Source: Deltaproteobacteria bacterium | GTDB taxonomy: Bacteria; Myxococcota_A; UBA796; JAFGLY01 | NCBI GenBank assembly: GCA_041309225.1 | Contig: JBFYZZ010000078.1 | Span: 1 to 62,731, forward strand | Direction of reading: 5' to 3' | DNA length: 62,731 bases | Shown here: positions 1-62,731 of the stretch, in pieces | Layout of the letters: every line of letters begins with the position of its first letter | Position numbering within the stretch: the stretch's first letter is position 1 | The notes under the pieces: model-generated | Told to the model about the DNA's origin: nothing | The model's input: the letters and a program-made list of their open reading frames with translations, nothing else | Databases searched by the model: none | Made by a program: the position numbers and the translations under genes

Positions 1-26
1 ACGCCGGATCCGGGCGCCGCCGCCGA

Positions 27-1541
27 CTACCGCGACGGCGAGGTGTGGTTCGTGAACCGTACGGCGTCCCAGGGGCCCGCACGGACGGACAGCACGCCGG
101 CCTTCTCGACGTCGGCCAGGGGCGAGAAGAACGCCTCCGCCTCTCCGTACACCTCGCCGTCCGCCCTCAGCAGATCCACCGGCACGGGCTCGCCGCTGGG
201 CTCGCCGACGAACGTGCGGTCCTGGCCCCAGACCATGGACCCGTCGGGGTGGATCCAGAGCGTGGACCAGGAACGGGGGGTACCACGCGCCATGGCCCCG
301 TTGACCATGGAGATCCGGCTGGCGAGGGCGTCGAAGGTGAATCCGCTCACCCAGTACGGCGAGCAGTACGACATGAAGTCGTAGAAGGCGTCGGGGCTCC
401 GCAGGGTGTCGTCGCGAAGGTCGTAGCCCACCACGTCGATCAGCCCGGAGGGGATGGGGTACGAGGGGTCGGCGCCGGCCGCCCCGCAGCCGGGGGAGTG
501 CAACCGGCCGTGAGCGTGGCCCACCTCGTGGACCATGGTCAGGTCGCTGCCCCCCTCGCCGGGGAACCCCAGCCCGATGGAGGAGCGGAAGTAGGGGTCG
601 GCCACGCTGGTGGCGAGGTTGGACATCCCGGCGATGCATCCACCGCCGCAGAAGCCCTGGAAGGTCTCGGCGGGCTCGAAGGCACCGTAGATGTACTGGT
701 CGTCGTCGGCCCGGTACTGGTCGCGGGCCTCGGCCACCTGCATGAGGAGGGTCGCCCACCCGACGGTGTCGTTGGCGCTCACGGAGGTCTGGGTGACCAG
801 GGGTTCGGCGGCCACCTCGATCTCCACGGCGGGGGTGGGGTAGTATGCCCACATCGACCGCTCGTAGATGCCGATCTGCGTGTCGGAGGTGTCCGGGAGG
901 CGTCCCGAGCCGTCGGCGTCGTACCGGATGGGGATGACGAGGATGCGGACCGACTCCCCGACGTCCACGGGGGAGAGGACGCCGAACTCGTCCTCGCCGG
1001 GGAAGAGGGAGATGCCGGCGAGGGCTTCGTGCCGTTCGTACTCGGGATCCTTCTCCACCACGCGGATCTGGTAGACCACGCCCTCGATGAACACGGACCC
1101 CGGGACCCGTACGTTGATGGAACTGGAGAGATCGTAGTCGGTGGAGCTGCCCTGGAGGAACGCATCGGCCTGGAAGGCCGCGAGCAGCTCGCCGCCCCGG
1201 TAGAGGTAGACCCGCCCGGTCACGTCCCGTGCGTCCCAGTCGTCGTGCGCGGTGAGCATGATCCGGAACTCGGCGTCGCGCTCGAGGATGATCGGCCAGT
1301 CGGGCGTGACGGCGATGCCCTGCCGGTAGAGCTGGTTCTCCACGCCCTGGTAGAGGTACACGCCGGAGACGTCGAGGCCTCGGGTGTACGGCCGCTCGTC
1401 CGCGAGGACGGCGATCGTCTGGCACATCGGCTCGTCGTGGATGCACTCGAACTCCACGAGCGGGGCCTCGCAGCCGGCGGCACCGGACAGGGCGAGCAGG
1501 GCCGGGACGAAGGGGACGGGGCGCAGACGGATTGGGGTCAA
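27..1541 (-). CDS. Secreted zinc metalloprotease lipoprotein (metzincin-type HEXXHXXGXXH)
   Basis: ORF 27..1601(-). Contains HEVGHAHGRLH and a Met-turn-like DFMSYC further on. N-terminus ...LRPVPFVPALLALSGAAGC is a lipoprotein signal with lipobox. Start placed at TTG 1541, 5 nt after a GGAGG; ATG 1574 and ATG 1601 are alternatives. Confidence 0.7.
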   Translation of the reverse strand: MTPIRLRPVPFVPALLALSGAAGCEAPLVEFECIHDEPMCQTIAVLADERPYTRGLDVSGVYLYQGVENQLYRQGIAVTPDWPIILERDAEFRIMLTAHDDWDARDVTGRVYLYRGGELLAAFQADAFLQGSSTDYDLSSSINVRVPGSVFIEGVVYQIRVVEKDPEYERHEALAGISLFPGEDEFGVLSPVDVGESVRILVIPIRYDADGSGRLPDTSDTQIGIYERSMWAYYPTPAVEIEVAAEPLVTQTSVSANDTVGWATLLMQVAEARDQYRADDDQYIYGAFEPAETFQGFCGGGCIAGMSNLATSVADPYFRSSIGLGFPGEGGSDLTMVHEVGHAHGRLHSPGCGAAGADPSYPIPSGLIDVVGYDLRDDTLRSPDAFYDFMSYCSPYWVSGFTFDALASRISMVNGAMARGTPRSWSTLWIHPDGSMVWGQDRTFVGEPSGEPVPVDLLRADGEVYGEAEAFFSPLADVEKAGVLSVRAGPWDAVRFTNHTSPSR

Positions 1542-1730
1542 CGAACCCTCCAAGGGTGCACAGGGCACCGGCATCCTAGACCGACGGCAGGGAGCCGGCA
1601 ACCGGTGGGCCCGTGACGGGCGGATCCTCCGGGCCCTGTCCGGGGCCGATCCAGGGCCACGCGACGGAGCCCCGGCGGGTCGTCAAGAGGTTGCAAGAGC
1701 CGTTCCAGCGCGAGGGATCGGACGTCGCAC

Positions 1731-2609
1731 CTACTCCACGATCCCCAGGAAGAGCGGTGCCGGGTTGGTACAGGTGGAGCAGCGCAGGGCGACGAGCCAG
1801 ATCCCCTCGGCGTCGAAGGATTCCCAGGCCTCGCCGCCCGGCGCCTCGAGCGTGGTCAGGTCCCAGGTCCCCTGGCCCTCCACGTCGGCGGACCAGGCCG
1901 GGTCGGCCAGGCGCTCCAGGTCGAAGAAGGCGTCCTCGAGCGCGGGGACGGCCTGGTCGTACCGGCCCACGAGGAGGCCGTCGATGTTGGCCAGGGGGAA
2001 CGGGTGTCCGAGCCCGTCGGTGGTGAGGCCGGTCCAGTCGAGCTCGCTGCCGCCCGCGGGGATCGGGTCGCCCGCGGCGAGGTCCACCTCGAAGGTCAGG
2101 TCGGCTGATCCGGCGTCGATCGCCACGTCCGCCGGGGCGGCCCCGGTCTCGGGGCAGAAGAAGGTGAGCATGCGGTAGGTGTAGAGGCCGGTCAGCACGC
2201 TGGCCAGGTAGGTGCCGCCGTCGTCCAGGACGTGCTTCTCGGGCACCAGGGGCGTGCCGAAGAAGTCGAACTGGCTCATCCGGGCGCCGGTCTCCCCCGA
2301 GGTCGGTTCGAAGGAGCCGGACAGGAAGATGTCGGCCATGTCGATGCTGTTGGTGGAGATGCGCTCCAGAACCTGCTCCCGGGTGAGGGCGGCGAACTTG
2401 ACGAGGCGCACCTCGCTCACCTCGGCCGTGGGGTCCATGGCATGGCCCTGGAGGTCGGTCGTCAGGCCCGACCAGTCCACGCGGCTGTCCTCTCCGGCCG
2501 GGACGGGCTGGCAGTCGGCGGTGAGCGAGGTGGTGAAGGCGTAGTTCTGGGCGTCCTCGAGCACGATCGTGCCGGGTCCGCAGGCCGCGAGGAGGAGGAG
2601 GGGGATCAC
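1731..2609 (-). CDS. Hypothetical lipoprotein with internal two-fold repeat (P-x-P-A-G...DW-[ST]-GLTTD-x-x-GH)
   Basis: C-terminal 292 codons of the artefactual 1631-aa ORF 1731..6626(-). GTG start at 2609 overlaps the upstream stop (GTGA). VIPLLLLAAC is a lipobox. The motif DWSGLTTDLQGH / DWTGLTTDGLGH occurs twice. Composition is coding-like (D/E/T/F-rich), unlike the Arg/Pro-rich upstream part of the same ORF. Confidence 0.65.
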   Translation of the reverse strand: MIPLLLLAACGPGTIVLEDAQNYAFTTSLTADCQPVPAGEDSRVDWSGLTTDLQGHAMDPTAEVSEVRLVKFAALTREQVLERISTNSIDMADIFLSGSFEPTSGETGARMSQFDFFGTPLVPEKHVLDDGGTYLASVLTGLYTYRMLTFFCPETGAAPADVAIDAGSADLTFEVDLAAGDPIPAGGSELDWTGLTTDGLGHPFPLANIDGLLVGRYDQAVPALEDAFFDLERLADPAWSADVEGQGTWDLTTLEAPGGEAWESFDAEGIWLVALRCSTCTNPAPLFLGIVE

Positions 2610-4318
2610 GGAACGCTCCAGGTGTCGGCGAAGAGGTCCAAGCCCACGGCGTGGAGGCCCTCCGGGCAGGCGCCGTCCTCCCCGCAGAGCGGTCCGCACG
2701 CCATGACGCCGGGTACGAGGGGTGGGAGACCCCAGGGAGACGGATCCAGCGCGACCAGGTCGCCGAGGTCGATCGTCACCATGCTGCCCGCGAGGCCCAG
2801 CACGGTCTCGACCAGGCCGGTCAGCCCGTCCACCACCTCCGCCTCGTCCCAGGCGACGGACGTGCCGTAGGCGAGGACCGCGCCCTCCGCCACGCGCGCG
2901 TCGAGGCTGAGCCGGGTGCCGTCCTGCACCACGAGACCGAACTCCACCGCCAGCGACGCCTCCAGCCAGTCGTCGCAGGCGGATCCATGGGCGACCCCCA
3001 CGTCGAGGACGAGGTCCGGCACGTAGAGGACGGCGATCGGATCGAGCCCCTCCTGCAGCCGGACCACGGACGCGGGGCCGGGATGGAGCGCGACGCACCA
3101 CCCGTCGCCCTCGGGGGCGTCCTCGCCGCCGGGCAGGGCCTCCACCCACGTGCCGGCCAGGTCGCCGAACAGGCCCCCGAGGTCGAGATCGAGCATGGGC
3201 ACGACCCGGTCGGAGAGCACGGTCTCGAGGACGTGCTCGTGGAGCCCCACGACCGCCTGGGCGCCGGGGGCGTCGCTCCGGCGGGGGAAGGGAACGTCGG
3301 GTGCGGCCTCGGGCGAACTGCCGCCGATCCCGGCCGCGAACCCGAGCGCGAGGCCCTCCCGATCGCCGTACAGCGAGCGGAGATCGAGCTCGAGCGGCGT
3401 GCCGAGGAGATCGGTCCGCAGGCCGAAGGGGCCGCCGAGATCGAGGGTGCCGAGCGCGTCCACGAGGACCCCCAGGAGGAGGTCCGCCAGCGGCTCGGAG
3501 ACCGAGGCGTCGATCGCCTCGAGGACCCACTCGAGGACGGTGCCGTCGAGCGGACCCACCGTGACGTCCGGATCCGCGAGGTGGACGGTGGGCTCGGCGA
3601 TCGCGAGGGCGACGCGACCGGCTGCGTCGAGGGAGGGGATGACCAGGGCATCGACGGCGACGGTGCCGTAGGCGAGCGAGATCGGCACGGTCACCGGGAT
3701 GCCGAACACGCTCAGGACGGCGTCGTAGGTGATGGTGAGGTCCCGGAGGCGGAGCGCGAGTGCGACGCCGGTGGGCGCCGGTGCCAGCGTGGACTCCGTG
3801 GCGGCGTGCGTGAGCCCGGCCGGGTCGAGCGCCAGCCAGCCCAGGTCCACGGAGGGGAGCGCGGCCGAGAGCGGCTCGGCCCAGCCCGAGGCGTCGAGGA
3901 GCGGGCCGACCGCCCCGCCCAGGACGGCGAGGCCCGCGGGCAGCACGCGGACCGGGATCCCCCCGGGCCAGGTCGAGGCCGGATCGCTGCCCCGGAAGAC
4001 CGGGATCCGCGCTCGGGCCCGCGCGTCGCCGCGGGCGGCCACGACGTCGAGGACGCACCAGGGACCGCCGAGGGGTACCTCGGCCCGGAAGGCGCCCCGC
4101 GTGTCGGGCCAGGCCGGGACACCCTCCACCGCGACGGCCGTGCCGGGCGGCCACACGCGCCCCGTGACCACGGCAGGCCCCTCGCCCAGGAAGGCGCCGT
4201 ACGCAGGGGTGTCCACCACGAGCGCGACGCGATCCGCGGCCGGGGCGTCCCCGGCATCCTCGCAGCCGGCAAGGTACCCGGAGAGGATGGCGAGGGGGGC
4301 GAGGAGGCGCACGGGCAC
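2606..4318 (-). CDS. Hypothetical lipoprotein (570 aa)
   Basis: ORF 2606..4318(-). N-terminus (GTG)PVRLLAPLAILSGYLAGCED is a lipobox signal. Stop overlaps the next gene's start. No recognisable catalytic motif. Confidence 0.65.
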   Translation of the reverse strand: MPVRLLAPLAILSGYLAGCEDAGDAPAADRVALVVDTPAYGAFLGEGPAVVTGRVWPPGTAVAVEGVPAWPDTRGAFRAEVPLGGPWCVLDVVAARGDARARARIPVFRGSDPASTWPGGIPVRVLPAGLAVLGGAVGPLLDASGWAEPLSAALPSVDLGWLALDPAGLTHAATESTLAPAPTGVALALRLRDLTITYDAVLSVFGIPVTVPISLAYGTVAVDALVIPSLDAAGRVALAIAEPTVHLADPDVTVGPLDGTVLEWVLEAIDASVSEPLADLLLGVLVDALGTLDLGGPFGLRTDLLGTPLELDLRSLYGDREGLALGFAAGIGGSSPEAAPDVPFPRRSDAPGAQAVVGLHEHVLETVLSDRVVPMLDLDLGGLFGDLAGTWVEALPGGEDAPEGDGWCVALHPGPASVVRLQEGLDPIAVLYVPDLVLDVGVAHGSACDDWLEASLAVEFGLVVQDGTRLSLDARVAEGAVLAYGTSVAWDEAEVVDGLTGLVETVLGLAGSMVTIDLGDLVALDPSPWGLPPLVPGVMACGPLCGEDGACPEGLHAVGLDLFADTWSVP

Positions 4319-4399
4319 CGGGGGGGGAGCGGCCCCCCCAGGATGCGCCGTTCTCCGCCCGGGGGCAAGGGGATCCCCACTCCCGGGTCGGGGCTCGGG

Positions 4400-7300
4400 C
4401 TACCGGGTCGTCCGGGCCGGCGGGCGCTCCGGCGGGGTGCGCGGCTCGGTCCGGATCCGCTCCAACACCACCTCCACGGCCTTCATGAGCTGGGTGTCGA
4501 TCCCCCGGGCGAAGTCGGCGGGGGTGAGATCCACCTCCACGTCGGGTGCGACGCCCTCGTTCTCGATGACCCAGCGCCCGTCCGTGGAGTACACGCGGTA
4601 GTCGGGGGCCGTGATGCCACCGCCGTCCACCAGGGGCGTGAACATGGAGACCCCGACGAGGCCTCCCCAGGTCCGGGTGCCCACCACCGGCCCCATGCCC
4701 TTCAGGCGGAACTCGGCGGGGAGCATGTCGCCGCCCGAGCCGGCCTGCCGGTTGGTGAGCAGGGCCATGTGCGCCATCGTGGCTACGAGCGGGGTCGCGT
4801 AGTCGTGGGAATGGCGGCGGGTCCACCAGAACAGGACGGGCCGGTCGAGCCGGTCCAGGAACACGTCCGGATCGAGGCCACCCGCGTTGAACCGACCGTC
4901 CACGACGAGCCCCTCCTTGCGCGTCTGCCCGTACCAGTACTGGGGGAACATCTCGGCGGCGCCGGTGAAGGTGTCGGGGAGGTGGAGGTACCCGACGCGG
5001 CCGCCGGAGGCGTCCTCCACGGCCTTCCGGTTGCGCTCGAGCCAGTCGAGGTACCGGAACCGTCGCTCGTCGCCCGTGGGGACCACCACCACGTCCCGCG
5101 GAGCGGCGCCGCGGTCGCCGGACGCGACCGTGAGCCGCACGGCCCGGTCGGCGAGCCCCTCGAACCAGGCGTAGGGCTCGCGGGCTGTGCTGATCTCCCG
5201 GCCGTCCACGGCCATGAGGAGGTCGCCCTCCCGGACGCCCAGGCCGGGCGCGGCCAACGGGGGCAGCCTGCCGCTCGTCCAGTCGGCGGCCCGGAGGATG
5301 CGGGCGATCCGCCAGCGGCCCGACGCCGGGTCGGCCACCAGGTCGGCGCCGAGCAGGCCCACGCCGAGGCGCTCGGCCTGGCGGCGCCGATCGCCGCCGT
5401 AGACGTAGGTGTGGGAGGTGGCCAACTCCCCGACGAGCTCGCCGATCACCCACCGCACCTCGGTGCGGCTCGCCGCAGCCTCGAGCAGCGGCGCGTAGCG
5501 CTCGCAGGTGGCGGCCCAGTCGAGGCCGTGCATGCCGGGGTCGTAGAAGAAGTCTCGCTCGATCCTGCATACCTCTCGAAAGATCTGCCGCCACTCCGCC
5601 CGGGGATCGAGGAGGATCGCAAGGCCGCGAAGGTCGAGGGGCTCGGCCTTGGCCTCGGTGGCCGAGGCGTCCGCGACTCCGACGTCCCTCCCCTTGCGCC
5701 AGGCGACCTTCCGTCCGTCCGCCGAGAGGGCGTAGTCCTCCACCTCCGCGAGCACGGTCCGGGTCTCGCGCTTCGTGAGGTCGAACGCCTCGAGCGTGCG
5801 GACGCCGGGCTCCCGGATGTCGAACCGGTTGAAGTCGCCTTCGTCCGCGTCGAGGAAGAACAAGCTCCCCCCGGCTACCGCGAGGTCGCGGTAGTTGCCG
5901 CGGGGCAGCGGCAGCGCCTCGACGCGGCCCTCGATGCCCGGGAGGTCCACAACCACGCGGGGCGCCTCGGCCTTCCGGGCGGTCTTCCCGGCCTCCGGCC
6001 CGCCCTTCCCGCCCTCCGCGGGGGACTCGGGGGCCTCGTCGCCGGTCCTGGGGGGGAGCAGCGGCGAGTCGTCGGCCCGGAGTGCGAGGGCGTACACCCC
6101 CGCCACCTTCTTGTAGACCAGTTCGAACTCCATGTCGGAGTAGGTCGGATCGAAGCGCCGGTTGGACACGAAGAACAGGCGTCGGCCGTCCTCCGAGAAG
6201 ACGGGGCCGAAGGCGTCCAGCGGCCCCGCGGTGACGGGCCGGGCCTCCCTCGTGTCGAAGCTGTGGATCCACACCCGGTTCACGAGGTCGTCGCCCATCT
6301 TCGTGTAGGCGAGGAAGCGGCCGTCGGGGGACCAGGCGTGGTCGAAGATCGGCTTCCCGTCGATCGCGAGGTCCATGGCCTCGTTCGTGGCCCGGTCGAC
6401 ACGGACGACCTGCCGGGTGGCCACGTCGAGCACGGACAGGGCGAGCGTCTGGTCGGTGAACGCGATCCGCTTCGAGTCCGGCGACCAACGGAGCGCGGTG
6501 CGGTAGCCCGGGCCCAGCCGGGTGACGGGCACGGGCGGCGTCTTCCCCGACGCGTCCCCGATCCAGATCTCGTACTCGCCGGTCTTGTCCGAGAGGAACG
6601 CGATTCGCGTGCCGTCGGGGGACCACGCCGCGTCCTTCTCCCGCGATCCCGGGTCGCGCGTGAGGTTGCGGGTGATGCCCTCCCTGGCCGGAACCGTGAA
6701 GACGTCGCCTCGGGCCACGACGACCACCCGGCCGCCGTCCGGGGAGAGCCCGATGCCGGTGATCCGGTCCCGCACGTCCTTGCGGTAGGGGCGGGTCTCG
6801 GTCGGATCAGCGCGGATCTCCAGCGGGATGGCCGACACCCGGCCCGAGGCCGGATCGAGCACCTCCAGGCGGCCGGCCTGATCCCACACGATCCGGTCGT
6901 CGCCGTCCGAGGGACGGCCGGCATCGATGTCGGTGAACCGCGTGTGCGGGGTGACGGCGCCCGTGGCGGGATCCATGGAGAACAGGTTGAGGACGCCCTC
7001 GGGATCGGCCTGGTAGTAGAGGCGATCCCCGATCCACATGGGAAAGCGCTCGGTGCCGCGGGCGTCCGTGAGGCGGCGGTCGTCGCCCGTGGCGACGTCG
7101 TACAGGTAGAGGTCCGGGGCCAGGCCCCCCCGGTAGCGCTTCCACGTACGGTCCTCGGTGGCCGTCCGCGTGTAGGCAATCCGCCGGCCGTCGGGGCTGT
7201 ACGCGCCCCAGCCGGCCTCGGGCAGCGGGACCGGCTCCAGGCCCGTGCCGTCGGGGTTCACGAGGTAGAGCCGGGTGAAGCGGCTCCAGGCGTCGCGCGC

Positions 7301-7687
7301 GGACCGGAACAGGATCTTGCCGCTCACCGGGTGCCAGCCGACCACCTCGTCGTCGCCCGGGTGCCAGGTCACCCGCCGGATGTCGCCGCCCTCGGGGTCC
7401 ATCGTGTACACGTCGGTGTTGCCGTCGTACTCCGCGGTGAAGGCGATCCAGGCGCAGTCGGGCGCGTATTTCGGGAACCGCTCGCTGCCCTCGTGCACCG
7501 TGACGCGCCGGGCCGTGCCGCCGGCGAGCGGCACCGTCCAGAGATCCTCGCCGGAGACGAAGACCACCTGGCCACCGCACAGGTCGGGCTGGAGCGCGAG
7601 GCGGCGGGGCGCGGGGGCCTCCCCCCGGGCGGGCAGGGCGGCCACCAGCGGCAGGGCGGCGAGGGCGAGGCGAGCGGCGATGCGCAT
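4400..7687 (-). CDS. Tricorn protease homologue (beta-propellers + PDZ + S41-type C-terminal peptidase), secreted
   Basis: ORF 4400..7735(-). Start placed at ATG 7687, preceded by GGGAGGAG, giving signal peptide MRIAARLALAALPLVAALPARGEA. N-terminal stretch ...VVFVSGEDLWTVPLAGGTARRVT...NTDVYTMDPEGGDIRRVTWHPG is typical of tricorn N-terminal propellers. C-terminal NRQAGSGGDMLP has a serine-nucleophile context. Confidence 0.85.
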   Translation of the reverse strand: MRIAARLALAALPLVAALPARGEAPAPRRLALQPDLCGGQVVFVSGEDLWTVPLAGGTARRVTVHEGSERFPKYAPDCAWIAFTAEYDGNTDVYTMDPEGGDIRRVTWHPGDDEVVGWHPVSGKILFRSARDAWSRFTRLYLVNPDGTGLEPVPLPEAGWGAYSPDGRRIAYTRTATEDRTWKRYRGGLAPDLYLYDVATGDDRRLTDARGTERFPMWIGDRLYYQADPEGVLNLFSMDPATGAVTPHTRFTDIDAGRPSDGDDRIVWDQAGRLEVLDPASGRVSAIPLEIRADPTETRPYRKDVRDRITGIGLSPDGGRVVVVARGDVFTVPAREGITRNLTRDPGSREKDAAWSPDGTRIAFLSDKTGEYEIWIGDASGKTPPVPVTRLGPGYRTALRWSPDSKRIAFTDQTLALSVLDVATRQVVRVDRATNEAMDLAIDGKPIFDHAWSPDGRFLAYTKMGDDLVNRVWIHSFDTREARPVTAGPLDAFGPVFSEDGRRLFFVSNRRFDPTYSDMEFELVYKKVAGVYALALRADDSPLLPPRTGDEAPESPAEGGKGGPEAGKTARKAEAPRVVVDLPGIEGRVEALPLPRGNYRDLAVAGGSLFFLDADEGDFNRFDIREPGVRTLEAFDLTKRETRTVLAEVEDYALSADGRKVAWRKGRDVGVADASATEAKAEPLDLRGLAILLDPRAEWRQIFREVCRIERDFFYDPGMHGLDWAATCERYAPLLEAAASRTEVRWVIGELVGELATSHTYVYGGDRRRQAERLGVGLLGADLVADPASGRWRIARILRAADWTSGRLPPLAAPGLGVREGDLLMAVDGREISTAREPYAWFEGLADRAVRLTVASGDRGAAPRDVVVVPTGDERRFRYLDWLERNRKAVEDASGGRVGYLHLPDTFTGAAEMFPQYWYGQTRKEGLVVDGRFNAGGLDPDVFLDRLDRPVLFWWTRRHSHDYATPLVATMAHMALLTNRQAGSGGDMLPAEFRLKGMGPVVGTRTWGGLVGVSMFTPLVDGGGITAPDYRVYSTDGRWVIENEGVAPDVEVDLTPADFARGIDTQLMKAVEVVLERIRTEPRTPPERPPARTTR

Positions 7688-7788
7688 GGGGCTCCTCCCG
7701 GGGGTGCGGCGCCGGGGTACCGCCGGCCGGCGCATGGGGCGGGGGGCCGGTCGGGGCAGGTTAGCATGGCACGGGGCCTGGAGGCGGC

Positions 7789-8418
7789 ATGCGGTGGATG
7801 GGCGTGGACGAGGCGGGCCGGGGATCGGTGCTGGGGCCCATGGCGGTGGGCGGCTTCTGCGTGGACGAGGCCCGGTACGCCGAGGTCGTGGCCACGGGCG
7901 TCACCGACTCGAAGGCGCTCTCCCCCCGCCGCCGGGAGGCCCTCGTCCCCGCGCTCGAGGCCCTCGGCGAGGCCCGGGTCCGGCTGGTGCCCGCCGAGGC
8001 GATCGACCGGGGCAACCTCAACGAGATCGAGCTGGACGTCATCGCGGACCTCGTCCGGACCCTGAAGCCCGACCGGATCTGGATCGACGCCCCGTGCCAC
8101 CCCGGGGGCATCCCGACCTGGATCCGGAGGCTCCGCGCCCGCCTCGACCACCGCCCCCAGATCGTGGTCGAACCCAGGGCCGACGCCACCTGGCCCCTGG
8201 TCGGCGCGGCCTCGGTGTGCGCCAAGGTGGCCCGGGACGCCGCCGTGGCGGCGCTGGGTCCGGTGGGGAGCGGCTATCCGTCCGACCCGGTCACCCGCGC
8301 CCTCCTCGCCGGCTTCCTCGCGCGAGGGGAGCCGCTGCCGCCCTGGGTGCGCTCTCGCTGGGGCACGCTCGCCGCACTGGGGGCGCGCTCGAACCTGCTG
8401 CCGGGGCGCGAGCGGTGA
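7789..8418 (+). CDS. rnhB: Ribonuclease HII
   Basis: ORF 7789..8418. N-terminal GVDEAGRGSVLGPMAV signature; length 209 aa. Confidence 0.85.
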   Translation: MRWMGVDEAGRGSVLGPMAVGGFCVDEARYAEVVATGVTDSKALSPRRREALVPALEALGEARVRLVPAEAIDRGNLNEIELDVIADLVRTLKPDRIWIDAPCHPGGIPTWIRRLRARLDHRPQIVVEPRADATWPLVGAASVCAKVARDAAVAALGPVGSGYPSDPVTRALLAGFLARGEPLPPWVRSRWGTLAALGARSNLLPGRER

Positions 8419-9053
8419 CCGATCCGCCCGGCGGCGGGGCCCGGGTGTGGGTCGACCTCACCCGCCCCCTCGGCCCGGCCACCCCCCGCTGGCTCGGGGA
8501 TCCGCCCGTCCGCCGGGTGACGGTCTCCCGCCTGGATCCGGCGGATCCCGCGTCCTTCGCACTCTCGCGGCTGTCGTTGTCCACCCATGCCGGCACCCAC
8601 GTGGACGCCCCCGCGCACGTGATCCCGGGCGGCGCCGACGCGGGCGACCTCGACCTCGGGGTCCTGTGCGGCCCCGCCCGTGTGCTCGACGTCCGCGGGC
8701 GGGGTCCCTGGCTCCGGGCTGCCGACCTCGACGCCGCGGCCGGGGCCATCCGCGTGCTCCTGCACACCGGCGGCGGTTCGGGGCTCACCCCCGACGCCGC
8801 CATGCTCCTCCTCGCCCTCGGGGTCCGCCTCGTGGGCATCGACGCCCTCTCGGTGGAGCCCGGGCCGCACCTGCCGGTGCATCGCCTCCTGCTCGGCGCC
8901 ACGCCCCCGGTGCTCCTCCTCGAGGGGCTGGACCTCGAGGCCGTCCCGGCCGGCGACGGGTACCTGGTCTGCCTCCCGCTCCGGCTGCCGGGCGCGGATG
9001 GCGCCCCATGCCGCGCCGTGTGGGAGGGGCCCTGTCCCACCCGGCCGGGGTAG
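8415..9053 (+). CDS. Cyclase-family metal hydrolase (kynurenine formamidase-like)
   Basis: C-terminal part of ORF 7275..9053. GTG 8415 overlaps the rnhB stop (GTGA). Family motif H-x-G-T-H-x-D-x-P-x-H is present as THAGTHVDAPAH. Confidence 0.75.
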   Translation: MTDPPGGGARVWVDLTRPLGPATPRWLGDPPVRRVTVSRLDPADPASFALSRLSLSTHAGTHVDAPAHVIPGGADAGDLDLGVLCGPARVLDVRGRGPWLRAADLDAAAGAIRVLLHTGGGSGLTPDAAMLLLALGVRLVGIDALSVEPGPHLPVHRLLLGATPPVLLLEGLDLEAVPAGDGYLVCLPLRLPGADGAPCRAVWEGPCPTRPG

Positions 9054-9073
9054 GTGGGGGGTCGGAGGTCGAC

Positions 9074-10546
9074 GTGCGTCGCGTGCTGGAACGGCTGGCG
9101 GCCCTCCTGATCGGGCTCCTGGTGGTGTGGATCCTGGTCGAGGCGGGCACCCGCCTCGCCACCCGCGTCGTCTACCCCCGCTCGGATCCCACCCGCGCCG
9201 TGGCGGGCCTGCCCGAGGGCGCCCCCCGGGTGCTCACCATGGGAGACTCGTTCACCGCGGGCCGCGTGGACGCCTCGTGGCCCCGGGCCTTCGCGGAGAT
9301 CGAGCGCGCGCGCCGCGGCCGTCCGGTGGCGGTGGTGAACGGTGGCATGGGCGGGCTCAACTCGCGGATGGTCCTGGAGGCCCTCCCCGCGTTCCTCCGC
9401 ACGGCTCGGCCCCACCTCGTCTTGATCTGCGCGGGGAGCGTCAACCTCACCAACTGGTACGGCTTCAACGCATGGGCCGGGCGGGATTCCCCCGCCTCCC
9501 GGCTGGACGACGCCCTCGCGGCCCACCTGGCCTCCTGGCGCCTCGTCCGCCACCTGGCGGTGGCCTGGGCCCGCACCCCCACCGTGCACCCCGCCGAGGC
9601 CGTGGACGGGTACGCCACCTGGCAGGCCACGTTCCGGCGGAACGACCGTCCCGTCCCGGAGGTGACCTCCGACGATCCGGACTTCCGGGCCGCCCGGGTC
9701 CTCCTCGACGCCGGCCGGGCCGTCGAAGCGTACCCGGCCTTCCTCGCGGCGGCCCGGGCCCGGCCGGACGTGGCGGTGCTCTGGTGGGGCACCGCCATGG
9801 CGGCCGCCTACACGGGCGATCAGCCCGGCGCGGTGCAGGCCTACGAGGCCTGCCTCGCCGCCTCCCCCGGCGACGCGGCCTGCACGTTCGGGCTGGGCAT
9901 GGTGCTCTCGGACACCCCGGGCGGGATCGACCGGGCGGAGGTCGTCCTCACGGAAGGGGTGGCTCGGTGGCCGGACGATCCGCTCCTGCGCTGGGCGCTC
10001 GGCCGCCTCCACGGGCTCAGGGCCAGGCAGGACCAGGCGTTCGAGCAGCTGCAGGCCTGCATCCGGCTCGATCCGGATCGGTACTACTGCTACGAGACCC
10101 TGGTGGGCATGGTCCGGGGCCCCCGCTACCAGGGCGAGGTGCGCCGATTCCTCGAGGAGGTGGCCCCCCGCAGCGCCATGGCCCGGGACACGCTCGCCGC
10201 CCTCCTGATCCCGGGGCCGGGCAACCGCGCCCGGGACGTGGCCCTCCTCGCCTGGGCGCGCGACGACGTGGCGGCCATGGTGACGCTCTGCCTCGAGCGC
10301 GGCGCCCGCGTGCTCCTCCACTCGTACCCGGAGGAGAACCCCGTGAACGACGTGCTCCGCGAGGTGGCCGCCACCCGCGGGGTGCCCTTCGTGGACCACG
10401 TGCCGGCGTTCCGCGCCGCGCTCACCACGACCCTGCGCAGCGATCTCTTCGTGCCCGACGGCCACCCGAACGACGAGGGCTACCGCCGCATGGCCGAGGC
10501 CATCGCGGACGCGGTGGACACCGGGGGCCTGCTCCCGGCGCCTTGA
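9074..10546 (+). CDS. SGNH/GDSL-family hydrolase interrupted by a TPR-like helical insert, N-terminal membrane anchor
   Basis: C-terminal part of ORF 8447..10546. TM/signal anchor LAALLIGLLVVWILV. Block I is LTMGDSFTAG, block II VVNGGMGGLN, block III ICAGSVNL. About 250 aa of TPR-like sequence follows (AYPAFLAAARARPD..., QAYEACLAASPGD..., QLQACIRLDPDRYY). Block V is DGHPNDEGY. Start GTG 9074 or 9083 is uncertain. Confidence 0.7.
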   Translation: MRRVLERLAALLIGLLVVWILVEAGTRLATRVVYPRSDPTRAVAGLPEGAPRVLTMGDSFTAGRVDASWPRAFAEIERARRGRPVAVVNGGMGGLNSRMVLEALPAFLRTARPHLVLICAGSVNLTNWYGFNAWAGRDSPASRLDDALAAHLASWRLVRHLAVAWARTPTVHPAEAVDGYATWQATFRRNDRPVPEVTSDDPDFRAARVLLDAGRAVEAYPAFLAAARARPDVAVLWWGTAMAAAYTGDQPGAVQAYEACLAASPGDAACTFGLGMVLSDTPGGIDRAEVVLTEGVARWPDDPLLRWALGRLHGLRARQDQAFEQLQACIRLDPDRYYCYETLVGMVRGPRYQGEVRRFLEEVAPRSAMARDTLAALLIPGPGNRARDVALLAWARDDVAAMVTLCLERGARVLLHSYPEENPVNDVLREVAATRGVPFVDHVPAFRAALTTTLRSDLFVPDGHPNDEGYRRMAEAIADAVDTGGLLPAP

Positions 10547-10558
10547 GGGGACCCGGCC

Positions 10559-11542
10559 TCAGGGCACCAGCACAGCCGCGCCCTCGAAACGGCCGTGCCG
10601 CAGGTCCTCGAGCGCCTCGGGACCCCGCTCGAGCGGGTAGCGGTGCACGGTCGTACGGAGCGGGAGGCGCGCGGCCAGCGCGAGGAACGCGATCCCGTCC
10701 TCCCGGGTCAGGTTCGCGACCGACCGGAGCACCCGTTCCTCCCAGAGGATCCGGTAGGGGAACGACGGGATGTCGCTCATGTGGATGCCCGCGGCCACCA
10801 CCACGCCCCCGGGCGCGACGTGGCCGAGCGCCCGGGGCACGAGCGCGCCCACGGGGGCGAAGAGGAGCGCGGCGTCGAGCGGCTCGGGGGGATCCTCGTC
10901 GCTGCCCCCCGCCCATGCGGCCCCGAGGGCGCGCGCGAAATCCTGCCCGCGCCGATCGCCGGGCTTCGTGAAGGCGTACACCCGCTGCCCCTCGTGGACG
11001 GCCACCTGGCACAGGAGGTGGGCGGCCGCGCCGAACCCGTAGAGCCCGATCCGCACCGCGGGGCCGGCCATGCGCCAGGCGCGGTAGCCGATGAGCCCGG
11101 CGCAGAGGAGCGGAGCGGCCTCCGCCGGATCGCGGCCGCCCGGCAGCGGCAGGCAGAAGCGGGCGTCGGCCGTGCAGAGGTCGGCAAACCCGCCGTCTCG
11201 CGTGCAGCCCGTGAACTCTGGCGATCGGCACAGGTTCTCCCGCCCGGACAGGCAGGCCGGGCAGGCCCCGCACGTGCGGCCCAGCCAGGGCACGCCCACG
11301 CGGTCGCCGGCGGCGAGACCGGTGACACCCGCGCCCCACGACACCACCTCGCCCACCACCTCGTGCCCTGGGATCACCGGGTAGCGGGTCTGGGGGAGAT
11401 CGCCGTCCGTCACGTGGAGGTCCGTCCTGCACACGCCACAGGCCAGCACCCGGAGGAGCACCTCGCCGGGACCGGGGGTGGGGACCGGCCGTTCCGCGTA
11501 GACCAGCGGTTTGCCTGGAGCCACGGCCAGGAGCGCGCGCAC
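10559..11542 (-). CDS. Zinc-dependent alcohol dehydrogenase family oxidoreductase
   Basis: ORF 10559..11542(-). Motifs ACGVCRTDLH and GHEVVGEVV; structural-zinc Cys cluster C..C..C...C (GRTCGACPACLSGRENLC). Confidence 0.85.
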   Translation of the reverse strand: MRALLAVAPGKPLVYAERPVPTPGPGEVLLRVLACGVCRTDLHVTDGDLPQTRYPVIPGHEVVGEVVSWGAGVTGLAAGDRVGVPWLGRTCGACPACLSGRENLCRSPEFTGCTRDGGFADLCTADARFCLPLPGGRDPAEAAPLLCAGLIGYRAWRMAGPAVRIGLYGFGAAAHLLCQVAVHEGQRVYAFTKPGDRRGQDFARALGAAWAGGSDEDPPEPLDAALLFAPVGALVPRALGHVAPGGVVVAAGIHMSDIPSFPYRILWEERVLRSVANLTREDGIAFLALAARLPLRTTVHRYPLERGPEALEDLRHGRFEGAAVLVP

Positions 11543-11549
11543 GGAGCCC

Positions 11550-12422
11550 TCAGGCGGGACGACGGCCGATGCGGCCCGCCCGCCAGTCCGCGAAGGCCTC
11601 CTCGATCTCGGCCTGGGTGTTCATGGCGAATGGGCCGGCACGGACGATGGGATCGCCGATCGGACGCCCGGCAGCGAGCAGGAAGCGGAACGGCGCGCCC
11701 AGGTCGGCGACGGCCTCGACGCTGGTGCCACCCCCCAGCACAGCGAGCGTGGAGGGACCGATCCGGGTCCGGGGTTCGGGACCCAACCCGCCCCGGCCCT
11801 CCAGGGTGTAGAGCAACACGGTGTGGTCGGGCGGGACGGGGATCCGAACCGTCCGGCCCGCCTCCACCCGAACCAGGACGAGGAGCGGCTCCGCCGCCAC
11901 CCCGGAGACCGGGCTTCGGATCCGGGCGAGCGTTCCCGCGTACAGGCGCGCGCTGCCCGCTCCCTCGTCGAGCACGATGGTGGGCACGCTCGTCGCGTCG
12001 ATGTCCTGGTACCTCGGGAGGCACCGCTTCAACGCGCGCGGGAGGCTCACCCACAGCTGGAGCCCCCACAGGCGCCCCTCGGCGTCCCCGCGCGGCATCT
12101 CCTGATGGAGGATGCCGTCCCCGGCGGTCATCCACTGGAGGTCGCCCGGGCCGATCACGCCAGCGTTGCCGAGGCTGTCCCCGTGGGCCACCGTGCCCTC
12201 GAGGAGGACGGTGACCGTCTCGATGCCCCGGTGCGGGTGCCAGGGGAAGCCGGCGAGGTAGTCTTCGGGCCGATCCGAGTGGAACTCGTCGAGCAGGAGG
12301 AAGGGATCGGCATCGGGGAGCGCGCGGGATCCCAAAGACCGGCCGAGCAGCACGCCGGCGCCGTCCACGGTGGACCGGGCCTCCACGAGGCGGGCGACGG
12401 GGCGGGATCCGGTGGGGGTCAT
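11550..12422 (-). CDS. Pirin family protein
   Basis: C-terminal 291 codons of ORF 11550..12941(-), ATG at 12422. Cupin metal motif FPWHPHRGIETVTVLLEG. Length is typical for pirin. Confidence 0.85.
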   Translation of the reverse strand: MTPTGSRPVARLVEARSTVDGAGVLLGRSLGSRALPDADPFLLLDEFHSDRPEDYLAGFPWHPHRGIETVTVLLEGTVAHGDSLGNAGVIGPGDLQWMTAGDGILHQEMPRGDAEGRLWGLQLWVSLPRALKRCLPRYQDIDATSVPTIVLDEGAGSARLYAGTLARIRSPVSGVAAEPLLVLVRVEAGRTVRIPVPPDHTVLLYTLEGRGGLGPEPRTRIGPSTLAVLGGGTSVEAVADLGAPFRFLLAAGRPIGDPIVRAGPFAMNTQAEIEEAFADWRAGRIGRRPA

Positions 12423-12427
12423 GGCGG

Positions 12428-12790
12428 TCACGGGTGGCAGGTGGTGCAGGACAGGGGATCCGGGAAGGAGGATCCCGTACAGGCGTGATGCGTTGCGGGT
12501 TCGTGGCAGAGGCCGCAGGGGGTCGCACCGCCGTGCCCGGCCGGCGCGCCATCGGTGCCGTGGCACTCGACGCACTCCCACGGATCGAGGCCCTTCCGGT
12601 GGTCGTCGGCCGGGTGGCACTGGAAGCAGCAGGGATTCCCGAAGCCCGGGTGCACGTCGGTGTCGGCGTCGGTGTCGGCGTCGGTGTCGGCGTCGGTGTC
12701 GGTGTCGCCGCTCGCACTGTCGGGGGCGGTGTGGAGCCCGCAGCTGGCGAGGGCGAGGGCGAGCGCGAGGGCGGACGGACGGATGCGCAC
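12428..12790 (-). CDS. Small tetraheme c-type cytochrome lipoprotein
   Basis: Last 121 codons of the artefactual ORF 12428..13765(-), GTG start at 12790. VRIRPSALALALALASCG is a lipobox signal, followed by an acidic [17 protein letters not shown] linker. Four CXXCH motifs follow (CFQCH, CVECH, CGLCH, CTTCH) within about 70 residues. Confidence 0.7.
   Translation of the reverse strand: MRIRPSALALALALASCGLHTAPDSASGDTDTDADTDADTDADTDVHPGFGNPCCFQCHPADDHRKGLDPWECVECHGTDGAPAGHGGATPCGLCHEPATHHACTGSSFPDPLSCTTCHP
12656..12706 (-). repeat. In-frame 12-nt tandem repeat encoding a (DTDA)n linker
   Basis: Plus strand reads gtcggtgtcggc repeated. On the minus strand it translates to [17 protein letters not shown] directly after the lipobox of the cytochrome. 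Confidence 0.85.
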
Positions 12791-12968
12791 GGAAGGCTCC
12801 GGGGAAGGATGGGATGTGGATAACACCCCTGCCCCGCGCGGCTCGCGGGGCCCACCCGTGCCGGTGCGGTCGGCCGATCCCCGTGGCGTCGTGGCCCGTC
12901 CGGTGGTACGTTCGCCGGGTCGAATGTCGCGGCAGCCGCATGATTCATAACGTTCAAGGCATGCTTCC

Positions 12969-15062
12969 ATGAAGCGATCCTGGTGGTCCGTCCTGGTGCC
13001 CGTGAGCCTGCTCGCCGGGCTCGCCGAGTCCCTGGCGGCCCTGGCCTGGGGGCACGTGCACTGGCGGAACGAGGCTCCGGCGGGCACCGCCCTGCGAGAG
13101 CTGGGCCTGGCGGTGCTCCCGGGCAGCCTGCTGTGCGCCATGCCGGTCCTCCTGCCGGGCCTGATCCTGTGGGGACTCGCGGCGATTCCGGCGGCCCGCT
13201 CCCCCGCCACCGGCCCCTCGCGCTGGGGTACCGCGATGCGGCGTCTGGCCACCATTCCCACCCTGCTGGGCGTGTGGATCGCGCTCCTGGTGCTGTCCTC
13301 GGAGAGCCCCGGTGCCCGGTACGTGGGGGCGGCCGCCGCCGCGCTGGGCATCGCGGGCGTCCTCGTGGGTTGGCCCCTCGAGCGGGCCCGCGCCGGGTTC
13401 GACCGCGCCTGGCCCGCCCTGGTCGCTCCGGGCCTCGCCCTGGCCTCCTGGTACGCCGGGGGCGCGGGCTCCTGGCCACACACCTCCGGCGCCCAGGAGC
13501 GCTGGGTGCTCCTGGCCACGGGCGGGCCGCTGCTCGCGGTGGGGTTCGGCTGGGCGGTGAGCACGTGGCGCCCGGCCGTGGGGCTGCTCGTGGGGCTGGC
13601 CGGTCTCCTGGGCTGGGGAGCCTGGGTACGGCCCGCGCCCACCGGGGCTCCGGCCGGAGACCGCCCCGACGTGGTCCTCGTCGTCATCGACACGCTCCGG
13701 GCCGACCGGGTGGCCGGACCGGATGCCCGGATGCCGAACCTCGCCGCCCTGGCCGAGGCCGGCACCTCCTTCGCCCACGCCTACACCGTCATCCCCAAGA
13801 CCCAGCAGTCGGTCTCCACGATCATGACGGGCCTCTACCCGTGGAACCACCACGTCCGCACGCTCCACCAGGAGCTGGGCGAGCCGTACACCACGCTGGC
13901 GGAGCGGTTCGCACGCGCGGGCTACCACACCGCCGCCTTCGTCCACAACCCCTGGCTGTCGTACGGGATGGGCCACGAGCAGGGCTTCGCCGAGTACCAT
14001 GACTTCGACGCGATCTCGAGCCTGTCCTGGCGGTTCTGGCGCACCTGCCCCGTGCGGATCCTCGATCGCGTCCTGGGCCGGCGGCGCACGGGCAGCGTCT
14101 TCCAGGTGGACGGCCGGGTCATGACCGACGCCGTCGAGGACTGGCTCGGGCACCCGCCCGCCGACCCCTGGTTCCTCTGGGTCCACTACTTCGATCCCCA
14201 CTGGCCCTACCTCCCGCCCGCCGAGGCCGTGGGCGCCCGACCCGAGGACTACGAGGCCGCCCGTATCGTCAACGACCAGACGGGCCGCGCCATCCGCCGG
14301 GGCGATCTCATCTTCCACGCGCTGGAGAGTGGGGTCTCGCCGGCGCAGGTGGAGGCGGCACGCCGGCTCTACGACGGCGAGGTCCGCTACGTGGACCTCC
14401 AGCTCCAGCGTCTCCTGGACCGGATCCCCGGCGACGGATCCGCGCTCGTCGTGGTCACCGCCGATCATGGCGAGAGCCTCGGCGAGCACGGCTACTTCTT
14501 CCACCACGGGGAGTACACCTACGACGATTCCCTGAGGATCCCCCTGGTGGCCTGGCGACCCGGCCACGTCCCGGCGGGGCGCGTGGTGGACGCGCCGGTC
14601 TCGACCGTGGACCTCTCCCCCACGCTGCTGGCCATGGCGGGCGTCGAGCCCGGCCCCTCGGACGGCCTCCCCCTGCCGGGGCTCGCGGGCCCCGAAGACC
14701 CCCGGGCCGGCCGGGTCCTGCCCTTCGAGAGCGACGTCCGGATGTTCTCCCAGAACCAGCGGATCCACCTGCGCGGCGTGGCCGGCAAGTGGCGCGGCGT
14801 CGTGCAGGACGCCCGGAAGCTCATCGTGATCCCCACGAAGGGGGATCCCGAGCTCGAGCTCTACGACCTGGCCGCCGACCCCCTCGAGCTCGCCGACCTC
14901 CACGAGGGCGCCGCCGACCAGATCCCGCCCCTCCTCGAGTCGCTCGGGGCCACCGGCCTCACGCCGGGCGGCCCGGCCGAGGCGAAGACCGGCCGAAAGC
15001 ACAAGCGGAAGCCAACCTCCGACGAGACCGAGCGGCTCCGGGCCCTGGGGTACGTCGACTAG
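12969..15062 (+). CDS. Membrane-anchored sulfatase-like hydrolase/transferase (alkaline-phosphatase superfamily)
   Basis: ORF 12969..15062. About 230-aa multi-TM N-terminus. Motifs VVLVVIDTLRADR, VVTADHGESLGEHGYFFHHG and C-terminal LRALGYVD. The canonical C/S-x-P-x-R formylglycine motif is not seen (QSVSTIMTG instead). Confidence 0.8.
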   Translation: MKRSWWSVLVPVSLLAGLAESLAALAWGHVHWRNEAPAGTALRELGLAVLPGSLLCAMPVLLPGLILWGLAAIPAARSPATGPSRWGTAMRRLATIPTLLGVWIALLVLSSESPGARYVGAAAAALGIAGVLVGWPLERARAGFDRAWPALVAPGLALASWYAGGAGSWPHTSGAQERWVLLATGGPLLAVGFGWAVSTWRPAVGLLVGLAGLLGWGAWVRPAPTGAPAGDRPDVVLVVIDTLRADRVAGPDARMPNLAALAEAGTSFAHAYTVIPKTQQSVSTIMTGLYPWNHHVRTLHQELGEPYTTLAERFARAGYHTAAFVHNPWLSYGMGHEQGFAEYHDFDAISSLSWRFWRTCPVRILDRVLGRRRTGSVFQVDGRVMTDAVEDWLGHPPADPWFLWVHYFDPHWPYLPPAEAVGARPEDYEAARIVNDQTGRAIRRGDLIFHALESGVSPAQVEAARRLYDGEVRYVDLQLQRLLDRIPGDGSALVVVTADHGESLGEHGYFFHHGEYTYDDSLRIPLVAWRPGHVPAGRVVDAPVSTVDLSPTLLAMAGVEPGPSDGLPLPGLAGPEDPRAGRVLPFESDVRMFSQNQRIHLRGVAGKWRGVVQDARKLIVIPTKGDPELELYDLAADPLELADLHEGAADQIPPLLESLGATGLTPGGPAEAKTGRKHKRKPTSDETERLRALGYVD

Positions 15063-15063
15063 C

Positions 15064-17103
15064 TCATCGGCGGCACCCGCTCCGGTCCAGGATCGCGGCG
15101 TAGTCTTCGATCAGGTGTGTGGAGAAGGCCTCGGCCAGCCGCACCCGCTCCCGCGCCGCGGACGCGAATCCGGGCTGGTCCGCCACGAGGTCCAGGCTCT
15201 CGTCCGGATCCGCCGTCACGTCGAAAACAAACTCCTGTCGGTCGTTCTCGATGACGTACTTGAGGTCGCCGTCCATGAGACCGAGCCGGAACCGGGGCGG
15301 CCGCCCGCCGAAGAGCGCCACGCGCCGGGGCACGGGCCCGGTCAGGTCCCGCCCCTTCATGGTGCAGGGCACGGGCACGCCCACCAGCGAGAGGATGGTG
15401 GGGGCGAGGTCCATGTGGGAGGTGGTGAGGCCGCTCCGGCCCTGGACGTCCTCGAGCTGGGGTCCGAGGAACGCGAGCGGGACGCGGATGACCTCGTCGT
15501 AGGGATTCCGGGCTCGGGACGGGGAGCGGCCCTCGCCGTGGTCCGCGGTGACCACCACGAGCGTGTCGTCGAGCCGTTCGAGGTCGCGGAGCCCCTCCAC
15601 CAGCTCCCGCACCCGGTCGTCCACGGTACGGAGGGCCCGGGCCTGGCGCTCGCGCACCGTGTGGAGCGGAACCTCCTTGTGCTCGGGGGCCACCGTCCAG
15701 GGGTGGTGCGCGGCGAACAGGAGGGCGACCGCGAGGAACGGACGATTCCCCTGTCGCTCGGCGTGGTCCAGGATGGCCTGGACCAGGACCCGGTCGTCGA
15801 GGCCCCACCTGCCCTTCCAGGCCGTGTTGCGGCCCGGCAGCGAGCGCATGTCCTGCACGAGGTCGAAGCGCCGGTACCGGAGGAAGCGCATCTGGCGGTC
15901 GAAGTTCAGATCCTGGCTCGTGAACCAGGCGGTGGACCAGCCCGCGTCGTGGAGCGCCTCGGGCAGGCTCGTGCAGGGGATGGCCGGGTTGACCATCGTG
16001 ATGGAGCGGTACGACGGGTAGGGCCACTCCGAGCAGAGGATGGAGAAGACGGCCTGGGTGGTCAGGGTCCACGTGCTGAAGTGCGCGTCGAACACCACCT
16101 CCCCGGGACGCGTCCCGAGGGAGGCCAGCCAGGGCATGGGCGCCTCCGGCCAGTCCAGGGCGGGCCGGCCCACCGACTCGGCCAGCACGAGGATCACGTT
16201 CGTGCGGCGGGGCGTGGCGCCGGCGAGCGGGGTGGACGCCACCTCGGCCGGCGCGACGATGGAGGAGAGGTCGAACCGGAAGGGATCGCCGGTCCAGGTG
16301 GGGCCGGGTTCGAGGCGGCGGACCCAGGGGGTGGCAGCGGAGGCGGTGAGCTCGATGAGCGGGCTCTTCTCCATGCCGTTGAGGTACAGGCGCGGCCCGA
16401 GCTCCCCGCGCATCATCCGGGGCAGGAGGGCGAGCGCGGTCAGGCCCAGGAGGAAGAGGAGCAGGACCACCGAGCGGCGCACCCAGCGGTGCAGGCGGGC
16501 CCACCCACGGGGCAGGAGCACGAAGGCCACCACCGCCACGACGGGCATCCCGGCCAGCGGGGCCAGGTTCCCCGGCGTGAAGCTCGCGGTGGCCGACTCC
16601 CACAGGGCGGGCCCCCAGTCCGAGACGGGGCCCGGCTGGTCCACCACCGTGGCCAGGACGGCGTTGCGCGTGAGGTACCCGCCGGCCTCGAGGAGGAGGC
16701 CCGTGCTGAACGCGGCGAAGAGCGCGTGGAGCACCTGCACGGCGAGGGACGCTCCACGGGCCGTTCGGGTCAGGCCCGCGGCCAGGAGGGGCGCTACGAG
16801 GAGGGTCGCGACCGCGGCCACGAGGGCCGCCCCCACGATGTCGTTCCCGAAGTAGAGGGGCGCCTCGGACACCTCCTCCCAGGCCGACTTGAAGCCGGCC
16901 CCGAGGAGGTCGCGCACCACCAGGCCGCCCTTCAGGATCACGAGCACCGTGAGGGCGGCGAGGACGTGGGCGGTGAACGCGGCCCGAAGGGCGGAGATTC
17001 GGGAGGGGCGATCAGGCAGAGGGACCGTCGGGGGTTGGTTTTTCCAGGTTCCCTCACGTACCCGCGCCTCCGCCCGCAGGCAAGACGGCGCGGCGCATGT
17101 CAC
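15064..17103 (-). CDS. Membrane-anchored sulfatase/LTA-synthase-like transferase
   Basis: ORF 15064..17253(-). Multi-TM N-terminal half, then NVILVLAESVG and VVVTADHGEG. Start moved to GTG 17103 because ATG 17253 would overlap the divergent gene starting at 17145. Start is uncertain. Confidence 0.7.
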   Translation of the reverse strand: MTCAAPSCLRAEARVREGTWKNQPPTVPLPDRPSRISALRAAFTAHVLAALTVLVILKGGLVVRDLLGAGFKSAWEEVSEAPLYFGNDIVGAALVAAVATLLVAPLLAAGLTRTARGASLAVQVLHALFAAFSTGLLLEAGGYLTRNAVLATVVDQPGPVSDWGPALWESATASFTPGNLAPLAGMPVVAVVAFVLLPRGWARLHRWVRRSVVLLLFLLGLTALALLPRMMRGELGPRLYLNGMEKSPLIELTASAATPWVRRLEPGPTWTGDPFRFDLSSIVAPAEVASTPLAGATPRRTNVILVLAESVGRPALDWPEAPMPWLASLGTRPGEVVFDAHFSTWTLTTQAVFSILCSEWPYPSYRSITMVNPAIPCTSLPEALHDAGWSTAWFTSQDLNFDRQMRFLRYRRFDLVQDMRSLPGRNTAWKGRWGLDDRVLVQAILDHAERQGNRPFLAVALLFAAHHPWTVAPEHKEVPLHTVRERQARALRTVDDRVRELVEGLRDLERLDDTLVVVTADHGEGRSPSRARNPYDEVIRVPLAFLGPQLEDVQGRSGLTTSHMDLAPTILSLVGVPVPCTMKGRDLTGPVPRRVALFGGRPPRFRLGLMDGDLKYVIENDRQEFVFDVTADPDESLDLVADQPGFASAARERVRLAEAFSTHLIEDYAAILDRSGCRR

Positions 17104-17144
17104 CCTGCGCCCGTGCCGGGGTAGGATCTTCCACGAGGTGATCC

Positions 17145-18485
17145 ATGCGGACGCCCCTGCGCTCCGCTGCGGTGTACCTGGCGGTGCTCGCCGCGGGTTG
17201 CACGCCGGTCGGCTGGCTCGGCTGGCCCGACACCCCGGGCGAGGACACGGCACCGCCCGGAGACACGCGCGCCGGCGGGGACACCGGCCCCGTGGAAACC
17301 CCCTGGGGGACCGGGGCCGACGGCGACCTCGACGTGACCGGCGCGGTGGTCCCGGCCGAGCAGGGCTCCAACGGCCGCGCCGCGCCCGACGCGCCCTCCT
17401 GGCGGGTCCTCGCGATCGGCGGGGCCCGGCTCACGCTCCATGGGGAGGCCTTCGGGCTCGCTCCGAACGACGAGGTCCTCCTCGTCGCGCTCCAGGGATC
17501 GCCCGCGGGCTGGGACGCGGCCGGCGCCTTCGACCTCGTCGCGGTCGCGGGCGTGGAGGGGCGCCTGGTCACCCTCGCCGAGGCCCCGCAGGCCGTTCTC
17601 TCCGGCCTGGATCCCGAGGCGTACGTCCTCGTGGCGCAGCGCGTGCCCCAGTACGGCACCGTCCGGGTGCGGAGCGGGGGCGTCCTCGCCGCGGCCCCCT
17701 GGACGGGATCGGGCGGGGGCGTCCTGGCATTCCGCGCGGCGGAGGGGCTCGAGGTGGACGCAGACGGCGCCGTCCTCCTCGACGGCCGGGGCTTCCGGGG
17801 GGGCGACACCGGGCCCGCCTACAACTGCGACGCGTTCCAGGGCGAGAGCCTGGCCGGCCCGGGTGGGGGAGGAGCCTGCGAGGGGTCCTACAACGAGCCC
17901 GCCGGCGACTGGGTCGCCAACCTGGGCGGCGGCGGCGCCCTCGTGACCGGCGGCGGCGGCGCCTTTGGGGAGGGTGCCACGGCGGGCGACTCCTGGAACG
18001 GGAGCGCACCGGCCTCCGAGTCCGGCATCCCCTATGGGGAGGCCTCGCTGGTCCGGATCCACCTGGGCTCCGGCGGCGGGGGCGTCTGGAACGGCAACGG
18101 CGAACCTGGCCCGGGCGGGGCCGGAGGCGGCCTCCTCTGGGTGGCCGCCGCTCGGGTCCGCGTCGGCGGGCGCGAGGGGATCTCGGCCCGGGGCGAGGCC
18201 GCCCGACACTGGGCCCGCGGCACCTGGAGCTACGGGGCCGGTGGAGGGGCCGGGGGGACCGTGCGGATCGCCGCCTCCGAGGTCGTGCTGGCCGAGGGTT
18301 CCGTGCTGGCCACGGGCGGCCGGGGCGAGTCCGCCCACGAGCGCCACGGCGGTGACGGAGGCATGGGCCGGATCCGTGTGGACTGCGCCACCTGCAACGG
18401 TGTAGCCCAGGGCACGCCGGAGGCGAACGCGGCCCTGGCCGCCGCCTGCGATCCCGACCCGGGCCACTCGGAGCCTCCCCCCTGA
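17145..18485 (+). CDS. Glycine-rich (beta-helix-like) hypothetical lipoprotein
   Basis: ORF 17145..18485. MRTPLRSAAVYLAVLAAGC is a lipobox. Repeated GGGG-containing segments (LGGGGALVTGGGGAFG, GSGGGGVWNG, GAGGGAGGTVRI). No catalytic motif recognised. Confidence 0.6.
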   Translation: MRTPLRSAAVYLAVLAAGCTPVGWLGWPDTPGEDTAPPGDTRAGGDTGPVETPWGTGADGDLDVTGAVVPAEQGSNGRAAPDAPSWRVLAIGGARLTLHGEAFGLAPNDEVLLVALQGSPAGWDAAGAFDLVAVAGVEGRLVTLAEAPQAVLSGLDPEAYVLVAQRVPQYGTVRVRSGGVLAAAPWTGSGGGVLAFRAAEGLEVDADGAVLLDGRGFRGGDTGPAYNCDAFQGESLAGPGGGGACEGSYNEPAGDWVANLGGGGALVTGGGGAFGEGATAGDSWNGSAPASESGIPYGEASLVRIHLGSGGGGVWNGNGEPGPGGAGGGLLWVAAARVRVGGREGISARGEAARHWARGTWSYGAGGGAGGTVRIAASEVVLAEGSVLATGGRGESAHERHGGDGGMGRIRVDCATCNGVAQGTPEANAALAAACDPDPGHSEPPP

Positions 18486-18575
18486 CCCGTTCGGGTTAGG
18501 TTCCTGGTTCCCCGAGCCGGGCGCCACCACCCTCGGGCAGCCTCGCGATCGGGCCGGTCCTCCACGGAGTCTTCC

Positions 18576-18860
18576 ATGAAGTACTGGCGTACTCCCCTGG
18601 ACCTGGACCACATCACGGTCCCCCGCGGCGAGGTCCACATCCTCGTCGAACGCTGCAAGGGGTGCGGCTTTTGCGTCGAGTACTGCCCCAAGGGGGTGCT
18701 GGCCATCTCCGAGGCGTTCAACCACAAGGGCTACCACCCCCCCGAGGTGGTGAAGCCCGAGGAGTGCGTGAACTGCAACCTGTGCGAGATGATCTGCCCG
18801 GACTTCGCGATCTACTCGGTGGCCCTCCCCCCGGCGCCGGCCACCGTCACGTTCCGGTAG
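18576..18860 (+). CDS. korD: 2-oxoacid:ferredoxin oxidoreductase delta subunit (2x[4Fe-4S] ferredoxin-like)
   Basis: ORF 18576..18860. Motifs CKGCGFCVEYCP and CVNCNLCEMICP. Sits directly upstream of the alpha, beta and gamma subunits (D-A-B-G/C order, as in oorDABC-type operons). Confidence 0.85.
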   Translation: MKYWRTPLDLDHITVPRGEVHILVERCKGCGFCVEYCPKGVLAISEAFNHKGYHPPEVVKPEECVNCNLCEMICPDFAIYSVALPPAPATVTFR

Positions 18861-18901
18861 CTGGGCCGCGCCGCCACGGCCGGCCCCGAGGAGGATGGTT
18901 C

Positions 18902-20059
18902 GTGTCCGCTGATCCTGCAGGAGTGCTCACCGGCGTCCACTACCTGGACGGCGACTTCGCCTGCGGCGAGGGCGCGATGGCTGCGGGGTGCCGGTTCGTG
19001 GCCGGCTACCCGATCACCCCGTCCACCGAGGTCGTGGAGCGCATCGGACGCCGATTCCCCATGATGGGGGGCGTCTTCATCCAGATGGAGGACGAGCTCG
19101 CCAGCATGGCGGCCATCGTCGGGGCGTCCTGGACCGGCACCAAGACGATGACGGTGACCAGCGGGCCGGGGTTCAGCCTGATGATGGAGAACATCGGCCT
19201 CGCCGCCATGATGGAGGCGCCCTGCGTCGTCGTGAACGTGCAGCGGGGCGGGCCCTCCACGGGCCTGCCCACCATGGTCGGCCAGGCCGACATGATGCAG
19301 GCACGCTGGGGATCCCACGGCGACTACCCCATCATCGCGCTCTGCCCGCAGTCCCCGCAGGAGGCCTTCGACCTCACGGTCGAAGCCTTCAACCTCGCTG
19401 AGACCTGGCGCACCCCGGTGCTCCTGCTCATGGACGAGTGCGTGGGCCACATGACCGAGAAGGTGGTCATCCCGCCCGCCGAGCGGATCCACGTGGTCAA
19501 GCGCAAGCTGACCGACAAAAAGCCCGAGGAGTACCGTCCCTTCGACGTGGGCGACGGCTGGGTGCCCGAGTTCGCGCGGGCGGGCGACGGGTACCGGTTC
19601 CACGTCACGGGCCTCACCCACGACGAGCGCGGGTACCCGAGCATGACCGTCGAGTGCCAGGCCACGGCGATCCGGCGGCTCGTGGACAAGATCCGGCGCA
19701 ATGCGGACCGCATCGTCCGGTTCGAGGAGGATGGCGTCGACGACGCCGACGTGGTCGTGGTCGCCTACGGCATCACAGCCCGCGTCGCGCGGATGGCGAT
19801 CGAGATGGCGCGGGCGCAGGGGGCCAGGGTCGGCTTCCTGCGCCTCGTCGTGGCGTGGCCGTTCCCGGAGGCGCGGATCCGGGAGCTGGCCGGCCGGGTC
19901 CGTGCCTTCGTGGTGCCCGAGATCAACCTCGGGCAGATGGCCCTCGAGGTCGAACGCTGCGCGGCCGGACAGGCGCGCACGTCGTGCGTCTCCCACGCCG
20001 GCGGCGGCGTGCACGACCCCGAGGAGATCTGCCGCGCGATCCTGGAGGCCGTCCGATGA
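18902..20059 (+). CDS. korA: 2-oxoacid:ferredoxin oxidoreductase alpha subunit
   Basis: Part of ORF 18662..20059. GTG 18902 follows GAGGAGGA. Motifs GEGAMAAGCRFVAGYPITPSTE and TSGPGFSLMMENIG. Confidence 0.85.
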   Translation: MSADPAGVLTGVHYLDGDFACGEGAMAAGCRFVAGYPITPSTEVVERIGRRFPMMGGVFIQMEDELASMAAIVGASWTGTKTMTVTSGPGFSLMMENIGLAAMMEAPCVVVNVQRGGPSTGLPTMVGQADMMQARWGSHGDYPIIALCPQSPQEAFDLTVEAFNLAETWRTPVLLLMDECVGHMTEKVVIPPAERIHVVKRKLTDKKPEEYRPFDVGDGWVPEFARAGDGYRFHVTGLTHDERGYPSMTVECQATAIRRLVDKIRRNADRIVRFEEDGVDDADVVVVAYGITARVARMAIEMARAQGARVGFLRLVVAWPFPEARIRELAGRVRAFVVPEINLGQMALEVERCAAGQARTSCVSHAGGGVHDPEEICRAILEAVR

Positions 20060-20946
20060 GCCCCGCTTCCGAGCAGCGTCCCGGCGAGGAGCAGCATCCC
20101 ATCACGCCCTACATCCGCATGGACCGGATGCCCCACATCTGGTGCCCCACCTGCGGCATCGGGACCGTCGTGAAGTGCTACGTCCAGGCGCTCCTCGAGG
20201 AGGAGATCGACCTCGACAAGGTGGCGGTCGTGTCGGGCATCGGCTGCACCGGCCGCGTGGCCGGCTACGTCAAGCTCGACTCCTTCCACTCCACGCACGG
20301 CCGCGCCATCCCCTTCGCCACGGGCCTCAAGCTCTGCCGGCCCGAGCTGCTGGTCACCGTGTTCTCGGGGGACGGCGACCTGGTCGGCATCGGCGGCAAC
20401 CACTTCATCCACGCCGCCCGCCGCAACCAGGATCTCCTCGTCATCCTGGTCAACAACTTCATCTATGGCATGACCGGCGGGCAGAACGCACCCACCACCC
20501 CGCTTGGAGCGAAGTCGTCGACCATGTCGTTCGGCAACTTCGAGCGTCCTTTCAGTCTGCCGCACCTCGCGGCGTCGTGCGGGGCCACCTACGTCGCCCG
20601 GTGGACGTCCCTCCACATCCGGCGCCTCACCCGGTCCTTCCGGGAGGCCAGCCGGCGCAGGGGCTTCCGGTTCATCGAGGTCATCGCGCCCTGCTCCACC
20701 CTGTACGCTCGCCTGAACAAGCTGGGCACGGGCTACGACCTCATGAAGTTCTACCACGACTACGCCGAGATTCGGAACGGGGCGGACACCCGGGAGCTGG
20801 ACATCGAGTTCCAGTCCCGGATCGTGTGCGGCAAGTTCGTCGACGTGGAGAAGCCCACCTACCAGCAGGCCATGGACGCCCACTACCGCAAGGCCCTGGG
20901 GTCCAGCTACGTGCCCATGAAGCCGGAGGGAGGGTGGCTGCCATGA
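20056..20946 (+). CDS. korB: 2-oxoacid:ferredoxin oxidoreductase beta subunit (TPP/[4Fe-4S])
   Basis: Part of ORF 19438..20946. ATGA overlap with the korA stop. Motifs WCPTCGIG, GIGCTGR and GDGDLVGIGGNHFIHAARRN (TPP-binding GDG). Confidence 0.85.
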   Translation: MSPASEQRPGEEQHPITPYIRMDRMPHIWCPTCGIGTVVKCYVQALLEEEIDLDKVAVVSGIGCTGRVAGYVKLDSFHSTHGRAIPFATGLKLCRPELLVTVFSGDGDLVGIGGNHFIHAARRNQDLLVILVNNFIYGMTGGQNAPTTPLGAKSSTMSFGNFERPFSLPHLAASCGATYVARWTSLHIRRLTRSFREASRRRGFRFIEVIAPCSTLYARLNKLGTGYDLMKFYHDYAEIRNGADTRELDIEFQSRIVCGKFVDVEKPTYQQAMDAHYRKALGSSYVPMKPEGGWLP

Positions 20947-21530
20947 ACCGGACCGAGATCCGCATCACGGGGTTCGGCGGCCAGGGCGTCGTCCTGTGCG
21001 GCTACGTCATCGGCCGTGCATGCGCCATCCAGGCGGGCCAGCACGCCACCATGATCCAGTCCTTCGGGCCCGAGGCCCGGGGCTCGTCGTGCAGCGCCAC
21101 CCTGGTCGTCTCCGACCAGCCCGTGCTGTACCCCTACATCCGCCACCCGGACATCTTCGTCGTGATGTCCAACGACGGCTACGAGAAGTACGCCTCCGAG
21201 CTCAAGGACGACGCGGTGATCGTGTACGAGCGGGATCTGGTCCACCCGGAGCCCCGGCCCGGCCAGCGGGCCTACGGCGTGCCCTCCACCCGCATCGCCG
21301 AGAAGCTGGGGCGGGCCCTCATCCAGAACATCGTGATGCTCGGCTTCTTCGGTGCCGTGACGCGCATCGTGCCCCGGGACGAGATGCGGGAGGCGGTCCG
21401 GAATTCGGTGCCCGCCGGCACCGAGGCGCTCAACCTGAAGGCGTTCGACGCCGGATGGGCCTGGTTCGACGAGCAATACGGCGCCGACGGGGCTCCAGCC
21501 GGTGCGGCGCGTTCCGCGACCACGGGGTGA
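20943..21530 (+). CDS. korG: 2-oxoacid:ferredoxin oxidoreductase gamma subunit
   Basis: Part of ORF 19701..21530. ATGA overlap with korB. N-terminus IRITGFGGQGVVLCG is typical of gamma subunits. Confidence 0.85.
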   Translation: MNRTEIRITGFGGQGVVLCGYVIGRACAIQAGQHATMIQSFGPEARGSSCSATLVVSDQPVLYPYIRHPDIFVVMSNDGYEKYASELKDDAVIVYERDLVHPEPRPGQRAYGVPSTRIAEKLGRALIQNIVMLGFFGAVTRIVPRDEMREAVRNSVPAGTEALNLKAFDAGWAWFDEQYGADGAPAGAARSATTG

Positions 21531-21533
21531 GCC

Positions 21534-24500
21534 ATGACCACCGACGCTGCCCCTCCCCGCCGCGCCCTGGTGATCGGAGGCGGGATCGCGGGGATCCAGG
21601 CCGCCCTCGACCTCGCGAGCGCCCGGGTGCGCGTCACCCTGGTGGAGACGTCGCCGTCGCTGGGCGGGCGGATGGCCCAGCTGGACAAGACCTTCCCCAC
21701 CATGGACTGTGCGATATGAATCCTCGGCCCTAAGGCCATGGATGCCGGTCGGCATCCCCTCATCGACGTCGTCACCCACGCAGAGGTCGTCGCCTGCAGC
21801 GGCGAGCCGGGGGCGTTCCGGGTCCGGGTCCGGAAGCGGCCGCGCTACGTCCGGGAGGATCGCTGCGTGGCCTGCGGGCTCTGCGTGGTTGCGTGCCCGC
21901 AGGTGGGCGGCAACGAGTTCGACATGGGGATCAAGGCCCGGAAGGCCATCTACCGGCCGTTCCCGCAGTCCGTGCCCGCGACCTACGTGGTGGACCCGGA
22001 CGCCTGCCTCAACTTCCTCAACTTCCTGACCCCTCGCCAGCGCGATCGCCTCGAGCGCATCCGCTCGATCAAGGCCCGGAAGGACCCGGCGTACCGCACC
22101 GACTTCCTGGCCTGCGGCCACTGCTTGGCGGCCTGCGAGGTCCAGGCCATCGACTTCGACATGGCCCCCGAGGAGTTCGACCTCGACGTGGGCGCGATCC
22201 TCGTCGCCACGGGGTTCCAGGAGTTCGACGCCCGGGCGCTGCGCACCTACGGCTACGGCCGCCTGCCCAACGTGGTGACCAGCCTCGAGCTCGAGCGGAT
22301 GCTCAACGCCTCGGGCGTCACCCAGGGCCACGTGATCCGGCCCAGCGACGCCCGCACGCCCCGCCGGATGGTCTTCGTGCAGTGCGTGGGCGCCCGGGGC
22401 GAGGGGGGTCGTCCCTACTGCAGCCGGTTCTGCTGCATGAACGCCGTGAAGGACTCCCTTCTCGTGCGCCAGCACGATCCGGGGGTGGAGGAGGTCACCA
22501 TCCTCTACACGGACATGCGCGCCTTCGGGAAGGGGTTCGACGACTTCGTCGAGCGCGCCCGCCGCGAGCGGAGCGCCCGCTTCATCCGGGGCCGGCCGGC
22601 CACGATCCGCCACGACCCCACCGACGACACGCTCGAGGTCTTCGTGGAGGACACCCTCGCCCACGAGCCGATGCGGATCCGGGCCGATCTCGTGGTCCTC
22701 TCGGTGGCGGCGGCCCCCAACGAGGGCGCCGTGGAGCTGGCTCGGATGCTCGGGATCGAGACCGACGTCTACGGCTTCATCGCCCGCCTGGACCCCGCCG
22801 TCTCGGCGGTGGAGACCCGCCGCGAGGGGGTGTTCGTGGCCGGCAGCGCGGTCGGGCCGCAGGTCATCCCCGACTGCGTGGCCCAGGCCTCCGCCGCCGC
22901 CGCACGGGCCGCACGCTTCCTGGCCGCCGAGCGGGTCGAGGAGGACCGGACGCCCCCGCCTCCCCTGGATCTCTCGGGCCCTCCCCGCATCGGCGTCCTG
23001 GTCTGCCACTGCGGGGTCAACATCGCGGGCGTCCTCGACGTGAAGGCCCTGGCCGCCCATGCGGCTGCCCAGCCCGGGGTCGTGGTGGCGGTGGACGACG
23101 CCTTCGCCTGCTCCTCCACCGGCCAGGAGACGCTCGCAGCGCTCGTGGCCGAGCACCGGCTCAACCGCGTGGTGGTGGCGGCGTGCACGCCCCGCACCCA
23201 CGAGCCCGTCTTCCGGGAGACCTGCGCCCGGCTGGGCTTCAACCCCTACCTCCTGGAGATGGTCAACATCCGCGACCAGTGCTCCTGGGTCCACGCCGGC
23301 CACCCGGCCGAGGCCCAGGAGAAGGCCCGGGCGCTGCTCCGGATGGGCATCGCCCGCGCGCGCCACCTCGAGCCCCTCGAGCAGGGGCGGGCGCCGGTCA
23401 CGCGCCATGCGCTCGTCGTCGGCGGGGGCATCGCGGGCATCCAGGCGGCCACCGACCTCGCGGAGCAGGGCTTCCCGGTCACGCTCGTGGAAGCGGCCTC
23501 CCGGCTGGGCGGCCGACTCGCCGCCCCCCACCTGTGGCGGCTCTACCCCAACGACCGGGCGGCCTCCGAGGTCCTCGCCCGCAAGGTGGAGCGCCTCCAC
23601 GCGAGCGGGGCCCGGGTGCTCACCGGTACCGAAGTCACGGGGATCACGGGCTTCGTCGGCTCGTTCCAGGCCACGCTCCGGGGCGCGGAGGACGAGATCC
23701 TGCCCGTGGGGGTGGTCATCCTGGCCTTCGGGGCCGACCTCGCCGACCCCGGTGGAGCGTACGGCCACGGCCGGCTCCCCAACGTGATCACCAGCGAGGA
23801 CCTCGAGCGCGCGTTCCACGAGGGGGGGCCGCGCATCGACGGGGCCCTGCCCCGGAGCGCGGCCTTCGTGCTCTGCGTCGGCTCCCGGGAGGAGCACGGC
23901 TTCACCGGGTGCTCCCGGTACTGCTGTCCCACAGCCGTGAAGCAGGCCCTCGCGCTGGCCCGCCAGGGCGTGGACTGCACGGTGTTCTACCGAGACATCC
24001 GCACGGTCTCGTGGGGCACCGAAGAGATGTACCGCGAGGCCCGCGGCGCCGGCGTGCTGTTCGTGCGCATCCCGCCCGGCGAGCGTCCGCGGGTGCTGGG
24101 CGAAACCCGCGCCGAGCGGGTCCGCTGCCGCGACGACCTCCTGGGCCGGGAGATCGAGGTGCCGGCGGACCTCGTGGTGTTGAGCGTGGGGATGCGACCG
24201 CGCCAACCCGAGACCGCCCACTTCCACGACATCCTCAAGGTGAGCGTGGGCCTCGACGGGTTCTTCCTGGAGCGCCACCCGGAGCTGGCCCCGGTGGAGA
24301 CCGCCGTCGAGGGCGTCTTCCTGGCGGGCACCGTGCAGGGGCCGAAGGACCTCGTGGACACCGTGGCCCAGGCATCCGCCGCCGCGGCCAAGGCCTCCGT
24401 GCTGCTCGCCCACGACCAGATCCGGCTCGATCCGGCGGTGGCCGTGGTGGATCCCCTGAAGTGCCGCGGCTGCGGCCAGTGCGTCGAGATCTGCAGGTTC

Positions 24501-24683
24501 CAGGCCCCCTCCCTCAAGGAGATCGAGCCGGGCGCCTGGATCGCGGAGGTGAACGCCTCCCTGTGCAAGGGCTGCGGCACCTGCGCCTCGTGGTGCCCCT
24601 CCGGCGCCATCTCGGCCCGGCACTTCACGGAGCGCCAGATCGTCTCCATGGTGGACGCCCTCTTCGCGGAGGGATCGCGATGA
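21534..24683 (+). CDS. hdrA: HdrA-like flavoprotein, tandem two-unit form, selenocysteine-containing (UGA 21717..21719 recoded)
   Basis: ORFs 21534..21719 and 21738..24683 are in the same frame, separated only by TGA plus 6 sense codons. Read-through gives [22 protein letters not shown], colinear with FPTLDCAACILTPKMV in the Cys paralogues at 42824 and 48393. Two FAD Rossmann motifs ([32 protein letters not shown]). Internal HdrA N-domain Cys set ([10 protein letters not shown] / FACSSTG / VAACTP). Ferredoxin-type Cys clusters, including C-terminal [11 protein letters not shown] and [12 protein letters not shown]. Confidence 0.8.
21740..21757 (+). promoter_or_regulatory. SECIS-like hairpin (7-bp stem GGAUGCC/GGCAUCC, GGUC loop) downstream of UGA 21717
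   Basis: Perfect inverted repeat ggatgcc-ggtc-ggcatcc read directly. The loop starts 30 nt after the U of UGA. The identical element follows the second in-frame UGA at 26895. Confidence 0.5.
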
Positions 24684-25111
24684 CCGCCCCCGCCGCCACC
24701 TGGAACCCGCGCATCGTCGTCTTCGCCTGCAACTGGTGCTCCTACGCCGGTGCCGACACCGCGGGGGTCTCGCGCGTCCAGCACCAGCCCCACTTCCGGA
24801 TCATCCGGGTGATGTGCTCGGGCCGCATCCAGCCCTCCTTCGTGCTCCGTGCCTTCGAGAAGGGCGCCGACGGCGTCCTGGTGTCCGGGTGCCACATCGG
24901 CGACTGCCACTACCTGTTCGGGAACGAACGGGCGGTGGAGCAGTTCGAGAAGACCCGCGCCGTGACGCGCGTGCTCGGGCTGGAGGACGACCGGCTGCGC
25001 CTGGAGTGGATCTCCGCCGCCGAGGGCGCCCGGTTCGCCCAGGTCATCGACGAGTTCACCGACCGCGTGCGGGCCCTGGGCCCCAGCCCCCTGGCCGCGG
25101 AGGCTCCATGA
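24680..25111 (+). CDS. mvhD: MvhD-like [2Fe-2S] electron-transfer subunit
   Basis: Part of ORF 21893..25111. ATGA overlap with the hdrA stop. Motifs [29 protein letters not shown] and LEWISAAEG. Confidence 0.85.
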
Positions 25112-26280
25112 GCAGCGCCTGCCGCGAGCGCCTCTCTGCCATCGCCGCCCGGACCCGCGCCTGGGCCTGCTACGACTGCGGCAAGTGCACGGCCACCTGC
25201 CCCGTCACCCGGATCGGCGGGTCGCTCTCGCCCCGCCGCACGGTGCTCTCCACCCACCTCCCGCACGCCGACCCGGCCGTCCACTCCGCCGACCTCGCCT
25301 CCTGCCTCACGTGCCGCGCCTGCGACCTCCGGTGCCCGGTCCAGGTGGACTACACGGGCCTCGTCCGGGAGCTGCGCACCCTCGCCCACGAGGAGGGCGC
25401 CGAGCCCGAGTGCCCCCACGGCGGGGCCCTCCAGTCCCTCATGCGGATGATGGCGCGGGGCACCCAGCGCCAGCAGCGCCTCGGCTGGATCGGGAGCGAC
25501 CTCCGCACGGATCCGGCCCGGGGCCACGTGTTCCTCTGGACGGGCTGCACCGTCTACTACGACGCCTTCTTCCCCGAGTATGGCATGCGCACGCTCGACG
25601 GCACCCGCGCCGCCGTCCGCCTGCTCAACGCGCTCGGGGAGGTGCCGGTGGTCTCCCCCGAGGAGGCGTGCTGCGGCCACGACCTCCTCTGGAACGGCGA
25701 TCGGCCGTCGTTCGAGGCGCTCGCCCGCCGCAACGCCGCCCTCCTGCGCGCGAGCGGCGCGAGCGTGGTGGTCGCGCCCTGTGCCGAGTGCGCCCGCACC
25801 CTCCGCCTCGACTATGCGCCGTTCCTGGGCGCGGGCGCTCCGCGGATCCTGCACCTCTCCGAGTACCTCCTCGAGCGGATCGCCGAGCTCCCCCTCACCC
25901 GGCCGGAGGCCGTGCGGGTCACCTACCAGGATCCCTGCCGCCTGGGCCGCCACCTCGGCGTGGTGGACGCCCCGCGTCGCCTGCTCGAAGCCGTGCCGGG
26001 CCTGGAGCGGGTGGAGATGGCCCACCACGGCCGCAACGCCACCTGCTGCGCCGGCGGCACCTGGTCCGCGTGCGACCGGTACGCCAAGAAGCTCCAGGTC
26101 GAACGCCTCAAGGAAGCCCGGGCCACCGGCGCGACGATTCTCGTGACCGCCTGCCCCAAGTGCCAGATCCACTTCCGCTGCGCCCAGAAGGACCCCAACC
26201 TGGGCCAGGACATCGCCATCGAGATGCGGGACGTCGCCCAGGTGCTGGCCGACGCCCTCCGACCCCTGGAGGCTCCATGA
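25108..26280 (+). CDS. HdrC-HdrB fusion (HdrD-like) Fe-S/CCG-domain subunit
   Basis: Part of ORF 24736..26280, with ATGA overlap. N-terminal [12 protein letters not shown] and [12 protein letters not shown] (2x[4Fe-4S]). Cys-rich CCG-type segments follow ([32 protein letters not shown]). Confidence 0.8.
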
Positions 26281-28739
26281 CCGATCCCGTCCAGAATCCT
26301 CCGAGCGACGAGGAGGTGCGCGTCGGCGTCTTCGTCTGCGACTGCGGCCTCAACATCGCGGGCGCCGTGGACTGCGGCGCCGTGGCGGAGTTCGCCGCCA
26401 CGCTGCCGGACGTGACCACGGTGGTCCGCAACAAGTACACCTGCGCGGATCCGGGCCAGAACGAGATCCGGAACGCGATCCGCCAGCACCACCTCAACCG
26501 GGTGGTGGTGGCTTCCTGCACCCCGCGCCAGCACGAGCCGACGTTCCGGCAGTGCGTGCTCGAGGCCGGCCTCAATCCCTACCTCATGGAGATGGCCAAC
26601 CTCCGCGAGCACTGCGCCTGGGTCCACCCCAACGACCGCGAGGCCGCCACGGCCAAGGCCATGGATCTCGTGGCCAGCGCCGTGGCCAAGGCCCGCTTCC
26701 TCCAGCCCCAGGAGGAGATGGTGGTCCCCGTCACGCGCCGGGCGCTCGTGATCGGCGGCGGGGTCGCCGGGATCGAGGCGGCGCTCGAGCTCGCGGATCA
26801 GGGGCACAAGGTCACGCTGGTCGAGAAGCAGCCCTCGATCGGCGGGATCATGGCCCAGCTCGACAAGACCTACCCCACCATGGACTGTAGCATATGAATC
26901 CTCGGGCCCAAGGCCATGGATGCCGGTCGGCATCCCAACATCGAGCTCCTGACCTTCTCCGAGGTCGACGACGTCTCCGGCTACGTGGGCAACTTCACGG
27001 TCCGGATCCGGAAGAAGGCCCGCTACGTGGACCCCACGGCCTGCAACGCCTGCGGGGAGTGCGCCAAGGTCTGCCCGCAGGTCCGCCCCGACGAGTACCA
27101 GATGGGGCTCTCGGCCCGCAAGGCCATCTACATCCCCTTCCCCCAGGCGGTGCCCTGCGCCTACGTCCTCGACATGGAGAGCTGTCTGGGCAACATCCCC
27201 ATCGCCTGCGGCAAGTGCGCCGACGCCTGTGAGAAGAAGGCCATCGACTACGACGATCGCGACGAGATCGTCACCCGCGAGATCGGCTCGATCATCGTGG
27301 CGGTCGGGGCCGACGTCTACGACCCCACCCAGGACGACGAGTACGGCTACACCCGGTTCCGGAACGTGATCACCTCCATGGAGTTCGAGCGCCTGATCTG
27401 CGCGGGCGGCCCCACCGGCGGGCACTTCGTCCGGCCGAGTGACCGGCGGCGGCCGACGCGGATCGGGTTCGTCCAGTGCGTGGGCTCCCGGAATCCGAGG
27501 CTGAACCGTCCCTGGTGCTCCAACATCTGCTGCATGAACACGGTCAAGGACACCCTGCTCCTCGCCGACCACTACCCCGACACCGAAAACGTGGTGTTCT
27601 ACCAGGATATTCGTTCGTTCGGCAAGGGCTTCGAGGACATGTTCCAGCGCTCCAAGCAGGCGGGCACCCGGTACGTGCGCGGCCTGCCGGGGGAGATCGT
27701 GGAGGACCCGGCCACGGGCAACCTCCACGTCACCGTGGAGAACACCACCGCCGGCCGGATCGAGCGGTACGAACTGGACATGGTCGTGCTCTCGGTGGGC
27801 GTGGAGCCTCCCAGGGACCTCGCGAGGATCTCGGGCCTGCTCACGCTCTCCAAGACGTCCGACGGCTTCTTCATGGAGTCGCATCCCAAGCTCAAGCCGG
27901 TCGACGCGCCCACCCGTGGCGTCTACTTCGCGGGCTTCTGCGAGTCCCCCAAGGACATCAAGGACTCGGTCTGCCAGGCCGGGGCCGCGGCGTCCCGGGC
28001 CGGAGCCCTGCTCAACGCGGGCCGCATCCGGATCGAGGCCATCACCTCCCGGATCGATCCCGCAGCCTGCACGAAGTGCGGCCTGTGCGCCCAGGTCTGC
28101 CCCTACGGGGCGATCCGGTGGCAGAAGGGCGAGGTGGCCACGGTGGTGGAGGCGGCCTGCGCCGGGTGCGGCGCCTGTGGCGCCACCTGCCGATCCGGCG
28201 CCATCACGATGCGGCACTTCACCGACGACCAGCTCCTGGCCCAGGTCCGGGCGGTGCTCGCGCATCGGCCCGAGGACAAGGTGTTCGTGTTCGCCTGCAA
28301 CTGGTGCTCCTACGCGGGCGGGGACATGGCGGGCATCTCCCGCATGGCCTACCCCGCCTCCAACCGCGTGGTGCGGACCATGTGCTCCGCCCGTGTCTCG
28401 GAGGAGATGGTGGTCGAGGCCTTCCGGTGCGGTGCACCCGTGGTGCTCGTCTCGGGCTGTCACTACGCGGACTGCCACTACATCAGCGCCAACCGCCAGA
28501 CCGTGAAGCGGGTGGATCGGCTGTGGGACCGACTCGAGCGGCTGGGCATCCGGCCCGAGCGGCTGCAGCTCGAGTGGATCAGCGCGGCGGAGGGCCAGAA
28601 GTTCGCCGCCGTCATGCGGCGCCTCGAGGATCTCAGGCGCACCGTCACCGCCGAGGAGATCGCCCTCACGCGCGCGGCGCTCGCCGCGCCGGCGAAGCCC
28701 GCGCCGAAGCCCGCCCGGGCCACCGCGCCCCAGGAGTGA
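26277..28739 (+). CDS. hdrA: HdrA-MvhD fusion flavoprotein, selenocysteine-containing (UGA 26895..26897 recoded)
   Basis: The tail of ORF 25185..26897 and ORF 26916..28739 share one frame across the TGA, giving [22 protein letters not shown]. Full HdrA N-domain ([10 protein letters not shown] / YTCADPG / VASCTP). FAD motif [16 protein letters not shown]. Fused C-terminal MvhD module ([38 protein letters not shown]). Confidence 0.8.
26918..26935 (+). promoter_or_regulatory. SECIS-like hairpin (GGAUGCC-GGUC-GGCAUCC) downstream of UGA 26895
   Basis: Same 18-nt element and same spacing as at 21740..21757. Confidence 0.5.
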
Positions 28740-28742
28740 GCC

Positions 28743-28916
28743 ATGGCTCCCACGACCGAGACGTTCCGGTGCATGGCCTGCGGCCACGAGTACGAGGAGC
28801 TCGTGGAGAAGGGCGTGGACCGGGAGCGGCAGTGCCCCCGCTGTCGCTCCAACAGCATCCGCCAGCTCAAGCGGAAGCCCGCGCCGGACGCGGGCGCCGG
28901 GGGATCGGCGACATGA
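28743..28916 (+). CDS. FmdB-type zinc-ribbon mini-protein (57 aa)
   Basis: Not in the supplied ORF track. Hand translation: [57 protein letters not shown]. CxxC...CxxC ribbon. Starts 4 nt after the hdrA stop, and its stop overlaps the next start (ATGA). Confidence 0.55.
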
Positions 28917-30325
28917 GCGACGAGAAGCCGGTTCTCACCGTCGACTTCGCATTCCGGCGCGAGCTGGCCCGGAAGGTGGAGGGCAACCTCGCCTCCTTCT
29001 GCTACCAGTGCGGGGCCTGCGTGGGGGACTGCCCGGCCGCGGCCTACGATCCGGCCTTCAATCCACGGACCCTCATGCTGGAGGTCCTGTACGGCGCGAG
29101 CGGGCACCTGCTCGGGCCCGACTCGCCGCTGTGGCTCTGCACGAACTGCTACGCCTGCCACGAACGCTGCCCCCAGCAGGTGAAGCCGGTCGAGGTCATC
29201 ATCGCGCTCAAGAACATGCTCCACGACCGGGGCCTGCACCCCCCGGCCGTGGACCGGGTGATCCGGTCGTTCGAGGAGACCGGCCGCACCACGCCGGTCA
29301 CGCCGGCCGTGGAGCGCACGCGGGAGGCCCTCGGCCTCCCCCCGCTCGAGCCCGTGCCGGTGGCGGAGATCCGCGCCCTCCTGGGCGACGACGCCCCCGC
29401 CGAGGCGCCACGGTCGGCACGGCTCCCGGCCCCGCCACCCTCCCCGGCGCGCCGGTTCGCCTTCTTCCCCGGCTGCCTGATCCCCACCCGCATGCCCGCC
29501 ATGGAGCTCGCCATCCGGGAGGCGCTCGCCCGGCTGGAGGTGGAGGTGGTGGACCTGCCCGGGGCCTCGTGCTGCCCGGATCCCATCTACTTCAAGTCGA
29601 GGGACAAGGCCGACTGGCTCGCGGTGGCCGCCCGCAACCTCTCCCTGGCCGAGGATCTCGGGCTCGACCTCTTCACCAACTGCTCGGGGTGCACCGCCAC
29701 GCTGTCCGAGACCGTGCACCTCATGCAGGACCCCGTCCTCCGCGAGCGGACCAACAACCGGCTCGCCCGGATCGGACGGACCTACCAGGGCACCTCCAGG
29801 GTCCGCCACGTGGTCACCCTGCTCCGCGACGTCGTGGGGTACGAGGCGATCCGGGCCTCGGTCGTCCGCCCCCTCGAGGGGCTGAAGGTGGCCATCCACT
29901 ACGGCTGCCACCTCCTCAAGCCCAGCGCCGTCATGAACGTGGACGACCCGGACGATCCGCATGTCCTGGAAGACCTCGTGCGTGCGCTCGGGGCCGAGCC
30001 GGTGCGCCACCGCAACTGGTACCTGTGCTGCGGCAAGGCCTGCCAGGACGAGGACCTCCCGTCGCGCATGATGCGCGATCTCCTCGGCGCGGTCCACGCG
30101 GAGGAGGCCGAGCTGCTCTGCCTCATCTGCCCCACCTGCTTCGCCCAGTTCGACTACGGCCAGGCCCGCGTGGCGAAGCAGTTCGACGCCGACTTCCACA
30201 TGCCTGTCGTATACTTGTTCCAGCTCCTGGCGTTCGCGCAGGGCACGCCCTACGAGCGGCTGGGGTTCGACCGTCAGCGGTTCAAGCCGGAGGCGCTCCG
30301 AAGGTTCGAGACCCCCGGGCCGTGA
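28913..30325 (+). CDS. HdrC-HdrB fusion Fe-S/CCG-domain subunit
   Basis: Part of ORF 27476..30325. Motifs [12 protein letters not shown] and [12 protein letters not shown]. HdrB-like half has [26 protein letters not shown] and ICPTCFAQF. Confidence 0.8.
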
Positions 30326-30352
30326 TCGAGGCGCCCCGCATCCGGAGGGCCC

Positions 30353-30940
30353 ATGAAAGGCAAGGACGAGACCCTCAAGGACGGGACGGTGGTCCACATC
30401 CGCCGCGTGACGATGCACGACCTCGACCGCCTGATGGCGTTCTACCACGCCCTGCCGACGGAGGATCGCCGTTACTTGAAGTTCGACGTGACGGATCGCG
30501 AGGCGGTCCGCCAGCGCCTCCGCCTCATGCGCGGCGGTCGCCTGCTCCGCATCGCGGCCCTGCTCGACGACGAGGTCATCGGCGACGGCGTCCTTGAGTT
30601 CTCCCCGGAGAGCTGGCGTCGCGACCAGGCGGAGGTCCGGGTGCTGGTGGCCCGTCCGTTCCAGCACCGGGGCGTGGGCAGTGCGCTCATACGCGAGCTG
30701 TACTTCATGGCCATCGCCCGGGGCGTCCACAAGCTCGTGGGGAAGATGATGCGGCCCCAGCACGCGGCCATCGCGATCTGCCACAAGCTCGGCTTCCGCG
30801 AGGAGGTATTGATCCCGGACTACGTCCGGGACGTCTCCGGTCAGCCGCAGGACCTCGTCGTGCTGATCGCCGACATCCAGGACCTGTGGCACGAGCTCGA
30901 GTGGCTCTACCGCGACACGGACATGCGCCGCTGGCAGTAG
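30353..30940 (+). CDS. GNAT-family N-acetyltransferase
   Basis: ORF 30353..30940. Acetyl-CoA-binding-type segment [24 protein letters not shown] precedes the ATG. Confidence 0.8.
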
Positions 30941-31006
30941 CGCCGCGCCCTTCCCCCTGCCCCCGGTTTCCGGGTATCCTCCGGGTGACCCTTCCCGGAG
31001 GCTGCC

Positions 31007-31684
31007 ATGCGCTCGCTCCTCCTCCTCCTCGCCCTGCTGCTGGCCGGGCTTCCGGCCTGCGCCACGGACGACACCGGCACGCCGGACGACACCGACGCCG
31101 ACACCGACACCGACGCCGACACCGACGCCGACACCGACGCCGACACCGACGCCGACACCGACGCCGACACCGACGCGGATGCCGACGCCGACACCGATGC
31201 CGACCCCGACACCGACGCGGACGCCGACGCCGACACCGACGCGGATGCCGACGCCGACACCGACGCGGATGCCGACGCCGACACCGACGCGGATGCCGAC
31301 GCCGACACCGACGCGGATACCGACGCCGACGCGGATGCCGACGCCGACGCGGATGCCGACGTGTTCGACGTCGTGGTGTCGGATGTCGATGCCAGCTGCG
31401 GGTCCAGCGGCTCCGAGACGCCGCCCCGCCTCTCGGCACGGGCCACCGGGTCGGGCACCATCTCGGTGCTCCACGAGAACTTCGAGTATGGCTGCTGCCC
31501 CACCATGGAGGTGCGGGCCTCGGGGGACGTGCGTGCCGGCACGATCGCCGCCGAGTACGCCATCCTCAGCGATCCCTGCGACTGCATCTGCCTGCTCGAC
31601 CTGACCTGGACCGGCTCGGGCATCCCCGCGGGCACGTGGACGCTCACGGAGGGCGCGGACAGCACCCCGGTCAAGGTGCCCTGA
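31007..31684 (+). CDS. Lipoprotein with long acidic ([10 protein letters not shown])n repeat and Cys-rich C-terminal domain
   Basis: ORF 31007..31684. [18 protein letters not shown] is a lipobox. About 90 residues consist only of D/T/A(/P). The globular tail has 6 Cys (CGSSG, YGCCPT, DPCDCIC). Confidence 0.7.
31085..31360 (+). repeat. In-frame tandem repeat (12-nt gacaccgacgcc units grading into 24-nt gacaccgacgcggatgccgacgcc units)
   Basis: Read directly. Encodes DTDA then DTDADADA periods. It produces long spurious antisense ORFs (for example 28478..31474, 30705..31439, 30907..31698). Confidence 0.9.
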
Positions 31685-31706
31685 CCATCGGGCGTCAATC
31701 CGATCG

Positions 31707-33047
31707 TCAGTCCGGAATCCCGTACTTGCGCAGCTTGTAGCGGAAGGCGTTGCGCTCGAGCCCGAGGGACGCGGCCGCCCGCGCCTTGACCCCGTCGTAC
31801 CGGTCCAGGGCGCGCCGGAGGATCTTCTCCTCCACGGCCTCCATCCAGGCCACGAGATCGAAGTCGCCCTCGGGCACGCCGGGCAGATCCGAGACAGCGC
31901 CCTGGGGCTGACCCTCCAACGGGAGATCGCGGGACGTCACGCGGTCGCCCGGGACGAGCACCGCAACGCGCTCGGCCATGTTCAGGAGCTCGCGGATGTT
32001 GCCCGGCCAGGAGTAGTCGAGCAGGCGCTGGAGCGCGGAGGGATCGAGGGTGGGCAGATCGCGGCCGGCCCGCCGGCAGGCGTGGCGGAGGGCGTTCCCG
32101 AAGAGGAGGAGCACGTCGCCGCCACGGGCCCTCAGGGGGGGGAGCTCGATTGGGATGACGTTGAGGCGGAAGTACAGATCGCGGCGGAACTCCGTGGCGG
32201 TGGCCAGGTCCCGGTGCGTGGCCGCGATGATCCGCACGTCCACCGGGCGATCGCGGGTCTCCCCCACGCGCCGCACGGTCCGTTCCTCGATGGCCCGGAG
32301 CAGGTTCGTCTGGGCCGAGGCGGACAGCTCGGCGACCTCGTCCAGGAACAGGGTACCCCCGTCGGCCGCCTCGAAGAGGCCGGCCCGGTCGGCGGTGGCA
32401 CCGGTGAAGGAGCCCTTGGCGTGGCCGAACAGCTCCGCCTCCACGAGGGTGGATGGGATGGCCCCTGCATTCACGGCCACCATCGGCCCCTTGGCGCGCG
32501 CCGAGTGCTGGTGGATGCGACGGGCGAGCAGCTCCTTGCCCGTCCCCGTCTCCCCCGTGACGAGCACGTTGGCATCGCTCGCCGCCGCGCGATCCGCCCG
32601 CGAGAGCGCCGCCCGGAGGGAGGCCGAGGTACCGACGATGGGATCGGTCTCCGAAGCCCCCACCTGCTTCGCCGCTGCCTGCAGCCGCCGGAGCTCGGCG
32701 GCGTTCCGGACCTGGACCTCCAGCTCCGAGAAGCGGATGGGCTTGGTGAGGAAGGAGAACGCCCCGGCGCGGGTCGCCTCGATCGCGCGGTCGATGGACG
32801 CGAACGCGGTCACGAGGATGACGGGCAGGTCCGGATCGAGCGCGTGGGCCTCCCGCATCAGGCCCATGCCGTCGAGGCCGTCCATCCGCAGGTCGGTGAC
32901 GATGACGTCGGGCATGTCGTTGCCGAGCAGCGTCAGCGCCGCGCGGCCGTCCCCGGCGGTGACGGTGGTGTAGCCGGCGTCGGTGAGGGCCTCGGCGAGG
33001 GCCTCGGCGCTCGGCAGGTGATCATCGACGACGAGCACGCGCGTCAT
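31707..33047 (-). CDS. Sigma-54-dependent response regulator (NtrC family: REC + AAA+ + Fis-type HTH)
   Basis: C-terminal 447 codons of ORF 31707..35801(-). REC domain ([18 protein letters not shown]). Walker [15 protein letters not shown]-type loop as GSFTGA. C-terminal [24 protein letters not shown]. Confidence 0.9.
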
Positions 33048-34447
33048 GGAGCTTCCCGGCGGAGGAGGAGGCGGAACGTGGCGGGGTGGAGGCGGAGGAG
33101 CTCCAGGTCCCCACCGAGGGCACGGCAGATGCGGCGGGCCTGGGGCAGGCCGAGGCCCGTCCCGGAGGCCCGCGTGGTGTGGAACCACTCGAAGATCCTG
33201 CCCACCGCGTCCTCGTCGATGCCAGGACCGTTGTCCTCGACGAGGATCGAACCGGCCTCGATCCGGATCCTGGCGGTGGTGGCACCGGCCTGCTGGGCGT
33301 TGCGCAGCAGGTTCCACAGCACCTGCCGCACGAGGGTCGGATCCGTCCACGCAACCTCGGGGGGCCCCTCCTCGATCCGGATGGCCGTGGGACCGGGGCT
33401 GTCGGTGATGGCCTCGGTGACGACCGCCCTCAGGTTGACGCGGCTGAACTGGGGCTCCACCGGCCGGGAGAGATCCAGGAACCGTCCGACGATGTCCTCG
33501 ATCTCCTTGATGTTCCGGGCCGCTCGGGCGGTGAGCTTGATGCGACGATCGGTGTCCTGGGCGTTGGCCATGATCTCCACGGTGAGGCTCAATGCGTGCA
33601 GCGGGTTGCGCACCTCGTGCGCCACCGCGGCGGCGAGCGTCTGCACCTGGACGACCTGGGCGCTGTGGGCCTGGGCGAGCGCGGCGTCGCGCTCGCGGAT
33701 GGCCCCGAGCAGCGCCCGCACGGACATGGCCACGCCACGGACCTCGACGGGACCGCCCACGTGGATGGCCTCCGGCGAGGCGCCCGGCTGGAGGTGCGAG
33801 ATCTCCCGATCGAGCCGGGCGAGCGGCAGGGTCACGGCCGCCGCCAGGAAGGCGCCCACGATGCTGGTCAGGAGGAGCACGAGGCCCGTCACCGCCAGCA
33901 GGATGGTCTGGACCCGTTCGACCACGTCGAGGAAGGCACCGCTCCCCTCCACGGCGAGCCTCCAGCCGGGGTGCCCGGGCACGGACGTGACCGCGGCCCG
34001 CTGCGACCGCCCGTTCGCGTCGCGGTACACGGGGCCGAGGACGGTGCCGACGCTCCCGGCCGCGAGCTGGGGCAGCGCGGGGATCGGGGCGCTCCACGGA
34101 TGGGCCGGGTCGAGGATCGGATCGCCCGTGGGCGGGAGCAGCGCGGCGGCCTGGAGACCACCCACCACGATCAGGGCGGTGAGCTCGGACGCGATGCGCT
34201 CTCGCAGCTCCGGCCCCCGGGGCCCGTCGACCTCCTCCAGGGGGAACCCCTGGACCGACGTGGCCATCAGCCCCGCCTGGGCCGCCAGCTTCTCGCCCAG
34301 CGCATTCACGAGGGCGACCTCGGCGGTGCTCGACCACACCAGGACGAGGGCGATGGTGACGAGCAGGCCCACGGCCAGGGTGGCGAGCCAGGCCATGAGC
34401 CAGGAGGTCCAGCGATGGACCTTGAGCAGGCGGGACAGGAGGGGCAT
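33044..34447 (-). CDS. Sensor histidine kinase (2 TM, periplasmic domain, HisKA + HATPase)
   Basis: ORF 33044..34447(-). H-box AHEVRNPLHAL. N-box LLRNAQQA. G-boxes EDNGPGID and GTGLGL. ATGA overlap with the regulator gene. Confidence 0.85.
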   Translation of the reverse strand: MPLLSRLLKVHRWTSWLMAWLATLAVGLLVTIALVLVWSSTAEVALVNALGEKLAAQAGLMATSVQGFPLEEVDGPRGPELRERIASELTALIVVGGLQAAALLPPTGDPILDPAHPWSAPIPALPQLAAGSVGTVLGPVYRDANGRSQRAAVTSVPGHPGWRLAVEGSGAFLDVVERVQTILLAVTGLVLLLTSIVGAFLAAAVTLPLARLDREISHLQPGASPEAIHVGGPVEVRGVAMSVRALLGAIRERDAALAQAHSAQVVQVQTLAAAVAHEVRNPLHALSLTVEIMANAQDTDRRIKLTARAARNIKEIEDIVGRFLDLSRPVEPQFSRVNLRAVVTEAITDSPGPTAIRIEEGPPEVAWTDPTLVRQVLWNLLRNAQQAGATTARIRIEAGSILVEDNGPGIDEDAVGRIFEWFHTTRASGTGLGLPQARRICRALGGDLELLRLHPATFRLLLRREAP

Positions 34448-34772
34448 GGTCGAGGGGCCGAGCGGCGGGGGGCATCACCCTCCACCGCGACGTGGTCGGA
34501 CCGGAAGTAGCAAGAAGCGGGCCACTCGATCTGGACGGCTCCGACGTCGTGCGCGACACCCTCGGAGGGAGGTCGTGCGCCGCTGCCGGGCCCGCGGACC
34601 GGCGTTGGGCCCACGTGCTCGTATCACGGATCCGGAGGAATTCTTCCACATGCGAAAAAAAACTGCCCCATGCGCGCACGCCGGGGCGCCATCCCACGGG
34701 GGTCCTGGCACCGGGTTCCGGGGCAGACGCCGACCACCGGATCGGGGGCCCGTGGTGTTCGCCTCGGAGTCG

Positions 34773-34788
34773 TGGCATGATCCTTGAA
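34773..34788 (+). promoter_or_regulatory. Candidate sigma-54 (-24/-12) promoter TGGCATGATCCTTGAA
   Basis: Matches TGGCAY-N5-TTG with correct spacing, but the -12 dinucleotide is GA instead of GC. Lies 25 nt upstream of ATG 34813 and about 330-340 bp upstream of the start (34447) of the divergent kinase/EBP operon. An A8 tract (34655..34662) and a GGAGGAATTCTTCC near-palindrome (34634..34647) lie upstream. Confidence 0.3.
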
Positions 34789-34812
34789 TCCGTAGCCGCC
34801 CTCGGTGACTCG

Positions 34813-37800
34813 ATGTACCGCCCTCTCCTCGCTGTGCTGGTCATCCCGGTGGCTGGTTGCGGAACGAGCGGACCGGAGCTTTCCTCCCTGGAGCCCGGCC
34901 TGGCCTGCGTCGGCGTGGATCCGGTGGAGGTCACGATCCATGGGGAGGGGTTCGCGCCCGGCCTGACCGGCGCCTGGTCCGACGATCCCTCGGGCGCGAT
35001 GCCCCGGGTCGTGCTCGTACGGGAGGGCGCCCTCGACGGGACCCCGGACGGCGCGACCGGCCACGAGGTCCGGATCCGCGCCGTCCGCTGGGCGGACGCG
35101 GGCACGCTCGCCTTCGACCTCGACGCGTCGCTCGGCCTGTCCGAGGGGATCTGGGCCGCCGTGGTCACGAACCCGGACGGGGGTTCCGCCCGCCTGGCCG
35201 GCGCCCTGACCCTCTCGACCGGGCCGGTCGTCACGGACCTCGTCCCGTCCGAGGTCTGCCAGACGGCGTCCGCAACCCCGCTGCACGTGGAAGGCACCGG
35301 CTTCCTCGTCCTCGAGACCCCCCCGGAGGTGCGGGTGGCTGGCCTCCTCCAGCCCCTGGCCGGCACGTCAGGCTGCGCGCCGCTGGGGGGCAGGGCCCCG
35401 GGCGAGGTGTGCACCACCCTCGAGCTGGTGGTGGACGCCACCCTCCTGGCCTTCGGAGAGGCGTCCGTGGACGTGCGGAACCCCGAGCCCGCCGCCTGCG
35501 GCAGCGTCCAGCCCGCCGCCGTGGAGGTGGTCCCACCGCCCGTCGTGCAGGCGGTGGAGCCCGACGCCATGTGCAACGCGGGCGGATCGGTCCGGGTGTC
35601 CGGGGAGGGGTTCGCGGAGACGTCGCGCGTGTTCGTGGGAGGCGTGGAGGCCGCGTCCGTGACGTGGATCGCGGACGACACGCTCGAGGTCGTCCTCCAC
35701 GACGGGATCCCGGAGGGCCTCCAGGACGTGGTCGTCCAGAACGGGGAGGGCTGCACGGGCGAGCTGGCCGACGCGATCGACGTCCTCACCAACCCCGACA
35801 TCTTCCTCGTGGACCCTGCGGTGCTGCTCTCGGGCGAGGCGGTCCGGGCCCGCGTCTACGTGGCCGACGTCTCCGGCGAGCCCTCGCGCCTCTGGCTCGA
35901 GCACGACGCCACGGGCGAGATCCGCGGGCTCGCATTCGGCTGGAGCCACGACGACCCGGGACTCGTGGAGGTCTCCCTGCCCGCCGACCTGGACGTGGGC
36001 ACCTGGACGCTGGGGCTCGACACCACCGTGGGGTGCGACACCACCCTGGAGGCCGCCCTCGAGGTCACGGACGCGCTCGCGATCGCCGTGGAGGGGATCT
36101 TCCCCGCCTTCGCGTGGACCTGGGACTACACCCCCGTGGAGATCCTCGCCACCGACCCACCGCCGCATGGGATGGAGGGGTTCGAGGACGTACCCCGCGT
36201 GTACCTGAGCCCCGCCCTGGGCGAAGGCACGGGGACGGCCCTGGCCGGGACCACCTTCCGCAGTGGCGCCCGCCTCACGGGAGTGGTGCCCTGGGGGCTG
36301 GAACCGGGGCCCTACGACCTGTGGGTCGTGAACCCCGACGGCACCGTCGGCCTGCTGGAGGAGGCCCTGGAGGTCACCGAGGAGCCCCCGCCCCGCATCG
36401 ACGGCGTGGTCCCGGTCTCGCTCTCGTCCGCGCACGACACCGAGGCCGTGATCCGCGGCCGGGACTTCCGCGCCCCGACCGTCACGCTGGAGTGCCTCCA
36501 GAAGGGGGGGGTTACCGCGCTGCCCGTCACCGTCACCGAGGCCCGGTTCGCGTCGATCTCGGTGCTCTTCCCGTCCTCGGACTTCGACCCGGCCGTCTGC
36601 ACGGTGCGGGTCGACAACGCGGACGGCCCCTGGGCCCGGTTCGCCTCCGTGTCCGTGCGCAACCCGGCCCAGAACCTGTTCCCGTGGTCCGCGGGCACCG
36701 CCATGGGCACGCCGCGGCGGGCCCCCGTGGCCCTTGCCGGCCGCACCACCTCGGTGGCCCGCTTCCTCTACGCCCTCGGGGGCGACGACGGCTCCGACGA
36801 CGGCGCCCTCTCCACCGTGGAGCGGGCCGCGGTGGACCTGTACGGGGATCTCGGCTCCTGGGAGCCCCTGCCGGTGGACCTGCCCGCGCCGCTCACCCGG
36901 GCGGCCGGCGCCGTGCTCGAGCGCTTCCTCTACGTGGTGGGCGGGCACGATGGCGCCTCCGCCACGGCCGGGGGCTGGCGGGCGCTCGTACTCGAGCCCA
37001 CCGAGGTACCCCACCTCGTCGACGTGTCCATCGCACGGGCCCACGAGGGTGGGCTGGGCGCCGGGACCTGGGCCTGGCGCGTCTCGGCGGTGTTCCCGGA
37101 GGACGATCCATCCAACCCGGGGGGGGAGTCCCTGGCGTGCGACGCCCTCCCCGTCACCCTCCCGGAGGGCGATCCCCTGGAGGTCGCCCTCGGTTGGGTC
37201 GCGGTGGAGGGCGCCGCCGGCTACCGCGTGTACCGCACGCCGCTGCCCGACGCCGGAACGACCGACATGGGCCTCGTGGCCGTGGTGACGGACGGGAGTC
37301 TCTCCTGGACCGACACCGGCGTGCCGGCCGGTGAGGACGGTCCCCTGCCCGAGGGGGCGCTCGGGCGCTGGGCCGCCCTGCCCGACCTCCCGTCGGCCCG
37401 AGCCTCGCCCTGCGTCACGGTCGCACGCGATCCCCTCATCGATCCAGAGGTGGCCTACCTCTACGTCGCCGGCGGGCGGAGCCCCGCGGGCGACGCCCTC
37501 GACGAAATCGTCTATCTTCCGATCACCGTGGTGACCGAGCGCGAGCACGCCGCCGGCGCGTGGACGCGCCCCTCGGTCGCCCGGCTCGTCGAGGCGCGCT
37601 GGTCGTGCGGCGCGGTGACGCTGGACGACACCCTCCACACCGTGGTGGGGGACGAGTCGTGGATCTACGTCCTGGGCGGCGAGGACGAGGGCGGTGCCCT
37701 GGGGGCCTTCGAGGCGGGCCGGGTCGCACGCGGGGGCGACCTCGAGGCATGGCAGGGCCTGTCCGACCTCACCCCGGCCGCGTCGGGGTTCGGGCCGGCC

Positions 37801-38043
37801 GCGGCCGGCGACGTGCTCTTCGTGCTGGGCGGCATCCAGGGCCAGCCCACGACCCAGGGCATGTCGGGCGAGGTCACGCCCGGCCTCTTCCCCGACGTCC
37901 GCAACTGGAACAACCTGGGCATCGCGCTCACCCAGCCGCGCTACCTGGCGGGCTGCGCCCAGGAGTCGGCGGTCCTCTTCATGGTGGGGGGGCGGACCGA
38001 GACCGCCGCCGCCACAGCGACCACCGACGCCACCGTCTACTAG
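34813..38043 (+). CDS. Large surface lipoprotein with IPT/TIG-like Ig repeats and a Kelch-type beta-propeller
   Basis: Part of ORF 34492..38043. MYRPLLAVLVIPVAGC is a lipobox. Repeated segments of type P-x-V-x-x-V-x-P...V-x-V-x-G-x-G-F (for example PVVQAVEPDAMCNAGGSVRVSGEGF). Six Kelch-like blades (FLYALGGDDG, FLYVVGGHDG, YLYVAGGRSP, IYVLGGEDEG, LFVLGGIQG, LFMVGGRTE). Confidence 0.75.
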   Translation: MYRPLLAVLVIPVAGCGTSGPELSSLEPGLACVGVDPVEVTIHGEGFAPGLTGAWSDDPSGAMPRVVLVREGALDGTPDGATGHEVRIRAVRWADAGTLAFDLDASLGLSEGIWAAVVTNPDGGSARLAGALTLSTGPVVTDLVPSEVCQTASATPLHVEGTGFLVLETPPEVRVAGLLQPLAGTSGCAPLGGRAPGEVCTTLELVVDATLLAFGEASVDVRNPEPAACGSVQPAAVEVVPPPVVQAVEPDAMCNAGGSVRVSGEGFAETSRVFVGGVEAASVTWIADDTLEVVLHDGIPEGLQDVVVQNGEGCTGELADAIDVLTNPDIFLVDPAVLLSGEAVRARVYVADVSGEPSRLWLEHDATGEIRGLAFGWSHDDPGLVEVSLPADLDVGTWTLGLDTTVGCDTTLEAALEVTDALAIAVEGIFPAFAWTWDYTPVEILATDPPPHGMEGFEDVPRVYLSPALGEGTGTALAGTTFRSGARLTGVVPWGLEPGPYDLWVVNPDGTVGLLEEALEVTEEPPPRIDGVVPVSLSSAHDTEAVIRGRDFRAPTVTLECLQKGGVTALPVTVTEARFASISVLFPSSDFDPAVCTVRVDNADGPWARFASVSVRNPAQNLFPWSAGTAMGTPRRAPVALAGRTTSVARFLYALGGDDGSDDGALSTVERAAVDLYGDLGSWEPLPVDLPAPLTRAAGAVLERFLYVVGGHDGASATAGGWRALVLEPTEVPHLVDVSIARAHEGGLGAGTWAWRVSAVFPEDDPSNPGGESLACDALPVTLPEGDPLEVALGWVAVEGAAGYRVYRTPLPDAGTTDMGLVAVVTDGSLSWTDTGVPAGEDGPLPEGALGRWAALPDLPSARASPCVTVARDPLIDPEVAYLYVAGGRSPAGDALDEIVYLPITVVTEREHAAGAWTRPSVARLVEARWSCGAVTLDDTLHTVVGDESWIYVLGGEDEGGALGAFEAGRVARGGDLEAWQGLSDLTPAASGFGPAAAGDVLFVLGGIQGQPTTQGMSGEVTPGLFPDVRNWNNLGIALTQPRYLAGCAQESAVLFMVGGRTETAAATATTDATVY

Positions 38044-38051
38044 GGCTTCCC

Positions 38052-38714
38052 GTGCTCCTCCTCCTCGTCCTCCTCGCCGCCGTCCCCAGCCGGGCCCAGG
38101 ACGCATCGGACCCCGAGCGGGACCTGCCGGCCGACGTGGACCTGACCCCCGCCGTACCCCCGGGCTCCCCCCTCCGGACCGAGGTCCGGTTGGGGGGCGC
38201 GCTCGGCGCGGCGATCCCGCTCGGCGGGGTCTCGGGATCCGCGGCCGTCGATCTGGAGGCGGGCCTGAGGATGGCCACCGGCGGCGGCCGCTTCCTGCCC
38301 CTCGCGACGCTGGGCCTGTGGCGGGCCTCCCAGCACGGACGGGAGGAGGTCGAGGGCCTGGAGGCCCCCTGGGCCTGGGAGGTCCACCAGGGGGTGGTGC
38401 GCCTGGGCCTCGGCCTGGACGCGCGGATCCTGCCCGCAGACCAGCAGGTGTCGCCCACGGTCCTGCTGCAGGCCGAGACCGCCGTGTCCCGGGCCACGAT
38501 CGAGGGCGAGGTGGCCGGCGAGCCCACCCCCCGGAGGGCGGCCTGGGACTGGCTCTGGGGCGGCCGCGCAGCGGTGGGGGCCGAGGTGGGAATCGGTACG
38601 GGACACCTCTTCTTCCGCGTGGGTGCCGAGGCGTTGCGCCTTTCCACCCCGCTCACGGGCACCGGCGTCCTGTGGGCGGTCGCCCCCCAGATCGGCTATC
38701 GGGTGACCCCGTGA
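38052..38714 (+). CDS. Small secreted protein, possible outer-membrane beta-barrel
   Basis: Part of ORF 37560..38714. GTG 38052 gives the signal peptide LLLLVLLAAVPSRAQ|D. Alternating hydrophobic pattern with Gly/Ala-rich strands. No terminal aromatic residue, so the barrel call is weak. Confidence 0.5.
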   Translation: MLLLLVLLAAVPSRAQDASDPERDLPADVDLTPAVPPGSPLRTEVRLGGALGAAIPLGGVSGSAAVDLEAGLRMATGGGRFLPLATLGLWRASQHGREEVEGLEAPWAWEVHQGVVRLGLGLDARILPADQQVSPTVLLQAETAVSRATIEGEVAGEPTPRRAAWDWLWGGRAAVGAEVGIGTGHLFFRVGAEALRLSTPLTGTGVLWAVAPQIGYRVTP

Positions 38715-40264
38715 AACCCGCCTTCTTCCTTTTTTCCCTCCTTGCCGCCGGGTGTCCCGACTACGGGTTCCAGGGCGAGGAGCCGTTCGCGTCGGAGGGG
38801 GCTCCCGCGATCGAGGTCGAGCCCCGCACCCTCGACTTCTGGCAGGTCCGCGCGGGCGAGGAGCAGCGTCTCACCTTCACGGTGCGCAACGTCGGTGAGT
38901 CCGCGGTCGACGTGGACGAGCTCGTCGTGGACAGCCCCACGGGGGCGTTCTCGCTCGTCGATGGCGGTGCGGGGTTCCTCCTCGAGGCCGGCGAGTGGCG
39001 CGACATGGAGGTGTCCTTCCTGCCCGCCGTGCCCTCGAGCGACACGGGCACCGTCACGGTCGTGTCCACCGACGAGGACGAACCCGCCATCCCGGTGGCC
39101 CTGCTGGGCGAAGGACGCATGCCATGGCTGCAGATCACCCCCGAGGATTGGGATTTCGGCGTGGTGCCCATCGGCTGTCCCGCCGCGCTCGTCCTCACCC
39201 TGCAGAACGTCGGCAACGACGACCTCCGGATCGGCGGGTTCACCTACACGGGCGACCCGAGCCTGGCCGTCCTCGAGACGTCGTTGGCGACCGAGATCCT
39301 GGGGCCCGGAGGGTGGGCGCTCCTCAACGTCGCCTTCGACCCGGTCGCCGAGGGCCTCGCGACCGGCGTCCTCACCGTCGCGAGCGACGATCCCCGCGGG
39401 GATCGCACGGCCACGCAGGCGGGCGAGGGGGCCGAGGCCGACCGGGTGACCGACCGCTTCGACGTCCCCGACGATCCACCCGTGGACGTGCTCTTCGCCG
39501 TGGACCAGTCCCTGTCCATGGGCGACGACGCGGCGAGCCTGGGCGCGAACTTCGGAACCTTCCTCCCCGCGCTCCAGGCCGAGACCACGGCCTGGCACGT
39601 GGGCGTCGCCACGCTCGACAGCGGCTGCTTCAACGGCGGTCCCCTCACCTGTGCGACCCCGGGTGTGGAGATGGTGTTCGAGGAGGCGGTCCAGTACGGG
39701 GAGGACGAGGAGATCCTCAACGACGAGGCGCTCTTCCGGATCGTGGACCGCGCCATCTCGGCTTTCGAGGACGGCCGCTGTAACGCCGGCTTCCGGCGCG
39801 AGGAGGCGTTGCTGCACGTGATCGTCGTGTCCGACGAGCCCGAGCGCTCCACCGAGGAGGCCGCGGCCTGGACCTGGGCGTTCTGGCTGGACCGCTGGCT
39901 CGCCGCCGTCGCGGCGCCCGAGCGCTTCCGGATCTCCGGGATCCTCGACACCGACGGCTGCAACGAGGGCGCCGAGGGCTACCTCGAGGCCATCGCGGCC
40001 ACCGGCGGGATCGCCTTGTCCATTTGCGCCGGCGACTGGGCCGAGGACATGGCCGCCCTCGCCGACGCCACCCTGCACGGGCTCTACGCCTTCCCGCTCT
40101 CCCGGACGCCCGTGGCCGACACCCTGGAGGTGCGGGTGGACGGGGCCCCCTTCGCCGGCTGGACCTACGACGAAACGACCAACGAGGTCGTCGTCGACGC
40201 CCTCGGCGGTGGATTGCTCGTGGAGATCTCCTACGTCGCGGCCGAAGAGTGCGGCGACGCGTGA
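38711..40264 (+). CDS. Lipoprotein with two choice-of-anchor-D-like Ig domains and a VWA-like (DxSxS) domain
   Basis: Part of ORF 37694..40264. GTGA overlap with the previous gene. VKPAFFLFSLLAAGC is a lipobox. LDFWQVRAGEEQRLTFTVRNVGESAV and WDFGVVPIGCPAALVLTLQNVGNDDL. MIDAS-like VLFAVDQSLSM. Confidence 0.7.
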   Translation: MKPAFFLFSLLAAGCPDYGFQGEEPFASEGAPAIEVEPRTLDFWQVRAGEEQRLTFTVRNVGESAVDVDELVVDSPTGAFSLVDGGAGFLLEAGEWRDMEVSFLPAVPSSDTGTVTVVSTDEDEPAIPVALLGEGRMPWLQITPEDWDFGVVPIGCPAALVLTLQNVGNDDLRIGGFTYTGDPSLAVLETSLATEILGPGGWALLNVAFDPVAEGLATGVLTVASDDPRGDRTATQAGEGAEADRVTDRFDVPDDPPVDVLFAVDQSLSMGDDAASLGANFGTFLPALQAETTAWHVGVATLDSGCFNGGPLTCATPGVEMVFEEAVQYGEDEEILNDEALFRIVDRAISAFEDGRCNAGFRREEALLHVIVVSDEPERSTEEAAAWTWAFWLDRWLAAVAAPERFRISGILDTDGCNEGAEGYLEAIAATGGIALSICAGDWAEDMAALADATLHGLYAFPLSRTPVADTLEVRVDGAPFAGWTYDETTNEVVVDALGGGLLVEISYVAAEECGDA

Positions 40265-40288
40265 GCGGGGGGCCGATGCGGGGGGCGG

Positions 40289-41086
40289 TCAGCGGCACGT
40301 GCCGGTGTGAATGTCCTGGAGCTGGACGAAGCCCGCCAGGGTGACCGCGAAGCAGATCGCGAGGAAGAGCCCCACCGGCAGCCCCGCGCGGGCCACGGGG
40401 TGCCACGGGCGCCCCTTCAGCAGGACGGCGGTGCTCCAGGCCACGCCGTAGAGGAGCCCGACCACGAGCAGGTACTCCAGGCCGAAGAACGAGAACGGCA
40501 TGTGGTTGATCTGGTTGAGGCTGAAGAACGCGAGCGGGTGCTCCCAGAAGGGCCACTTGCAGCAGAGCACCTTGGACGCGAGGAAGATCCCCCACGACGC
40601 CCAGATCCACGGCCCGCCCGCGCGCACGTCCGGATCCTCGCGCGCGAGCAGGAACGCGCCCACCGCGATGCCGGAGACGTGCACGAGGTCGTAGGCCCAC
40701 TGGAGCGGGTAGGCGTGGTCGTGCAGGGGGATCACCGTGCTCGCCAGGGAGGACACCGTGAGCGGGAGGAGCGCGATGCTCCCCTGCCGGAACGAGCGGA
40801 CCCCGAGGAGGAGCCCCAGCGCGCCGAGCAGGAGCTGGATGTCGCACAGGTACAGCAGGTTGTGGAGGTTCGAGAGCGAGTGGTAGACCACCGTCCCGTC
40901 GGCCAGGTCCCACCGCATGTCGAGCAGGTCGAGGTCGAAGTGCTGGTTCGGACCCGCGAAGCCGCACTCGCGCCACTCGTAGAGCCAGCCGTCCCAGGAG
41001 AGGTAGAACGTGGCGATCGCCACGTAGATCCCGAGACCCGCCAGGCCCACGCGTCGCGCCAGGGGATCGGAGGTCGAGCGTGGCAC
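40289..41086 (-). CDS. Integral membrane protein of unknown function (about 7-8 TM)
   Basis: ORF 40289..41086(-). Coding-like composition rich in aromatic residues, with multiple hydrophobic spans. No family recognised. Confidence 0.65.
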   Translation of the reverse strand: MPRSTSDPLARRVGLAGLGIYVAIATFYLSWDGWLYEWRECGFAGPNQHFDLDLLDMRWDLADGTVVYHSLSNLHNLLYLCDIQLLLGALGLLLGVRSFRQGSIALLPLTVSSLASTVIPLHDHAYPLQWAYDLVHVSGIAVGAFLLAREDPDVRAGGPWIWASWGIFLASKVLCCKWPFWEHPLAFFSLNQINHMPFSFFGLEYLLVVGLLYGVAWSTAVLLKGRPWHPVARAGLPVGLFLAICFAVTLAGFVQLQDIHTGTCR

Positions 41087-41413
41087 GGGGGTCCTCGGGC
41101 GATCGACGGGCGCGTATCACGGGCCGGCGCGCCGTGGGCCCCCCCGATCCGGCCGATGAAGCGGTGCTCAGCGACTTTGGCCCGTGCAGGCGTATCTTCC
41201 CCGCACACACTCGCGCGCGCGTGGGGGGATGCTATGTACCGACCCCGCGAGGGCAGCCGTCCGGCGGACCACGCGGACCCCGTCCTGCCAGCGAGGTACC
41301 CCCGCACCACCCCCTCCGACGATGCGCGACCCGGCCCCGTCGGGCCGCGTGTCCGGCGGGTACAGGAGGACGCCTTGGAGCCCCTTCTCCCGGCGATTCG
41401 CATCGAGATCGGA

Positions 41414-41956
41414 ATGAAACCGGACTTCCTCGAGGAGATCTTCGAGGTGCCCGGGGGCGAGAAGATCAAGGAGTGCATCCAGTGCGGGACCTGCAGCGGG
41501 TCCTGCCCGGCGAGCCCGTTCATGGATCACGCGCCCCGGAGGATCATCGCGATGATCCGCGCGGGCATGCGGGACGACGTGCTCTCCTCGAACACGATCT
41601 GGATGTGCGCTTCCTGCTACCTCTGCCAGGTCCGCTGTCCAGCCGGGATCAAGATCACGGACATCATGTACGGCCTGAAGCGGATCGCGGTCCGCGAGGG
41701 CAAGGGCCAGCCCTCCTCGTCCGAGATGGCGAGGATCTTCGTGGACAACATCAACCGCTTCGGCCGGAACGACGAGCGGCTGCTGATCTTCCGGTACTAC
41801 CTCAAGACCGCCCCGACGATGTTCCTGTCCTACGCCCCCCTCGGGATCGCGATGATCACCCACGGCCTCATGTCGTTCGGGCTGCCCGAGCGGATCCGCG
41901 GCATCGACCAGCTGAAGGCGATCATCCGAAAGGTCGAGGAGGAAGGTGTCGTATGA
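41414..41956 (+). CDS. hdrC: Heterodisulfide reductase subunit C-like
   Basis: Part of ORF 40307..41956. Motifs CIQCGTCSGSCP and CASCYLCQVRCP. 180 aa. Confidence 0.85.
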   Translation: MKPDFLEEIFEVPGGEKIKECIQCGTCSGSCPASPFMDHAPRRIIAMIRAGMRDDVLSSNTIWMCASCYLCQVRCPAGIKITDIMYGLKRIAVREGKGQPSSSEMARIFVDNINRFGRNDERLLIFRYYLKTAPTMFLSYAPLGIAMITHGLMSFGLPERIRGIDQLKAIIRKVEEEGVV

Positions 41957-42819
41957 GAACGTACGCGTACTTCCCCGGCTGCTCGCTGAAAGCCACGGCG
42001 ACCCCCTACGAGACCTCGCTCCTCGACGTGGCCGGAGCGCTCGACGTCGAGTTCCGGGAGCTCGACGACTGGAACTGCTGCGGCGCCACCGCCTACTTCT
42101 CGATCCGCGAGACGCTCTCCCACGCCATCTCGGCCCGCAACCTCGCGATCGCCGAGAAGGGGGGGCTCGACCTGGTGGCGCCCTGCAGCGCCTGCTACCT
42201 CGGCCTCTCCAAGACGAACCACTACCTGCAGGAGTTCCCGGAGCTCAAGCGCCGGGTGGACGGGGCCCTCGCCGCGGGAGGGCTCGCCTACGGCGGCTCC
42301 GTTCGCGTCCGCCACGCCCTCGAGGTCTTCGTCCAGGACGTGGGCATCGACGCCATCGAGGATCGCGTCAGGAAGCCGCTCGATGACCTCAAGGTCGCGG
42401 GCTACGCGGGCTGCCAGATGGTGCGGCCCTACGGCTTCGACGACGCCGAGGTCCCGGTGGTGCTCGACCGGCTCACCGCCGCGCTCGGGGGGACCCCCGT
42501 CGACTTCCCGCTCGCCTCCCGCTGCTGCGGGGGCGCCCAGGTCATGACCAACCAGCCCGTCGCCCTGGCCATGTGCCGCGAGCTCCTCGCCTGCGCCGAG
42601 GGTCGCAAGGCCGACGTGATCGTCACCACCTGCCCCCTGTGCCACATGAACCTCGACCTCTTCCAGGGCAAGGTGAACGCCGCCTTCGGCACGTCGTTCC
42701 ACATCCCGGTCGTCTTCTTCACTCAGCTGATGGCCCTGGCCTTCGGGCTCCAGCGCACCGGCATCGACAAGAACATCGTCCCGGCGAGCCCCACGCTCGT
42801 TGGCCTGATGGCGGGGTAG
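41953..42819 (+). CDS. hdrB: Heterodisulfide reductase subunit B-like (two CCG domains)
   Basis: Part of ORF 41080..42819. ATGA overlap with hdrC. Motifs YFPGCSL, WNCCGA, APCSACY, RCCGGA and TTCPLCHMN. Confidence 0.85.
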   Translation: MRTYAYFPGCSLKATATPYETSLLDVAGALDVEFRELDDWNCCGATAYFSIRETLSHAISARNLAIAEKGGLDLVAPCSACYLGLSKTNHYLQEFPELKRRVDGALAAGGLAYGGSVRVRHALEVFVQDVGIDAIEDRVRKPLDDLKVAGYAGCQMVRPYGFDDAEVPVVLDRLTAALGGTPVDFPLASRCCGGAQVMTNQPVALAMCRELLACAEGRKADVIVTTCPLCHMNLDLFQGKVNAAFGTSFHIPVVFFTQLMALAFGLQRTGIDKNIVPASPTLVGLMAG

Positions 42820-42823
42820 TCCC

Positions 42824-44818
42824 ATGCCCAGGATCGGCGTCTTCGTCTGCCACTGCGGTTCCAACATCGGCTCGGTGGTCCACGTCCCCGAGGTGGTCCA
42901 GTTCGCCTCCGGGCTCCCGGGCGTCGTCCACGCGGCGGAGCACAAGTACATGTGCTCGGATCCCGGCCAGGAGATGATCCGCCAGGCGATCCGCGAGCAC
43001 GGGCTCGAGCGGGTGGTCGTGGCGTCCTGCTCCCCGCTCATGCACGAGGCCACGTTCCGCAAGACCTGCGAGGAAGCCGGCCTGAACGGGTTCCTCTTCC
43101 AGATGGCCAACATCCGGGAGCAGGTCTCCTGGGTCACCGAGGACAAGGCCAGGGCCACCAAGAAGGCCATGGCCGTGGTCCAGGCGGCCGTCCACCGGGT
43201 CGTCGGACACGTCCCGCTCCAGGTCGGCACGGTACCGGTCACCCCGGCCACCCTCGTCATCGGGGGCGGAGTCGCGGGCATCGAGGCGGCCCTCCAGGTG
43301 GCCTCGTCCGGCACCCGGGTGCACCTGGTCGAGCGCGAGCCGTCCATCGGCGGCCACATGGCCAGGTTCGACAAGACCTTCCCCACCCTCGACTGTGCCG
43401 CCTGCATCCTCACCCCCAAGATGGTGCAGGCCAACACGCACCCGATGATCACGGTCCACGCCTGGTCCGAGGTCGTGGAGGTCTCGGGCTTCGTGGGCAG
43501 CTTCAAGGTCCGGATCCACCACAAGGCCACCTACGTGGATCACCAGAAGTGCACGGGGTGTGGGGCCTGCCTCCAGAAGTGCCCCCAGCGCAAGATCCCC
43601 TCCGAGTTCGACTACGGCATGATGAACCGGCGGGCCATCTACATCCCCTTCGCCCAGGCCGTCCCCAACAAGCCCATCATCGATCGGGAGCACTGCCAGT
43701 GGTTCCAGGCCGGCAAGTGCCGGATCTGCGAGAAGGTCTGCGAGGCGAAGGCCATCGACTACGACCAGGATCCGGCCGGCTGGACGGAGGAGGTCGAGGT
43801 CGGCAACATCATCGTCGCCAGCGGCATGAAGGTCATGCAGCCGACCGACATGAAGCACCTGGGCTACGGCCGCCTCCCCGACGTCTACACGGGCATCGAG
43901 TTCGAGCGGCTCTGCCACGCCTCGGGGCCGACCGAGGGCCACATCGTCTGCAAGACCGGCGGCGTGGTCAAGGCCGGGGGCCGGCCTCCCAAGGCCATCG
44001 CCCTGGTCCACTGCATCGGGAGCCGCGATCAGCAGCACCACGCCTACTGCTCCCGGGTGTGCTGCATGTACGCGCTCAAGTACGCGCACCTCGTCAAGGA
44101 GCACGTCCCGGGCTGCGAGGTCTACGACTTCTACATCGACATGCGCTGCTTCGGGAAGGGCTACGAGGAGTTCTACAACCGGCTCCTGCGGGAGGACGTG
44201 CGCTTCGTCCGCGGGAAGGTGGCCGAGGTCACCGACGCGGCCCTCTACCCGGGCGAGGACGGCCGCATGGTGGTCCGCGTGGAGGACACGCTCGTCGGCG
44301 CCGTCCGTCGCATCCCCGTGGACATGGTCGTGCTCTGCTCGGCGCTCGAGCCCGCCGAGGGCGCCAAGGCCCTCGCCCAGACCCTCCACATGGGCTGCTC
44401 CTCGGACGGCTTCTACCTCGAGCGCCACCCCAAGCTGGCCCCGGTCTCCACCGCGTCCGCGGGCATCTTCGTGGCCGGCTGCTGCCAGGGCCCGAAGGAC
44501 ATCCCCGACTCGGTCGCCCAGGGCGCCGCCGCGGCGGCCCAGGCCCTGGCCATGATCATGAAGGGCCAGGTGGAGGTCGAGCCCACCACGGCCCACGTGA
44601 TCGACGACCTCTGCTCGGGCTGCCAGATCTGCATCCCGCTGTGCCCCTACGAGGCCATCCACCGCGACGAGGCCAGGCGCAAGGCCTACGTGGAGCCCGC
44701 GCTCTGCAAGGGTTGCGGCACCTGCGTGGGCGCCTGCCCCTCCGGCGCGCTCCAGCAGTGGGGCTTCGACGACACCCAGATCCTCGCCGAGCTCGAGGGC
44801 ATCCTCGCGGCCCGATAG
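42824..44818 (+). CDS. hdrA: Heterodisulfide reductase subunit A (Cys form, complete domain set)
   Basis: ORF 42824..44818. Motifs VCHCGSNIG / YMCSDPG / [22 protein letters not shown] and FPTLDCAACILTPKMV. Ferredoxin motifs CTGCGACLQKCP, CRICEKVC, CSGCQICIPLCP and CKGCGTCVGACP. Confidence 0.9.
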   Translation: MPRIGVFVCHCGSNIGSVVHVPEVVQFASGLPGVVHAAEHKYMCSDPGQEMIRQAIREHGLERVVVASCSPLMHEATFRKTCEEAGLNGFLFQMANIREQVSWVTEDKARATKKAMAVVQAAVHRVVGHVPLQVGTVPVTPATLVIGGGVAGIEAALQVASSGTRVHLVEREPSIGGHMARFDKTFPTLDCAACILTPKMVQANTHPMITVHAWSEVVEVSGFVGSFKVRIHHKATYVDHQKCTGCGACLQKCPQRKIPSEFDYGMMNRRAIYIPFAQAVPNKPIIDREHCQWFQAGKCRICEKVCEAKAIDYDQDPAGWTEEVEVGNIIVASGMKVMQPTDMKHLGYGRLPDVYTGIEFERLCHASGPTEGHIVCKTGGVVKAGGRPPKAIALVHCIGSRDQQHHAYCSRVCCMYALKYAHLVKEHVPGCEVYDFYIDMRCFGKGYEEFYNRLLREDVRFVRGKVAEVTDAALYPGEDGRMVVRVEDTLVGAVRRIPVDMVVLCSALEPAEGAKALAQTLHMGCSSDGFYLERHPKLAPVSTASAGIFVAGCCQGPKDIPDSVAQGAAAAAQALAMIMKGQVEVEPTTAHVIDDLCSGCQICIPLCPYEAIHRDEARRKAYVEPALCKGCGTCVGACPSGALQQWGFDDTQILAELEGILAAR

Positions 44819-44826
44819 GAGCGACC

Positions 44827-45279
44827 ATGTCCGACTTCGAACCCCGCATCGTGGCGTTCCTGTGCAGCTGGTGCTCCTACACGGGGGCCGACCTCGCGGG
44901 CACCAGCCGCAAGAAGTACAGGAGCAACATCATCCCCATCCGGGTGATGTGTTCGGGGCGCGTCGATCCCGAGTGGATCCTCAAGGCCTTCCGCGACGGC
45001 GCCGACGGCGTCCTCGTGTGCGGCTGCCACCCCGGCGACTGCCACTACATCAACGGCAACCACAAGACGCTCGGGCGGTACCCGGTCGTGCGGCGGATGC
45101 TCGCCCAGTTCGGCATCCACCCCGACCGCTACCGCCTGGAGTGGGTGTCCGCCGCCGAGGGTGACCGCTACGCGAAGGTGGTGGACGCCATGATCGACAC
45201 CGTCCGGGCGCTGGGGCCGCTCCGCTGGAAGGACCGGCTCGCCGCCGCCACCGACACGCTCGCGGACGCGAGGAGCTGA
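44827..45279 (+). CDS. mvhD: MvhD-like [2Fe-2S] subunit
   Basis: Part of ORF 42952..45279. Motifs LCSWCSYTGADLAG, VMCSGR, VCGCHPGDCHY and LEWVSAAEG. Confidence 0.85.
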   Translation: MSDFEPRIVAFLCSWCSYTGADLAGTSRKKYRSNIIPIRVMCSGRVDPEWILKAFRDGADGVLVCGCHPGDCHYINGNHKTLGRYPVVRRMLAQFGIHPDRYRLEWVSAAEGDRYAKVVDAMIDTVRALGPLRWKDRLAAATDTLADARS

Positions 45280-45281
45280 CC

Positions 45282-46244
45282 ATGGCCGAGAAGCTGCGCC
45301 TGGGCCTCTACTGGGCCGCCTCCTGCGGTGGCTGCGAGATCGCGGTGCTGGAGATCGGGGACCGGATCCTGGATCTCATCCAGGTGGCCGACATCGTGTT
45401 CTGGCCGTGCGTGATGGACTTCAAGTACGACGACGTGCGCGCCATGCCCGACGGCCACATCGACGTGGTGCTGTTCAACGGCGCGATCCGGAACTCCGAG
45501 AACGAATCCATCGCCCGCCTCCTCCGGCAGAAGTGCAAGGTGCTGGTGGCCTTCGGCTCCTGTGCGGTCGAGGGCGGCATCCCCGCGCTGGCCAACCTGT
45601 ACGCGCTCCAGTCCCTCATGGCCCGGGCCTTCACCGAGTCCGAGTCCACCGTCAATCCCGCGGGCACGGTCCCCGCCCCGGGCCACCACGTGCCCGAGGG
45701 GGAGATCGAGCTCCCGGTGATCTACCGGACGGTCCGGCGCCTTCAGGACGTCGTGCCGGTCGACTACTTCATGCCCGGCTGCCCGCCCACGGAGAAGCAG
45801 ATCTGGGCCGTGCTCCAGGCCATCGTGGCCGGCGTCCTCCCGCCCGTGGGATCCCACGTCGGTTGTGGCGATCGCAGCGTGTGCGACGAGTGCAAGCGCG
45901 AGAAGCGGCAGGTCCGGATCGAGCGCTTCCACCGTCCCCACGAGATCGTGCCCGAGGAGGGCTGGTGCCTCCTCGAGCAGGGCATCGTCTGCATGGGCAG
46001 CGCGACCCGGAGCGGTTGCGAGGCCCGCTGCCTCGATGCCAACCAGCCCTGCCGGGGCTGCTATGGCCCGGCGGGCCGAAGCATGGACCAGGGGGCGGCC
46101 ACGCTGTCCGCCGTGGGCTCGATGATCGCTGCCGACTCCATCGAGAAGGCGGAGCAGATCCTCCGGGACTTCGTGGATCCGGCCGGGACGGTCTACCGCT
46201 TCGGCATGTCGAACTCCCTCCTCGTCCGCAGGCTGGACGAGTAG
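45282..46244 (+). CDS. mvhG: [NiFe] hydrogenase small subunit (Mvh/group-3c-like)
   Basis: ORF 45282..46244. Motifs LYWAASCGGCEIAVLE, AFGSCAVEGGIP and GCPP. C-terminal Cys clusters (CDECKREK, CLLEQGIVCMGSATRSGCEARC, CRGCYGP). Confidence 0.85.
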   Translation: MAEKLRLGLYWAASCGGCEIAVLEIGDRILDLIQVADIVFWPCVMDFKYDDVRAMPDGHIDVVLFNGAIRNSENESIARLLRQKCKVLVAFGSCAVEGGIPALANLYALQSLMARAFTESESTVNPAGTVPAPGHHVPEGEIELPVIYRTVRRLQDVVPVDYFMPGCPPTEKQIWAVLQAIVAGVLPPVGSHVGCGDRSVCDECKREKRQVRIERFHRPHEIVPEEGWCLLEQGIVCMGSATRSGCEARCLDANQPCRGCYGPAGRSMDQGAATLSAVGSMIAADSIEKAEQILRDFVDPAGTVYRFGMSNSLLVRRLDE

Positions 46245-46266
46245 TCCCGACCGAAAGGCCACTTCG

Positions 46267-47733
46267 ATGAAGAAGATCAGCATCGATCCCATCACGCGTC
46301 TCGAGGGACACGGGCGCATCGACCTCTTCCTCGACGACGCCGGCGCGCTGGTCAACGCCTACCTGGTGATCCCGGAGATCCGCGGCTTCGAGAAGTTCGC
46401 GGAGGGGCGACCGGTGGAGGAGATGCCGCGCATCACCTCGCGCATCTGCGGCGTCTGCCCCGAGGCCCACATGATGGCCGCCGCCAAGGCGGGCGACGCG
46501 GTGTACGGGATCACCCTCCCCCCCACGGCCGCCAGGATCCGCGAGATGCAGTACGCGGCCTTCTTCGTGGGCGATCACACCACCCACTTCTACGCCCTGG
46601 GCGCGCCCGACTTCGTGGTGGGACCTGGCGCCCCGGCGGCCGAGCGCAACATCCTGGGCGTCATCGGCAAGGTGGGCGTGGAGAACGGGAAGAAGGTCAT
46701 CCGGATGCGCAAGGAGGCCCACGAGGTGGCCCAGATGCTCGGCGGCAAGCCGGTGCACCCGGTCAACGCGCTCCCCGGCGGCGTGTCCCGGCGGGTCACC
46801 CCCGAGATGCAGGCCCGGCTGGTGGAGATCGGAGAGTACGCGGTCGAGTTCGCCCGGTTCACCCTGGGTGTCGTGCACGACGTGGTGCTGGCCAATCCGG
46901 CCTACGTCGATCTCATCGTGAACGGCCCCTACAACCTGAAGACCTACTCCATGGGCATGGTCGACGACCGGAACCGGACCAACTTCTACGACGGGAAGGT
47001 CCGGATCGTGGGCCCGGACGGGAAGGAGCACGGCAGGTACGCGCCCGCCGAGTACCGGGACTGGGTGGCGGAGCACGTGGAGCCGTGGTCCTACCTCAAG
47101 TTCCCGTACCTCAAGAAAGTCGGCTGGAAGGGCTTCGTGGACGGGCCCGACTCGGGGCTCTACCAGGCCACCCCGCTCTCCCGGCTCAACGTGGCCGACG
47201 GCATGGCCACACCGCTGGCCCAGGCCGAGTACCAGCGATTCTACGAGACCCTCGGCGGCAAGCCGGTCCACCACACGCTGGCCACCCACTGGGCACGCAC
47301 CATCGAGATCATGTACGCCGCCGAGCGGCTGCTGGAGCTGGCCAGGGACCCGGTCATCACCGGCCCCGACCACCGCGTCCTGCCCTCGAAGACCCCCACC
47401 GAGGGCGTGGGCATCGTGGAGGCGCCCCGGGGCACCCTCACGCACCACTACTGGACCGACGAGCGGGGCATCGTCACCAAGGCCAACCTCATCGTGGGCA
47501 CCACCAACAACCACGCGCCCATCTCGCTCGTGGTCCGCAACGCGGCGAAGGGGCTCGTGAAAGCGGGCGAGCCCGTCAGCCCCGCCGTGCTCAACCAGAT
47601 CGAGATGGCCTTCCGCTCGTTCGACCCCTGCTTCGGCTGCGCCACGCACGCCCTCCCAGGCCAGATGCCGCTCGTGATCCGGTTCCGGTCGGCCGCCGAC
47701 GGGTCGGTGCTCGACGAGTACCGGCGCGACTAG
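46267..47733 (+). CDS. mvhA: [NiFe] hydrogenase large subunit (Mvh/group-3c-like)
   Basis: ORF 46267..47733. N-terminal ITRLEGHG and L1 motif [11 protein letters not shown]-terminal L2 motif DPCFGCATH, followed by a cleavable extension. Confidence 0.9.
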
Positions 47734-47736
47734 CCC

Positions 47737-48231
47737 GTGCCGGGCGCGGTGATCCTGGGGGTGGGCAATCCCGTGCTCTCGGACGACGCCGTGGGCCTTG
47801 CGGTGGCCGGTCGCGTCCGGGAGATCCTGGGCGACGCGCCCGACGTCGCCGTGCGCGAGTCCGAGCGGGGCGGGCTCGACCTCGTCGAGCTCCTCGAGGG
47901 CGCCGACGTGGCGGTGGTGGTGGACGCCCTCCTCGATCCCGGACACCCGCCCGGGACCGTGCTGCCCCTGGACCTCGAGGAGGTCCGCACCACCACCCAC
48001 CTCCACGGCGCCCACGGCGTGGATCTCCCCACCGCCGTGTCCGTGGGGCGCCGGTTGGGGGTGGCCATGCCCGCCTCGGTCCGGATTGTGGGCGTGGTCG
48101 TGGAGGACGCCCTCACGCTGGGCGAGGGCCTCACGCCCGCCGTGGCCGCTGCGGTGGAGCCCGCGGCCCGCCTCGCCGTGGCGCTGGCCCGCCCCGGCGG
48201 GACCGGATCGACGCGCGCGCCGCGAAGCTGA
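47737..48231 (+). CDS. Hydrogenase maturation endopeptidase (HycI/HybD/FrhD family)
   Basis: ORF 47737..48231 (GTG start). Contains ILGVGNPVLSDDAVG. Sits directly after the large subunit. Confidence 0.8.
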   Translation: MPGAVILGVGNPVLSDDAVGLAVAGRVREILGDAPDVAVRESERGGLDLVELLEGADVAVVVDALLDPGHPPGTVLPLDLEEVRTTTHLHGAHGVDLPTAVSVGRRLGVAMPASVRIVGVVVEDALTLGEGLTPAVAAAVEPAARLAVALARPGGTGSTRAPRS

Positions 48232-48273
48232 TCCCGGACACGCTCCGAACCGGGAGGCGTGCCAAAAGGGAAT

Positions 48274-48318
48274 ACACTGTGTAAGCACCTTGACACAGTG
48301 TGTGCCACTTCTACATGG
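48274..48318 (+). promoter_or_regulatory. Candidate sigma-70-type promoter (TTGACA 48290..48295, TACATG 48312..48317) overlapping a 9-bp inverted repeat ACACTGTGT-N10-ACACAGTGT
   Basis: Lies in a locally AT-richer intergenic island between the protease stop (48231) and the next hdrA-like start (48393). Consensus -35 hexamer with a 16-nt spacer to a weak -10. Palindromic boxes at 48274..48282 and 48293..48301. Confidence 0.35.
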
Positions 48319-48392
48319 TCGGGCTCCCTGCACTCCGTATACTCGTCTGTCCGGACGTGGCCCGACGGGGCTGTCCGGACACCGGAGGCCCC

Positions 48393-50198
48393 GTGAGAAA
48401 AGCCGTCTTCTTCTGCCAGGTCGGCGACGAGACCCCGCTGAACGTGGACTCGGTCGCGAAGTACGCTTCCAACCTCCCGGGTGTGGAGCACGTGGAGGTG
48501 CTCGGCATCCGTCCGTCCCTGGACCCCACGCGGATCGCCGAGCGGATCCGGACCGTCCGGCTGGACCGGCTCGTGATCGCGGGCGACCAGCCCGGCTTCT
48601 TCAAGCCGGCCTTCACCCGCGCCATGGACCTCGCCAGCTGCTCGCCCCTGGAGGTCTTCCTCGCGCCCTTCGCGGCGTGGGGCGCCCCCGCCGAGGACGC
48701 CACCGAGCGGGCCAAGGCCATCGTGGCGTGCGCGTGCCAGGGCGTGCCCTTCACCCTGGCCGCCGTCCCGGCGTCCACGCCCGTCCACCCCGCCACCCTC
48801 GTCATCGGGGGCGGCGTGGCGGGGATCCAGGCGGCGCTCGAGATCGCCGACGCCGGCAAGCAGGTGCACCTCGTCGAGCGCACCGGCACGCTGGGCGGTC
48901 ACATGGCGATGTTCGACAAGACCTTCCCGACGCTCGACTGCGCGGCCTGCATCCTCACCCCCAAGATGGTGGCGGTGGGCCAGCACCCGATGATCAACCT
49001 CATGTCCTGGTCCGACGTGGAGGAGGTCTCGGGGACCCCCGGCGCCTACAAGGTCCGCATCCTACGGAAGGCCCGGAGGGTGGACGTCTCGGCCTGCGTG
49101 GCCTGCGGGATCTGCGCCGAGGTCTGCCCCGTGACCGTGCCGAGCGAGTTCGACGCCGGCATCTCCACGCGGAAGGCCGTGTACGTCCCCTTCCCCCAGG
49201 CGGTCCCGAACGCCTACCTGGTGGATCCGGCCTCCTGCACCTGGGTCCTGAGCGGGGGCCAGAAGTGTGGCGCCTGTGCGCGCAAGTGCCCCAAGGACTG
49301 CATCGACCTGAGCGAGAAGGACCGCGTAGAGGAGGTGGAGGTGGGGAGCATCATCCTGGCCACGGGCTACGAGGTCTTCGACGCGAAGCGGATCGAACGG
49401 TACGGCTACGGCGTCCTGCCCAACGTGCTCACGGCCCTCGAGTTCGAGCGGCTCACCAACGCGTCCGGGCCGACCGGCGGCCGCATCGTCACGCGCACGA
49501 AGCGGTACAACAAGCGCACCAAGCGGGACGAGTGGGTGTTCCAGGCCGACGGGCCCAGCCCGCGGAGCGTGGCCATCATCCACTGCGTCGGATCGCGGGA
49601 CAGCGCCTACAACGCATACTGCTCTCGCGTCTGCTGCATGTACTCCCTCAAGTTCGCCCACCTGGTGCGGGAGAAGCTGCCCGAGGCCGCGTGCTACGAG
49701 TTCTACATCGACATGCGGGCCTTCGGGAAGGGCTACGAGGAGTTCGCCGAGCGCATCAAGGCGGAGGGGACCCACGTGGTCCGGGGTCGCACCGCCTCGG
49801 TCCAGATGGTGGGGGAGGAGATGGTGGTCCGCGGTGAGGACATCCTCGAGGACCGCCTGCTCGAGTTCCCCGTGGACATGGTGATCCTCGCCGTGGGGCT
49901 CGTGCCGGCCTCGGGCACGGACGAGCTGGCGCGTACGCTCGAGGTGCAGCGCGATCCCGACGGCTGGTTCGCCGAATTCGACTACGACGGCAATCCCACC
50001 GAGACCCAGCGCGGGGGGGTGTACGTGGCCGGGATGTGCCAGGGCCCGAAGGACATCCCCGACACCGTGGCCCAGGCCTCGGCCGCCGCGGCCGGCGTCC
50101 TGAGGGCCATCTCCTCCGGGCGGGGCACCGGGTCCCTGTCCAGCCTCTCGCTGTCGGTCATCGAGGCGAGGGCCAGGACCCTCGCGCGGTCCACCTGA
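48393..50198 (+). CDS. HdrA/QmoA-like flavoprotein (keeps DCAAC motif, degenerate N-terminal Cys domain)
   Basis: Part of ORF 48300..50198, GTG 48393. [16 protein letters not shown] and FPTLDCAACILTPKMV present. The N-domain has lost 3 of its 4 Cys (FFCQVGDE / VLGIRPS / VIAGDQP). Ferredoxin motifs CVACGICAEVCP and CGACARKCP. Confidence 0.8.
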   Translation: MRKAVFFCQVGDETPLNVDSVAKYASNLPGVEHVEVLGIRPSLDPTRIAERIRTVRLDRLVIAGDQPGFFKPAFTRAMDLASCSPLEVFLAPFAAWGAPAEDATERAKAIVACACQGVPFTLAAVPASTPVHPATLVIGGGVAGIQAALEIADAGKQVHLVERTGTLGGHMAMFDKTFPTLDCAACILTPKMVAVGQHPMINLMSWSDVEEVSGTPGAYKVRILRKARRVDVSACVACGICAEVCPVTVPSEFDAGISTRKAVYVPFPQAVPNAYLVDPASCTWVLSGGQKCGACARKCPKDCIDLSEKDRVEEVEVGSIILATGYEVFDAKRIERYGYGVLPNVLTALEFERLTNASGPTGGRIVTRTKRYNKRTKRDEWVFQADGPSPRSVAIIHCVGSRDSAYNAYCSRVCCMYSLKFAHLVREKLPEAACYEFYIDMRAFGKGYEEFAERIKAEGTHVVRGRTASVQMVGEEMVVRGEDILEDRLLEFPVDMVILAVGLVPASGTDELARTLEVQRDPDGWFAEFDYDGNPTETQRGGVYVAGMCQGPKDIPDTVAQASAAAAGVLRAISSGRGTGSLSSLSLSVIEARARTLARST

Positions 50199-50199
50199 G

Positions 50200-51357
50200 G
50201 TGCACATGGCCATCCGCGTCAATCCCCTCCTCATCGACGACCTCGAACGGTACGGCGCCGAGGACGTCCAGAAGTGCTACCACTGCGGCAACTGCTCGGC
50301 GGTCTGCCCGCACACCGACGAGACCTTCCTCTTCCCCCGCCGCTCCATGCGCCTCCTGCAGATGGGGCTCGAGCGGCGGATCGAGGGGTCGCTCGAGCCC
50401 TGGCTCTGCTACTACTGTGGCCAGTGCTCCGACCAGTGCCCGCGCGACGCCGAGCCGGGCGAGACCATGATGAGCCTCCGCCGCTGGCTCACGTCCCGCT
50501 ACGACTTCACCGGCATCTCCAGGCTCTTCTACCGCTCCCCGAAGGCCGAGGTCCTGGCCATGGCCGGCCTGGGGCTCGCCGTGGGCATCGGCCTGGTGGC
50601 CTGGGGGCTGGGCACGGGCGGTGACATCCGCATCTACGACGGCCCGGGCGCGTTCCTCAGGAGCGAGCACGTCCATCGCTTCGACTGGGGGATGGCCGCG
50701 GTGCTCGTGGGCCTCCTGGGCACCAACGCCGTCCGGATGTGGTGGTTCACCATGTACCGGGACAAGGAGTCCCGGGTCCCGCTCTCCCTCTACATCAAGC
50801 ACGTCCTCACGCTGCCCTACCAGTTCTTCACCCAGAAGCGGTATGCCGAGTGCGGCGAACGGAAGCCCTGGCTGCTCCACCTGGGCCTGATGCTCTCCTA
50901 CCTCACGATGCTCGTGCTCATCATGTTCTTCCTGGGCACGATGCAGAGCGACACGTGGCACTGGCAGGCCCACGCGTTCGGCTACCTGGCCACGGTGGGG
51001 CTGCTGGGGGCCACCGCCTGGATGATCCGGGGCCGCGTTCGGAAGCAGACGCCGCTCCACCGCCATTCGCACGAGTCCGACTGGGTGTTCCTGGTCCAAC
51101 TCTTCGCGGTGGCCTTCACCGGCATCCTCCAGCACGTCCTCCACCGCGCGGGCCAGCCGCTGGCCGGGAACGTCGTCTACGTGATCCACATGATGGTGGC
51201 GGTGCCGATGCTGGTCCTCGAGGTGCCCTTCAGCAAGTGGGCCCACCTCGTCTACCGGCCTCTCGCCATGTACTTCGCGGCCATGCGTCGCGAGGTGCTG
51301 CGGGCGCGGGCCCCCGCCCCCCTCCCTGCCGGCGCTCGGCGCGTCCAGGCGGCCTGA
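50200..51357 (+). CDS. QmoC/HdrE-like subunit: N-terminal 2x[4Fe-4S] HdrC-like domain fused to a multi-TM cytochrome-b-type membrane domain
   Basis: ORF 50200..51357. Motifs CYHCGNCSAVCP and CYYCGQCSDQCP. About 5-6 hydrophobic helices follow, carrying several His (HVHRFDWG, HLGLMLSY, HWQAHAFGY, LQHVLH, VIHMMV). Confidence 0.75.
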   Translation: MHMAIRVNPLLIDDLERYGAEDVQKCYHCGNCSAVCPHTDETFLFPRRSMRLLQMGLERRIEGSLEPWLCYYCGQCSDQCPRDAEPGETMMSLRRWLTSRYDFTGISRLFYRSPKAEVLAMAGLGLAVGIGLVAWGLGTGGDIRIYDGPGAFLRSEHVHRFDWGMAAVLVGLLGTNAVRMWWFTMYRDKESRVPLSLYIKHVLTLPYQFFTQKRYAECGERKPWLLHLGLMLSYLTMLVLIMFFLGTMQSDTWHWQAHAFGYLATVGLLGATAWMIRGRVRKQTPLHRHSHESDWVFLVQLFAVAFTGILQHVLHRAGQPLAGNVVYVIHMMVAVPMLVLEVPFSKWAHLVYRPLAMYFAAMRREVLRARAPAPLPAGARRVQAA

Positions 51358-51368
51358 CAGGAGCTCCC

Positions 51369-53093
51369 ATGCAGAGCTGCAAGATCGGCGTCTACATCTG
51401 CCAGTGCGGGACCAACATCGCCAAGATGGTCGACTGCGAGGCCCTGGTGGCGTTCGCGGAAACCCTTCCGGAGGTGGCCCTCGCCAAGACCTACAAGTAC
51501 ATGTGCTCCAACCCGGGTCAGGACATGATCGTCCAGGACATCCAGGCCAACGGGCTGGACCGGGTGGTGGTGGCGGCCTGCAGCCCCCGGATGCACGAGC
51601 GGACGTTCCGGAACGCGCTCCAGGTGGCGGGCCTGAACCCGTACTTCTTCGAGATGGCCAACATCCGGGAGCACTGCTCCTGGGTCCACGACGACCCGGT
51701 GGCGGCCACCCAGAAGGCCAAGGCCCTCGTGCGGGGCGCCGTGCTCCGGGTGGCTCGGCACGAGGCGCTCGAGCGCAAGACCGTGGACATGTGCCCCGAG
51801 GTGCTCGTCATCGGGGGCGGGATCGCCGGCCTCACCGCTGCCCTCGACATCGCCGACGCCGGCCACCGCGTGCACCTGGTCGAGCGGCAGGGCTCGCTGG
51901 GGGGGAACCTCGCGCGGATCGACCTCACCGCACCCTTCCTCAACGCGGCGCGGGACCTCCTCACGGAGCGCATCACCCGGGTCACCGAGAGCGAACGGAT
52001 CGACGTGATGCTCCACTCCCGGGTGGTGAACCTCGATGGGTTCATCGGGAACTACCGGGCCACGGTGGAGGTCCGCGACGCCGACGGCCTGCCACGAAAG
52101 ACCGAGTTCCTCGTCGGCAACGTGATCGTCGCCACCGGCTACCAGGAGTTCGAGGCCAGCCGGATCACCCACTACGGGTACGGCAAGCTCCCCAACGTGG
52201 TCACCTCGTTCGAGTTCGAGCTGATGCTCCGCCACGGGCGGATCCAGATGGCGGACGGCCACCTCCCCCGGTTCGTGAGCATCATCCACTGCGTGGGCAG
52301 CCGCAGCCAGGAGTTCCATGGCTACTGCTCCCGCGTCTGCTGCATGACCGCCCTGAAGTACGCCCACGAGGTCCGGTCCGCCATCCCCGGCTGCCACGTG
52401 TCCGACATCTACATCGACATGCATGCGTTCGGGAAGGGCCACGAGGACTTCTACCGAAGGTCGTCCGAGGTGAAGACCCTGTTCCTCATGTACCGGAAGG
52501 GGGACCGGCCGGTCATCCGCCGGGCGGATCCGGGCGACACCTGCGACATGCTGATCGAGGTGAACGAGCAGCTCTCCGGCGAGACCATCGAGATCCCGGC
52601 CGACCTGGTGGTCCTCATGGTGGGGATGGAGGCCCGCTCCGACGCCCACGAGGTGGCCCGCCTCGTGAACATCAGCCAGGACAAGGAGGGCTGGTTCATC
52701 GAGAGCCATCCCAAGCTCGACCCGGTGGCCACCACCACCGACGGCGTCTACATCGCGGGCACCTGCGCGGCGCCCAAGGACATCCCCGACAACGTGGCCC
52801 AGGCCCGGGCGTCGGCCGCCCGGATCCTGGCCAAGGTGGCGCGGGGCAGGATCGAGGTGGACGCCGTGTACGCCGAGGTGGACGAGGCCCGCTGCTCGGG
52901 CTGCCGCATCTGCAACGACCTGTGCCCCTACAGCGCCATCGAGTTCGACGCCGTCAAGAAGGTCAGCCGCGTCATCAGCGCGGTGTGCAAGGCCTGCGGG
53001 GCCTGCGGGGCGGCCTGCCCGTCCGGCGCCATCAAGGCGCGCCACTTCACCGACGCCCAGATCTTCGCCCAGATCGAGGGGGTACTGCTATGA
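51369..53093 (+). CDS. HdrA/QmoB-like flavoprotein (intact N-terminal Cys domain, lacks the DCxxC motif)
   Basis: Part of ORF 50739..53093. Motifs ICQCGTNIA / YMCSNPG / VAACSP and [16 protein letters not shown]. The DCxxC position reads GGNLARIDLTAPF. C-terminal motifs CSGCRICNDLCP and CKACGACGAACP. Confidence 0.8.
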   Translation: MQSCKIGVYICQCGTNIAKMVDCEALVAFAETLPEVALAKTYKYMCSNPGQDMIVQDIQANGLDRVVVAACSPRMHERTFRNALQVAGLNPYFFEMANIREHCSWVHDDPVAATQKAKALVRGAVLRVARHEALERKTVDMCPEVLVIGGGIAGLTAALDIADAGHRVHLVERQGSLGGNLARIDLTAPFLNAARDLLTERITRVTESERIDVMLHSRVVNLDGFIGNYRATVEVRDADGLPRKTEFLVGNVIVATGYQEFEASRITHYGYGKLPNVVTSFEFELMLRHGRIQMADGHLPRFVSIIHCVGSRSQEFHGYCSRVCCMTALKYAHEVRSAIPGCHVSDIYIDMHAFGKGHEDFYRRSSEVKTLFLMYRKGDRPVIRRADPGDTCDMLIEVNEQLSGETIEIPADLVVLMVGMEARSDAHEVARLVNISQDKEGWFIESHPKLDPVATTTDGVYIAGTCAAPKDIPDNVAQARASAARILAKVARGRIEVDAVYAEVDEARCSGCRICNDLCPYSAIEFDAVKKVSRVISAVCKACGACGAACPSGAIKARHFTDAQIFAQIEGVLL

Positions 53094-53524
53094 GCTTCGA
53101 GCCCAGGATCGTCGGCTTCCTGTGCAACTGGTGCTCGTACACGGGAGCCGACCTCGCCGGCACGAGCCGCATCCACTACCCGCCGAACGTCCACATCATC
53201 CGGGTGATGTGCTCGGCCCGCATCGATCCCACCTTCGTGCTCAAGGCGCTCGCCCAGGGGGCCGACGGGGTGCTCGTGTGCGGCTGCCACCCGGGCGACT
53301 GCCACTACACCGACGGCAACTACAAGGCCATGCGGCGCTTCCCGCTCCTCAAGCGGGTGCTCGACGCCTACGGCCTGGAGAAGGACCGCGTGCGCCTGGA
53401 GTGGGTCAGCGCGAGCGAGGGGCAGCGGTTCGCCGACGTGGTGAGCGACATGACCGAGCGGATCCGCCCGCTGGGGCCGTGCCGCATCCGTCCCGGCTTG
53501 CAGGCCGACATGGCCGAGAGGTGA
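53090..53524 (+). CDS. mvhD: MvhD-like [2Fe-2S] subunit
   Basis: Part of ORF 51404..53524, with ATGA overlap. Motifs LCNWCSYTGADLAG, VMCSAR, VCGCHPGDCHY and LEWVSASEG. Confidence 0.85.
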   Translation: MSFEPRIVGFLCNWCSYTGADLAGTSRIHYPPNVHIIRVMCSARIDPTFVLKALAQGADGVLVCGCHPGDCHYTDGNYKAMRRFPLLKRVLDAYGLEKDRVRLEWVSASEGQRFADVVSDMTERIRPLGPCRIRPGLQADMAER

Positions 53525-53527
53525 GGC

Positions 53528-54496
53528 ATGAGTGAGACGAAAAAGCTCCAGATCGCCCTCTACTGGGGCGCCGCCTGCGGTGGCTGCGACGTGGCGGTCC
53601 TCGACACCGACGCATTCATCCTGGACGTGGCCGCGCTGGCCGACATCCGCCTCTGGCCCATCGCTGTGGACGGCAAGTACGCCGACATCGAGGCGCTGGC
53701 GGACGGCGAGCTCGACGTCGCGTTCTTCAACGGCGCGGTCCGGAACAGCGAGAACGAGCACATCGCCCGCCTCCTCAGGCAGAAGAGCCGGATCCTGGTG
53801 GCCTTCGGATCCTGCGCCCACCTGGGCGGCATCCCCGGCCTGGCCAACTTCTTCACACGCGACGAGATCATCCGCACTGCCTACCTCGACAACCCGTCCA
53901 TCGAGCCGGGCAACCGGACGGTCCCCACCCCCGAGACGCGTGTGAACGGCCACACGCTCGACATCCCGAAGTTCTACCAGCGAGTCTTCCCGCTCGAAGC
54001 GGTGGTCCCGGTCGACTACTTCCTTCCGGGCTGCCCGCCGGCCCCCGACCAGGTCCGGGCGGCCATCCTGGCCATCGCCACCGGCAACCTCCCGGCGCGC
54101 GGCTCGGTGGTGGGCGCCTCCGAGCGGGCCGTGTGCGAGGACTGCAAGCGGGAGAAGAGCGAGAAGAAGATCGGGCGGTTCTACCGGCCGTGGGAGATCA
54201 TCCAGGATCCGACGAAGTGCCTCCTCGAGCAGGGCATCGTCTGCCTGGGGCCGGCCACGCGCTCGGGCTGTGGGGTGCGCTGCCCGAACACGGGGCAGGG
54301 CTGTCGGGGCTGCTACGGACCCCTTCCCGGCGTCGTGGACCAGGGGGCCAAGGTGATCTCCTCCCTGGCCTCCGTCATCGACAGCCGGGATCCCGAGGAG
54401 ATCGAACGGATTCTGGACGGAATCCCGGATTTCACGGCCATCGCCTACCGCTTCGGACTCCCCGCTTCGCTGCTCCAGAGGAGGATTCGGGCATGA
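53528..54496 (+). CDS. mvhG: [NiFe] hydrogenase small subunit (second Mvh/group-3c-like copy)
   Basis: ORF 53528..54496. Motifs LYWGAACGGCDVAVLD, AFGSCAHLGGIP and GCPP. C-terminal clusters CEDCKREK, CLLEQGIVCLGPATRSGCGVRC and CRGCYGP. Confidence 0.85.
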   Translation: MSETKKLQIALYWGAACGGCDVAVLDTDAFILDVAALADIRLWPIAVDGKYADIEALADGELDVAFFNGAVRNSENEHIARLLRQKSRILVAFGSCAHLGGIPGLANFFTRDEIIRTAYLDNPSIEPGNRTVPTPETRVNGHTLDIPKFYQRVFPLEAVVPVDYFLPGCPPAPDQVRAAILAIATGNLPARGSVVGASERAVCEDCKREKSEKKIGRFYRPWEIIQDPTKCLLEQGIVCLGPATRSGCGVRCPNTGQGCRGCYGPLPGVVDQGAKVISSLASVIDSRDPEEIERILDGIPDFTAIAYRFGLPASLLQRRIRA

Positions 54497-55959
54497 CCCG
54501 GACCATCAGCATCGACCCGATCACCCGCCTCGAGGGGCACGGCAAGATCGAGATCTTCCTCGACGACGAGGGTGCCGTCGAGGACTGCTACTTCCAGATC
54601 CCGGAGCTGAGGGGCTTCGAGCGGTTCGTGGTGGGCCGTCCCCTCGAGGAGCTGCCCCGCATCGTCACGCGCATCTGCGGTGTCTGCCCCGCCAGCCACC
54701 ACATGGCCAGCGCCAAGGCCGTGGACGCCTGCTTCGGCGACGAGTGCCCCCCCGTGGCCCACAAGCTGCGGGACATGTACTACCACGCCCACTACATCCA
54801 CAGTCACATCGCCCACTTCTACGCCCTCGCCGCCCCCGACTTCGTCTGCGGACCCGACGCCGATCCCGCGATCCGGAACATCCTCGGCGTGGTGGCGAAG
54901 GTGGGGCTCGAGATCGGCGGCCGCGTGATCCAGGCGCGGTCTCTCGCCCAGCGGATCCAGGCCATCCTGGGCGGGCGGACCACCCACCTGGTCTGGTGCC
55001 TCCCCGGAGGCGTGGCCAAGGGACTCTCCGCCCAGGAGCTGGAGGAGATCAAGCCCATGGTGAAGGAGCTCGGCGCCTTCGCCGACTTCTCCCTCCACCT
55101 CTTCCGCCAGGTCGTGTTGGGCAACGCCCAGTACGTGGACCTCATCCTGAACGGCCCCTACACGCTCGACGTGCACAACATGGGGCTCGTGGACCGCGAC
55201 CTGGCGGTCACGTTCTACGACGGGGACGTCCGGGTCGTGGACTTCCTGGGCCGGGAGATCTGCCGCTACCCGCCCCGGGCCTACGCCGAGCACGTGGCGG
55301 AGCACGTCGAGCCCTGGTCCTACCTCAAGTTCCCCTACCTGAAGAAGCGTGGATGGAAGGGGTTCACGGAGGGCCTGGACTCCAGCCTCTACTGCGCCAC
55401 GCCGCTCTCGCGCCTCAACGTGGCCGAGCGCATGGCCACGCCGCGCGCCCAGGAGGCCCGGGAGGAGATGTACGCCACGCTCGGCGGGCGTCCCTGCCGC
55501 GCCCTCCTCGCCAACCACTGGGCCCGGCTCGTGGAGATGGTGCAGAACGCCGAGATGCTGGAGCGGTACTGCGCGGACCCCGAGATCACGAGCGACCGGT
55601 TCCGCGTGGTGCCCAGCCGCATCACCGGGGAGGGCGTGGGGATCGTCGAGGCCATGCGCGGGACGCTCACGCACCACTACACCTGCGACGAGAACGGCAT
55701 CTGCACCAGCGCGAACCTGATCGTGGGGACCACCAACAACAACGGGCCGATCCACATGGTCACGAAGAAGGTGGCCCAGGCCATGATCCAGCCCGGGAAG
55801 GACCCCGATCCGGCGATCCTCAACATGATCGAGATGGCCTTCCGGGCGTTCGATCCTTGCTTCTCGTGCGCGACCCATAGCCTTCCCGGACAGATGCCGC
55901 TCGAGGTCCAGGTCTGGAAGGGCGGCGAGCGGACCTGGCACGCGAAGCGCGGCCCCTAG
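54493..55959 (+). CDS. mvhA: [NiFe] hydrogenase large subunit (second Mvh/group-3c-like copy)
   Basis: Part of ORF 54133..55959, with ATGA overlap. Motifs [18 protein letters not shown] and DPCFSCATH. 488 aa, the same length as the first copy. Confidence 0.9.
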   Translation: MTRTISIDPITRLEGHGKIEIFLDDEGAVEDCYFQIPELRGFERFVVGRPLEELPRIVTRICGVCPASHHMASAKAVDACFGDECPPVAHKLRDMYYHAHYIHSHIAHFYALAAPDFVCGPDADPAIRNILGVVAKVGLEIGGRVIQARSLAQRIQAILGGRTTHLVWCLPGGVAKGLSAQELEEIKPMVKELGAFADFSLHLFRQVVLGNAQYVDLILNGPYTLDVHNMGLVDRDLAVTFYDGDVRVVDFLGREICRYPPRAYAEHVAEHVEPWSYLKFPYLKKRGWKGFTEGLDSSLYCATPLSRLNVAERMATPRAQEAREEMYATLGGRPCRALLANHWARLVEMVQNAEMLERYCADPEITSDRFRVVPSRITGEGVGIVEAMRGTLTHHYTCDENGICTSANLIVGTTNNNGPIHMVTKKVAQAMIQPGKDPDPAILNMIEMAFRAFDPCFSCATHSLPGQMPLEVQVWKGGERTWHAKRGP

Positions 55960-55965
55960 GACGCC

Positions 55966-56514
55966 ATGCCCGACAGCCGCCCGCCGCGCATCCTCGTCCT
56001 CGGCATGGGCAACCCCATCCTCTCGGACGACGCGGTGGGCATCCGCCTCGCACGCGCGATGGGCGCCCGGTGGGGGGCCCGACCCGACCTGGACGTGGTG
56101 GAGGAGTGTTCGGTGGGCGGCCTCGAGATCCTGGACGTCCTGGGCGGGTACGACCGCGTGGTGGTGCTCGACGCCATTCGCACGCGGGGCGGGATACCGG
56201 GCGCCTGGTACCGGTTCACCGCAGAGGCACTCCGGGAGACCCGCAACCTGCGCAACGTCCACGACGTCAACTTCGCCACGGCACTCGCCCTGGGCCGCGC
56301 CCTCGGCCTCCATCTGCCCCCCGACGACGAGATCCACGTGTTCGCCGTCGAGATCGAAGACGACCTCACCTTCTCCGAGCGCATGACCGAGGCGCTCGAG
56401 GCTGCCTGGTCACGGTTCTCCAGCGAGATCCTGACCGCCGCCCGCGATCTCATGGAGCCCGGGGCTCCCCACCCGAAGGAGGCCGACCATGGCCCATGTA
56501 CTCCTGGTCGATGA
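55966..56514 (+). CDS. Hydrogenase maturation endopeptidase (second copy)
   Basis: ORF 55966..56514. Contains ILVLGMGNPILSDDAVG. The 3' end overlaps the next gene by 26 nt. Confidence 0.8.
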   Translation: MPDSRPPRILVLGMGNPILSDDAVGIRLARAMGARWGARPDLDVVEECSVGGLEILDVLGGYDRVVVLDAIRTRGGIPGAWYRFTAEALRETRNLRNVHDVNFATALALGRALGLHLPPDDEIHVFAVEIEDDLTFSERMTEALEAAWSRFSSEILTAARDLMEPGAPHPKEADHGPCTPGR

Positions 56515-56881
56515 CGACGCGGACCTCCTGGCCGCGAACCGGACGTTCCTCGAGGGATTCGGGCATCGCGTGAGCACCGCCCGAAGCGGGCAGGAGGCCT
56601 GGGATCGCCTGGCCGAACTCGCGCCCGACGTGCTCGTCCTCGACTGCATGATGGAGGAGTTCACCTCCGGGTTCGAACTCGCCCAGGACATCGCCCGCGT
56701 GCACCCCCGCCTCCCCATCGTCATGCTCACCGCCGTGGGCGAGCAGATGAGCCGGGCCTGGCGGTTCAGCCCCGAGGCCGACGGCCACTGGCTGCCCGTG
56801 ACCCGATTCCTGGAGAAGCCGGTGTCCCCCGAGGCCCTCGACCGGGAGATCCGGGCCGTGCTGGCCCAGGCGGGTGGCTAG
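56489..56881 (+). CDS. Stand-alone response-regulator receiver domain (CheY-like)
   Basis: ORF 56489..56881. Motifs VLLVDDD, DVLVLDCMM (phospho-acceptor Asp context), MLTA and FLEKP. Confidence 0.8.
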   Translation: MAHVLLVDDDADLLAANRTFLEGFGHRVSTARSGQEAWDRLAELAPDVLVLDCMMEEFTSGFELAQDIARVHPRLPIVMLTAVGEQMSRAWRFSPEADGHWLPVTRFLEKPVSPEALDREIRAVLAQAGG

Positions 56882-56898
56882 CGCCGCCGGGATCGCCC

Positions 56899-58566
56899 GT
56901 GCCCGAACCCCGCGTCCTGGTGCTCCACGCCAACCCGCTCGGCGGCGCCGTGCCCCCCTACGGCGCCGAGCGGGTGGCCCAGGCCCTGGTGGGGGCCGGA
57001 TGCGCCGTCCGGATCTCGACCCCGTTCTGGGCCGCCCGACCGCTCCCCGCCTTCGAGCGGGACCTCTCCTGGGAGCCCGGACTCGTCGCGCTCTCCCTCC
57101 GGAACGCGGACGACGCGCTGGTGGTCCGCTCCCCGCGGGGCCGGGGGCCCATCGACACGCGCTCGTGCCTGCCCGCGGTCCGTCCCCTCGTGGCGGCGGC
57201 CCGGGCTCGGGGGGTGCCCGTCCTGGCGGGGGGCGCCGGGATCGCAGCCCTCGGCCCGGCCGGCCTCTCCGCCCTCGGGGTGGATTTCGGGGTGGTCGGC
57301 CCGGCCGACGACCTCCTCCTCCGGATGGGCCGCTCGCTCGCCTCGGGCACGCCGTTCCCGGTCTGCCTTCCGCACGATCCTCGCGTGATCGCTGCGTCCC
57401 GGGCCCCGGTTCCTCCGGAGGGCGCCCCGCCCCTCCCCCCCGACGCCGGCCTCCAGCCGCCCGGATCCACCCCGCGCCTCGGCGAGGGGCTGGCGCTCGT
57501 CCGGTTCCGGGGCGGCCGCCTCCCCGTGTCCACCGCCGCCGGGTGCGACCGCCGGTGCTGGTTCTGCGTGGAGGGCGCCTTCCTCGGGGGCCACGTGCGG
57601 CCCCGGCCGCCCCAGGAGGTGGCAGCGGAGGTGGCCAGGCTCGCGCGGGCCGGGTTCCCCCGGATCTGGCTGGCCGCGTCCGAGCTCAACGTGCCTGACG
57701 CCGCCCACGCCACGGCCGTGCTCAGGGCGGTGGCCCGCGCGGGGGTGCGGGTCGACCTGCGCGCGTTCCTGCACGCCGGCGCCGTGGACGACGACCTGCT
57801 CTCCGCCCTCGAGGACGTGGGGATGGATCCCCAGGACCTCGGCTTCGAGTTCGGACACCTCGATCCGGACCTCCTGGCCCGGGGCGCAGGCCCGGCCCCC
57901 CGTGTCGCCGTGGACCGCCTCGTGGAGACCTGGCTGCGGCGCGGGTACCGAATGCTCGGCGGCACCGTGCTCCTCGGTGGCCACCCCGCCGAGACCTGGG
58001 ACACGGTGGACACCGCCCTCGAGGCGGCGCAGGCCTTCGACGCGGCCCTGCCCGGTGGCTTCGGCCTGTCGTTCAGCGCGGGCGCCCGGGTCTACCCGGC
58101 GGCTCCCCTGGGACGGTGGGTGACGGCCCGGCCCGGGGAGGCCCGCCCCGACCTGTACGGTGGCAGACCGGGAGACCTGGCCTCCCCCGTCGTCTACTGC
58201 CGGCCGGGCCCCCCTCGGGAGCTCCTGGACCACGTCCTCCGGGGCCTCGCGGCCCTGCGCGGGCCGGTGGCGCCGCTCAACGCCACCGCACCGCTCCGCC
58301 CGGCCGCCCGGCGGGCCGAGGCGCTCGTGGATCGCTCGGTCCTCGCCGCGAGGGCAGGCCACACCAGCACCGCGCTGCGCGCGCTCCGGGCCGCGATCCG
58401 CCTCGATCCCGACCACCGGGACGCCCTTCGCCACCTCGCCCTCCTCCTCGCCAACGTGCGCGGCGATCGCGATGGCGCCCGGGACGCGCTCCACCGCCTC
58501 CTCCGCCTCGTGTCCGGCGAGGCCGCCACCGAGGTGGAGACCGCGCTCGCGATGCTGGAGGGATAG
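56899..58566 (+). CDS. Radical SAM protein with N-terminal B12-binding-like domain and C-terminal TPR-like tail
   Basis: ORF 56899..58566 (GTG start). CX3CX2C motif present as GCDRRCWFC. Flavodoxin/B12-like N-terminal fold pattern (VLVLHANP...GLVALSLRN). C-terminal ALRALRAAIRLDPDHRDALRHLALLL. Confidence 0.65.
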   Translation: MPEPRVLVLHANPLGGAVPPYGAERVAQALVGAGCAVRISTPFWAARPLPAFERDLSWEPGLVALSLRNADDALVVRSPRGRGPIDTRSCLPAVRPLVAAARARGVPVLAGGAGIAALGPAGLSALGVDFGVVGPADDLLLRMGRSLASGTPFPVCLPHDPRVIAASRAPVPPEGAPPLPPDAGLQPPGSTPRLGEGLALVRFRGGRLPVSTAAGCDRRCWFCVEGAFLGGHVRPRPPQEVAAEVARLARAGFPRIWLAASELNVPDAAHATAVLRAVARAGVRVDLRAFLHAGAVDDDLLSALEDVGMDPQDLGFEFGHLDPDLLARGAGPAPRVAVDRLVETWLRRGYRMLGGTVLLGGHPAETWDTVDTALEAAQAFDAALPGGFGLSFSAGARVYPAAPLGRWVTARPGEARPDLYGGRPGDLASPVVYCRPGPPRELLDHVLRGLAALRGPVAPLNATAPLRPAARRAEALVDRSVLAARAGHTSTALRALRAAIRLDPDHRDALRHLALLLANVRGDRDGARDALHRLLRLVSGEAATEVETALAMLEG

Positions 58567-58579
58567 GCCCCTCCAAGCC

Positions 58580-59272
58580 ATGCCCCCCGCCACGCCCGGC
58601 CGCGGTGCCCACCCGAGGGACGCCGACCTCTTCGGGACCGCCGCCGTGCCCCGGCTCCGGGAGGCAGCGGCCGACCTCGCCTGGCTGCTCGGCCGCGGCT
58701 ACGCCGAGACCGCCACCCTGGCGCTCGTGGGGGACCGGTTCCAACTCCCGCTCCGCGCGCGGGTGGCCGTCCTGCGCGGGGCCTGCCCGCCCGAGCAGGG
58801 CCGCCTGAGGCGGGAGCGCAGGGTGGCCGTGGCGGGCCGGCGGGTGGTCGTGGACGGCTTCAACGTGCTCGTCACCGTCGAGTCGGCCCTGGCAGGTGCC
58901 CCCCTCGTGCGCGGCCGGGACGGCCTCCTGCGCGACCTCGCCAGCGTCCACGGCGCCTGGCGCTCCGTGGCCTGGACCGGGCGAGCCCTCGACCTCCTGG
59001 CGGCCGTCCTCGCGCCGGCCGCGGCCGTGCGCTGGCTCCTGGATCGACCCGTGGCCCACAGCGGACACCTCGCGGCCCGCCTGCGGGAGATGGGCTTCGA
59101 GGCCGACACCCCGGACGACGCGGACGCTGCTCTCGCGGACCTGTGCGCGGACGGGACCTGGGCAGGCGCCACGGCCGACGGGCCCCTGCTCGATCGCCTG
59201 CCGGCCGCCGTGGACCTCACCGGTCCTGCCGTGGCCCGCGTCTCCGGGGCCTGGATCGTGGACCTGGGGTAG
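58580..59272 (+). CDS. Hypothetical protein (possibly DUF434-like; family assignment from memory only)
   Basis: Part of ORF 58160..59272, ATG 58580. Segment LREAAADLAWLLGRGYAETATLALVGDRFQL resembles the RGY-containing DUF434 N-domain as I recall it. No catalytic motif seen. Confidence 0.45.
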   Translation: MPPATPGRGAHPRDADLFGTAAVPRLREAAADLAWLLGRGYAETATLALVGDRFQLPLRARVAVLRGACPPEQGRLRRERRVAVAGRRVVVDGFNVLVTVESALAGAPLVRGRDGLLRDLASVHGAWRSVAWTGRALDLLAAVLAPAAAVRWLLDRPVAHSGHLAARLREMGFEADTPDDADAALADLCADGTWAGATADGPLLDRLPAAVDLTGPAVARVSGAWIVDLG

Positions 59273-59468
59273 GGCCCGCGGCTCCGACCCGTCCAAGCGC
59301 GTGACCCCTCGCACCGGCCCGGTCCTGGCCGCTCTTCGTCCATGGGGTGCTCGGCGCCATGATCGGCGGCTTCCAGGCTGCGGACTGCCTGCTGGACGGC
59401 GCCTGGATGGGCGGCCGCGCCCTCCCGTGACCCGTCCAAACGACCCGGGTCCCGCGCGCGTGGCGGGA

Positions 59469-59885
59469 TCACGTCGCGATCACCAGCCGCCCCTCCTCCT
59501 CGGTGACGGGGAACGCGACCACGTCCTCGTGGGACAGACCGCCTCGGACGTGCCCCTCGTCGTCGAACCGGGACACGCCGATGCTGCAGCACTGCACGCC
59601 GTCGGCGCCGGGCACCGGGTCGAGCCGGCGTCCCATGTGGCGGCAGCGGTTGTGCAGGGCGTGGACGCGGCCGTCCCCATCCCGGTAGACCAGGATCCGG
59701 CGGGCGAGCCCCCTGCCCTCCAGCCGTACGGCCCCGTACCGCCCGGCGAGTTCGGGCGCCCGGGCGAGGTCCACCACCACCCGGCTCCCCTCGATCCGCC
59801 AGCAGCCGGCGTCCCGGGGCATCGGCGTCGCGCAGATGCCGAGGATGCGTTGGATGATGCTTCGTTTCATGGCAGGTTGCTGCAT
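59469..59885 (-). CDS. Rieske-like [2Fe-2S] fold protein with incomplete ligand set
   Basis: ORF 59469..59885(-). First box C-R-H is present (HNRCRHMG). The second box reads QCCSIG instead of C-x-x-H, so this is a NirD-like degenerate Rieske domain. Confidence 0.5.
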   Translation of the reverse strand: MQQPAMKRSIIQRILGICATPMPRDAGCWRIEGSRVVVDLARAPELAGRYGAVRLEGRGLARRILVYRDGDGRVHALHNRCRHMGRRLDPVPGADGVQCCSIGVSRFDDEGHVRGGLSHEDVVAFPVTEEEGRLVIAT

Positions 59886-59919
59886 GGTTTCCTCCGGAAA
59901 GGATGGATGGATTGGCCCA

Positions 59920-61449
59920 CTACGCGGTGCCCCGGCGCCGCCAGTCCACGCGCAGCAGGTCGAGGGGCTCCGCCTTGCCCTTGACTCGGGTCGGCGGCAA
60001 CGGGACGAGCGGGAACGCCGGCCGGAGGAGCCGATCGGCCGTGGCCCGGGTGATCACGATCTCGGCCTCCCGGGCGACGGTGCACACCCGAGCCGCCGTG
60101 TTGGTCGCATCGCCGATCGTGGCCACCTGCAGGTAGTCGGCCGACCCGATGTTGGCCAGGGCCACCGTGCCGCTGTGGAGCCCGATGTGGATGGCGAGCG
60201 GGTGGGGCAACTCCTCGCTCAACCGCGTCACCGCCTCCTGCATCGCCACGGCCGCCTCCAGGGCGCGGTCGGCGTCGTCGCCGTGGGCGAAGGGCGCACC
60301 CCACACCGCCATCAGCGCATCCCCGATGTACTTCTCGAGCGTGCCCTCCTTCTCGAAGACGATGGCCGCCATCCGCGGGAAGTAGGCGTGCAGGAGGCGG
60401 ACCACCTCCGAGGGGGCCATGGTTGCCGAGAGCGTGGTGAAGGCGGAGATGTCCGAGAACAGGGCGGTGACGAAGAGCTCGGTGATGCCCAGATCGCCGT
60501 CGGTCTCCATGATCCTCGCCACCGTCGCCGGTGGGAAGAAGCGCTCCAGCGTGTGCTGGCGGATCGCCGATTGCTGGAGCCGTTCGCGGAGCGCCGCGGC
60601 GTGCAGGGCCAGGGCCGCCTGGTTGGCGAAGCCGGTCAGCAGGTCGAGGTCGGACGGCGTGAAGACACAGGCCGCGAGCAGGTTGTCGACGTAGAGCGCG
60701 CCCAGGATCTGGTCGTCGATGATCAGGGGCGCGCACATCGAGCACCGGATCGCGTCGGCGATGACCGAGGGGGCGTCGCCGATGCGGCGGTCCGCCTGGG
60801 CGTCCAGGAAGAGCGCACCCAACCGGCTGTCCAGGGTGTACCGGACGATGCTCTCGCTGTAGGGGTGATCCTTCGAGGAGGAGGCCCCCCGCACCGCCAG
60901 CACGTCGAGGCGGTCCCCCGGCCCCACGGCCAGCAGCACCGCGCGATTGATCGGCAGGATCTCCATGGCCAGGTCCAGGATCCGACCCTCGAGGTCGCCC
61001 CGGATGCCGGGCCGGGCGAGCAGCTCGCCGACGCGCAGGAGGATGGCGAGTCGCTGGGCGAGCGGATCGCCGGCATCACGCGCCTGGTGGTCGAGGATCA
61101 CGGTCCGGGAGACCTGCGCCGCCGGATCGGCCACGCTCTCCGGCACGACCTCCAGGGTGCTCGCCTCGAGGCGCAGGATGAACACCACCTCGCCACAGCG
61201 GAGGGCGTCGCCGTCGGCAGCCGTGGCGACGCCGCGGACGGGCGTGCCCCTCAGGAAGGTGCCGTTCCGACTCCCGAGATCGCAGACCGTCACGTTGCGG
61301 CCCTGGACCACGATCTCCGCGTGCTTCCTGGACAGGCTGGGCTCGGCGAGCGACACGTCGGCGTCGTGGGAGCGACCCACCACGTTCCGGCCGTAGCGGA
61401 GGGGGAAACGGATCCCGACCGGCGCCGTCTTCAGCTCGAGGTAGGCCAT
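59920..61449 (-). CDS. FHA - GAF - class III adenylate/guanylate cyclase
   Basis: ORF 59920..61449(-). FHA segment GRSHDADVSLAEPSLSRKHAEIV...DLGSRNGTF. Central GAF-like region. Cyclase segment VTALFSDISAFTTLS...YIGDALMAVWGAP...IGLHSGTVALANIGS...ATIGDATNTAARV. Confidence 0.85.
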   Translation of the reverse strand: MAYLELKTAPVGIRFPLRYGRNVVGRSHDADVSLAEPSLSRKHAEIVVQGRNVTVCDLGSRNGTFLRGTPVRGVATAADGDALRCGEVVFILRLEASTLEVVPESVADPAAQVSRTVILDHQARDAGDPLAQRLAILLRVGELLARPGIRGDLEGRILDLAMEILPINRAVLLAVGPGDRLDVLAVRGASSSKDHPYSESIVRYTLDSRLGALFLDAQADRRIGDAPSVIADAIRCSMCAPLIIDDQILGALYVDNLLAACVFTPSDLDLLTGFANQAALALHAAALRERLQQSAIRQHTLERFFPPATVARIMETDGDLGITELFVTALFSDISAFTTLSATMAPSEVVRLLHAYFPRMAAIVFEKEGTLEKYIGDALMAVWGAPFAHGDDADRALEAAVAMQEAVTRLSEELPHPLAIHIGLHSGTVALANIGSADYLQVATIGDATNTAARVCTVAREAEIVITRATADRLLRPAFPLVPLPPTRVKGKAEPLDLLRVDWRRRGTA

Positions 61450-61618
61450 GGCCCGGGCGTATCACGCCTCCCTCGGAGGGGCGGACCCAGGTCGGGCGCC
61501 TTCCGACGGGCGCGATCCCGGACCTCGGGCACCCTCGGGGATCCGGTCGGCGTCAACAATCCCGGAGGGAACGCTTCCTTCCTTCCGCCCGGAGGTGTAT
61601 CGTCCTCAGAGAGGCGAC

Positions 61619-62731
61619 ATGGAAGCCGGCCAGCGCACCTTCTTTGTGCAGGAACTTCTGGGAGCCGGCAGCTTCGGTGAGGTGTACCGGGCCACGATGC
61701 AGGCGCCGGGGGGCTTGAGGACCGAGGTCGCGCTGAAGATGCTCCACGATCCGCGCGTGGAGGCGGTGAACCGGATGCGGGAGGAGGGCCGGCTGCTGGC
61801 CAGCCTGCGCCACCCCGCGATCCTGAAGGTCCACGACCTCACGACGATCGACGGGCGCGCCACGCTGGTCACCGAGTTCGTCGAAGGGGCCGACCTCTCG
61901 GCCCTCCAGGCCCAGCACCTCTCGACACGCCTGCTGCTCGAGGTCGTGGGGTCGGTGGCCGATGCCCTCCACACGGCCTGGTCCTCGCCGGGACCGGAGG
62001 GCGGCGAGCCCCTGCGCCTCGTCCACCGGGACGTGAAGCCCTCGAACATCCGCGTGGGACGGCACGGGGAGATCAAGCTCCTGGACTTCGGCATCGCGTG
62101 GTCGGCCGGGGAGGGCCGTCACGCCCGCACCCAGGCGAACGCGATGGTCGGGAGCCTCGCCTACATGGCCCCCGAGCGCTTCACCGGAGCGCCGGTGGAG
62201 CACTCGTCCGACGTCTACTCCCTGGGGTGCGTCCTGTACGAGGGGCTGGTCGGGGAGCGGCTGATCGGGGTCGACACCGCGGCCCAGGCCGCGATGCTCG
62301 CCAGCCAGGCCGATCGCTACGCATCCCACCTGGAACGCCGCCTGGCCCTGGTCCCGCCGGACACCCCTCCGGAGGTCCTCGACCTGCTCAGGAGGATGGT
62401 GGCCTACGATCCGGCGGCGCGGCCCGACGCCCGGTCGGTCGCCGCCACCTGCGAGCGCCTGATCGACGATCTGCACGGCCCCCGCCTGACGTCCTGGGCG
62501 CGCGAGCGGGAGTGGCACGAGGAGCATCCCACGAGCGGGCCGCTCACCGGCCGGTCGCTCGGCGATTCCTCGATCCCCGGGTGGGCGGGGCTCGCGCCGG
62601 CGCGGTCCCGCGACGACGAGACGGCGACGCGCACGATCGACGGGGCGGAGCTGCCCGGTCTCGCCGGCACCATGGCCGGGCCGCCCCGTCCGGCACAGGC
62701 GACGACCGGCACCCGGCCGAGGGCCCGGAAG
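61619..62731 (+). CDS. Ser/Thr protein kinase (Hanks type), 3' end outside the window
   Basis: Not in the ORF track because there is no stop inside the window. Hand translation from ATG 61619 gives LGAGSFGEVY, VALK, HRDVKPSNI, DFG and YMAPER. The frame stays open to 62731. Confidence 0.85.
   Translation, partial: MEAGQRTFFVQELLGAGSFGEVYRATMQAPGGLRTEVALKMLHDPRVEAVNRMREEGRLLASLRHPAILKVHDLTTIDGRATLVTEFVEGADLSALQAQHLSTRLLLEVVGSVADALHTAWSSPGPEGGEPLRLVHRDVKPSNIRVGRHGEIKLLDFGIAWSAGEGRHARTQANAMVGSLAYMAPERFTGAPVEHSSDVYSLGCVLYEGLVGERLIGVDTAAQAAMLASQADRYASHLERRLALVPPDTPPEVLDLLRRMVAYDPAARPDARSVAATCERLIDDLHGPRLTSWAREREWHEEHPTSGPLTGRSLGDSSIPGWAGLAPARSRDDETATRTIDGAELPGLAGTMAGPPRPAQATTGTRPRARK

Follow-up and report, generated by a model that had tools for sequence, protein, structure and literature searches.

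Gene content and genomic setting

The window, the whole 62,731-nucleotide stretch of DNA that was analyzed, carries Hdr- and Mvh-type genes between positions 18576 and 56514 (Table 1). Genes were called by GC3 frame analysis and translation, which reproduced the starts given in a preliminary description of this DNA. All 23 genes inventoried there were matched in Pfam, NCBIfam, and PDB searches; these agree with its list, point to no unrelated families, and establish the gene identities and domain architectures. There are five HdrA-type genes, or six HdrA units, since hdrA1 is a fused double HdrA; four MvhD/FlpD units (three separate genes and the C terminus of hdrA2D); two fusions of Fer4 and paired CCG domains; separate hdrC and hdrB genes; one QmoC-like gene; two mvhG/mvhA pairs, each followed by a HycI-type protease gene; and one four-subunit 2-oxoacid:ferredoxin oxidoreductase (OFOR) at 18576-21530. 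Absent from the earlier inventory were two in-frame TGA codons (21717 and 26895) and the zinc-ribbon open reading frame (ORF) at 28743-28916.

None of the Hdr/Mvh subunits attains its NCBIfam equivalog cut-off, so inferring substrates from the methanogen enzymes is weak. Paralogs that clearly align are 39 to 62% identical and are therefore old rather than recent copies, as had been proposed, but the MvhA pair, judged by eye to be two-thirds identical, is 56% identical.

The host is an uncultured high-GC bacterium, neither methanogen nor ANME, which bears out the earlier assignment. From one end of the window to the other, GC content (68 to 77%) and GC3 frame signal stay uniform, and the contig also bears a sigma54 activator, two-component systems, a tricorn protease, RNase HII, and sulfatases. 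Synteny with a bacterial metagenome-assembled genome (MAG) labeled Deltaproteobacteria extends through the whole upstream block (tricorn-RNaseHII-sulfatase-kor order), and cluster B (operons B1 and B2) occurs with the same bacterial neighbors on two further MAG contigs. Among the matches listed, all organism-labeled homologs are bacterial.

Table 1. Genes of operons A, B1, and B2 and the adjoining acetyltransferase gene
Operon	Gene and product	Positions	Strand	Basis
A	korD, 2x[4Fe-4S] OFOR delta subunit	18576..18860	+	Pfam Fer4 families
A	korA, OFOR alpha	18902..20059	+	Pfam POR_N + PFOR_II; NCBIfam NF006412, 569 bits (cut-off 411)
A	korB, OFOR beta, TPP-binding	20056..20946	+	Pfam TPP_enzyme_C
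A	korG, OFOR gamma	20943..21530	+	Pfam POR; NCBIfam PRK08537, 192 bits (cut-off 235)
A	hdrA1, 1,049-aa fused HdrA dimer, BamE-like, predicted selenoprotein	21534..24683	+	PDB alignment, domain map, SECIS
A	mvhD1, [2Fe-2S] adaptor	24680..25111	+	Pfam FlpD, E = 6e-52
A	hdrCB1, HdrD-like, 2 cubane motifs + 2 CCG domains	25108..26280	+	Pfam Fer4_17 + CCG x2
A	hdrA2D, full-length HdrA fused to MvhD, predicted selenoprotein	26277..28739	+	Pfam FlpD (residues 669-784) + HdrA domains; alignment
A	57-aa CxxC...CxxC zinc-ribbon ORF	28743..28916	+	Translation, conservation
A	hdrCB2, HdrC-HdrB fusion	28913..30325	+	Pfam Fer4_8 + CCG x2
	GNAT acetyltransferase	30353..30940	+	Pfam Acetyltransf_1
B1	hdrC	41414..41956	+	Pfam Fer4_8/17; TIGR03290, 99.6 bits (cut-off 160)
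B1	hdrB (HdrB3), two CCG domains	41953..42819	+	Pfam CCG x2
B1	hdrA3, canonical full-length HdrA, Cys-Cys at CxxC site	42824..44818	+	NCBIfam, domain alignment
B1	mvhD3	44827..45279	+	Pfam FlpD, E = 1e-50
B1	mvhG1, [NiFe] hydrogenase small subunit	45282..46244	+	Pfam Oxidored_q6; NCBIfam VhuG, 220 bits (cut-off 450)
B1	mvhA1, [NiFe] hydrogenase large subunit, group 3c-like	46267..47733	+	Pfam NiFeSe_Hases
B1	Hydrogenase maturation endopeptidase	47737..48231	+	Pfam HycI; TIGR00072, 95 bits (cut-off 47)
B2	hdrA4, "half-function" HdrA	48393..50198	+	Pfam, NCBIfam, alignment
B2	QmoC-like membrane subunit, 2 CxxCxxCxxxC motifs + polytopic domain	50206..51357	+	NCBIfam, alignment, hydropathy
B2	hdrA5, complementary "half-function" HdrA	51369..53093	+	NCBIfam matches in two stretches, alignment
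B2	mvhD4	53090..53524	+	Pfam FlpD, E = 2e-56
B2	mvhG2	53528..54496	+	Pfam Oxidored_q6
B2	mvhA2	54493..55959	+	Pfam NiFeSe_Hases; NCBIfam VhuA, 366 bits, below cut-off
B2	Hydrogenase maturation endopeptidase	55966..56514	+	Pfam HycI

Conservation and arrangement of the operons

The preliminary description saw four modules in a 38-kb supercluster, all on the plus strand. Conservation instead gives three operons, A, B1, and B2. Positions 30353-41116 are taken up by unrelated genes, of which three lie on the minus strand; the unrelated genes include those for the GNAT acetyltransferase, a repeat lipoprotein, a sigma54 regulator, a histidine kinase, and a 1,183-aa TIG/Kelch surface protein. About 11 kb of such genes (30.9 to 41.1 kb) separate operon A from B1.

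Operon A (18576-30325) is one unit with an essentially invariant gene order, and the OFOR is an invariant component of it, not a loose neighbor. In 80 metagenome loci retrieved with an HdrA1 profile, korD-A-B lies upstream of hdrA1 in all 48 loci that have enough upstream DNA; downstream, mvhD1 and hdrCB1 are present in 52 of 53 loci, hdrA2D in 37 of 38, and hdrCB2 in 30 of 30. The same order is found in a closed Phycisphaerales genome (Planctomycetota) and an Acidobacteriota MAG, and, of the nine junctions between operon A genes in the window, five are 4-nt overlaps. The zinc-ribbon ORF is kept at the same position in loci L003 and L004 (Pfam Zn_ribbon_8) and occurs in 38 metagenome loci, with 64 to 76% identity among the best matches. 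The GNAT gene, 27 nt downstream of hdrCB2, has a homolog near operon A in 12 of the 80 metagenome loci and in L003; it is possibly accessory or regulatory and outside the operon A core.

Operon B1 has the canonical order hdrCBA-mvhDGA-protease. Operon B2 (hdrA-qmoC-hdrA-mvhDGA-protease) is arranged as in the window in 24 of 80 genome loci and permuted to mvhDGA-hdrA4-qmoC-hdrA5 in 16 of 80; its carriers include Acidobacteriota, Actinomycetota, Bacteroidota, Latescibacterota, and Chrysiogenota. This clustering is far beyond chance, with identical gene orders in dozens of unrelated contigs. We favor, with somewhat better than even confidence in the explanation as a whole, all three operon proposals included, a chromosomal region of three independently conserved operons, each encoding an HdrA-centered flavin-based bifurcating or confurcating complex. 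Complex formation, the direction of electron flow, and all substrates are what we infer.

It is an even question whether the proximity of A, B1, and B2 carries functional meaning or reflects chance placement or a landing zone for transferred genes. Beyond the unrelated and partly minus-strand genes between A and B, copies of each operon in other phyla are 60 to 85% identical to it, which points to separate histories of lateral transfer. No kor or hdrA1 gene was found within 10 kb in 80 QmoC-centered loci, nor mvhA or qmoC within 10 kb in 80 HdrA1-centered loci, although these fetched flanks are too short to reveal the spacing seen in the window and are thus a weak test of co-location. In favor of a functional association, B1-like and B2-like modules lie side by side in at least four loci, and the ferredoxin pool would be common to all three operons.

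Selenocysteine signals and proposed electron flow in operon A

Both HdrAs of operon A are predicted selenoproteins, and their Sec decoding signals are established. The in-frame TGA codons (21717-21719, encoding U62 of HdrA1, and 26895-26897 in hdrA2D) are followed by SECIS hairpins at 21741-21756 and 26919-26934. TGA occupies all 138 operon-A HdrA sites, and the hairpin (GAUGCC-GGUC-GGCAUC) begins 21 nt past it; one stem pair covaries (C-G in 106 sequences, U-A in 8, and U-G in 2), and third-codon positions are invariant or nearly so inside the hairpin and variable outside. Gene callers break both genes at the TGA, yet reading frame and conservation run on either side. The site corresponds to Sec197 of Methanococcus maripaludis HdrA, the Cys197 position (PMC13518236).

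HdrA1 matches M. wolfeii HdrA (5odc_A) in four aligned stretches whose order is permuted, and the domain map shows its two halves to be complementary. It has about 8,000 homologs; among the matches listed, the same TGA cuts every one of the best. Both CCG motifs of hdrCB1 have their full set of cysteines, and its best NCBIfam matches are to TfrB and LdhH, in their HdrD-like parts. In hdrCB2, the TIGR03288 HdrB score is 263 bits (cut-off 345), and PDB matches are to HdrB (8rvu_b, 226 bits) and HdrC (82 bits). KorD matches OGOR_delta and OorD, and korB the beta subunits of 2-oxoglutarate/2-oxoacid ferredoxin oxidoreductases, all below cut-off.

By analogy, operon A may encode a selenium-dependent complex organized like class II benzoyl-CoA reductase. 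BamE of that enzyme is described by cryo-EM as having a Cys59-Cys62 pair, clusters E1 to E7, a bifurcating N-terminal TrxR domain, and a second, non-bifurcating one (10.64898/2026.04.10.717634). Compared with this published description, HdrA1 is similar in its seven cluster motifs and its C59/U62 pair, whereas MvhD1 is short and canonical and BamF is long and contains Sec. The fused HdrA dimer would bear the bifurcating flavin and the HdrD-like protein, like BamD, would receive the high-potential electron. On the low-potential branch, the OFOR would stand where the catalytic BamBC module does, driving, or being driven by, a 2-oxoacid/acyl-CoA + CO2 couple with no free ferredoxin involved. A further, coupled redox module would be formed by the second HdrA-MvhD/HdrCB pair.

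No mid-potential input module (hydrogenase, FDH, or NAD(P)H-binding subunit) was recognized in operon A, and the OFOR may supply electrons instead of receiving them. An oxidative direction is thus a serious possibility, although we tentatively place it second: 2-oxoacid oxidation (about -500 mV) would feed the HdrA flavins directly, and the electrons would be confurcated with a thiol or other higher-potential donor or split to disulfide-type acceptors at the two CCG proteins. The role would then lie in amino-acid or organic-acid catabolism, not CO2 fixation. Four-subunit Kor/Vor-type OFORs are commonly oxidative, further OFOR paralog sets often adjoin the operon, and its named carriers among the matches listed (Phycisphaerae, Thermoanaerobaculales, Holophagae, and Sulfomarinibacteraceae) are for the most part considered anaerobic heterotrophs. 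Yet placing -500 mV electrons on disulfides would waste energy unless coupled to something outside the operon, and an HdrL-like protein, inserted in some versions (L003 and two other loci) and carrying a GltD-type NAD(P)H domain, would provide a mid-potential donor. In the architecturally analogous benzoyl-CoA reductase, moreover, the low-potential electron goes to the catalytic module on the inserted ferredoxin domain (10.64898/2026.04.10.717634).

Hydrogenase-linked operons B1 and B2

Operon B1 is a bacterial version of the methanogen Mvh-Hdr complex. HdrA3 matches NCBIfam HdrA2/HdrA models over residues 3 to 661 (792 bits, below cut-off), and MvhA1, with a 10-residue motif and DPCFGCATH, has M. 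wolfeii MvhA as its best PDB match (5odc_F, 388 bits); an alternative hdrC start at 41375 gives a 193-aa product, as called in another locus. MvhAG would oxidize H2 and pass electrons via MvhD to the HdrA flavin, where they would be split, one to ferredoxin and the other via HdrC to the two non-cubane HdrB clusters and some disulfide or similar acceptor. HdrB3 scores nearly equally as HdrB (TIGR03288, 190 bits) and as an SdhE-type quinone-linked anchor (NF042965, 171 bits), both below cut-off, so even B1 may not use a disulfide.

Operon B2 has a membrane QmoC in place of HdrBC and no CCG protein. The QmoC-like protein aligns over its full length with NCBIfam qmoC NF038018 (176.6 bits, cut-off 300) and has eight invariant cysteines and invariant histidines in hydrophobic segments of the hydropathy profile; from sequence, a heme-b-type anchor is predicted, and an AF2 model gave no significant PDB fold match. 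HdrA4 retains the CxxC, the inserted ferredoxin domain, and a CSRVCC cluster but has lost the N-terminal domain cysteines and lacks a C-terminal ferredoxin domain. In HdrA5 it is the N-terminal Cys cluster that remains, together with the C-terminal ferredoxin domain, while the CxxC and the inserted ferredoxin domain are missing. MvhA2 carries RICGVCPASH and DPCFSCATH. With hydrogenase input as in B1, a heterodimer of these complementary, partly degenerate HdrAs would replace the HdrA homodimer, and QmoC, with two [4Fe-4S] clusters and the anchor, would replace HdrBC. Given this replacement, the high-potential acceptor is most likely a quinone, menaquinone, for a net H2 + quinone + oxidized ferredoxin -> quinol + reduced ferredoxin. 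The earlier statement that the acceptors of four HdrB/CCG units are unknown thus largely stands, except for the QmoC module.

It is improbable that B2 is instead an ordinary QmoABC of dissimilatory sulfate reduction or sulfur oxidation, linking menaquinol and APS reductase beside an incidental hydrogenase. Its QmoC is indeed 55 to 59% identical to QmoC in canonical qmoA-qmoB-qmoC order at six loci, and published work raises the possibility that Qmo has a hydrogenase as its confurcation partner (PMC3333476). However, apr, sat, and dsr were not found in the window, the flanking HdrAs match HdrA models rather than a distinct Qmo type, and the order is A-C-B with a separate MvhD. Moreover, 40 of 80 loci, some of them from Bacteroidales and Thermoleophilia, have mvhDGA joined on directly, and at L167, the one fully listed context, hypABFCD comes next and apr/dsr are absent. 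"Type II" Qmo proteins, which resemble HdrA more closely and are recorded with unknown function, occur without Apr/Dsr (PMC10504309).

Finally, although Hdr/Mvh is best known from methanogens and both TGA-containing hdrA genes are split by gene callers, an assembly or binning artifact joining a methanogen or ANME fragment to bacterial DNA, or a pair of hdrA pseudogenes, can be set aside as very improbable, given the uniform composition, the bacterial genes that flank and interrupt the clusters, the related MAG and further contigs, the bacterial homologs, and the conserved TGA sites with their covarying hairpin.

The word exceptional, applied to the gene density in the preliminary description, is overstated: metagenomes and MAGs of many phyla commonly carry each of the operons, Hdr/Mvh outside methanogens is already familiar, and multiple Hdr paralogs in a non-methanogen have been on record since Desulfobacterium autotrophicum, with 15 at nine loci, some of them with Sec (PMC2702500). 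What makes the region noteworthy is instead operon types A and B2, which are widespread among uncultured anaerobes and apparently biochemically uncharacterized, although their gene families are known.

Gene content and bacterial setting

Because the window has a G+C content of ~72%, a mechanical ORF list is mostly noise. Genes were called from the third-codon-position GC signal together with in-frame stop maps and then translated, and their identities were assigned by sequence searches of Pfam, NCBIfam, and PDB. Each start coordinate in the preliminary description fell on a real plus-strand gene, and the searches bore out its assignment of the listed genes to the Hdr, Mvh, and 2-oxoacid:ferredoxin oxidoreductase (OFOR) families. 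HdrA is encoded by five genes of the window, and MvhD by three separate genes and one fusion. There are also two Fer4-CCG2 fusions as well as separate hdrC and hdrB genes, one QmoC-like gene, and two MvhG/MvhA pairs with a maturation protease gene behind each. The MvhA copies, put at about two-thirds identity, measure 56%; the other paralog pairs, where clearly alignable, share 39 to 62%. The component identities are well supported, and we infer complex formation, the direction of electron flow, and the substrates of the operons.

What had been described as one continuous cluster is interrupted by unrelated genes, of which three lie on the minus strand. The hdr and mvh genes form three operons, each conserved independently: operon A (korDABG-hdrA1-mvhD1-hdrCB1-hdrA2D-Zn ribbon-hdrCB2) and, 11 kb away beyond those unrelated genes, operons B1 and B2, which together make up cluster B. 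Copies in other organisms are mostly 55 to 85% identical to those of the window, which suggests that the operons are mobile. The 80 QmoC loci taken from GTDB genomes have neither kor nor hdrA1 within 10 kb, and the 80 metagenome loci centered on HdrA1 have neither mvhA nor qmoC within that distance, both flanks being shorter than would be needed to exclude an arrangement like that of the window. Scans of both clusters for sigma70 promoters and intrinsic terminators gave nothing above shuffled expectation. A sigma54 consensus search returned 39 matches against 43.5 expected and thus gives no indication that the operons are under the control of the intervening sigma54 regulator.

Features of the window and their coordinates
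Feature	Position	Strand	Remarks
Tricorn protease, RNase HII, ADH, two sulfatases	4400-17253		upstream of korD; syntenic with a relative MAG (L165)
Four-subunit OFOR (korDABG)	18576-21530	+	Pfam, NCBIfam
In-frame TGA of hdrA1	21717		
In-frame TGA of hdrA2D	26895		
Zinc-ribbon ORF	28743-28916	+	57 aa, CxxC...CxxC, between hdrA2D and hdrCB2; absent from the preliminary description
Unrelated genes	30353-41116		three on the minus strand
GNAT acetyltransferase	30353-30940	+	starts 27 nt past hdrCB2
Predicted lipoprotein	31007-31684	+	mostly tandem repeat
Repeat within the lipoprotein gene	31087-31361		12-nt unit in ~23 copies; encodes (D-T/A-D-A)n
TIG/Kelch-repeat protein	34492-38043	+	large, secreted, 1183 aa; between the Hdr clusters
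Ig-like (HYDIN/ASH) lipoprotein	38711-40264	+	between the Hdr clusters
Operon B1	41414-48231		hdrC-hdrB-hdrA-mvhD-mvhG-mvhA-protease, canonical
Inverted repeat	48275-48300		perfect; overlaps a TTGACA hexamer
Operon B2	48393-56514		hdrA4-qmoC-hdrA5-mvhD-mvhG-mvhA-protease
Response-regulator receiver gene	56489-56881	+	stand-alone; 26-nt overlap with the end of the second hydrogenase protease

The preliminary description had named a methanogen or ANME context as one finding that would undo its reading. Such an origin, or a chimeric assembly, is very unlikely given the bacterial genes, the even composition, and the synteny with bacterial MAGs. Namely, the contig encodes a sigma54 enhancer-binding response regulator, histidine kinases, a tricorn protease, RNase HII, sulfatases, and an FHA-GAF-cyclase, its base composition is even along its length, and two NCBI MAG contigs carry cluster B among identical neighbors. 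The tricorn protease is 83% identical to that of MAG GCA_016927815.1, labeled “Deltaproteobacteria bacterium”; its next-best matches, at ~70%, are labeled Acidobacteria. That MAG shares the order tricorn-RNaseHII-ADH-sulfatase-sulfatase-korDAB, and this synteny of the upstream block indicates that the position of operon A is conserved in the lineage. No genes for CoM or CoB were found within the 62.7-kb window. Among GTDB species representatives, the best QmoC match has 68% identity.

As for the genes between the clusters, the large ORF had been considered as a fused OFOR, which Pfam ruled out in favor of a TIG/Kelch surface protein. This protein and the Ig-like lipoprotein also lie upstream of cluster B on one of the two MAG contigs (L001).

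Operon A and the in-frame TGA codons of its HdrA genes

The OFOR and the two hdr modules that follow it, previously treated as separate units, are a single conserved ten-gene operon across 80 metagenome loci. These loci were fetched with an HdrA1 profile, all window proteins were mapped onto them, and the denominators below are the loci with enough flanking DNA. The korD-A-B genes precede hdrA1 in 48/48 loci; downstream, mvhD and hdrCB1 follow in 52/53, hdrA2D is present in 37/38, and hdrCB2 in all 30. The zinc-ribbon ORF keeps its position in 38 of the 80 loci, as well as in a Phycisphaerales and an Acidobacteriota context (L003 and L004), with 64 to 76% identity among the best matches. In the window, five of the nine junctions are 4-nt overlaps, three are 3-nt gaps, and korD and korA are spaced by 41 nt. 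It is this near-invariant order, together with the tight junctions, that identifies operon A as one operon. Among its carriers are Planctomycetota and Acidobacteriota, along with further uncultured anaerobes of sediments.

The gene order of the window recurs in a closed Phycisphaerales genome and in an Acidobacteriota MAG, each with korD-korA-korB-korG, an N-terminal fragment of 66 to 70 aa, a protein of ~983 aa, mvhD, hdrCB (380 aa), HdrA-MvhD, the Zn ribbon, and hdrCB2, for which split hdrC and hdrB genes can stand in. The OFOR has all four subunits according to Pfam (alpha, POR_N and PFOR_II; beta, TPP; gamma, POR; delta, two [4Fe-4S] motifs), and its alpha subunit passes NF006412 with 569 bits against a cut-off of 411. 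In a minority of loci (L003, L131, and L142), the gene of an HdrL-like Sec protein separates hdrA1 from mvhD; the L003 product is a GltD-like and HdrA fusion of 1425 aa (13090-17598 of that locus), broken by a Sec-type TGA. In the lineages concerned, this GltD-type insert may indicate that NAD(P)H serves as a donor.

Other neighbors of operon A are less constant. A GNAT homolog lies beside it in only 12 of the 80 metagenome loci and in L003, either upstream or downstream. Divergent second OFOR sets, 33 to 66% identical to the window kor genes, are frequent within 10 kb (L086, L087, L094, L095, L096, L098, L103, L110, and L156).

A protein search with HdrA1 (1049 aa) returned ~8000 relatives. 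The 119 best of these, with the window's own protein excluded, have 69 to 74% identity over 92 to 94% of the query and measure 956 to 1160 aa, mostly ~981 to 985 aa; the homologs listed begin directly past a shared internal TGA. Both hdrA1 and hdrA2D contain one such in-frame codon, within the motif DC(A/S)I-U-ILGPK, and the reading frame is conserved on either side. The sites read C-A-I-U and C-S-I-U, against C-A-A-C in HdrA3 and HdrA4 and C-S-I-C in M. wolfeii HdrA; in an alignment to the latter, the TGA falls on Cys197 of the C194-x-x-C197 pair. For HdrA of M. maripaludis, whose structure has Sec at this position (Sec197), a Cys-Sec bridge has been proposed as an electron relay (PMC13518236). 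The codon is TGA at 138/138 sites of this type in operon A loci, and TGC or TGT in Cys-type HdrAs (CAAC-ILTPK).

A hairpin, GAUGCC-GGUC-GGCAUC, with a 6-bp stem and a GGUC loop, begins 21 nt past the TGA. The 116 unique sequences show covariation at one stem pair (C-G in 106, U-A in 8, and U-G in 2), and their third-codon positions are invariant or nearly so within the hairpin and freely variable in its flanks. The hairpin is absent at 64 Cys-codon sites from the QmoC-centered loci and the window. Folding energies of the two regions downstream of the TGA codons were no better than those of shuffled sequences (z = -1.0 and -0.75), and since energy alone is not distinctive, the case rests on conservation and covariation. 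These provide strong evidence that the predicted hairpin acts as a bacterial SECIS element under selection at the RNA level, and they mark HdrA1 and HdrA2D as probable selenoproteins. ARAGORN and an Rfam gathering scan found no RNA genes in the window, hence no tRNA-Sec there.

Gene callers cut the fused-dimer HdrA at the Sec codon into the 66- to 70-aa fragment and the ~983-aa product, and they likewise split the HdrA-MvhD fusion of L003 into products of 202 and 546 aa. As a result of such splitting, the fused-dimer homologs listed are N-terminally truncated in public protein sets. Databases thus present operon A HdrAs as short N-terminal fragments and truncated proteins of at most ~980 aa, which hides the family; the truncation also bears on the annotation of MAGs.

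We aligned all HdrA units of the window for the N-terminal cluster, the FAD-binding TrxR fold, the CxxC(U) pair, and the inserted and C-terminal ferredoxin domains. HdrA3 and HdrA2D (an HdrA-MvhD fusion) are complete canonical HdrAs, and the elements are divided into complementary subsets between HdrA4 and HdrA5 and between the halves of HdrA1, a fused dimer. The N-terminal half of HdrA1 has the pair (C59-x-x-U62), the inserted ferredoxin domain, and the flavin-contacting Lys, and it lacks the N-terminal cluster domain and the C-terminal ferredoxin domain. The C-terminal half has the latter two domains, lacks the pair and the inserted domain, and carries Trp instead of the Lys. Each half has a CSRxCC cluster (CSRFCC and CSRYCC, respectively), and HdrA1 has seven [4Fe-4S] motifs in total.

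Cluster B and its two hydrogenases

Arrangements like that of operon B1 are known in other non-methanogens (PMC6085437 and PMC2702500), and B1-like modules adjoin B2-like operons in at least four further loci (L011, L016, L020, and L023). Group 3c hydrogenases are defined by an L1 motif, xICGxCxxxH, an L2 motif, DPCxxCATH, and a C-terminal extension for the protease (PMC6085437). MvhA1 has the L1 motif and DPCFGCATH as L2, and MvhA2 has RICGVCPASH and DPCFSCATH; both agree with the group 3c motifs and have Cys rather than Sec. Genes for MvhD (FlpD) and MvhG (Oxidored_q6) lie directly upstream of each mvhA. The closest solved relative of MvhA1 is Methanothermococcus MvhA (5odc_F, 388 bits), ahead of any enzyme of groups 1, 2, 3a, 3b, or 4; it is followed by Vhu and related proteins, with group 1 enzymes below 140 bits. 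At 375 and 366 bits, both MvhA proteins miss the VhuA equivalog cut-off of 800; by these scores, they are relatives, not equivalogs, of the methanogen enzymes.

Two CCG motifs, which mark non-cubane [4Fe-4S] clusters, are present in HdrB3, HdrCB1, and HdrCB2, and a Fer4 dicluster is present in HdrC3 and at the N termini of both HdrCB fusions, in agreement with PDB matches to HdrB and HdrC. In NCBIfam, HdrB3 scores nearly as high with the SdhE-type quinone-linked CCG anchor as with HdrB.

In operon B2, HdrA4 and HdrA5 divide the HdrA elements between them as the halves of HdrA1 do, here in separate genes, which points to an obligate heterodimer. The 383-aa protein encoded between them matches the NCBIfam qmoC model NF038018 from end to end, with 176.6 bits, below the cut-off of 300. 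It has two CxxCxxCxxxC motifs, eight invariant Cys, many invariant His, and at least four hydrophobic segments. An AF2 model (pLDDT 71.7) gave no Foldseek match in PDB with E <1, and hence no backing at the level of fold for a NarI/HdrE-type domain; its putative haem-b assignment is a sequence-based one. In the simplest reading, B2 would encode a membrane-anchored Mvh-HdrA complex that splits electrons from H2 between ferredoxin and menaquinone.

The QmoC-like family comprises more than 2000 proteins at E <=1e-10, the best 119 at 60 to 72% identity, and 597 loci were confirmed in GTDB species representatives. Among the best 80 of these 597, 24 have the exact window order, hdrA4-qmoC-hdrA5-mvhD-mvhG-mvhA(-protease), in Acidobacteriota, Latescibacterota, Aminicenantes, Actinomycetota/Thermoleophilia, Holophagae, Chrysiogenota, and others. 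The permuted order mvhDGA-hdrA4-qmoC-hdrA5 is found in 16 (labeled Bacteroidales, Bacteroidetes, Lentimicrobiaceae, Rikenellaceae, Cytophagales, and Cyclobacteriaceae), the triad in 12, with no hydrogenase as far as the fetched DNA extends, and canonical qmoABC-like or other arrangements in 19. In one fully listed context (L167), hypABFCD follows the operon. No apr, sat, or dsr genes occur in the window or in L167.

Two features adjoin operon B2. The inverted repeat CACTGTGT-N10-ACACAGTG lies within the 161 nt that precede hdrA4; it occurs only once in the window, with 0 expected by chance, and could be an operator for B2. The receiver gene at the other end, whose overlap with the protease recurs on the MAG contig L002, may regulate the operon or be co-transcribed with it.

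Significance and comparison with known systems

Flavin-based bifurcation by HdrA is the route by which strict anaerobes obtain low-potential electrons. To our knowledge, few HdrA complexes have been characterized outside methanogens, and the acceptor is known for only a minority of bacterial HdrA modules. Hdr/Mvh systems in non-methanogens, multiple Hdr paralogs, and Sec-containing HdrA are already established (PMC6085437 and PMC2702500); the density of the set, initially called exceptional, is only mildly surprising. Of greater interest are two operon types, one linking an OFOR to a BamE-like HdrA and the other for a putative QmoC-anchored Mvh-HdrA complex, both very widespread. No description or characterization of a kor-hdr or Qmo-Mvh operon was found in the literature searched; the main review of HdrA modules lies outside that search, and a prior description is possible.

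Read jointly, operon A may represent an undescribed enzyme class, a selenium-dependent supercomplex, and B2 the first H2:quinone/ferredoxin-bifurcating hydrogenase, a combined reading that we offer tentatively and consider rather unlikely to hold as a whole. In operon A, the BamE-type fused HdrA dimer and a second HdrA-MvhD/HdrCB module would be hard-wired to the OFOR, and bifurcation would directly drive reductive carboxylation (CO2 into 2-oxoacids), or the reverse, without free ferredoxin. If true, the principle of class II benzoyl-CoA reductase, a catalytic module plugged into a bifurcating HdrA, would reach central carbon metabolism, and a quinone-facing membrane anchor on a hydrogenase-HdrA complex would connect the quinone pool of soil and sediment bacteria with H2 and ferredoxin. 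The window offers two concrete, very widespread targets, the operon A type and the operon B2 type.

As an overall gene set, the window resembles that of Desulfobacterium autotrophicum HRM2, also a non-methanogen, with many HdrA, HdrD, and MvhD paralogs, a Sec-containing HdrA, and mvhADG clustered with hdrA; unlike in the window, the 15 paralogs of HRM2 are scattered over nine loci, and neither the kor-linked fused-dimer operon nor the QmoC-Mvh operon is among the HRM2 arrangements in the passages of PMC2702500 considered.

Operon B1, like the MvhADG-HdrABC complex of the hydrogenotrophic methanogens Methanothermococcus and Methanothermobacter (5odc and 8rvu), contains all six subunits, here in one operon with the protease. 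HdrA3 has every domain and cysteine motif of methanogen HdrA, HdrB3 has both CCG motifs, and the Sec position of HdrA1 and HdrA2D is Cys197/Sec197 of archaeal HdrA. In contrast to the methanogen complex, the host of B1 is bacterial, CoM-S-S-CoB is not expected as a substrate, and all Hdr and Mvh subunits fall below the NCBIfam equivalog cut-offs. The C-terminal MvhD of HdrA2D recalls HdrA2B2C2 of Methanosarcina acetivorans (PMC5296606) and bacterial HdrA-MvhD fusions, as does its HdrC and HdrB partner, which is fused in operon A. The NCBIfam HdrA2 model is the best match for the four window HdrAs scanned against that database. Unlike HdrA2B2C2, HdrA2D has a predicted Sec and lies within an OFOR operon, and F420 is not expected as its donor.

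The closest parallel of HdrA1 was judged at the domain level, against the published description of BamDEF from Geobacter metallireducens BamB-I (10.64898/2026.04.10.717634). According to that cryo-EM work, BamE consists of two fused HdrA units with their domains permuted, seven resolved clusters (E1-E7), a bifurcating FAD in the N-terminal TrxR unit, a second, non-bifurcating FAD, and a Cys59-Cys62 redox pair. BamF serves as an MvhD-type adaptor; the high-potential exit is the HdrBC/HdrD-like BamD, from which electrons go to ETF, not to a heterodisulfide; and the BamBC catalytic module docks on the inserted ferredoxin domain (10.64898/2026.04.10.717634). HdrA1 shares the fused, permuted architecture and the seven motifs, the pair at positions 59 and 62 and the inserted ferredoxin domain in its N-terminal TrxR unit, and a degenerate second unit without the pair and with the flavin-contacting Lys replaced. 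Moreover, BamE-, BamF-, and BamD-like genes (hdrA1, mvhD1, and hdrCB1) are consecutive in operon A. The differences are that the predicted Sec belongs to HdrA (U62) and not to the adaptor, that MvhD1 is short (143 aa), and that both CCG motifs of HdrCB1 are intact. Neither an AOR-type tungsten BamBC nor a NuoEFG/HydBC-like BamGHI occurs in the window or the 80 syntenic loci; instead, the four-subunit OFOR would take the place of BamBC as catalytic partner, korDABG sitting where such a module would be expected, and a second complete HdrA-MvhD/HdrCB pair with the Zn-ribbon protein is present instead of BamGHI.

Operon B2 is most readily compared with QmoABC, with which it shares two HdrA-derived flavoproteins and probably also a QmoC-like protein, a putative fusion of an HdrC-like Fe-S domain with a membrane cytochrome-b-type domain (di-haem b in QmoC). 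Its flavoproteins are nearer to HdrA than to classical QmoA and QmoB, as are those of “type II” Qmo, which comes without Apr or Dsr and whose function is recorded as unknown (PMC10504309). A hydrogenase has been considered as a candidate partner of Qmo (PMC3333476). Yet B2 departs from QmoABC in its gene order, A-C-B (hdrA4-qmoC-hdrA5) rather than qmoA-qmoB-qmoC, in having MvhD as a gene of its own rather than a domain of QmoB, and in sharing its operon with an MvhGA hydrogenase and its protease.

What the first reader, a model, noticed from the sequence alone, without database searches (positions are those of the whole stretch)
18576..30325. 2-oxoacid:ferredoxin oxidoreductase translationally chained to two hydrogenase-less Sec-Hdr modules
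From korD (18576) to the second HdrCB fusion (30325) every junction is tight. It is either a 4-nt start/stop overlap (20056, 20943, 24680, 25108, 26277, 28913) or a short gap: 3 nt at korG->hdrA (21530/21534), 3 nt at hdrA->Zn ribbon (28739/28743), and 41 nt at korD->korA. This argues for one transcript with coupled translation.

This part of the locus has no hydrogenase, so the electron partner of these HdrA units is most simply the ferredoxin handled by the adjacent KOR/OOR-type enzyme. Two readings are possible:
- (a) 2-oxoacid oxidation delivers reduced ferredoxin to an Hdr-type confurcating or bifurcating reductase.
- (b) Hdr modules supply low-potential ferredoxin for reductive carboxylation (2-oxoacid synthase direction), using the H2-driven modules downstream.

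I am not aware of a characterised OFOR-HdrA(Sec)-MvhD-HdrCB operon, but I cannot search the literature.
Basis: inference. Interest (0 to 1): 0.7.

Follow-up and report, generated by a model that had tools for sequence, protein, structure and literature searches.

The report
Oxoacid oxidoreductase operon fused to Hdr modules
A ten-gene operon joins a CO2-releasing/CO2-fixing 2-oxoacid enzyme to two selenium-containing electron-splitting (Hdr) modules. The same gene cluster recurs in hundreds of uncultured sediment bacteria, which points to an uncharacterised enzyme machine of which only a cousin has been discussed in print.

Summary
korD-korA-korB-korG-hdrA1-mvhD-hdrCB1-hdrA2-Zn ribbon-hdrCB2 (18576-30325, + strand) has six ATGA overlaps, two 3-nt gaps and one 41-nt gap. 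Both HdrA genes read through a UGA followed by a conserved SECIS hairpin.

The adjacency is not unique to this genome:
- 56 of 70 informative loci found with KorA carry Hdr genes beside kor.
- 63 of 65 informative loci found with HdrA1 have kor directly upstream.
- In some genomes korG lies after the Hdr genes.

The same KorDABG family pairs with four Hdr sets:
- the window's double-HdrA + HdrCB2 set;
- a GltD/NfnB-like NAD(P)H flavoprotein set;
- a Flx set;
- an Flx/Tfr set, the arrangement published for tubeworm-symbiont reverse-TCA clusters (Rubin-Blum 2019; Mitchell 2024).

The kor-hdr link therefore has genomic and transcriptomic precedent. The window's architecture is a widespread variant that I did not find described, but literature searching failed part-way.

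Best reading: an OFOR-Hdr supercomplex that bypasses free ferredoxin. The direction (carboxylation versus oxidation) and the thiol substrates remain open. A link to the hydrogenases 15 kb downstream could not be tested.

The parts
18576..18860 (+). korD: delta subunit, 94 aa, two CxxCxxCxxxCP [4Fe-4S] motifs; N-terminal MKYWRTPLD motif
   Evidence: Pfam Fer4 families. Best NCBIfam hits are OGOR_delta/OorD, below cut-off. The N-terminal motif is conserved only in Hdr-linked cluster types A-C.
18902..20059 (+). korA: alpha subunit, 385 aa (GTG start)
   Evidence: POR_N + PFOR_II. Passes NF006412, 2-oxoacid:acceptor oxidoreductase alpha (569 > 411), but not the OorA-specific model. PDB 1yd7 1e-112; 8ys5 '2-oxoglutarate synthase alpha' 4e-80. 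Among the 120 best homologs, nearly all are 385 aa, at 76-86% identity.
20056..20946 (+). korB: beta subunit, TPP-binding, 296 aa
   Evidence: TPP_enzyme_C. Best NCBIfam hit is the 2-oxoglutarate Fd oxidoreductase beta model, below cut-off. ATGA overlap with korA.
20943..21530 (+). korG: gamma subunit, 195 aa
   Evidence: POR domain. ATGA overlap with korB. In L025/L032/L080/L113 this gene sits after hdrCB2 instead.
21534..24683 (+). hdrA1: 1049-aa fused asymmetric double HdrA. The first half has FAD, Sec and the inserted ferredoxin domain. The second half has the N-terminal FeS domain, a second FAD fold without Sec, and the C-terminal ferredoxin domain.
   Evidence: Four aligned stretches to HdrA of PDB 5odc: aa 9-159 = 144-294, 192-409 = 294-511, 483-653 = 3-173, 863-1046 = 471-652. 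NF040770 scores 1028.8, below the 1100 cut-off. Homologs are almost always preceded by kor (63/65).
21717..21757 (+). Sec codon UGA (21717-21719) and SECIS-like hairpin (21740-21757) of hdrA1
   Evidence: (-19.2 kcal/mol).
24680..25111 (+). mvhD: 143 aa, [2Fe-2S] adaptor subunit
   Evidence: Pfam FlpD 6e-52. ATGA overlaps on both sides.
25108..26280 (+). hdrCB1: 390-aa HdrD/TfrB-like protein (HdrC-type 2x[4Fe-4S] + two CCG domains)
   Evidence: Pfam Fer4_17 + CCG x2. Best NCBIfam hits are TfrB and LdhH, below cut-off. PDB 9ojn 'iron-sulfur-binding reductase' 3e-28.
26277..28739 (+). hdrA2: 820-aa complete HdrA with Sec, fused to a C-terminal MvhD domain (aa 669-784)
   Evidence: Passes NF040770 'HdrA2' (1133 > 1100), aligned 15-794 to 1-775/777. 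FlpD 4.5e-41.
26895..26935 (+). Sec codon UGA (26895-26897) and SECIS-like hairpin (26918-26935) of hdrA2
   Evidence: (-18.3 kcal/mol).
28743..28916 (+). 57-aa FmdB-family CxxC...CxxC zinc ribbon
   Evidence: Zn_ribbon_8 (33.5 bits, just below the 34.4 cut-off) and TIGR02605 (31.6 > 31.3). Conserved between hdrA2 and hdrCB2 in type A loci and after hdrA2 in some type B loci.
28913..30325 (+). hdrCB2: 470-aa fusion of HdrC (aa ~20-150) and a true HdrB (aa ~181-460)
   Evidence: HdrB of methanogens 1e-65 including the ASCCP motif; HdrC 5e-22. TIGR03288 scores 263, below the 345 cut-off. Present in type A loci; absent in 10/10 type B loci.
30353..31684 (+). GNAT acetyltransferase (30353-30940) and a 225-aa protein without family match (31007-31684). 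Same strand, gaps of 27 and 66 nt. Possibly co-transcribed but not part of the conserved cluster.
   Evidence: unk225 has no match in any related locus, and GNAT only weak (29-32%) matches in about 12 loci. No conserved gene follows hdrCB2.

Best explanation
The ten genes encode one enzyme machine: a four-subunit 2-oxoacid (most likely 2-oxoglutarate):ferredoxin oxidoreductase wired directly into HdrA-type flavin-based electron-bifurcating modules, so that its low-potential electrons do not pass through free ferredoxin.

**Modules, from comparative anatomy**
- Shared core: KorDABG + MvhD + HdrCB1 + HdrA2-MvhD (+ zinc ribbon).
- Exchangeable third module:
  - here, HdrA1 (a fused asymmetric HdrA 'heterodimer') plus HdrCB2 (a true HdrC-HdrB);
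  - in sister clusters, a GltD/NfnB-like NAD(P)H flavoprotein or FlxABCD.

**Proposed path (inferred)**
- The third module feeds electron pairs through MvhD to the Sec-flanked FAD of HdrA2.
- One electron goes 'downhill' to the CCG clusters of HdrCB1 (a disulfide or similar acceptor).
- The other goes 'uphill' through HdrA ferredoxin-like domains into the two [4Fe-4S] clusters of KorD and the TPP site.
- There it drives acyl-CoA + CO2 -> 2-oxoacid. This is analogous to formylmethanofuran dehydrogenase in the methanogen Hdr supercomplex and to the model published for the Kor-Flx-Hdr cluster of tubeworm symbionts.
- The reaction is expected to be reversible.

**Shown**
- Genes, domains, Sec/SECIS, operon-like junctions, conserved reciprocal synteny, and the module swap.

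**Inferred**
- Physical complex, wiring, substrate, direction, and the nature of the thiol/disulfide couples.

**Likelihoods**
- A functional kor-Hdr unit of some kind: about 0.9.
- Direct physical wiring: about 0.7.
- Given wiring, the reductive direction as the main physiological one: about 0.55.
For: - **Junctions.** They leave no room for independent signals.
- **Synteny, KorA-seeded.** 56/70 informative loci have Hdr genes next to kor. All those with KorA >=72% identical do.
- **Synteny, HdrA1-seeded.** 63/65 informative loci (49-76% identity) have kor directly upstream, and the two exceptions are artefacts.
- **Interleaving.** korG sits after hdrCB2 in L025/L032/L080/L113. hdrCB sits before korD in type D loci.
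- **KorD docking candidate.** The N-terminal motif M(K/R)YWRxPLD and its second-cluster motif track Hdr linkage.
- **Module swap.** HdrA1 + HdrCB2 (type A) alternate with a GltD-like NAD(P)H module without HdrCB2 (type B, 10/10 loci).
- **Hybrids.** HdrA1 copies with a GltD-like insert occur in L019/L020/L112.
- **Complete FBEB set in sister types.** Types B, C and D supply a donor module, MvhD, HdrA and HdrCB and lack only a low-potential acceptor, which is the position the OFOR would fill.
- **Published precedent.** Model plus co-transcription for the type D arrangement in the reverse TCA cycle (PMC6315080 main text and Text S1 Note 3; PMC11636981).
- **TCA context for the substrate.** tfrAB in type D loci, citrate synthase next to some clusters, and best partial NCBIfam/PDB matches to 2-oxoglutarate enzymes.
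- **Second OFOR.** A two-subunit OFOR sits beside the cluster in Thermoanaerobaculia loci, as in the symbionts, suggesting division of labour.
- **HdrA1 architecture.** The complementary halves match the 'fused HdrA heterodimer' pattern described for ANME and Moorella HdrA (PMC9012536).
Against: - No protein-level evidence of a complex exists; synteny cannot distinguish a supercomplex from co-regulated partners.
- The window variant has no recognisable mid-potential hydride donor site (no NAD(P)H, H2, formate or F420 module). What feeds a bifurcation is therefore unknown.
- Many host lineages are regarded as heterotrophs that use OGOR oxidatively. For example, Zixibacteria RBG-1 lacks ATP-citrate lyase (PMC3903129), which favours the oxidative direction.
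- No ACL, Tfr or other reverse-TCA gene is in this window.
- Substrate-specific NCBIfam models are not reached.
- HdrA2-type enzymes may also run with reduced ferredoxin as donor (my recollection of Yan 2017; not checked here).
Confidence: 0.38

Rival explanations
1. Same supercomplex, opposite physiological direction. 2-oxoacid oxidation (about -500 mV) is the electron source. The Hdr modules use these electrons to reduce one or two disulfides (2-oxoacid:heterodisulfide oxidoreductase). Alternatively they confurcate them with thiol-derived electrons onto a mid-potential acceptor, which recycles the OFOR without free ferredoxin in an oxidative TCA cycle or in amino-acid fermentation.
For: - Same synteny evidence as the best explanation.
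- The host labels are mostly anaerobic or facultative heterotrophs. Zixibacteria RBG-1 uses OGOR in an oxidative TCA cycle, lacks ACL, and was noted to cluster OGOR with Mvh/Hdr and Nfn (PMC3903129).
- The window's neighbours are sulfatases, a protease and a lipase.
- The type B partner is NfnB-like. From my knowledge of NfnAB (not checked here), that enzyme often runs in the confurcating direction.
- Citrate synthase lies beside some clusters.
- There is no reverse-TCA marker in the window.
Against: - Oxidative decarboxylation needs no special coupling device, since ordinary ferredoxin suffices.
- The thiol would need an independent re-reduction route, and none is visible.
- The only experimentally supported relative (type D) is expressed with reverse-TCA genes (PMC11636981).
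- The presence of a second, two-subunit OFOR next to the cluster in several lineages fits a specialised (reductive) role for the Hdr-linked one.
Confidence: 0.32
2. There is no physical complex. The OFOR and one or two soluble Hdr complexes are merely co-expressed because they share the cellular ferredoxin pool, in either direction.
For: - Known Hdr systems (Mvh-Hdr, HdrA2B2C2, Flx-Hdr) use free ferredoxin (PMC5861303).
- The OFOR has a standard delta subunit of the kind that serves soluble ferredoxin.
- The korG->hdrA1 spacer is not tight in most relatives (median 63 nt).
Against: - Reciprocal exclusivity of HdrA1 with kor (63/65).
- kor and hdr genes are interleaved in two independent arrangements.
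- A KorD sequence signature is specific to Hdr-linked clusters.
- No ferredoxin gene is in the cluster or conserved beside it.
- KorA is very strongly conserved (76-80% identity across phylum labels) within linked clusters.
Confidence: 0.22
3. This rival concerns the substrate and is independent of the others. The OFOR does not act on 2-oxoglutarate but on another 2-oxoacid, such as pyruvate, 2-oxoisovalerate or an aromatic 2-oxoacid.
For: - Only the generic NCBIfam model is passed.
- The 2-oxoglutarate-specific models for alpha, beta and delta are below cut-off.
- The best PDB match is an unspecified '2-keto acid:ferredoxin oxidoreductase'.
Against: - Scores against Por, Vor and Ior models are far lower than against the 2-oxoglutarate models.
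- The D-A-B-G gene order matches the OorDABC type (the order is from my knowledge of Helicobacter oor; the NCBIfam OorD/OorC models are the best partial matches).
- Relatives sit with tfrAB, citrate synthase and (published) aclAB/idh (PMC6315080).
- Sources name homologs 2-oxoglutarate ferredoxin oxidoreductase. This is annotation only.
Confidence: 0.25
4. Chance or purely historical adjacency without any functional relation.
For: None beyond the absence of experiments.
Against: Conservation across hundreds of loci, many phylum labels and several rearrangements.
Confidence: 0.02

Closest known systems
Kor-Hdr-Flx(-Tfr) reverse-TCA gene cluster of tubeworm symbionts (Ca. Endoriftia, Escarpia symbiont) and Thioflavicoccus mobilis (Rubin-Blum et al. 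2019, PMC6315080; Mitchell et al. 2024, PMC11636981)
   Same: - A four-subunit korDABC(G) is flanked or interleaved by hdrCB, hdrA and an MvhD homolog (flxD) on one strand.
- It is proposed to be one complex in which bifurcated electrons go directly to the OGOR.
- Loci of this type (L038, L070-L072, L076, L078, L079) were recovered here with the window's KorA at 65-69% identity.
   Different: - The window has no flxABC, tfrAB, aclAB or idh.
- It has a fused double HdrA, a second HdrA fused to MvhD, a zinc ribbon and two different HdrCB proteins.
- Both window HdrA proteins use Sec.
- The hosts are not known autotrophs.
- The published case rests on genomics and transcriptomics only.
MvhADG-HdrABC and Fdh/Mvh-Hdr-Fmd supercomplexes of methanogens (PDB 5odc, 8rvu, 7bkb)
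   Same: - The HdrA fold, with FAD and the Cys/Sec next to it, and the N-terminal, inserted and C-terminal FeS domains.
- MvhD, HdrC, and HdrB with two CCG sites.
- Matches: HdrA1 1e-203, HdrCB2 1e-65.
- From my knowledge of the 7bkb work: a CO2-fixing enzyme receives the low-potential electrons directly.
   Different: - No hydrogenase or formate dehydrogenase is in the operon.
- HdrC and HdrB are fused.
- The partner would be a TPP/FeS 2-oxoacid enzyme instead of Fmd.
- CoM-S-S-CoB is unlikely to exist in these bacteria.
HdrA2B2C2 of Methanosarcina acetivorans (Yan et al. 2017, as summarised in PMC5861303)
   Same: - HdrA fused to MvhD; the window's HdrA2 passes the NCBIfam HdrA2 model.
- It works without a hydrogenase.
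   Different: - The donor there is F420H2 and the acceptor CoM-S-S-CoB.
- There is no OFOR, no Sec and no second HdrA.
Fused or tandem asymmetric HdrA (ANME HdrA3/4 and the Moorella thermoacetica HdrA of MetFV-HdrABC-MvhD; Chadwick et al. 2022, PMC9012536)
   Same: - Two HdrA units in one chain with complementary features.
- One unit has the Cys197 position; the other has the N-terminal FeS domain.
   Different: - The order of the two halves is reversed in the window: the Sec half comes first.
- The partner enzyme is an OFOR, not MetFV.
Sec-containing HdrA/HdrL + MvhD loci of Desulfobacterium autotrophicum (Strittmatter et al. 2009, PMC2702500)
   Same: - Hydrogenase-less Sec-HdrA followed by mvhD.
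- HdrL is an HdrA/glutamate-synthase (NADH) fusion, like the GltD-containing relatives seen here.
   Different: Those loci are next to fdh, dsr or mvh genes, not next to an OFOR.
OorDABC-type four-subunit 2-oxoglutarate:acceptor oxidoreductase (NCBIfam OorD/OorA/OorC models; PDB 8ys5)
   Same: Subunit set, gene order D-A-B-G, and domain content.
   Different: - All Oor-specific models are below cut-off.
- KorD carries an extra N-terminal motif.
- The enzyme is embedded in an Hdr operon.
BamDEF part of class II benzoyl-CoA reductase (from memory; not tested here)
   Same: An HdrD-like protein, a double HdrA-like protein and an MvhD-like protein, with Sec, serve a low-potential reduction without a hydrogenase.
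   Different: - There is no BamB/C tungsten enzyme and no BamGHI NADH module in the window.
- No sequence comparison could be made.

Membership tests
Four-subunit 2-oxoacid:ferredoxin oxidoreductase (delta-alpha-beta-gamma) | Alpha subunit with POR_N and PFOR_II domains | tested here: met
   Pfam 6e-74 and 2e-22. NF006412 scores 569, above the 411 cut-off.
Four-subunit 2-oxoacid:ferredoxin oxidoreductase (delta-alpha-beta-gamma) | Beta subunit with a TPP-binding domain; gamma subunit with a POR domain; delta subunit with two [4Fe-4S] motifs | tested here: met
   TPP_enzyme_C 5e-29, POR 1e-33, Fer4 families. Two CxxCxxCxxxCP motifs can be read in KorD.
2-oxoglutarate-specific OFOR (OGOR / OorDABC) | Scores above the curated cut-offs of the 2-oxoglutarate-specific models | tested here: not met
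   OorA NF007206 scores 378 < 579; beta NF007207 226 < 364; OGOR_delta 68 < 125; OorC 87 < 216. These are nevertheless the best specific matches, well above the Por/Vor/Ior models.
2-oxoglutarate-specific OFOR (OGOR / OorDABC) | 2-oxoglutarate/succinyl-CoA activity | not testable with these tools
   Only context speaks for it: tfrAB, citrate synthase and the published acl/idh neighbours of relatives (PMC6315080).
HdrABC-type flavin-based electron-bifurcating heterodisulfide reductase | HdrA with the FAD fold, N-terminal FeS domain, inserted and C-terminal ferredoxin domains, and Cys/Sec next to the flavin | tested here: met
   HdrA2 scores 1133 against NF040770 (cut-off 1100) over its full length. 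Sec is at the aligned Cys position. HdrA1 carries the same parts split over two halves and is below cut-off (1028.8).
HdrABC-type flavin-based electron-bifurcating heterodisulfide reductase | HdrB with two CCG cysteine motifs, and HdrC with two [4Fe-4S] clusters | tested here: inconclusive
   HdrCB2 aligns to methanogen HdrB at 1e-65, with the ASCCP motif, and to HdrC at 5e-22. It stays below the TIGR03288/TIGR03290 cut-offs (263 < 345; 93 < 160). HdrCB1 is HdrD/TfrB-like.
HdrABC-type flavin-based electron-bifurcating heterodisulfide reductase | An attached two-electron donor module (Mvh, Fdh, Flx, F420H2 or NAD(P)H site) | tested here: not met
   No such domain lies in 18.5-31.7 kb. Sister clusters have GltD-like or Flx modules.
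HdrABC-type flavin-based electron-bifurcating heterodisulfide reductase | Bifurcating activity and a heterodisulfide substrate | not testable with these tools
   No assay is possible, and the substrate thiols of bacterial Hdr are unknown.
Kor-Flx-Hdr-Tfr reverse-TCA cluster (Rubin-Blum 2019) | korDABG adjacent to or interleaved with hdrA, hdrCB and an MvhD/FlxD gene on one strand | tested here: met
   Relatives with the published order were recovered.
Kor-Flx-Hdr-Tfr reverse-TCA cluster (Rubin-Blum 2019) | flxABC, tfrAB and aclAB/idh in the same cluster | tested here: not met
   No tblastn match to FlxA/B/C or TfrA/B in the window. No such Pfam domains are found anywhere in the window.
Bacterial selenoprotein gene | In-frame UGA at a conserved Cys position, followed by a SECIS hairpin with a GGUC-type loop | tested here: met
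   62/62 TGA; six stem pairs kept in all or all but one of 59 unique sequences; one compensatory pair; GGUC loop in 57/59. No Rfam match.
Class II benzoyl-CoA reductase (Bam) | BamB/C tungsten aldehyde-oxidoreductase-type subunits and a BamGHI NADH module next to BamDEF | tested here: not met
   No AOR-type or NuoEFG-type domain is found in the window. Similarity of HdrA1 to BamE itself was not tested.

The most novel reading that the evidence does not exclude
**What it would be**
- The window-type cluster (KorDABG + HdrA1 + MvhD + HdrCB1 + HdrA2-MvhD + Zn ribbon + HdrCB2) would be a self-contained, three-flavin, two-HdrB bifurcating machine.
- Its two-electron donor would not be H2, formate, NAD(P)H or F420H2. 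It would be a second thiol/disulfide couple handled by HdrCB2/HdrA1.
- HdrCB2 + HdrA1 is exactly the unit that replaces the NAD(P)H flavoprotein of sister clusters.

**What it would do**
- It would couple two sulfur redox couples to the 2-oxoacid/acyl-CoA + CO2 couple.

**Why it would be new**
- It would be the first OFOR shown to be an integral arm of an electron-bifurcating complex.
- It would be a new route to, or sink for, about -500 mV electrons in many uncultured sediment phyla.
Probability: 0.2. Interest if true: 0.85.

Novelty: new variant of a known kind. Interest (0 to 1): 0.6.

Why it matters
**The open problem**
- 2-oxoacid:ferredoxin oxidoreductases catalyse the hardest redox steps of the TCA cycle, in both directions.
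- How cells supply or dispose of their roughly -500 mV electrons is a long-standing question for the reverse TCA cycle and for anaerobic heterotrophs.

**What would be new**
- A direct OFOR-Hdr machine would be a new class of flavin-based electron-bifurcating complex. It would be the carbon-carbon-bond analogue of the methanogen Hdr-Fmd supercomplex.

**Scale**
The capped set of 8000 candidates scored for each of KorA and HdrA1 nearly all passed the E-value threshold.
- The record titles carry at least nine phylum-level labels: Acidobacteriota, Planctomycetota, Gemmatimonadota, Zixibacteria, Marinimicrobia, KSB1, Calditrichota, Fermentibacteria and Latescibacteria.
- Carbon and sulfur budgets inferred for these sediment groups may therefore miss a major redox link.

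**A practical point**
- The Sec codon causes public annotations to truncate HdrA1 and label it 'FAD-dependent oxidoreductase'. This helps to explain why the cluster has been overlooked.

Tried and rejected
1. **Consensus promoter and terminator scan of 16.5-32.5 kb.** It found nothing at the junctions. The three terminator-like hits equal the shuffle expectation and lie inside genes. This is uninformative beyond 'no obvious break'.
2. **Rfam scan of the region.** It gave no SECIS or other RNA family, only a chance lncRNA hit. SECIS was instead supported by folding and covariation.
3. **Search for a further conserved partner downstream of hdrCB2** (ferredoxin, DsrC-like or thioredoxin-like). 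ORF clustering over 25 type A and 10 type B loci found none. It found only occasional extra Hdr/Flx sets and citrate synthase.
4. **Test of the 'H2-driven modules downstream' idea.** MvhA/MvhG were searched in all 161 related loci with no hits. The flanks end about 4 kb past hdrCB2, while the window's hydrogenases are 15 kb away, so the test is not informative.
5. **The upstream 446-aa ORF (17145-18485), GNAT and the 225-aa ORF as cluster members.** They are not conserved and were rejected as core parts.
6. **Looking for cultured hosts through HdrA1 homolog names.** The best 120 hits are all metagenomic or MAG sequences.
7. **Structure prediction.** It was considered and dropped. Only single chains can be modelled, and the output gives no inter-domain geometry, so it could not test the complex or the pseudo-dimer.
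8. **Literature.**
   - Three full-text searches worked.
   - All later ones, and the DOI look-ups, failed with time-outs.
   - The HdrA review by Appel et al. 2021 is not held.
   - One wrong PMC id was fetched by mistake.
   - The statement that the window-type architecture is undescribed therefore rests on an incomplete search.

Full report
**1. The observation**

The window is about 72% G+C, so mechanical ORF lists are full of spurious frames.

| Gene | Coordinates (+ strand) |
|---|---|
| korD | 18576-18860 |
| korA | 18902-20059 |
| korB | 20056-20946 |
| korG | 20943-21530 |
| hdrA1 | 21534-24683 |
| mvhD | 24680-25111 |
| hdrCB1 | 25108-26280 |
| hdrA2 | 26277-28739 |
| zinc-ribbon gene | 28743-28916 |
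| hdrCB2 | 28913-30325 |

The junctions are as claimed:
- six ATGA overlaps;
- two 3-nt gaps;
- one 41-nt gap.

Pfam and NCBIfam confirm every assignment. A consensus scan finds no promoter-like or terminator-like site at any junction.

The same strand continues with a GNAT gene (27-nt gap) and a 225-aa ORF without family match (66-nt gap). A convergent sigma-54 response regulator and histidine kinase then end the unit near 31.7 kb.

Upstream lie a 446-aa ORF without family match and then unrelated genes: sulfatases, pirin, an alcohol dehydrogenase, a lipase, RNase HII and a Tricorn-like protease.

**2. Selenocysteine**

- Each HdrA gene has one in-frame TGA (21717 and 26895), in the motif MDC[AS]I-U-ILGPK.
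- In the alignment to HdrA of PDB 5odc the TGA takes the place of the second Cys of the DCSIC motif. I take this to be the residue called Cys197 in the literature (PMC9012536).
- 23 nt downstream of each TGA lies the hairpin GAUGCC-GGUC-GGCAUC (-19.2 and -18.3 kcal/mol for the 49-nt segments).
- In related loci all 62 occurrences of the motif use TGA.
- Six stem pairs are kept in all or all but one of 59 unique sequences. One pair alternates C-G (38), U-A (14) and U-G (7).
- The loop is GGUC in 57/59.

Sec read-through is therefore well supported. It is also why public gene calls split HdrA1 into a 61-aa piece and a 981-aa piece.

**3. Anatomy of the proteins**

*OFOR*
- KorDABG is a standard four-subunit OFOR.
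- KorA passes only the generic NCBIfam model. The 2-oxoglutarate-specific models are the best specific matches but lie below cut-off.
- The nearest solved chains are a Pyrococcus '2-keto acid:ferredoxin oxidoreductase' (organism from my memory) and a '2-oxoglutarate synthase' alpha subunit.

*HdrA2*
- It is a complete HdrA fused to MvhD and passes the 'HdrA2' model.

*HdrA1*
- It is a fusion of two complementary HdrA units.
- Residues 9-409 match the flavin domain, with Sec and the inserted ferredoxin domain, but lack the N-terminal FeS domain.
- Residues 483-1046 carry the N-terminal FeS domain, a second FAD fold (GGGIAG, CVGSR...CSRYCC) and the C-terminal ferredoxin domain, but no Sec/Cys motif and no inserted domain.
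- This complementarity has been described for fused or tandem HdrA of ANME archaea and for the Moorella HdrA, and was read there as a covalent heterodimer (PMC9012536). In the window the order of the halves is reversed.

*HdrCB proteins*
- HdrCB2 is HdrC fused to a true HdrB: 1e-65 to methanogen HdrB, including the ASCCP motif.
- HdrCB1 is HdrD/TfrB-like.

**4. Is the adjacency conserved?**

*Search seeded with KorA*
- KorA's 120 best homologs are 76-86% identical and nearly all 385 aa, from MAGs of many phyla.
- A scan of one genome per species returned 80 loci. I compared these with all window proteins by tblastn.
- Of 70 informative loci (including the window and L081), 56 carry Hdr genes beside kor. 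All loci whose KorA is >=72% identical do so.
- The 14 without Hdr genes cluster together in a KorA neighbour-joining tree: Acidobacteriaceae, Bryobacteraceae, Bacteroidota, Chlorobi/Ignavibacteria, a Myxococcota MAG and others.

*Reciprocal search seeded with HdrA1*
- A metagenome scan returned 80 loci at 49-76% identity.
- 63 of the 65 with enough upstream DNA have kor directly upstream.
- The two exceptions are a duplicated hdrA1 and a frameshifted contig.

*Closest relative*
- A 'Deltaproteobacteria' MAG (KorA 86% identical) has the same ten genes, the same 3-nt korG-hdrA1 gap and the same upstream neighbours.

*Spacing and interleaving*
- Across 82 korG-hdrA1 junctions the median spacer is 63 nt.
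- In L025, L032, L080 and L113 korG lies after hdrCB2, so the Hdr genes sit inside the kor operon.

**5. Four kinds of partner set**

The same KorDABG family is joined to the following sets (for the counts).

| Type | Loci | Arrangement |
|---|---|---|
| A (window type) | 30 | hdrA1-mvhD-hdrCB1-hdrA2(MvhD)-Zn-hdrCB2 |
| B | 15 | a 660-850-aa GltD/NfnB-like NAD(P)H flavoprotein with a ferredoxin domain and a fused or adjacent MvhD, then hdrCB1-hdrA2(MvhD), sometimes Zn |
| C | 2 | hdrA-flxDCBA-hdrCB |
| D | 6 | hdrCB-korDABG-hdrA-mvhD-(flxCBA)-tfrBA |

- Three further loci carry partial or other Hdr sets.
- In all ten type B loci with at least 2.3 kb after hdrA2, hdrCB2 is absent. In type A loci with enough sequence it is always present.
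- The shared core is therefore KorDABG + MvhD + HdrCB1 + HdrA2-MvhD.
- HdrA1 + HdrCB2 behave as one unit that is exchanged for an NAD(P)H module.
- Hybrids exist: a second hdrA1 copy with a GltD-like insert occurs in L019, L020, L112, L142 and L146. These resemble the HdrL type of Desulfobacterium autotrophicum (PMC2702500).
- KorD of types A-C shares an N-terminal motif, M(K/R)YWRxPLD, and a distinct second-cluster motif. Both are missing in unlinked clusters. This is a candidate docking element (inference).
- No further gene is conserved after hdrCB2. Citrate synthase follows in a few loci.
- A MarR gene precedes korD in two lineages.
- A two-subunit OFOR precedes korD in Thermoanaerobaculia.

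**6. What is already known**

- Type D is the arrangement published for the reverse-TCA cluster of tubeworm symbionts and Thioflavicoccus mobilis: tfrBA-hdrC-hdrB-korD-korA-korB-korC-hdrA-flxDCBA-aclBA-idh (PMC6315080, supplementary table and Text S1 Note 3).
- The authors proposed a complex that bifurcates NADH electrons directly to OGOR and to thiol:fumarate reductase.
- A later transcriptome study showed operon-like co-expression, including the intergenic regions (PMC11636981).
- Castelle et al. noted a cluster with Mvh/Hdr, PFOR, OGOR and Nfn in Zixibacteria RBG-1. That organism lacks ATP-citrate lyase and was judged to use OGOR oxidatively (PMC3903129).
- Hydrogenase-less Sec-HdrA + MvhD loci have been known since 2009 (PMC2702500).
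- HdrA-MvhD fusions are known from HdrA2B2C2 (PMC5861303).
- No solved structure contains an OFOR together with Hdr.
- I found no description of the type A or type B architecture. However, only three searches ran before the search tool began to time out, and the main HdrA review is not held.

**7. How it most likely works**

*Shown*
- One operon-like unit, the cofactor-binding domains, Sec, reciprocal and interleaved synteny, and the module exchange.

*Inferred, from the established architecture of Hdr complexes*
- In those complexes, electron pairs enter via MvhD, FAD in HdrA bifurcates, HdrBC forms the high-potential arm, and the ferredoxin-like domains form the low-potential arm.
- In types B-D everything needed for bifurcation is encoded except a low-potential acceptor. 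The OFOR is the only candidate in cis.
- By homology the OFOR should occupy the same position in type A.
- I therefore favour a supercomplex in which KorD is wired to the low-potential arm of HdrA2. It would then parallel formylmethanofuran dehydrogenase in the methanogen supercomplex (from my knowledge of that work).
- In type A the unit standing where the NAD(P)H module stands is HdrA1 + HdrCB2. The third redox couple may therefore be a second thiol/disulfide pair.

*Direction*

| Argument | Favours |
|---|---|
| The published type D case | reductive (2-oxoacid synthase) |
| The general logic that only the carboxylation needs such help | reductive |
| The side-by-side second OFOR | reductive |
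| The heterotrophic hosts | oxidative |
| The NfnB-like partner | oxidative |
| The absence of reverse-TCA genes in the window | oxidative |

I put the functional unit at about 0.9 and direct wiring at about 0.7. Given wiring, I put reductive against oxidative at about 55:45. The substrate is most likely 2-oxoglutarate (about 0.7).

**8. The downstream hydrogenases**

- The window holds two further clusters at 41-56.5 kb:
  - HdrCB-like, HdrA, MvhD, MvhG, MvhA and a protease;
  - then HdrA-like, an FeS protein, HdrA-like, MvhD, MvhG, MvhA and a protease.
- They have their own Hdr parts.
- They are separated from the kor operon by opposite-strand regulators and large secreted-protein genes.
- Whether they exchange thiols or ferredoxin with the kor-Hdr unit cannot be told. 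The related loci do not extend far enough to test co-location.

**9. Verdict**

- The finding is a new, very widespread variant of a kind of cluster that has so far been discussed only for gammaproteobacterial autotrophs, and it is experimentally uncharacterised.
- Interest is 0.6.

Noticed in passing
window 21534-21719 and 21738-24683; L081 12630-15779; P0122-P0240: Public gene calls split or truncate HdrA1 at the Sec codon. Database entries are 981-985 aa and start after the UGA. They are named only 'FAD-dependent oxidoreductase' or 'heterodisulfide reductase subunit A'. The whole family is mis-annotated at its N-terminus.
   Followed up: partly
window 41080-56514: A second redox island holds two Mvh-type [NiFe] hydrogenase clusters, each with its own HdrA-like, MvhD and FeS/HdrCB-like genes and a maturation protease. 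These HdrA genes have no in-frame stop, so they are not Sec proteins.
   Followed up: partly
L025, L032, L080, L113 (also L115, L116, L124): korG is displaced to the end of the cluster (korDAB-hdrA1-...-hdrCB2-korG), so the Hdr genes lie inside the kor operon.
   Followed up: yes
L019 15984-20426; L020 16120-20583; L112; L142; L146: There is a second hdrA1 copy carrying a roughly 1.4-kb GltD-like (NAD(P)H-binding) insertion between residues ~154 and ~194. It is a hybrid of the type A and type B partner modules and resembles HdrL.
   Followed up: partly
window 18576-18610 (KorD residues 1-12) and homologs: The KorD N-terminal motif M(K/R)YWRxPLD, and the second cluster motif CVNCNLCEMICPDF, are conserved in Hdr-linked types A-C. 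In Hdr-unlinked clusters they are absent or changed (CSGCDLCGMYCPDF).
   Followed up: partly
L162 8909-9505; L163 8983-9627: A MarR-family regulator gene lies directly upstream of korD in two different lineages (a type C and a type A cluster). The window has none.
   Followed up: no
L004, L011, L016, L019, L040, L085, L088, L139, L145, L162 (4162-6812): A two-subunit OFOR (gamma-alpha fusion plus beta; 35-39% identical to KorA/KorB) lies just upstream of the Hdr-linked korDABG in Thermoanaerobaculia-type loci.
   Followed up: no
window 17145-18485 (+): A 446-aa ORF with a coding-like G+C profile has no Pfam match and no counterpart in any related locus. That includes the otherwise syntenic L081, where the sulfatase gene abuts korD.
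   Followed up: no
window 30353-30940; L009, L014, L020, L021, L024, L036, L086, L093, L098, L103, L107: A GNAT acetyltransferase gene recurs near the cluster, upstream or downstream and on either strand, at only 29-32% identity to the window's copy. This could be chance.
   Followed up: no
L107 19318-20763; L054 18954-20225; L029 (- strand): A citrate synthase-like gene lies directly after the cluster in a few type A and type B loci. This is a weak hint at a TCA-cycle context.
   Followed up: no
window 31707-34447 (-) and 56489-56881 (+): A sigma-54-dependent response regulator and histidine kinase lie convergent to the end of the operon. A lone receiver-domain gene follows the second hydrogenase cluster. 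No sigma-54 promoter was looked for systematically.
   Followed up: no
L095, L102, L142, L145: A type A cluster is followed in tandem by an hdrA-flxDCB set, so some genomes place both partner systems next to one kor operon.
   Followed up: no

Follow-up and report, generated by a model that had tools for sequence, protein, structure and literature searches.

A probable selenocysteine codon in a fused double HdrA gene, with a conserved hairpin downstream, in a deltaproteobacterial contig and its relatives

The window (the whole stretch of DNA that was analysed, 62,731 nucleotides with a base composition of 72% G+C) carries a cluster of redox genes in which two HdrA-type reading frames are each interrupted by a TGA codon. 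The cluster opens with the three genes of a 2-oxoacid:ferredoxin oxidoreductase, the last of which has its stop 3 nt before the start of the first HdrA gene. The same oxidoreductase–HdrA synteny is present in a complete Phycisphaerales chromosome, and the orthologous cluster is carried by chromosomes CP070744.1 and CP070718.1. The features referred to below are as follows.

18662..21530, + strand: genes for the alpha, beta and gamma subunits of 2-oxoacid:ferredoxin oxidoreductase (Pfam POR_N/PFOR_II, TPP_enzyme_C and POR)
21534..24683, + strand: fused double HdrA gene, read through the UGA; complete, 1049 residues including putative Sec62 (from translation, the match to PDB 5ODC and GC3)
21714..21716, + strand: ATA (Ile) codon directly 5′ of the UGA; very rare here, favoured at this position in the family
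21717..21719, + strand: in-frame UGA, putative selenocysteine residue 62, equivalent to Cys197 of HdrA in 5ODC; column conserved across loci
21740..21757, + strand: putative SECIS apical hairpin; 7-bp stem GGAUGCC/GGCAUCC, GGUC tetraloop, −11.5 kcal/mol
22980..23381, + strand: N-terminal-type [4Fe-4S] domain of the second HdrA module (residues 483–616, VCHCG...), aligning to residues 3–136 of 5ODC HdrA
about 24680–25111, + strand: MvhD (FlpD) by Pfam; Cys-only, between the two Sec-type HdrA genes
about 25111–26280, + strand: HdrD/GlpC-like Fe-S protein with two CCG domains by Pfam; Cys-only, between the two Sec-type HdrA genes
26277..28739, + strand: second Sec-type gene, an HdrA-MvhD fusion, with an in-frame TGA at 26895–26897 and an identical hairpin at 26918–26935

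A reading made earlier from the letters of the window (the sequence-only reading) had placed the two open reading frames around the first TGA in one frame. The coordinates and the read-through translation agree: the 61-residue frame at 21534..21719, the TGA at 21717–21719 and the 981-residue frame at 21738..24683 are continuous. Coding signal is present both 5′ and 3′ of the TGA, with GC3 of 0.88–0.96 on either side, and only two in-frame TGAs in the 62.7-kb window are flanked in this way (21717 and 26895). The second case did not feature in the earlier finding. Both share an unusual preceding codon, as ATA accounts for just 4 of the 573 Ile codons in the window's genes and two of those four directly precede the two in-frame TGAs. 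Among 118 family members, ATA occupies codon −1 in 87, compared with 17 and 15 at two other Ile codons. No further selenoprotein gene or in-frame TGA candidate was found in the window, where MvhD, the GlpC-like proteins and both MvhA hydrogenase subunits are Cys-type.

The read-through protein comprises two HdrA modules. Module 1 (approximately residues 1–470) has an FAD-binding, thioredoxin-reductase-like domain with an inserted ferredoxin domain and lacks the N-terminal cluster domain; module 2 (approximately residues 483–1049) has an N-terminal [4Fe-4S] domain, a second FAD domain without the DCxxC motif and a C-terminal 2×[4Fe-4S] ferredoxin domain. Alignment with the HdrA family, which the sequence-only reading had proposed as a check, gave a match of module 1 to HdrA in PDB 5ODC (E = 4e-165), alongside Pfam FAD and Fer4 domains and the CX..CSRxCC cluster motif. 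The protein is 42–44% identical to the two Cys-type HdrA genes of the window. That reading had also set the UGA on the second Cys of a DCxxC pair, and there it falls in both comparisons: on the second Cys of DCAAC in the window paralogues (42824..44818 and 48300..50198), and on Cys197 of 5ODC HdrA.

Downstream of the UGA lies the perfect hairpin that had been described previously, GGATGCC-GGTC-GGCATCC, and a check of the sequence found it exactly at 21740–21757. It begins after a 20-nt spacer, 23 nt from the U of the UGA, with its loop at nucleotides +31 to +34, and sits within the reading frame over the codons M-D-A-G-R-H-P. On the plus strand of the window a perfect 7-bp hairpin with a GGTC loop occurs just twice, each time starting 20 nt after one of the two in-frame TGAs, where 0.007 would be expected per site. 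For a fixed peptide, the codon usage of the window gives the five-codon string a probability of 5e-4. The folding energy of the region was not significantly better than that of shuffled sequences (z = −1.3), so in DNA of such high G+C content thermodynamics alone cannot support a SECIS assignment. Rfam returned no match to the hairpin at the gathering threshold, while a permissive scan of 21690–21800 (E ≤ 10) contained no SECIS family and yielded just two chance matches with E = 1.8. We discarded a smaller hairpin predicted from the single sequence (GGCC-CUAA-GGCC, 21726–21737): changes in its third pair are uncompensated, its helix is absent in AAG-ATG-ATG variants and alifold drops it from the consensus.

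We compared the window with 78 related genome loci (approximately 1.4 Mb), assessing codon conservation in 118 distinct family sequences and the consensus structure in 55 family sequences. The TGA is kept in the 63 closest of the 78 loci, while the 15 most distant have a Cys codon (TGC or TGT). Those 63 loci span at least eight phyla, with labels including Planctomycetota, Acidobacteriota, Gemmatimonadota, Myxococcota, Zixibacteria, Ignavibacteria, Armatimonadota, Verrucomicrobia, Anaerolineales and Fermentibacteria. Counted over all module-1-type domains in the 78 loci and the window, the column holds 124 TGA and 19 Cys codons, and peptide conservation continues on either side of the UGA across loci. 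Each of the 63 closest genomes has the TGA, together with a nearly invariant hairpin, in two or three paralogues; the HdrA-MvhD gene with its TGA is conserved approximately 5.2 kb downstream of the first Sec-type HdrA gene in most loci.

Synonymous sites within the hairpin are nearly frozen (n = 118), with GAT in 117 sequences (GAG in the other), GGT in 116 and CAT in 118, whereas the flanking codons vary freely. Third-position entropy, which is 1.0–1.95 bit in nearly all flanking codons, falls to 0–0.14 bit at codons +8, +9, +10 and +12; the covarying Arg codon +11 has 0.55 bit. The hairpin is the consensus structure of the 55 aligned sequences, with a family-wide core of six base pairs (21741–21756 in the window), and the apical loop reads GGUC in 108 of the 118 sequences, GGUA in eight and GGGC in one. 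At alignment columns 32:39 the stem pair is CG in 35 sequences, UA in 12 and UG in eight, and is never unpaired. The codon combinations seen are GCC...CGG, GTC...CGA and GTC...(C/A)GG; GCC...CGA, which would place C opposite A and weaken the hairpin from about −9 to −11.5 kcal/mol to −4.5 kcal/mol, never occurs. Paired cells make up 95.3%, compared with 27–57% when the partner is slid, and the covariation score exceeded that of all 500 shuffles. Only this one stem pair covaries; the remaining pairs are invariant, which is compatible with the structure but does not prove pairing. Cys-type homologues, serving as a negative control, lack the hairpin. In an independent Sec-HdrA from Chloroflexi the stem differs, but the loop is AGGU. 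On this comparative evidence across genomes, the predicted hairpin is a feature far beyond chance.

Taken as the sequence-only reading had taken it, the UGA at 21717–21719 is very probably a selenocysteine codon within a single 1049-residue fused double HdrA; the Sec/Cys column, the coding conservation on both sides and the conserved, covarying hairpin all support this, and we hold it with high confidence. Alternatively, the codon would be a true stop, leaving in the window an FAD-binding fragment of 61 residues and a protein of 981 residues that re-initiates at the ATG at 21738, 18 nt past the stop; gene callers, including those behind the NCBI records, annotate almost every one of the 120 best relatives in this manner. 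However, the stretch from the TGA to the ATG, six codons reading ILGPKA, shows in-frame conservation and matches the ILxPK of Cys-type HdrA, and the ATG itself is not conserved, being replaced by ATC, ATT, ATA or CTG in approximately 45% of the family, including most HdrA-MvhD genes. The sole Shine-Dalgarno-like sequence, AAGG, is just 2 nt from the ATG. Half a Rossmann fold of 61 residues, parted from its DCxxC partner, is also an implausible product, and termination would leave the conservation of the hairpin unexplained; we consider a true stop very improbable. As the DNA comes from a single metagenomic contig, one might suspect a mistake in sequencing or assembly, or a pseudogene with a recent nonsense mutation, but independent assemblies show the same TGA in 124 gene copies, it occurs twice in the window itself, and purifying selection acts on either side of the codon; this reading is effectively refuted.

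Read-through might also proceed without selenium, through a near-cognate or suppressor tRNA inserting Cys or Trp or through a reassigned code. Consistent with this, no selA, selB, selD or tRNA-Sec was found in the window or the approximately 1.4 Mb of related loci: ARAGORN detected no tRNA-Sec in the window or the 78 loci, tblastn with E. coli SelA and SelD queries gave no match in either, and Pfam scans of 47 open reading frames of the window revealed no sel genes. Against it, the code is not a reassigned one, since 23 of the window's 32 genes end in TGA as their ordinary stop. The only two in-frame TGAs stand at the same Cys-equivalent position, and each is followed by the same conserved hairpin with a G-U-containing loop, as is characteristic of SelB-dependent decoding. 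There are, moreover, reports of Sec machinery in some Planctomycetes and of selenoproteins in Acidobacteria. Read-through without selenium therefore seems about as improbable as a true stop.

If the UGA does encode selenocysteine, the 6–7-bp hairpin with its GGUC loop, in frame and 20 nt downstream, would be a bacterial SECIS. By analogy with established bacterial Sec decoding, SelB·GTP·Sec-tRNA(Sec) would bind the apical loop and, once the UGA arrives at the ribosomal A site, hand over the selenocysteine there in competition with RF2, which it would outpace. Sec62 would then take the place of the second DCxxC Cys, Cys197 in the solved HdrA, a role suggested by homology. Cys197 is the fourth ligand of the [4Fe-4S] cluster in the N-terminal domain of the dimer partner (PMC9012536); this ligand identity, like the family-wide truncation in databases described below, was absent from the earlier finding. 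The cluster of the N-terminal-type domain of module 2 would be the partner of Sec62. Because module 1 has the Sec but no N-terminal domain, and module 2 complements it, the single chain most likely forms a heterodimer with itself, in which the inter-module cluster would have selenium as a ligand; we infer both incorporation of selenium at residue 62 and ligation of the cluster by it. The fused HdrA would form part of an electron-bifurcating Hdr/MvhD-type complex, encoded beside the 2-oxoacid:ferredoxin oxidoreductase.

Read in this way, the HdrA gene is misannotated here and in nearly all of its 120 best relatives. Nearly all of these protein clusters begin with MDAGRHP, at the Met after the UGA, and are thus broken at the same place; their FAD-binding N-termini (61–70 residues) have been called as separate small open reading frames. 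For the 981-residue product of the window itself, an exact look-up gave no record. Since HdrA is cut at the UGA in the databases, metabolic reconstructions from metagenome-assembled genomes of Planctomycetota, Acidobacteriota, Gemmatimonadota and other phyla carry a truncated HdrA, and they also overlook the selenium dependence of these organisms. The Sec-HdrA family gains a widespread and environmentally abundant clade, and the conserved SECIS variant, GAUGYC-GGUC-GRCAUC at 20–21 nt after the UGA, is usable as a search model. Knowledge of Sec decoding, and of which protein families use Sec, is unchanged. A bolder proposal, which we regard as tentative and rather doubtful, is that a large cross-phylum clade of Hdr/MvhD clusters linked to 2-oxoacid:ferredoxin oxidoreductase has gone unrecognized as selenoprotein-encoding, and that its Sec may be an obligatory selenolate ligand of the inter-module [4Fe-4S] cluster in a single-chain, pseudo-heterodimeric HdrA rather than a redox-active catalytic residue. 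Were this so, the retention of Sec in all 63 closest genomes would mean that selenium ligation tunes the bifurcation pathway in a manner that Cys cannot, and the cluster with its SECIS would spread horizontally among phyla that have different SelB proteins.

The apical loop of the E. coli fdhF SECIS is also GGUC, and the SECIS of Moorella thermoacetica reads GCC-GGUC(U)-GGC. Like the fdhF element, the window hairpin is a stem-loop inside the open reading frame, directly 3′ of the UGA, and its apical loop contains G and U. In fdhF the SelB contact is made by G23 and U24, which are essential (PMC8659212). The window hairpin differs from fdhF in lacking the bulged U of the 5′ arm (fdhF U17) and a conserved lower stem, and in its spacer to the mini-helix, 20 rather than 11 nt; the bulged U and 11-nt spacing are traits of the E. 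coli element that not every bacterial SECIS shares (PMC9312934).

HdrA proteins with a CxxU motif, including hdrA-hdrA fusions, are a long-known family of bacterial selenoproteins (PMC1794560, PMC13188914), so the window gene does not found a new selenoprotein family; it is a new, unannotated member of the known one. The sequence-only reading had already located Sec-HdrA in Methanococcales and Deltaproteobacteria, which matches the literature (PMC1794560, PMC13188914): CxxU HdrA was described in Methanococcales/Methanopyrus and in Deltaproteobacteria/Clostridia, with hdrA-hdrA fusions in Syntrophobacter fumaroxidans (Zhang et al. 2006, PMC1794560). The window gene shares with these the family, the CxxU at the DCxxC site, the fused double HdrA, a bacterial-type SECIS inside the open reading frame and clustering with MvhD/FrhD and GlpC/HdrD-like genes. 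In S. fumaroxidans, however, several of MvhD, the GlpC-like protein and MvhA are selenoproteins, whereas the versions in the window are all Cys-only, and the window cluster is linked to 2-oxoacid:ferredoxin oxidoreductase instead of frhG-frhA. Unlike known Sec-HdrA, the clade spans Planctomycetota, Acidobacteriota, Gemmatimonadota and other phyla, where its members are annotated as truncated proteins. The structural comparison is with HdrABC-MvhAGD of Methanothermococcus thermolithotrophicus (5ODC), to which module 1 aligns, with Sec62 at Cys197, the ligand given to the partner's cluster. HdrA in 5ODC is a homodimer of single-module, Cys-containing chains, whereas the window protein would unite two complementary modules in one chain, module 1 without the N-terminal domain and module 2 without Cys197. 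In this the fusion resembles the fused HdrA of ANME archaea and Moorella, with the order of the modules reversed relative to ANME HdrA3/4 (PMC9012536).

The 61-codon ORF at 21534..21719 of the window, which has a G+C content of 72%, terminates at the TGA at 21717–21719 and is followed in the same frame by a 981-codon ORF (21738..24683). Translation through the TGA yields a 1049-residue protein (the 26-residue peptide around the codon is not shown). Third-position G+C is 0.88–0.96 on each side, so both ORFs are coding. The sequence-only reading had proposed selenocysteine (Sec) at this codon, on the second Cys of a DCxxC pair; its coordinates all proved correct when re-checked against the window sequence, and alignment to the Cys-type HdrA genes at 42824..44818 and 48300..50198 placed the TGA in that very column, the second Cys of DCAAC. 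We scanned the window for TGAs in frame with coding signal on both sides; two, at 21717 and 26895, lie inside a gene, and the other three (28737, 30323 and 53522) were rejected as ordinary stops after which the next gene starts in the same frame.

Features of the window discussed here
18662–21530, alpha, beta and gamma genes of a 2-oxoacid:ferredoxin oxidoreductase, with the stop 3 nt before the HdrA start
21740–21757, + strand, hairpin GGATGCC-GGTC-GGCATCC, beginning 20 nt after the TGA, free energy −11.5 kcal/mol
26277..28739, + strand, HdrA-MvhD fusion with an N-terminal cluster domain and an in-frame TGA (26895–26897) at the DCxxC site
41207–56514, second cluster, with Cys-type components throughout

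A database search with the read-through protein as query gave, as its best 120 clusters, relatives of 69–74% identity, each covering 92–94% of the query. Nearly all of these start MDAGRHP, at the Met after the UGA, so the whole family is split by gene callers at one and the same place. For comparison, 78 genome loci were fetched, with labels that include Planctomycetota/Phycisphaerae, Acidobacteriota (Thermoanaerobaculia, Holophagae and Ca. Sulfomarinibacter), Gemmatimonadota, Myxococcota, Zixibacteria, Ignavibacteria, Armatimonadota, Verrucomicrobia, Anaerolineales, Fermentibacteria and one ‘Deltaproteobacteria’ MAG, the last being the closest relative (88% identity). In the 63 closest loci the orthologous codon is always TGA, whereas the 15 remotest ones (below about 47% identity) have TGC or TGT, and the column totals are 124 TGA versus 19 Cys codons; in the second, degenerate FAD module the matching column holds Glu, Asp or Lys. 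The standard test for a selenoprotein is a single column in which Sec and Cys alternate. The second Sec-type gene of the window shares the local peptide of the first (25 residues, not shown), and its hairpin (26918–26935) is the identical 18 nt at an equal distance from the TGA. Most related loci have this gene approximately 5.2 kb downstream of the first, again with a TGA, and several of the 78 carry a third copy.

The perfect hairpin that the sequence-only reading had described downstream of the UGA is indeed present. Its 60-nt region folds only 1.3 s.d. better than shuffles, and thermodynamics alone does not prove that the hairpin exceeds chance, which other evidence does. Perfect 7-bp stems closed by 4-nt loops number 21 on the + strand of the window; only two of them have the loop GGTC, namely the pair following the in-frame TGAs. 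The hairpin codons GAT, GGT and CAT are minority choices in the window (18%, 8% and 15% of their codon families), and the five-codon string has a probability of 5e-4 given the peptide and window codon usage.

Codon choice across 118 distinct family sequences is almost invariant in the hairpin: GAT at codon +8 after the TGA (117), GCC or GTC at +9 (117), GGT at +10 (116) and CAT at +12 (118), with third-position entropy of 0–0.14 bit at these codons versus 1.0–1.95 bit for almost every flanking codon. At the Asp codon four positions upstream of the TGA, GAC occurs in 100 sequences and GAT in 18. Arg codon +11 (CGG, CGA or AGG; 0.55 bit) is the covarying one, the sole variable stem pair being formed by GCC with CGG (C:G), GTC with CGA (U:A) and GTC with either CGG or AGG (U:G); GCC...CGA, which would break the pair, is seen in none of the 118. 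Of 55 aligned sequences, 35 have CG at this pair, 12 UA and eight UG, and none is unpaired there; the stem is paired in 95.3% of cells versus 27–57% with the partner slid, and the covariation score is higher than in all 500 shuffles. RNAalifold returned precisely this helix, of 6 bp with the GGUC loop, and nothing else. Energies of the stem variants that occur are −8.8 to −9.6 kcal/mol, whereas a C:A pair, which no sequence has, would leave −4.5 kcal/mol. The Cys-type homologues, including the window's two, have neither these nucleotides nor a hairpin. The hairpin is evidently under selection as RNA and is a putative SECIS of the ordinary bacterial type.

The codon preceding both UGAs (21714–21716 and 26892–26894) is ATA, which makes up four of the 573 Ile codons of window genes. 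ATA occupies this place in 87 of the 118 family sequences versus 13–14% at other Ile codons, which suggests that the sequence 5′ of the Sec codon is under selection, perhaps through the A at position −1 or through the tRNA in the P site.

SelB-dependent Sec insertion at the UGA, which the intragenic hairpin would direct, is with very little doubt the best explanation. Were the UGA a true stop, the gene would be split and its downstream part re-initiated, yet the linker ILGPKA is conserved as in-frame peptide, and about 45% of family members carry an Ile or Leu codon in place of the ATG. Reassignment of UGA fails because TGA is the stop of 23 of the 32 window genes, and a sequencing error or pseudogene is incompatible with the retention of TGA in 124 gene copies. 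As for the machinery that Sec insertion would use, we found no tRNA gene on the window contig, no tRNA-Sec in the related loci, and no selA, selB or selD in either. There are reports of complete Sec machinery from some Planctomycetes (PMC4807772) and of selenoproteins from Acidobacteria (PMC1794560).

Alignment of the read-through protein to HdrA agrees with this reading. Module 1, the first HdrA half (residues 8–471), matches HdrA of the HdrABC-MvhAGD structure 5ODC (E = 4e-165), and the Sec residue, Sec62, falls on its Cys197 without gaps. One HdrA protomer, through its thioredoxin-reductase domain, supplies Cys197 to the N-terminal [4Fe-4S] cluster of its partner, and where HdrA genes are fused or in tandem, the losses of Cys197 and of the N-terminal domain are complementary (PMC9012536). 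The window protein obeys this rule: module 1 has Sec62 and lacks the N-terminal domain, whereas module 2 includes an N-terminal-type domain (VCHCG..., residues 483–616), lacks DCxxC and has a C-terminal ferredoxin domain. Because the modules are complementary and Sec62 corresponds to Cys197, we infer that the single chain forms a pseudo-heterodimer whose inter-module cluster would be ligated by selenium.

The first cluster runs from the oxidoreductase genes through Sec-HdrA-HdrA′, MvhD, HdrD-like and Sec-HdrA-MvhD to a second HdrD-like gene. The same oxidoreductase-Hdr order is found again in CP070744.1, the closed chromosome of a distant Phycisphaerales genome (oxidoreductase at 6644–9631 of locus L079), which suggests a functional link of 2-oxoacid oxidation or ferredoxin to this Hdr/MvhD complex. 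The second cluster encodes HdrC-like, HdrB-like, HdrA, MvhD, MvhG, MvhA and HycI protease, then HdrA, a Fer4 protein, an HdrA-like gene, MvhD, MvhG, MvhA and HycI. The large subunits of its two Mvh [NiFe] hydrogenases end DPCFGC and DPCFSC, which rules them out as [NiFeSe] enzymes, and the HdrA genes of the cluster are only 42–44% identical to the Sec-type ones and thus not simple selenium-free back-ups. Two tandem Cys-type genes there show a complementarity like that of the fused Sec protein: 48300–50198 keeps the DCAAC Cys, but its N-terminal domain is degenerate and it lacks a C-terminal ferredoxin; 51369–53093 lacks DCxxC, but its N-terminal CxCG domain is intact and a C-terminal ferredoxin is present. 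Their products likely form a heterodimer.

In CP070744.1, three Sec-HdrA genes (L079 9770–12958, 13090–17598 and 19354–21807) are each annotated as a 70- or 202-residue fragment plus a large ORF, one of which (1425 residues) has an extra Fer4_20/pyridine-nucleotide-oxidoreductase part. The annotation error is systematic across phyla. Our literature search found no paper tying Sec-HdrA to the Planctomycetota/Acidobacteriota clade found here; by term counts, a paper on Ca. Sulfomarinibacter names heterodisulfide reductase five times and never selenocysteine (PMC8528874).

HdrA with CxxU is a long-established selenoprotein family of Methanococcales/Methanopyrus, Deltaproteobacteria and Clostridia (PMC1794560, PMC13188914), so the earlier view of a known recoding rather than a new family holds. 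Deltaproteobacteria such as Syntrophobacter fumaroxidans carry hdrA-hdrA fusions and Hdr operons in which several genes encode selenoproteins (PMC1794560). The UGA finding is real and was correctly read: this is almost certainly an unannotated selenoprotein of a known family, unsurprising to specialists, and its main value lies in the corrected annotation of a large clade and a well-supported SECIS variant. A Chloroflexi HdrA (L075 5428–5490) has Sec at the same position (DCSM-U-ILSPK) and a hairpin, CUGGUCG-AGGU-CGACCGG, 15 nt after the UGA. Its stem differs from that of the window family and its loop is AGGU, so GGU is kept in the loop, in agreement with the G-U apical loop requirement of E. 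coli fdhF (PMC8659212); it may be a SECIS that evolved independently or diverged. Compared with the E. coli fdhF prototype, the window hairpin lacks the bulged U and has a spacer of 20 nt rather than 11 nt.
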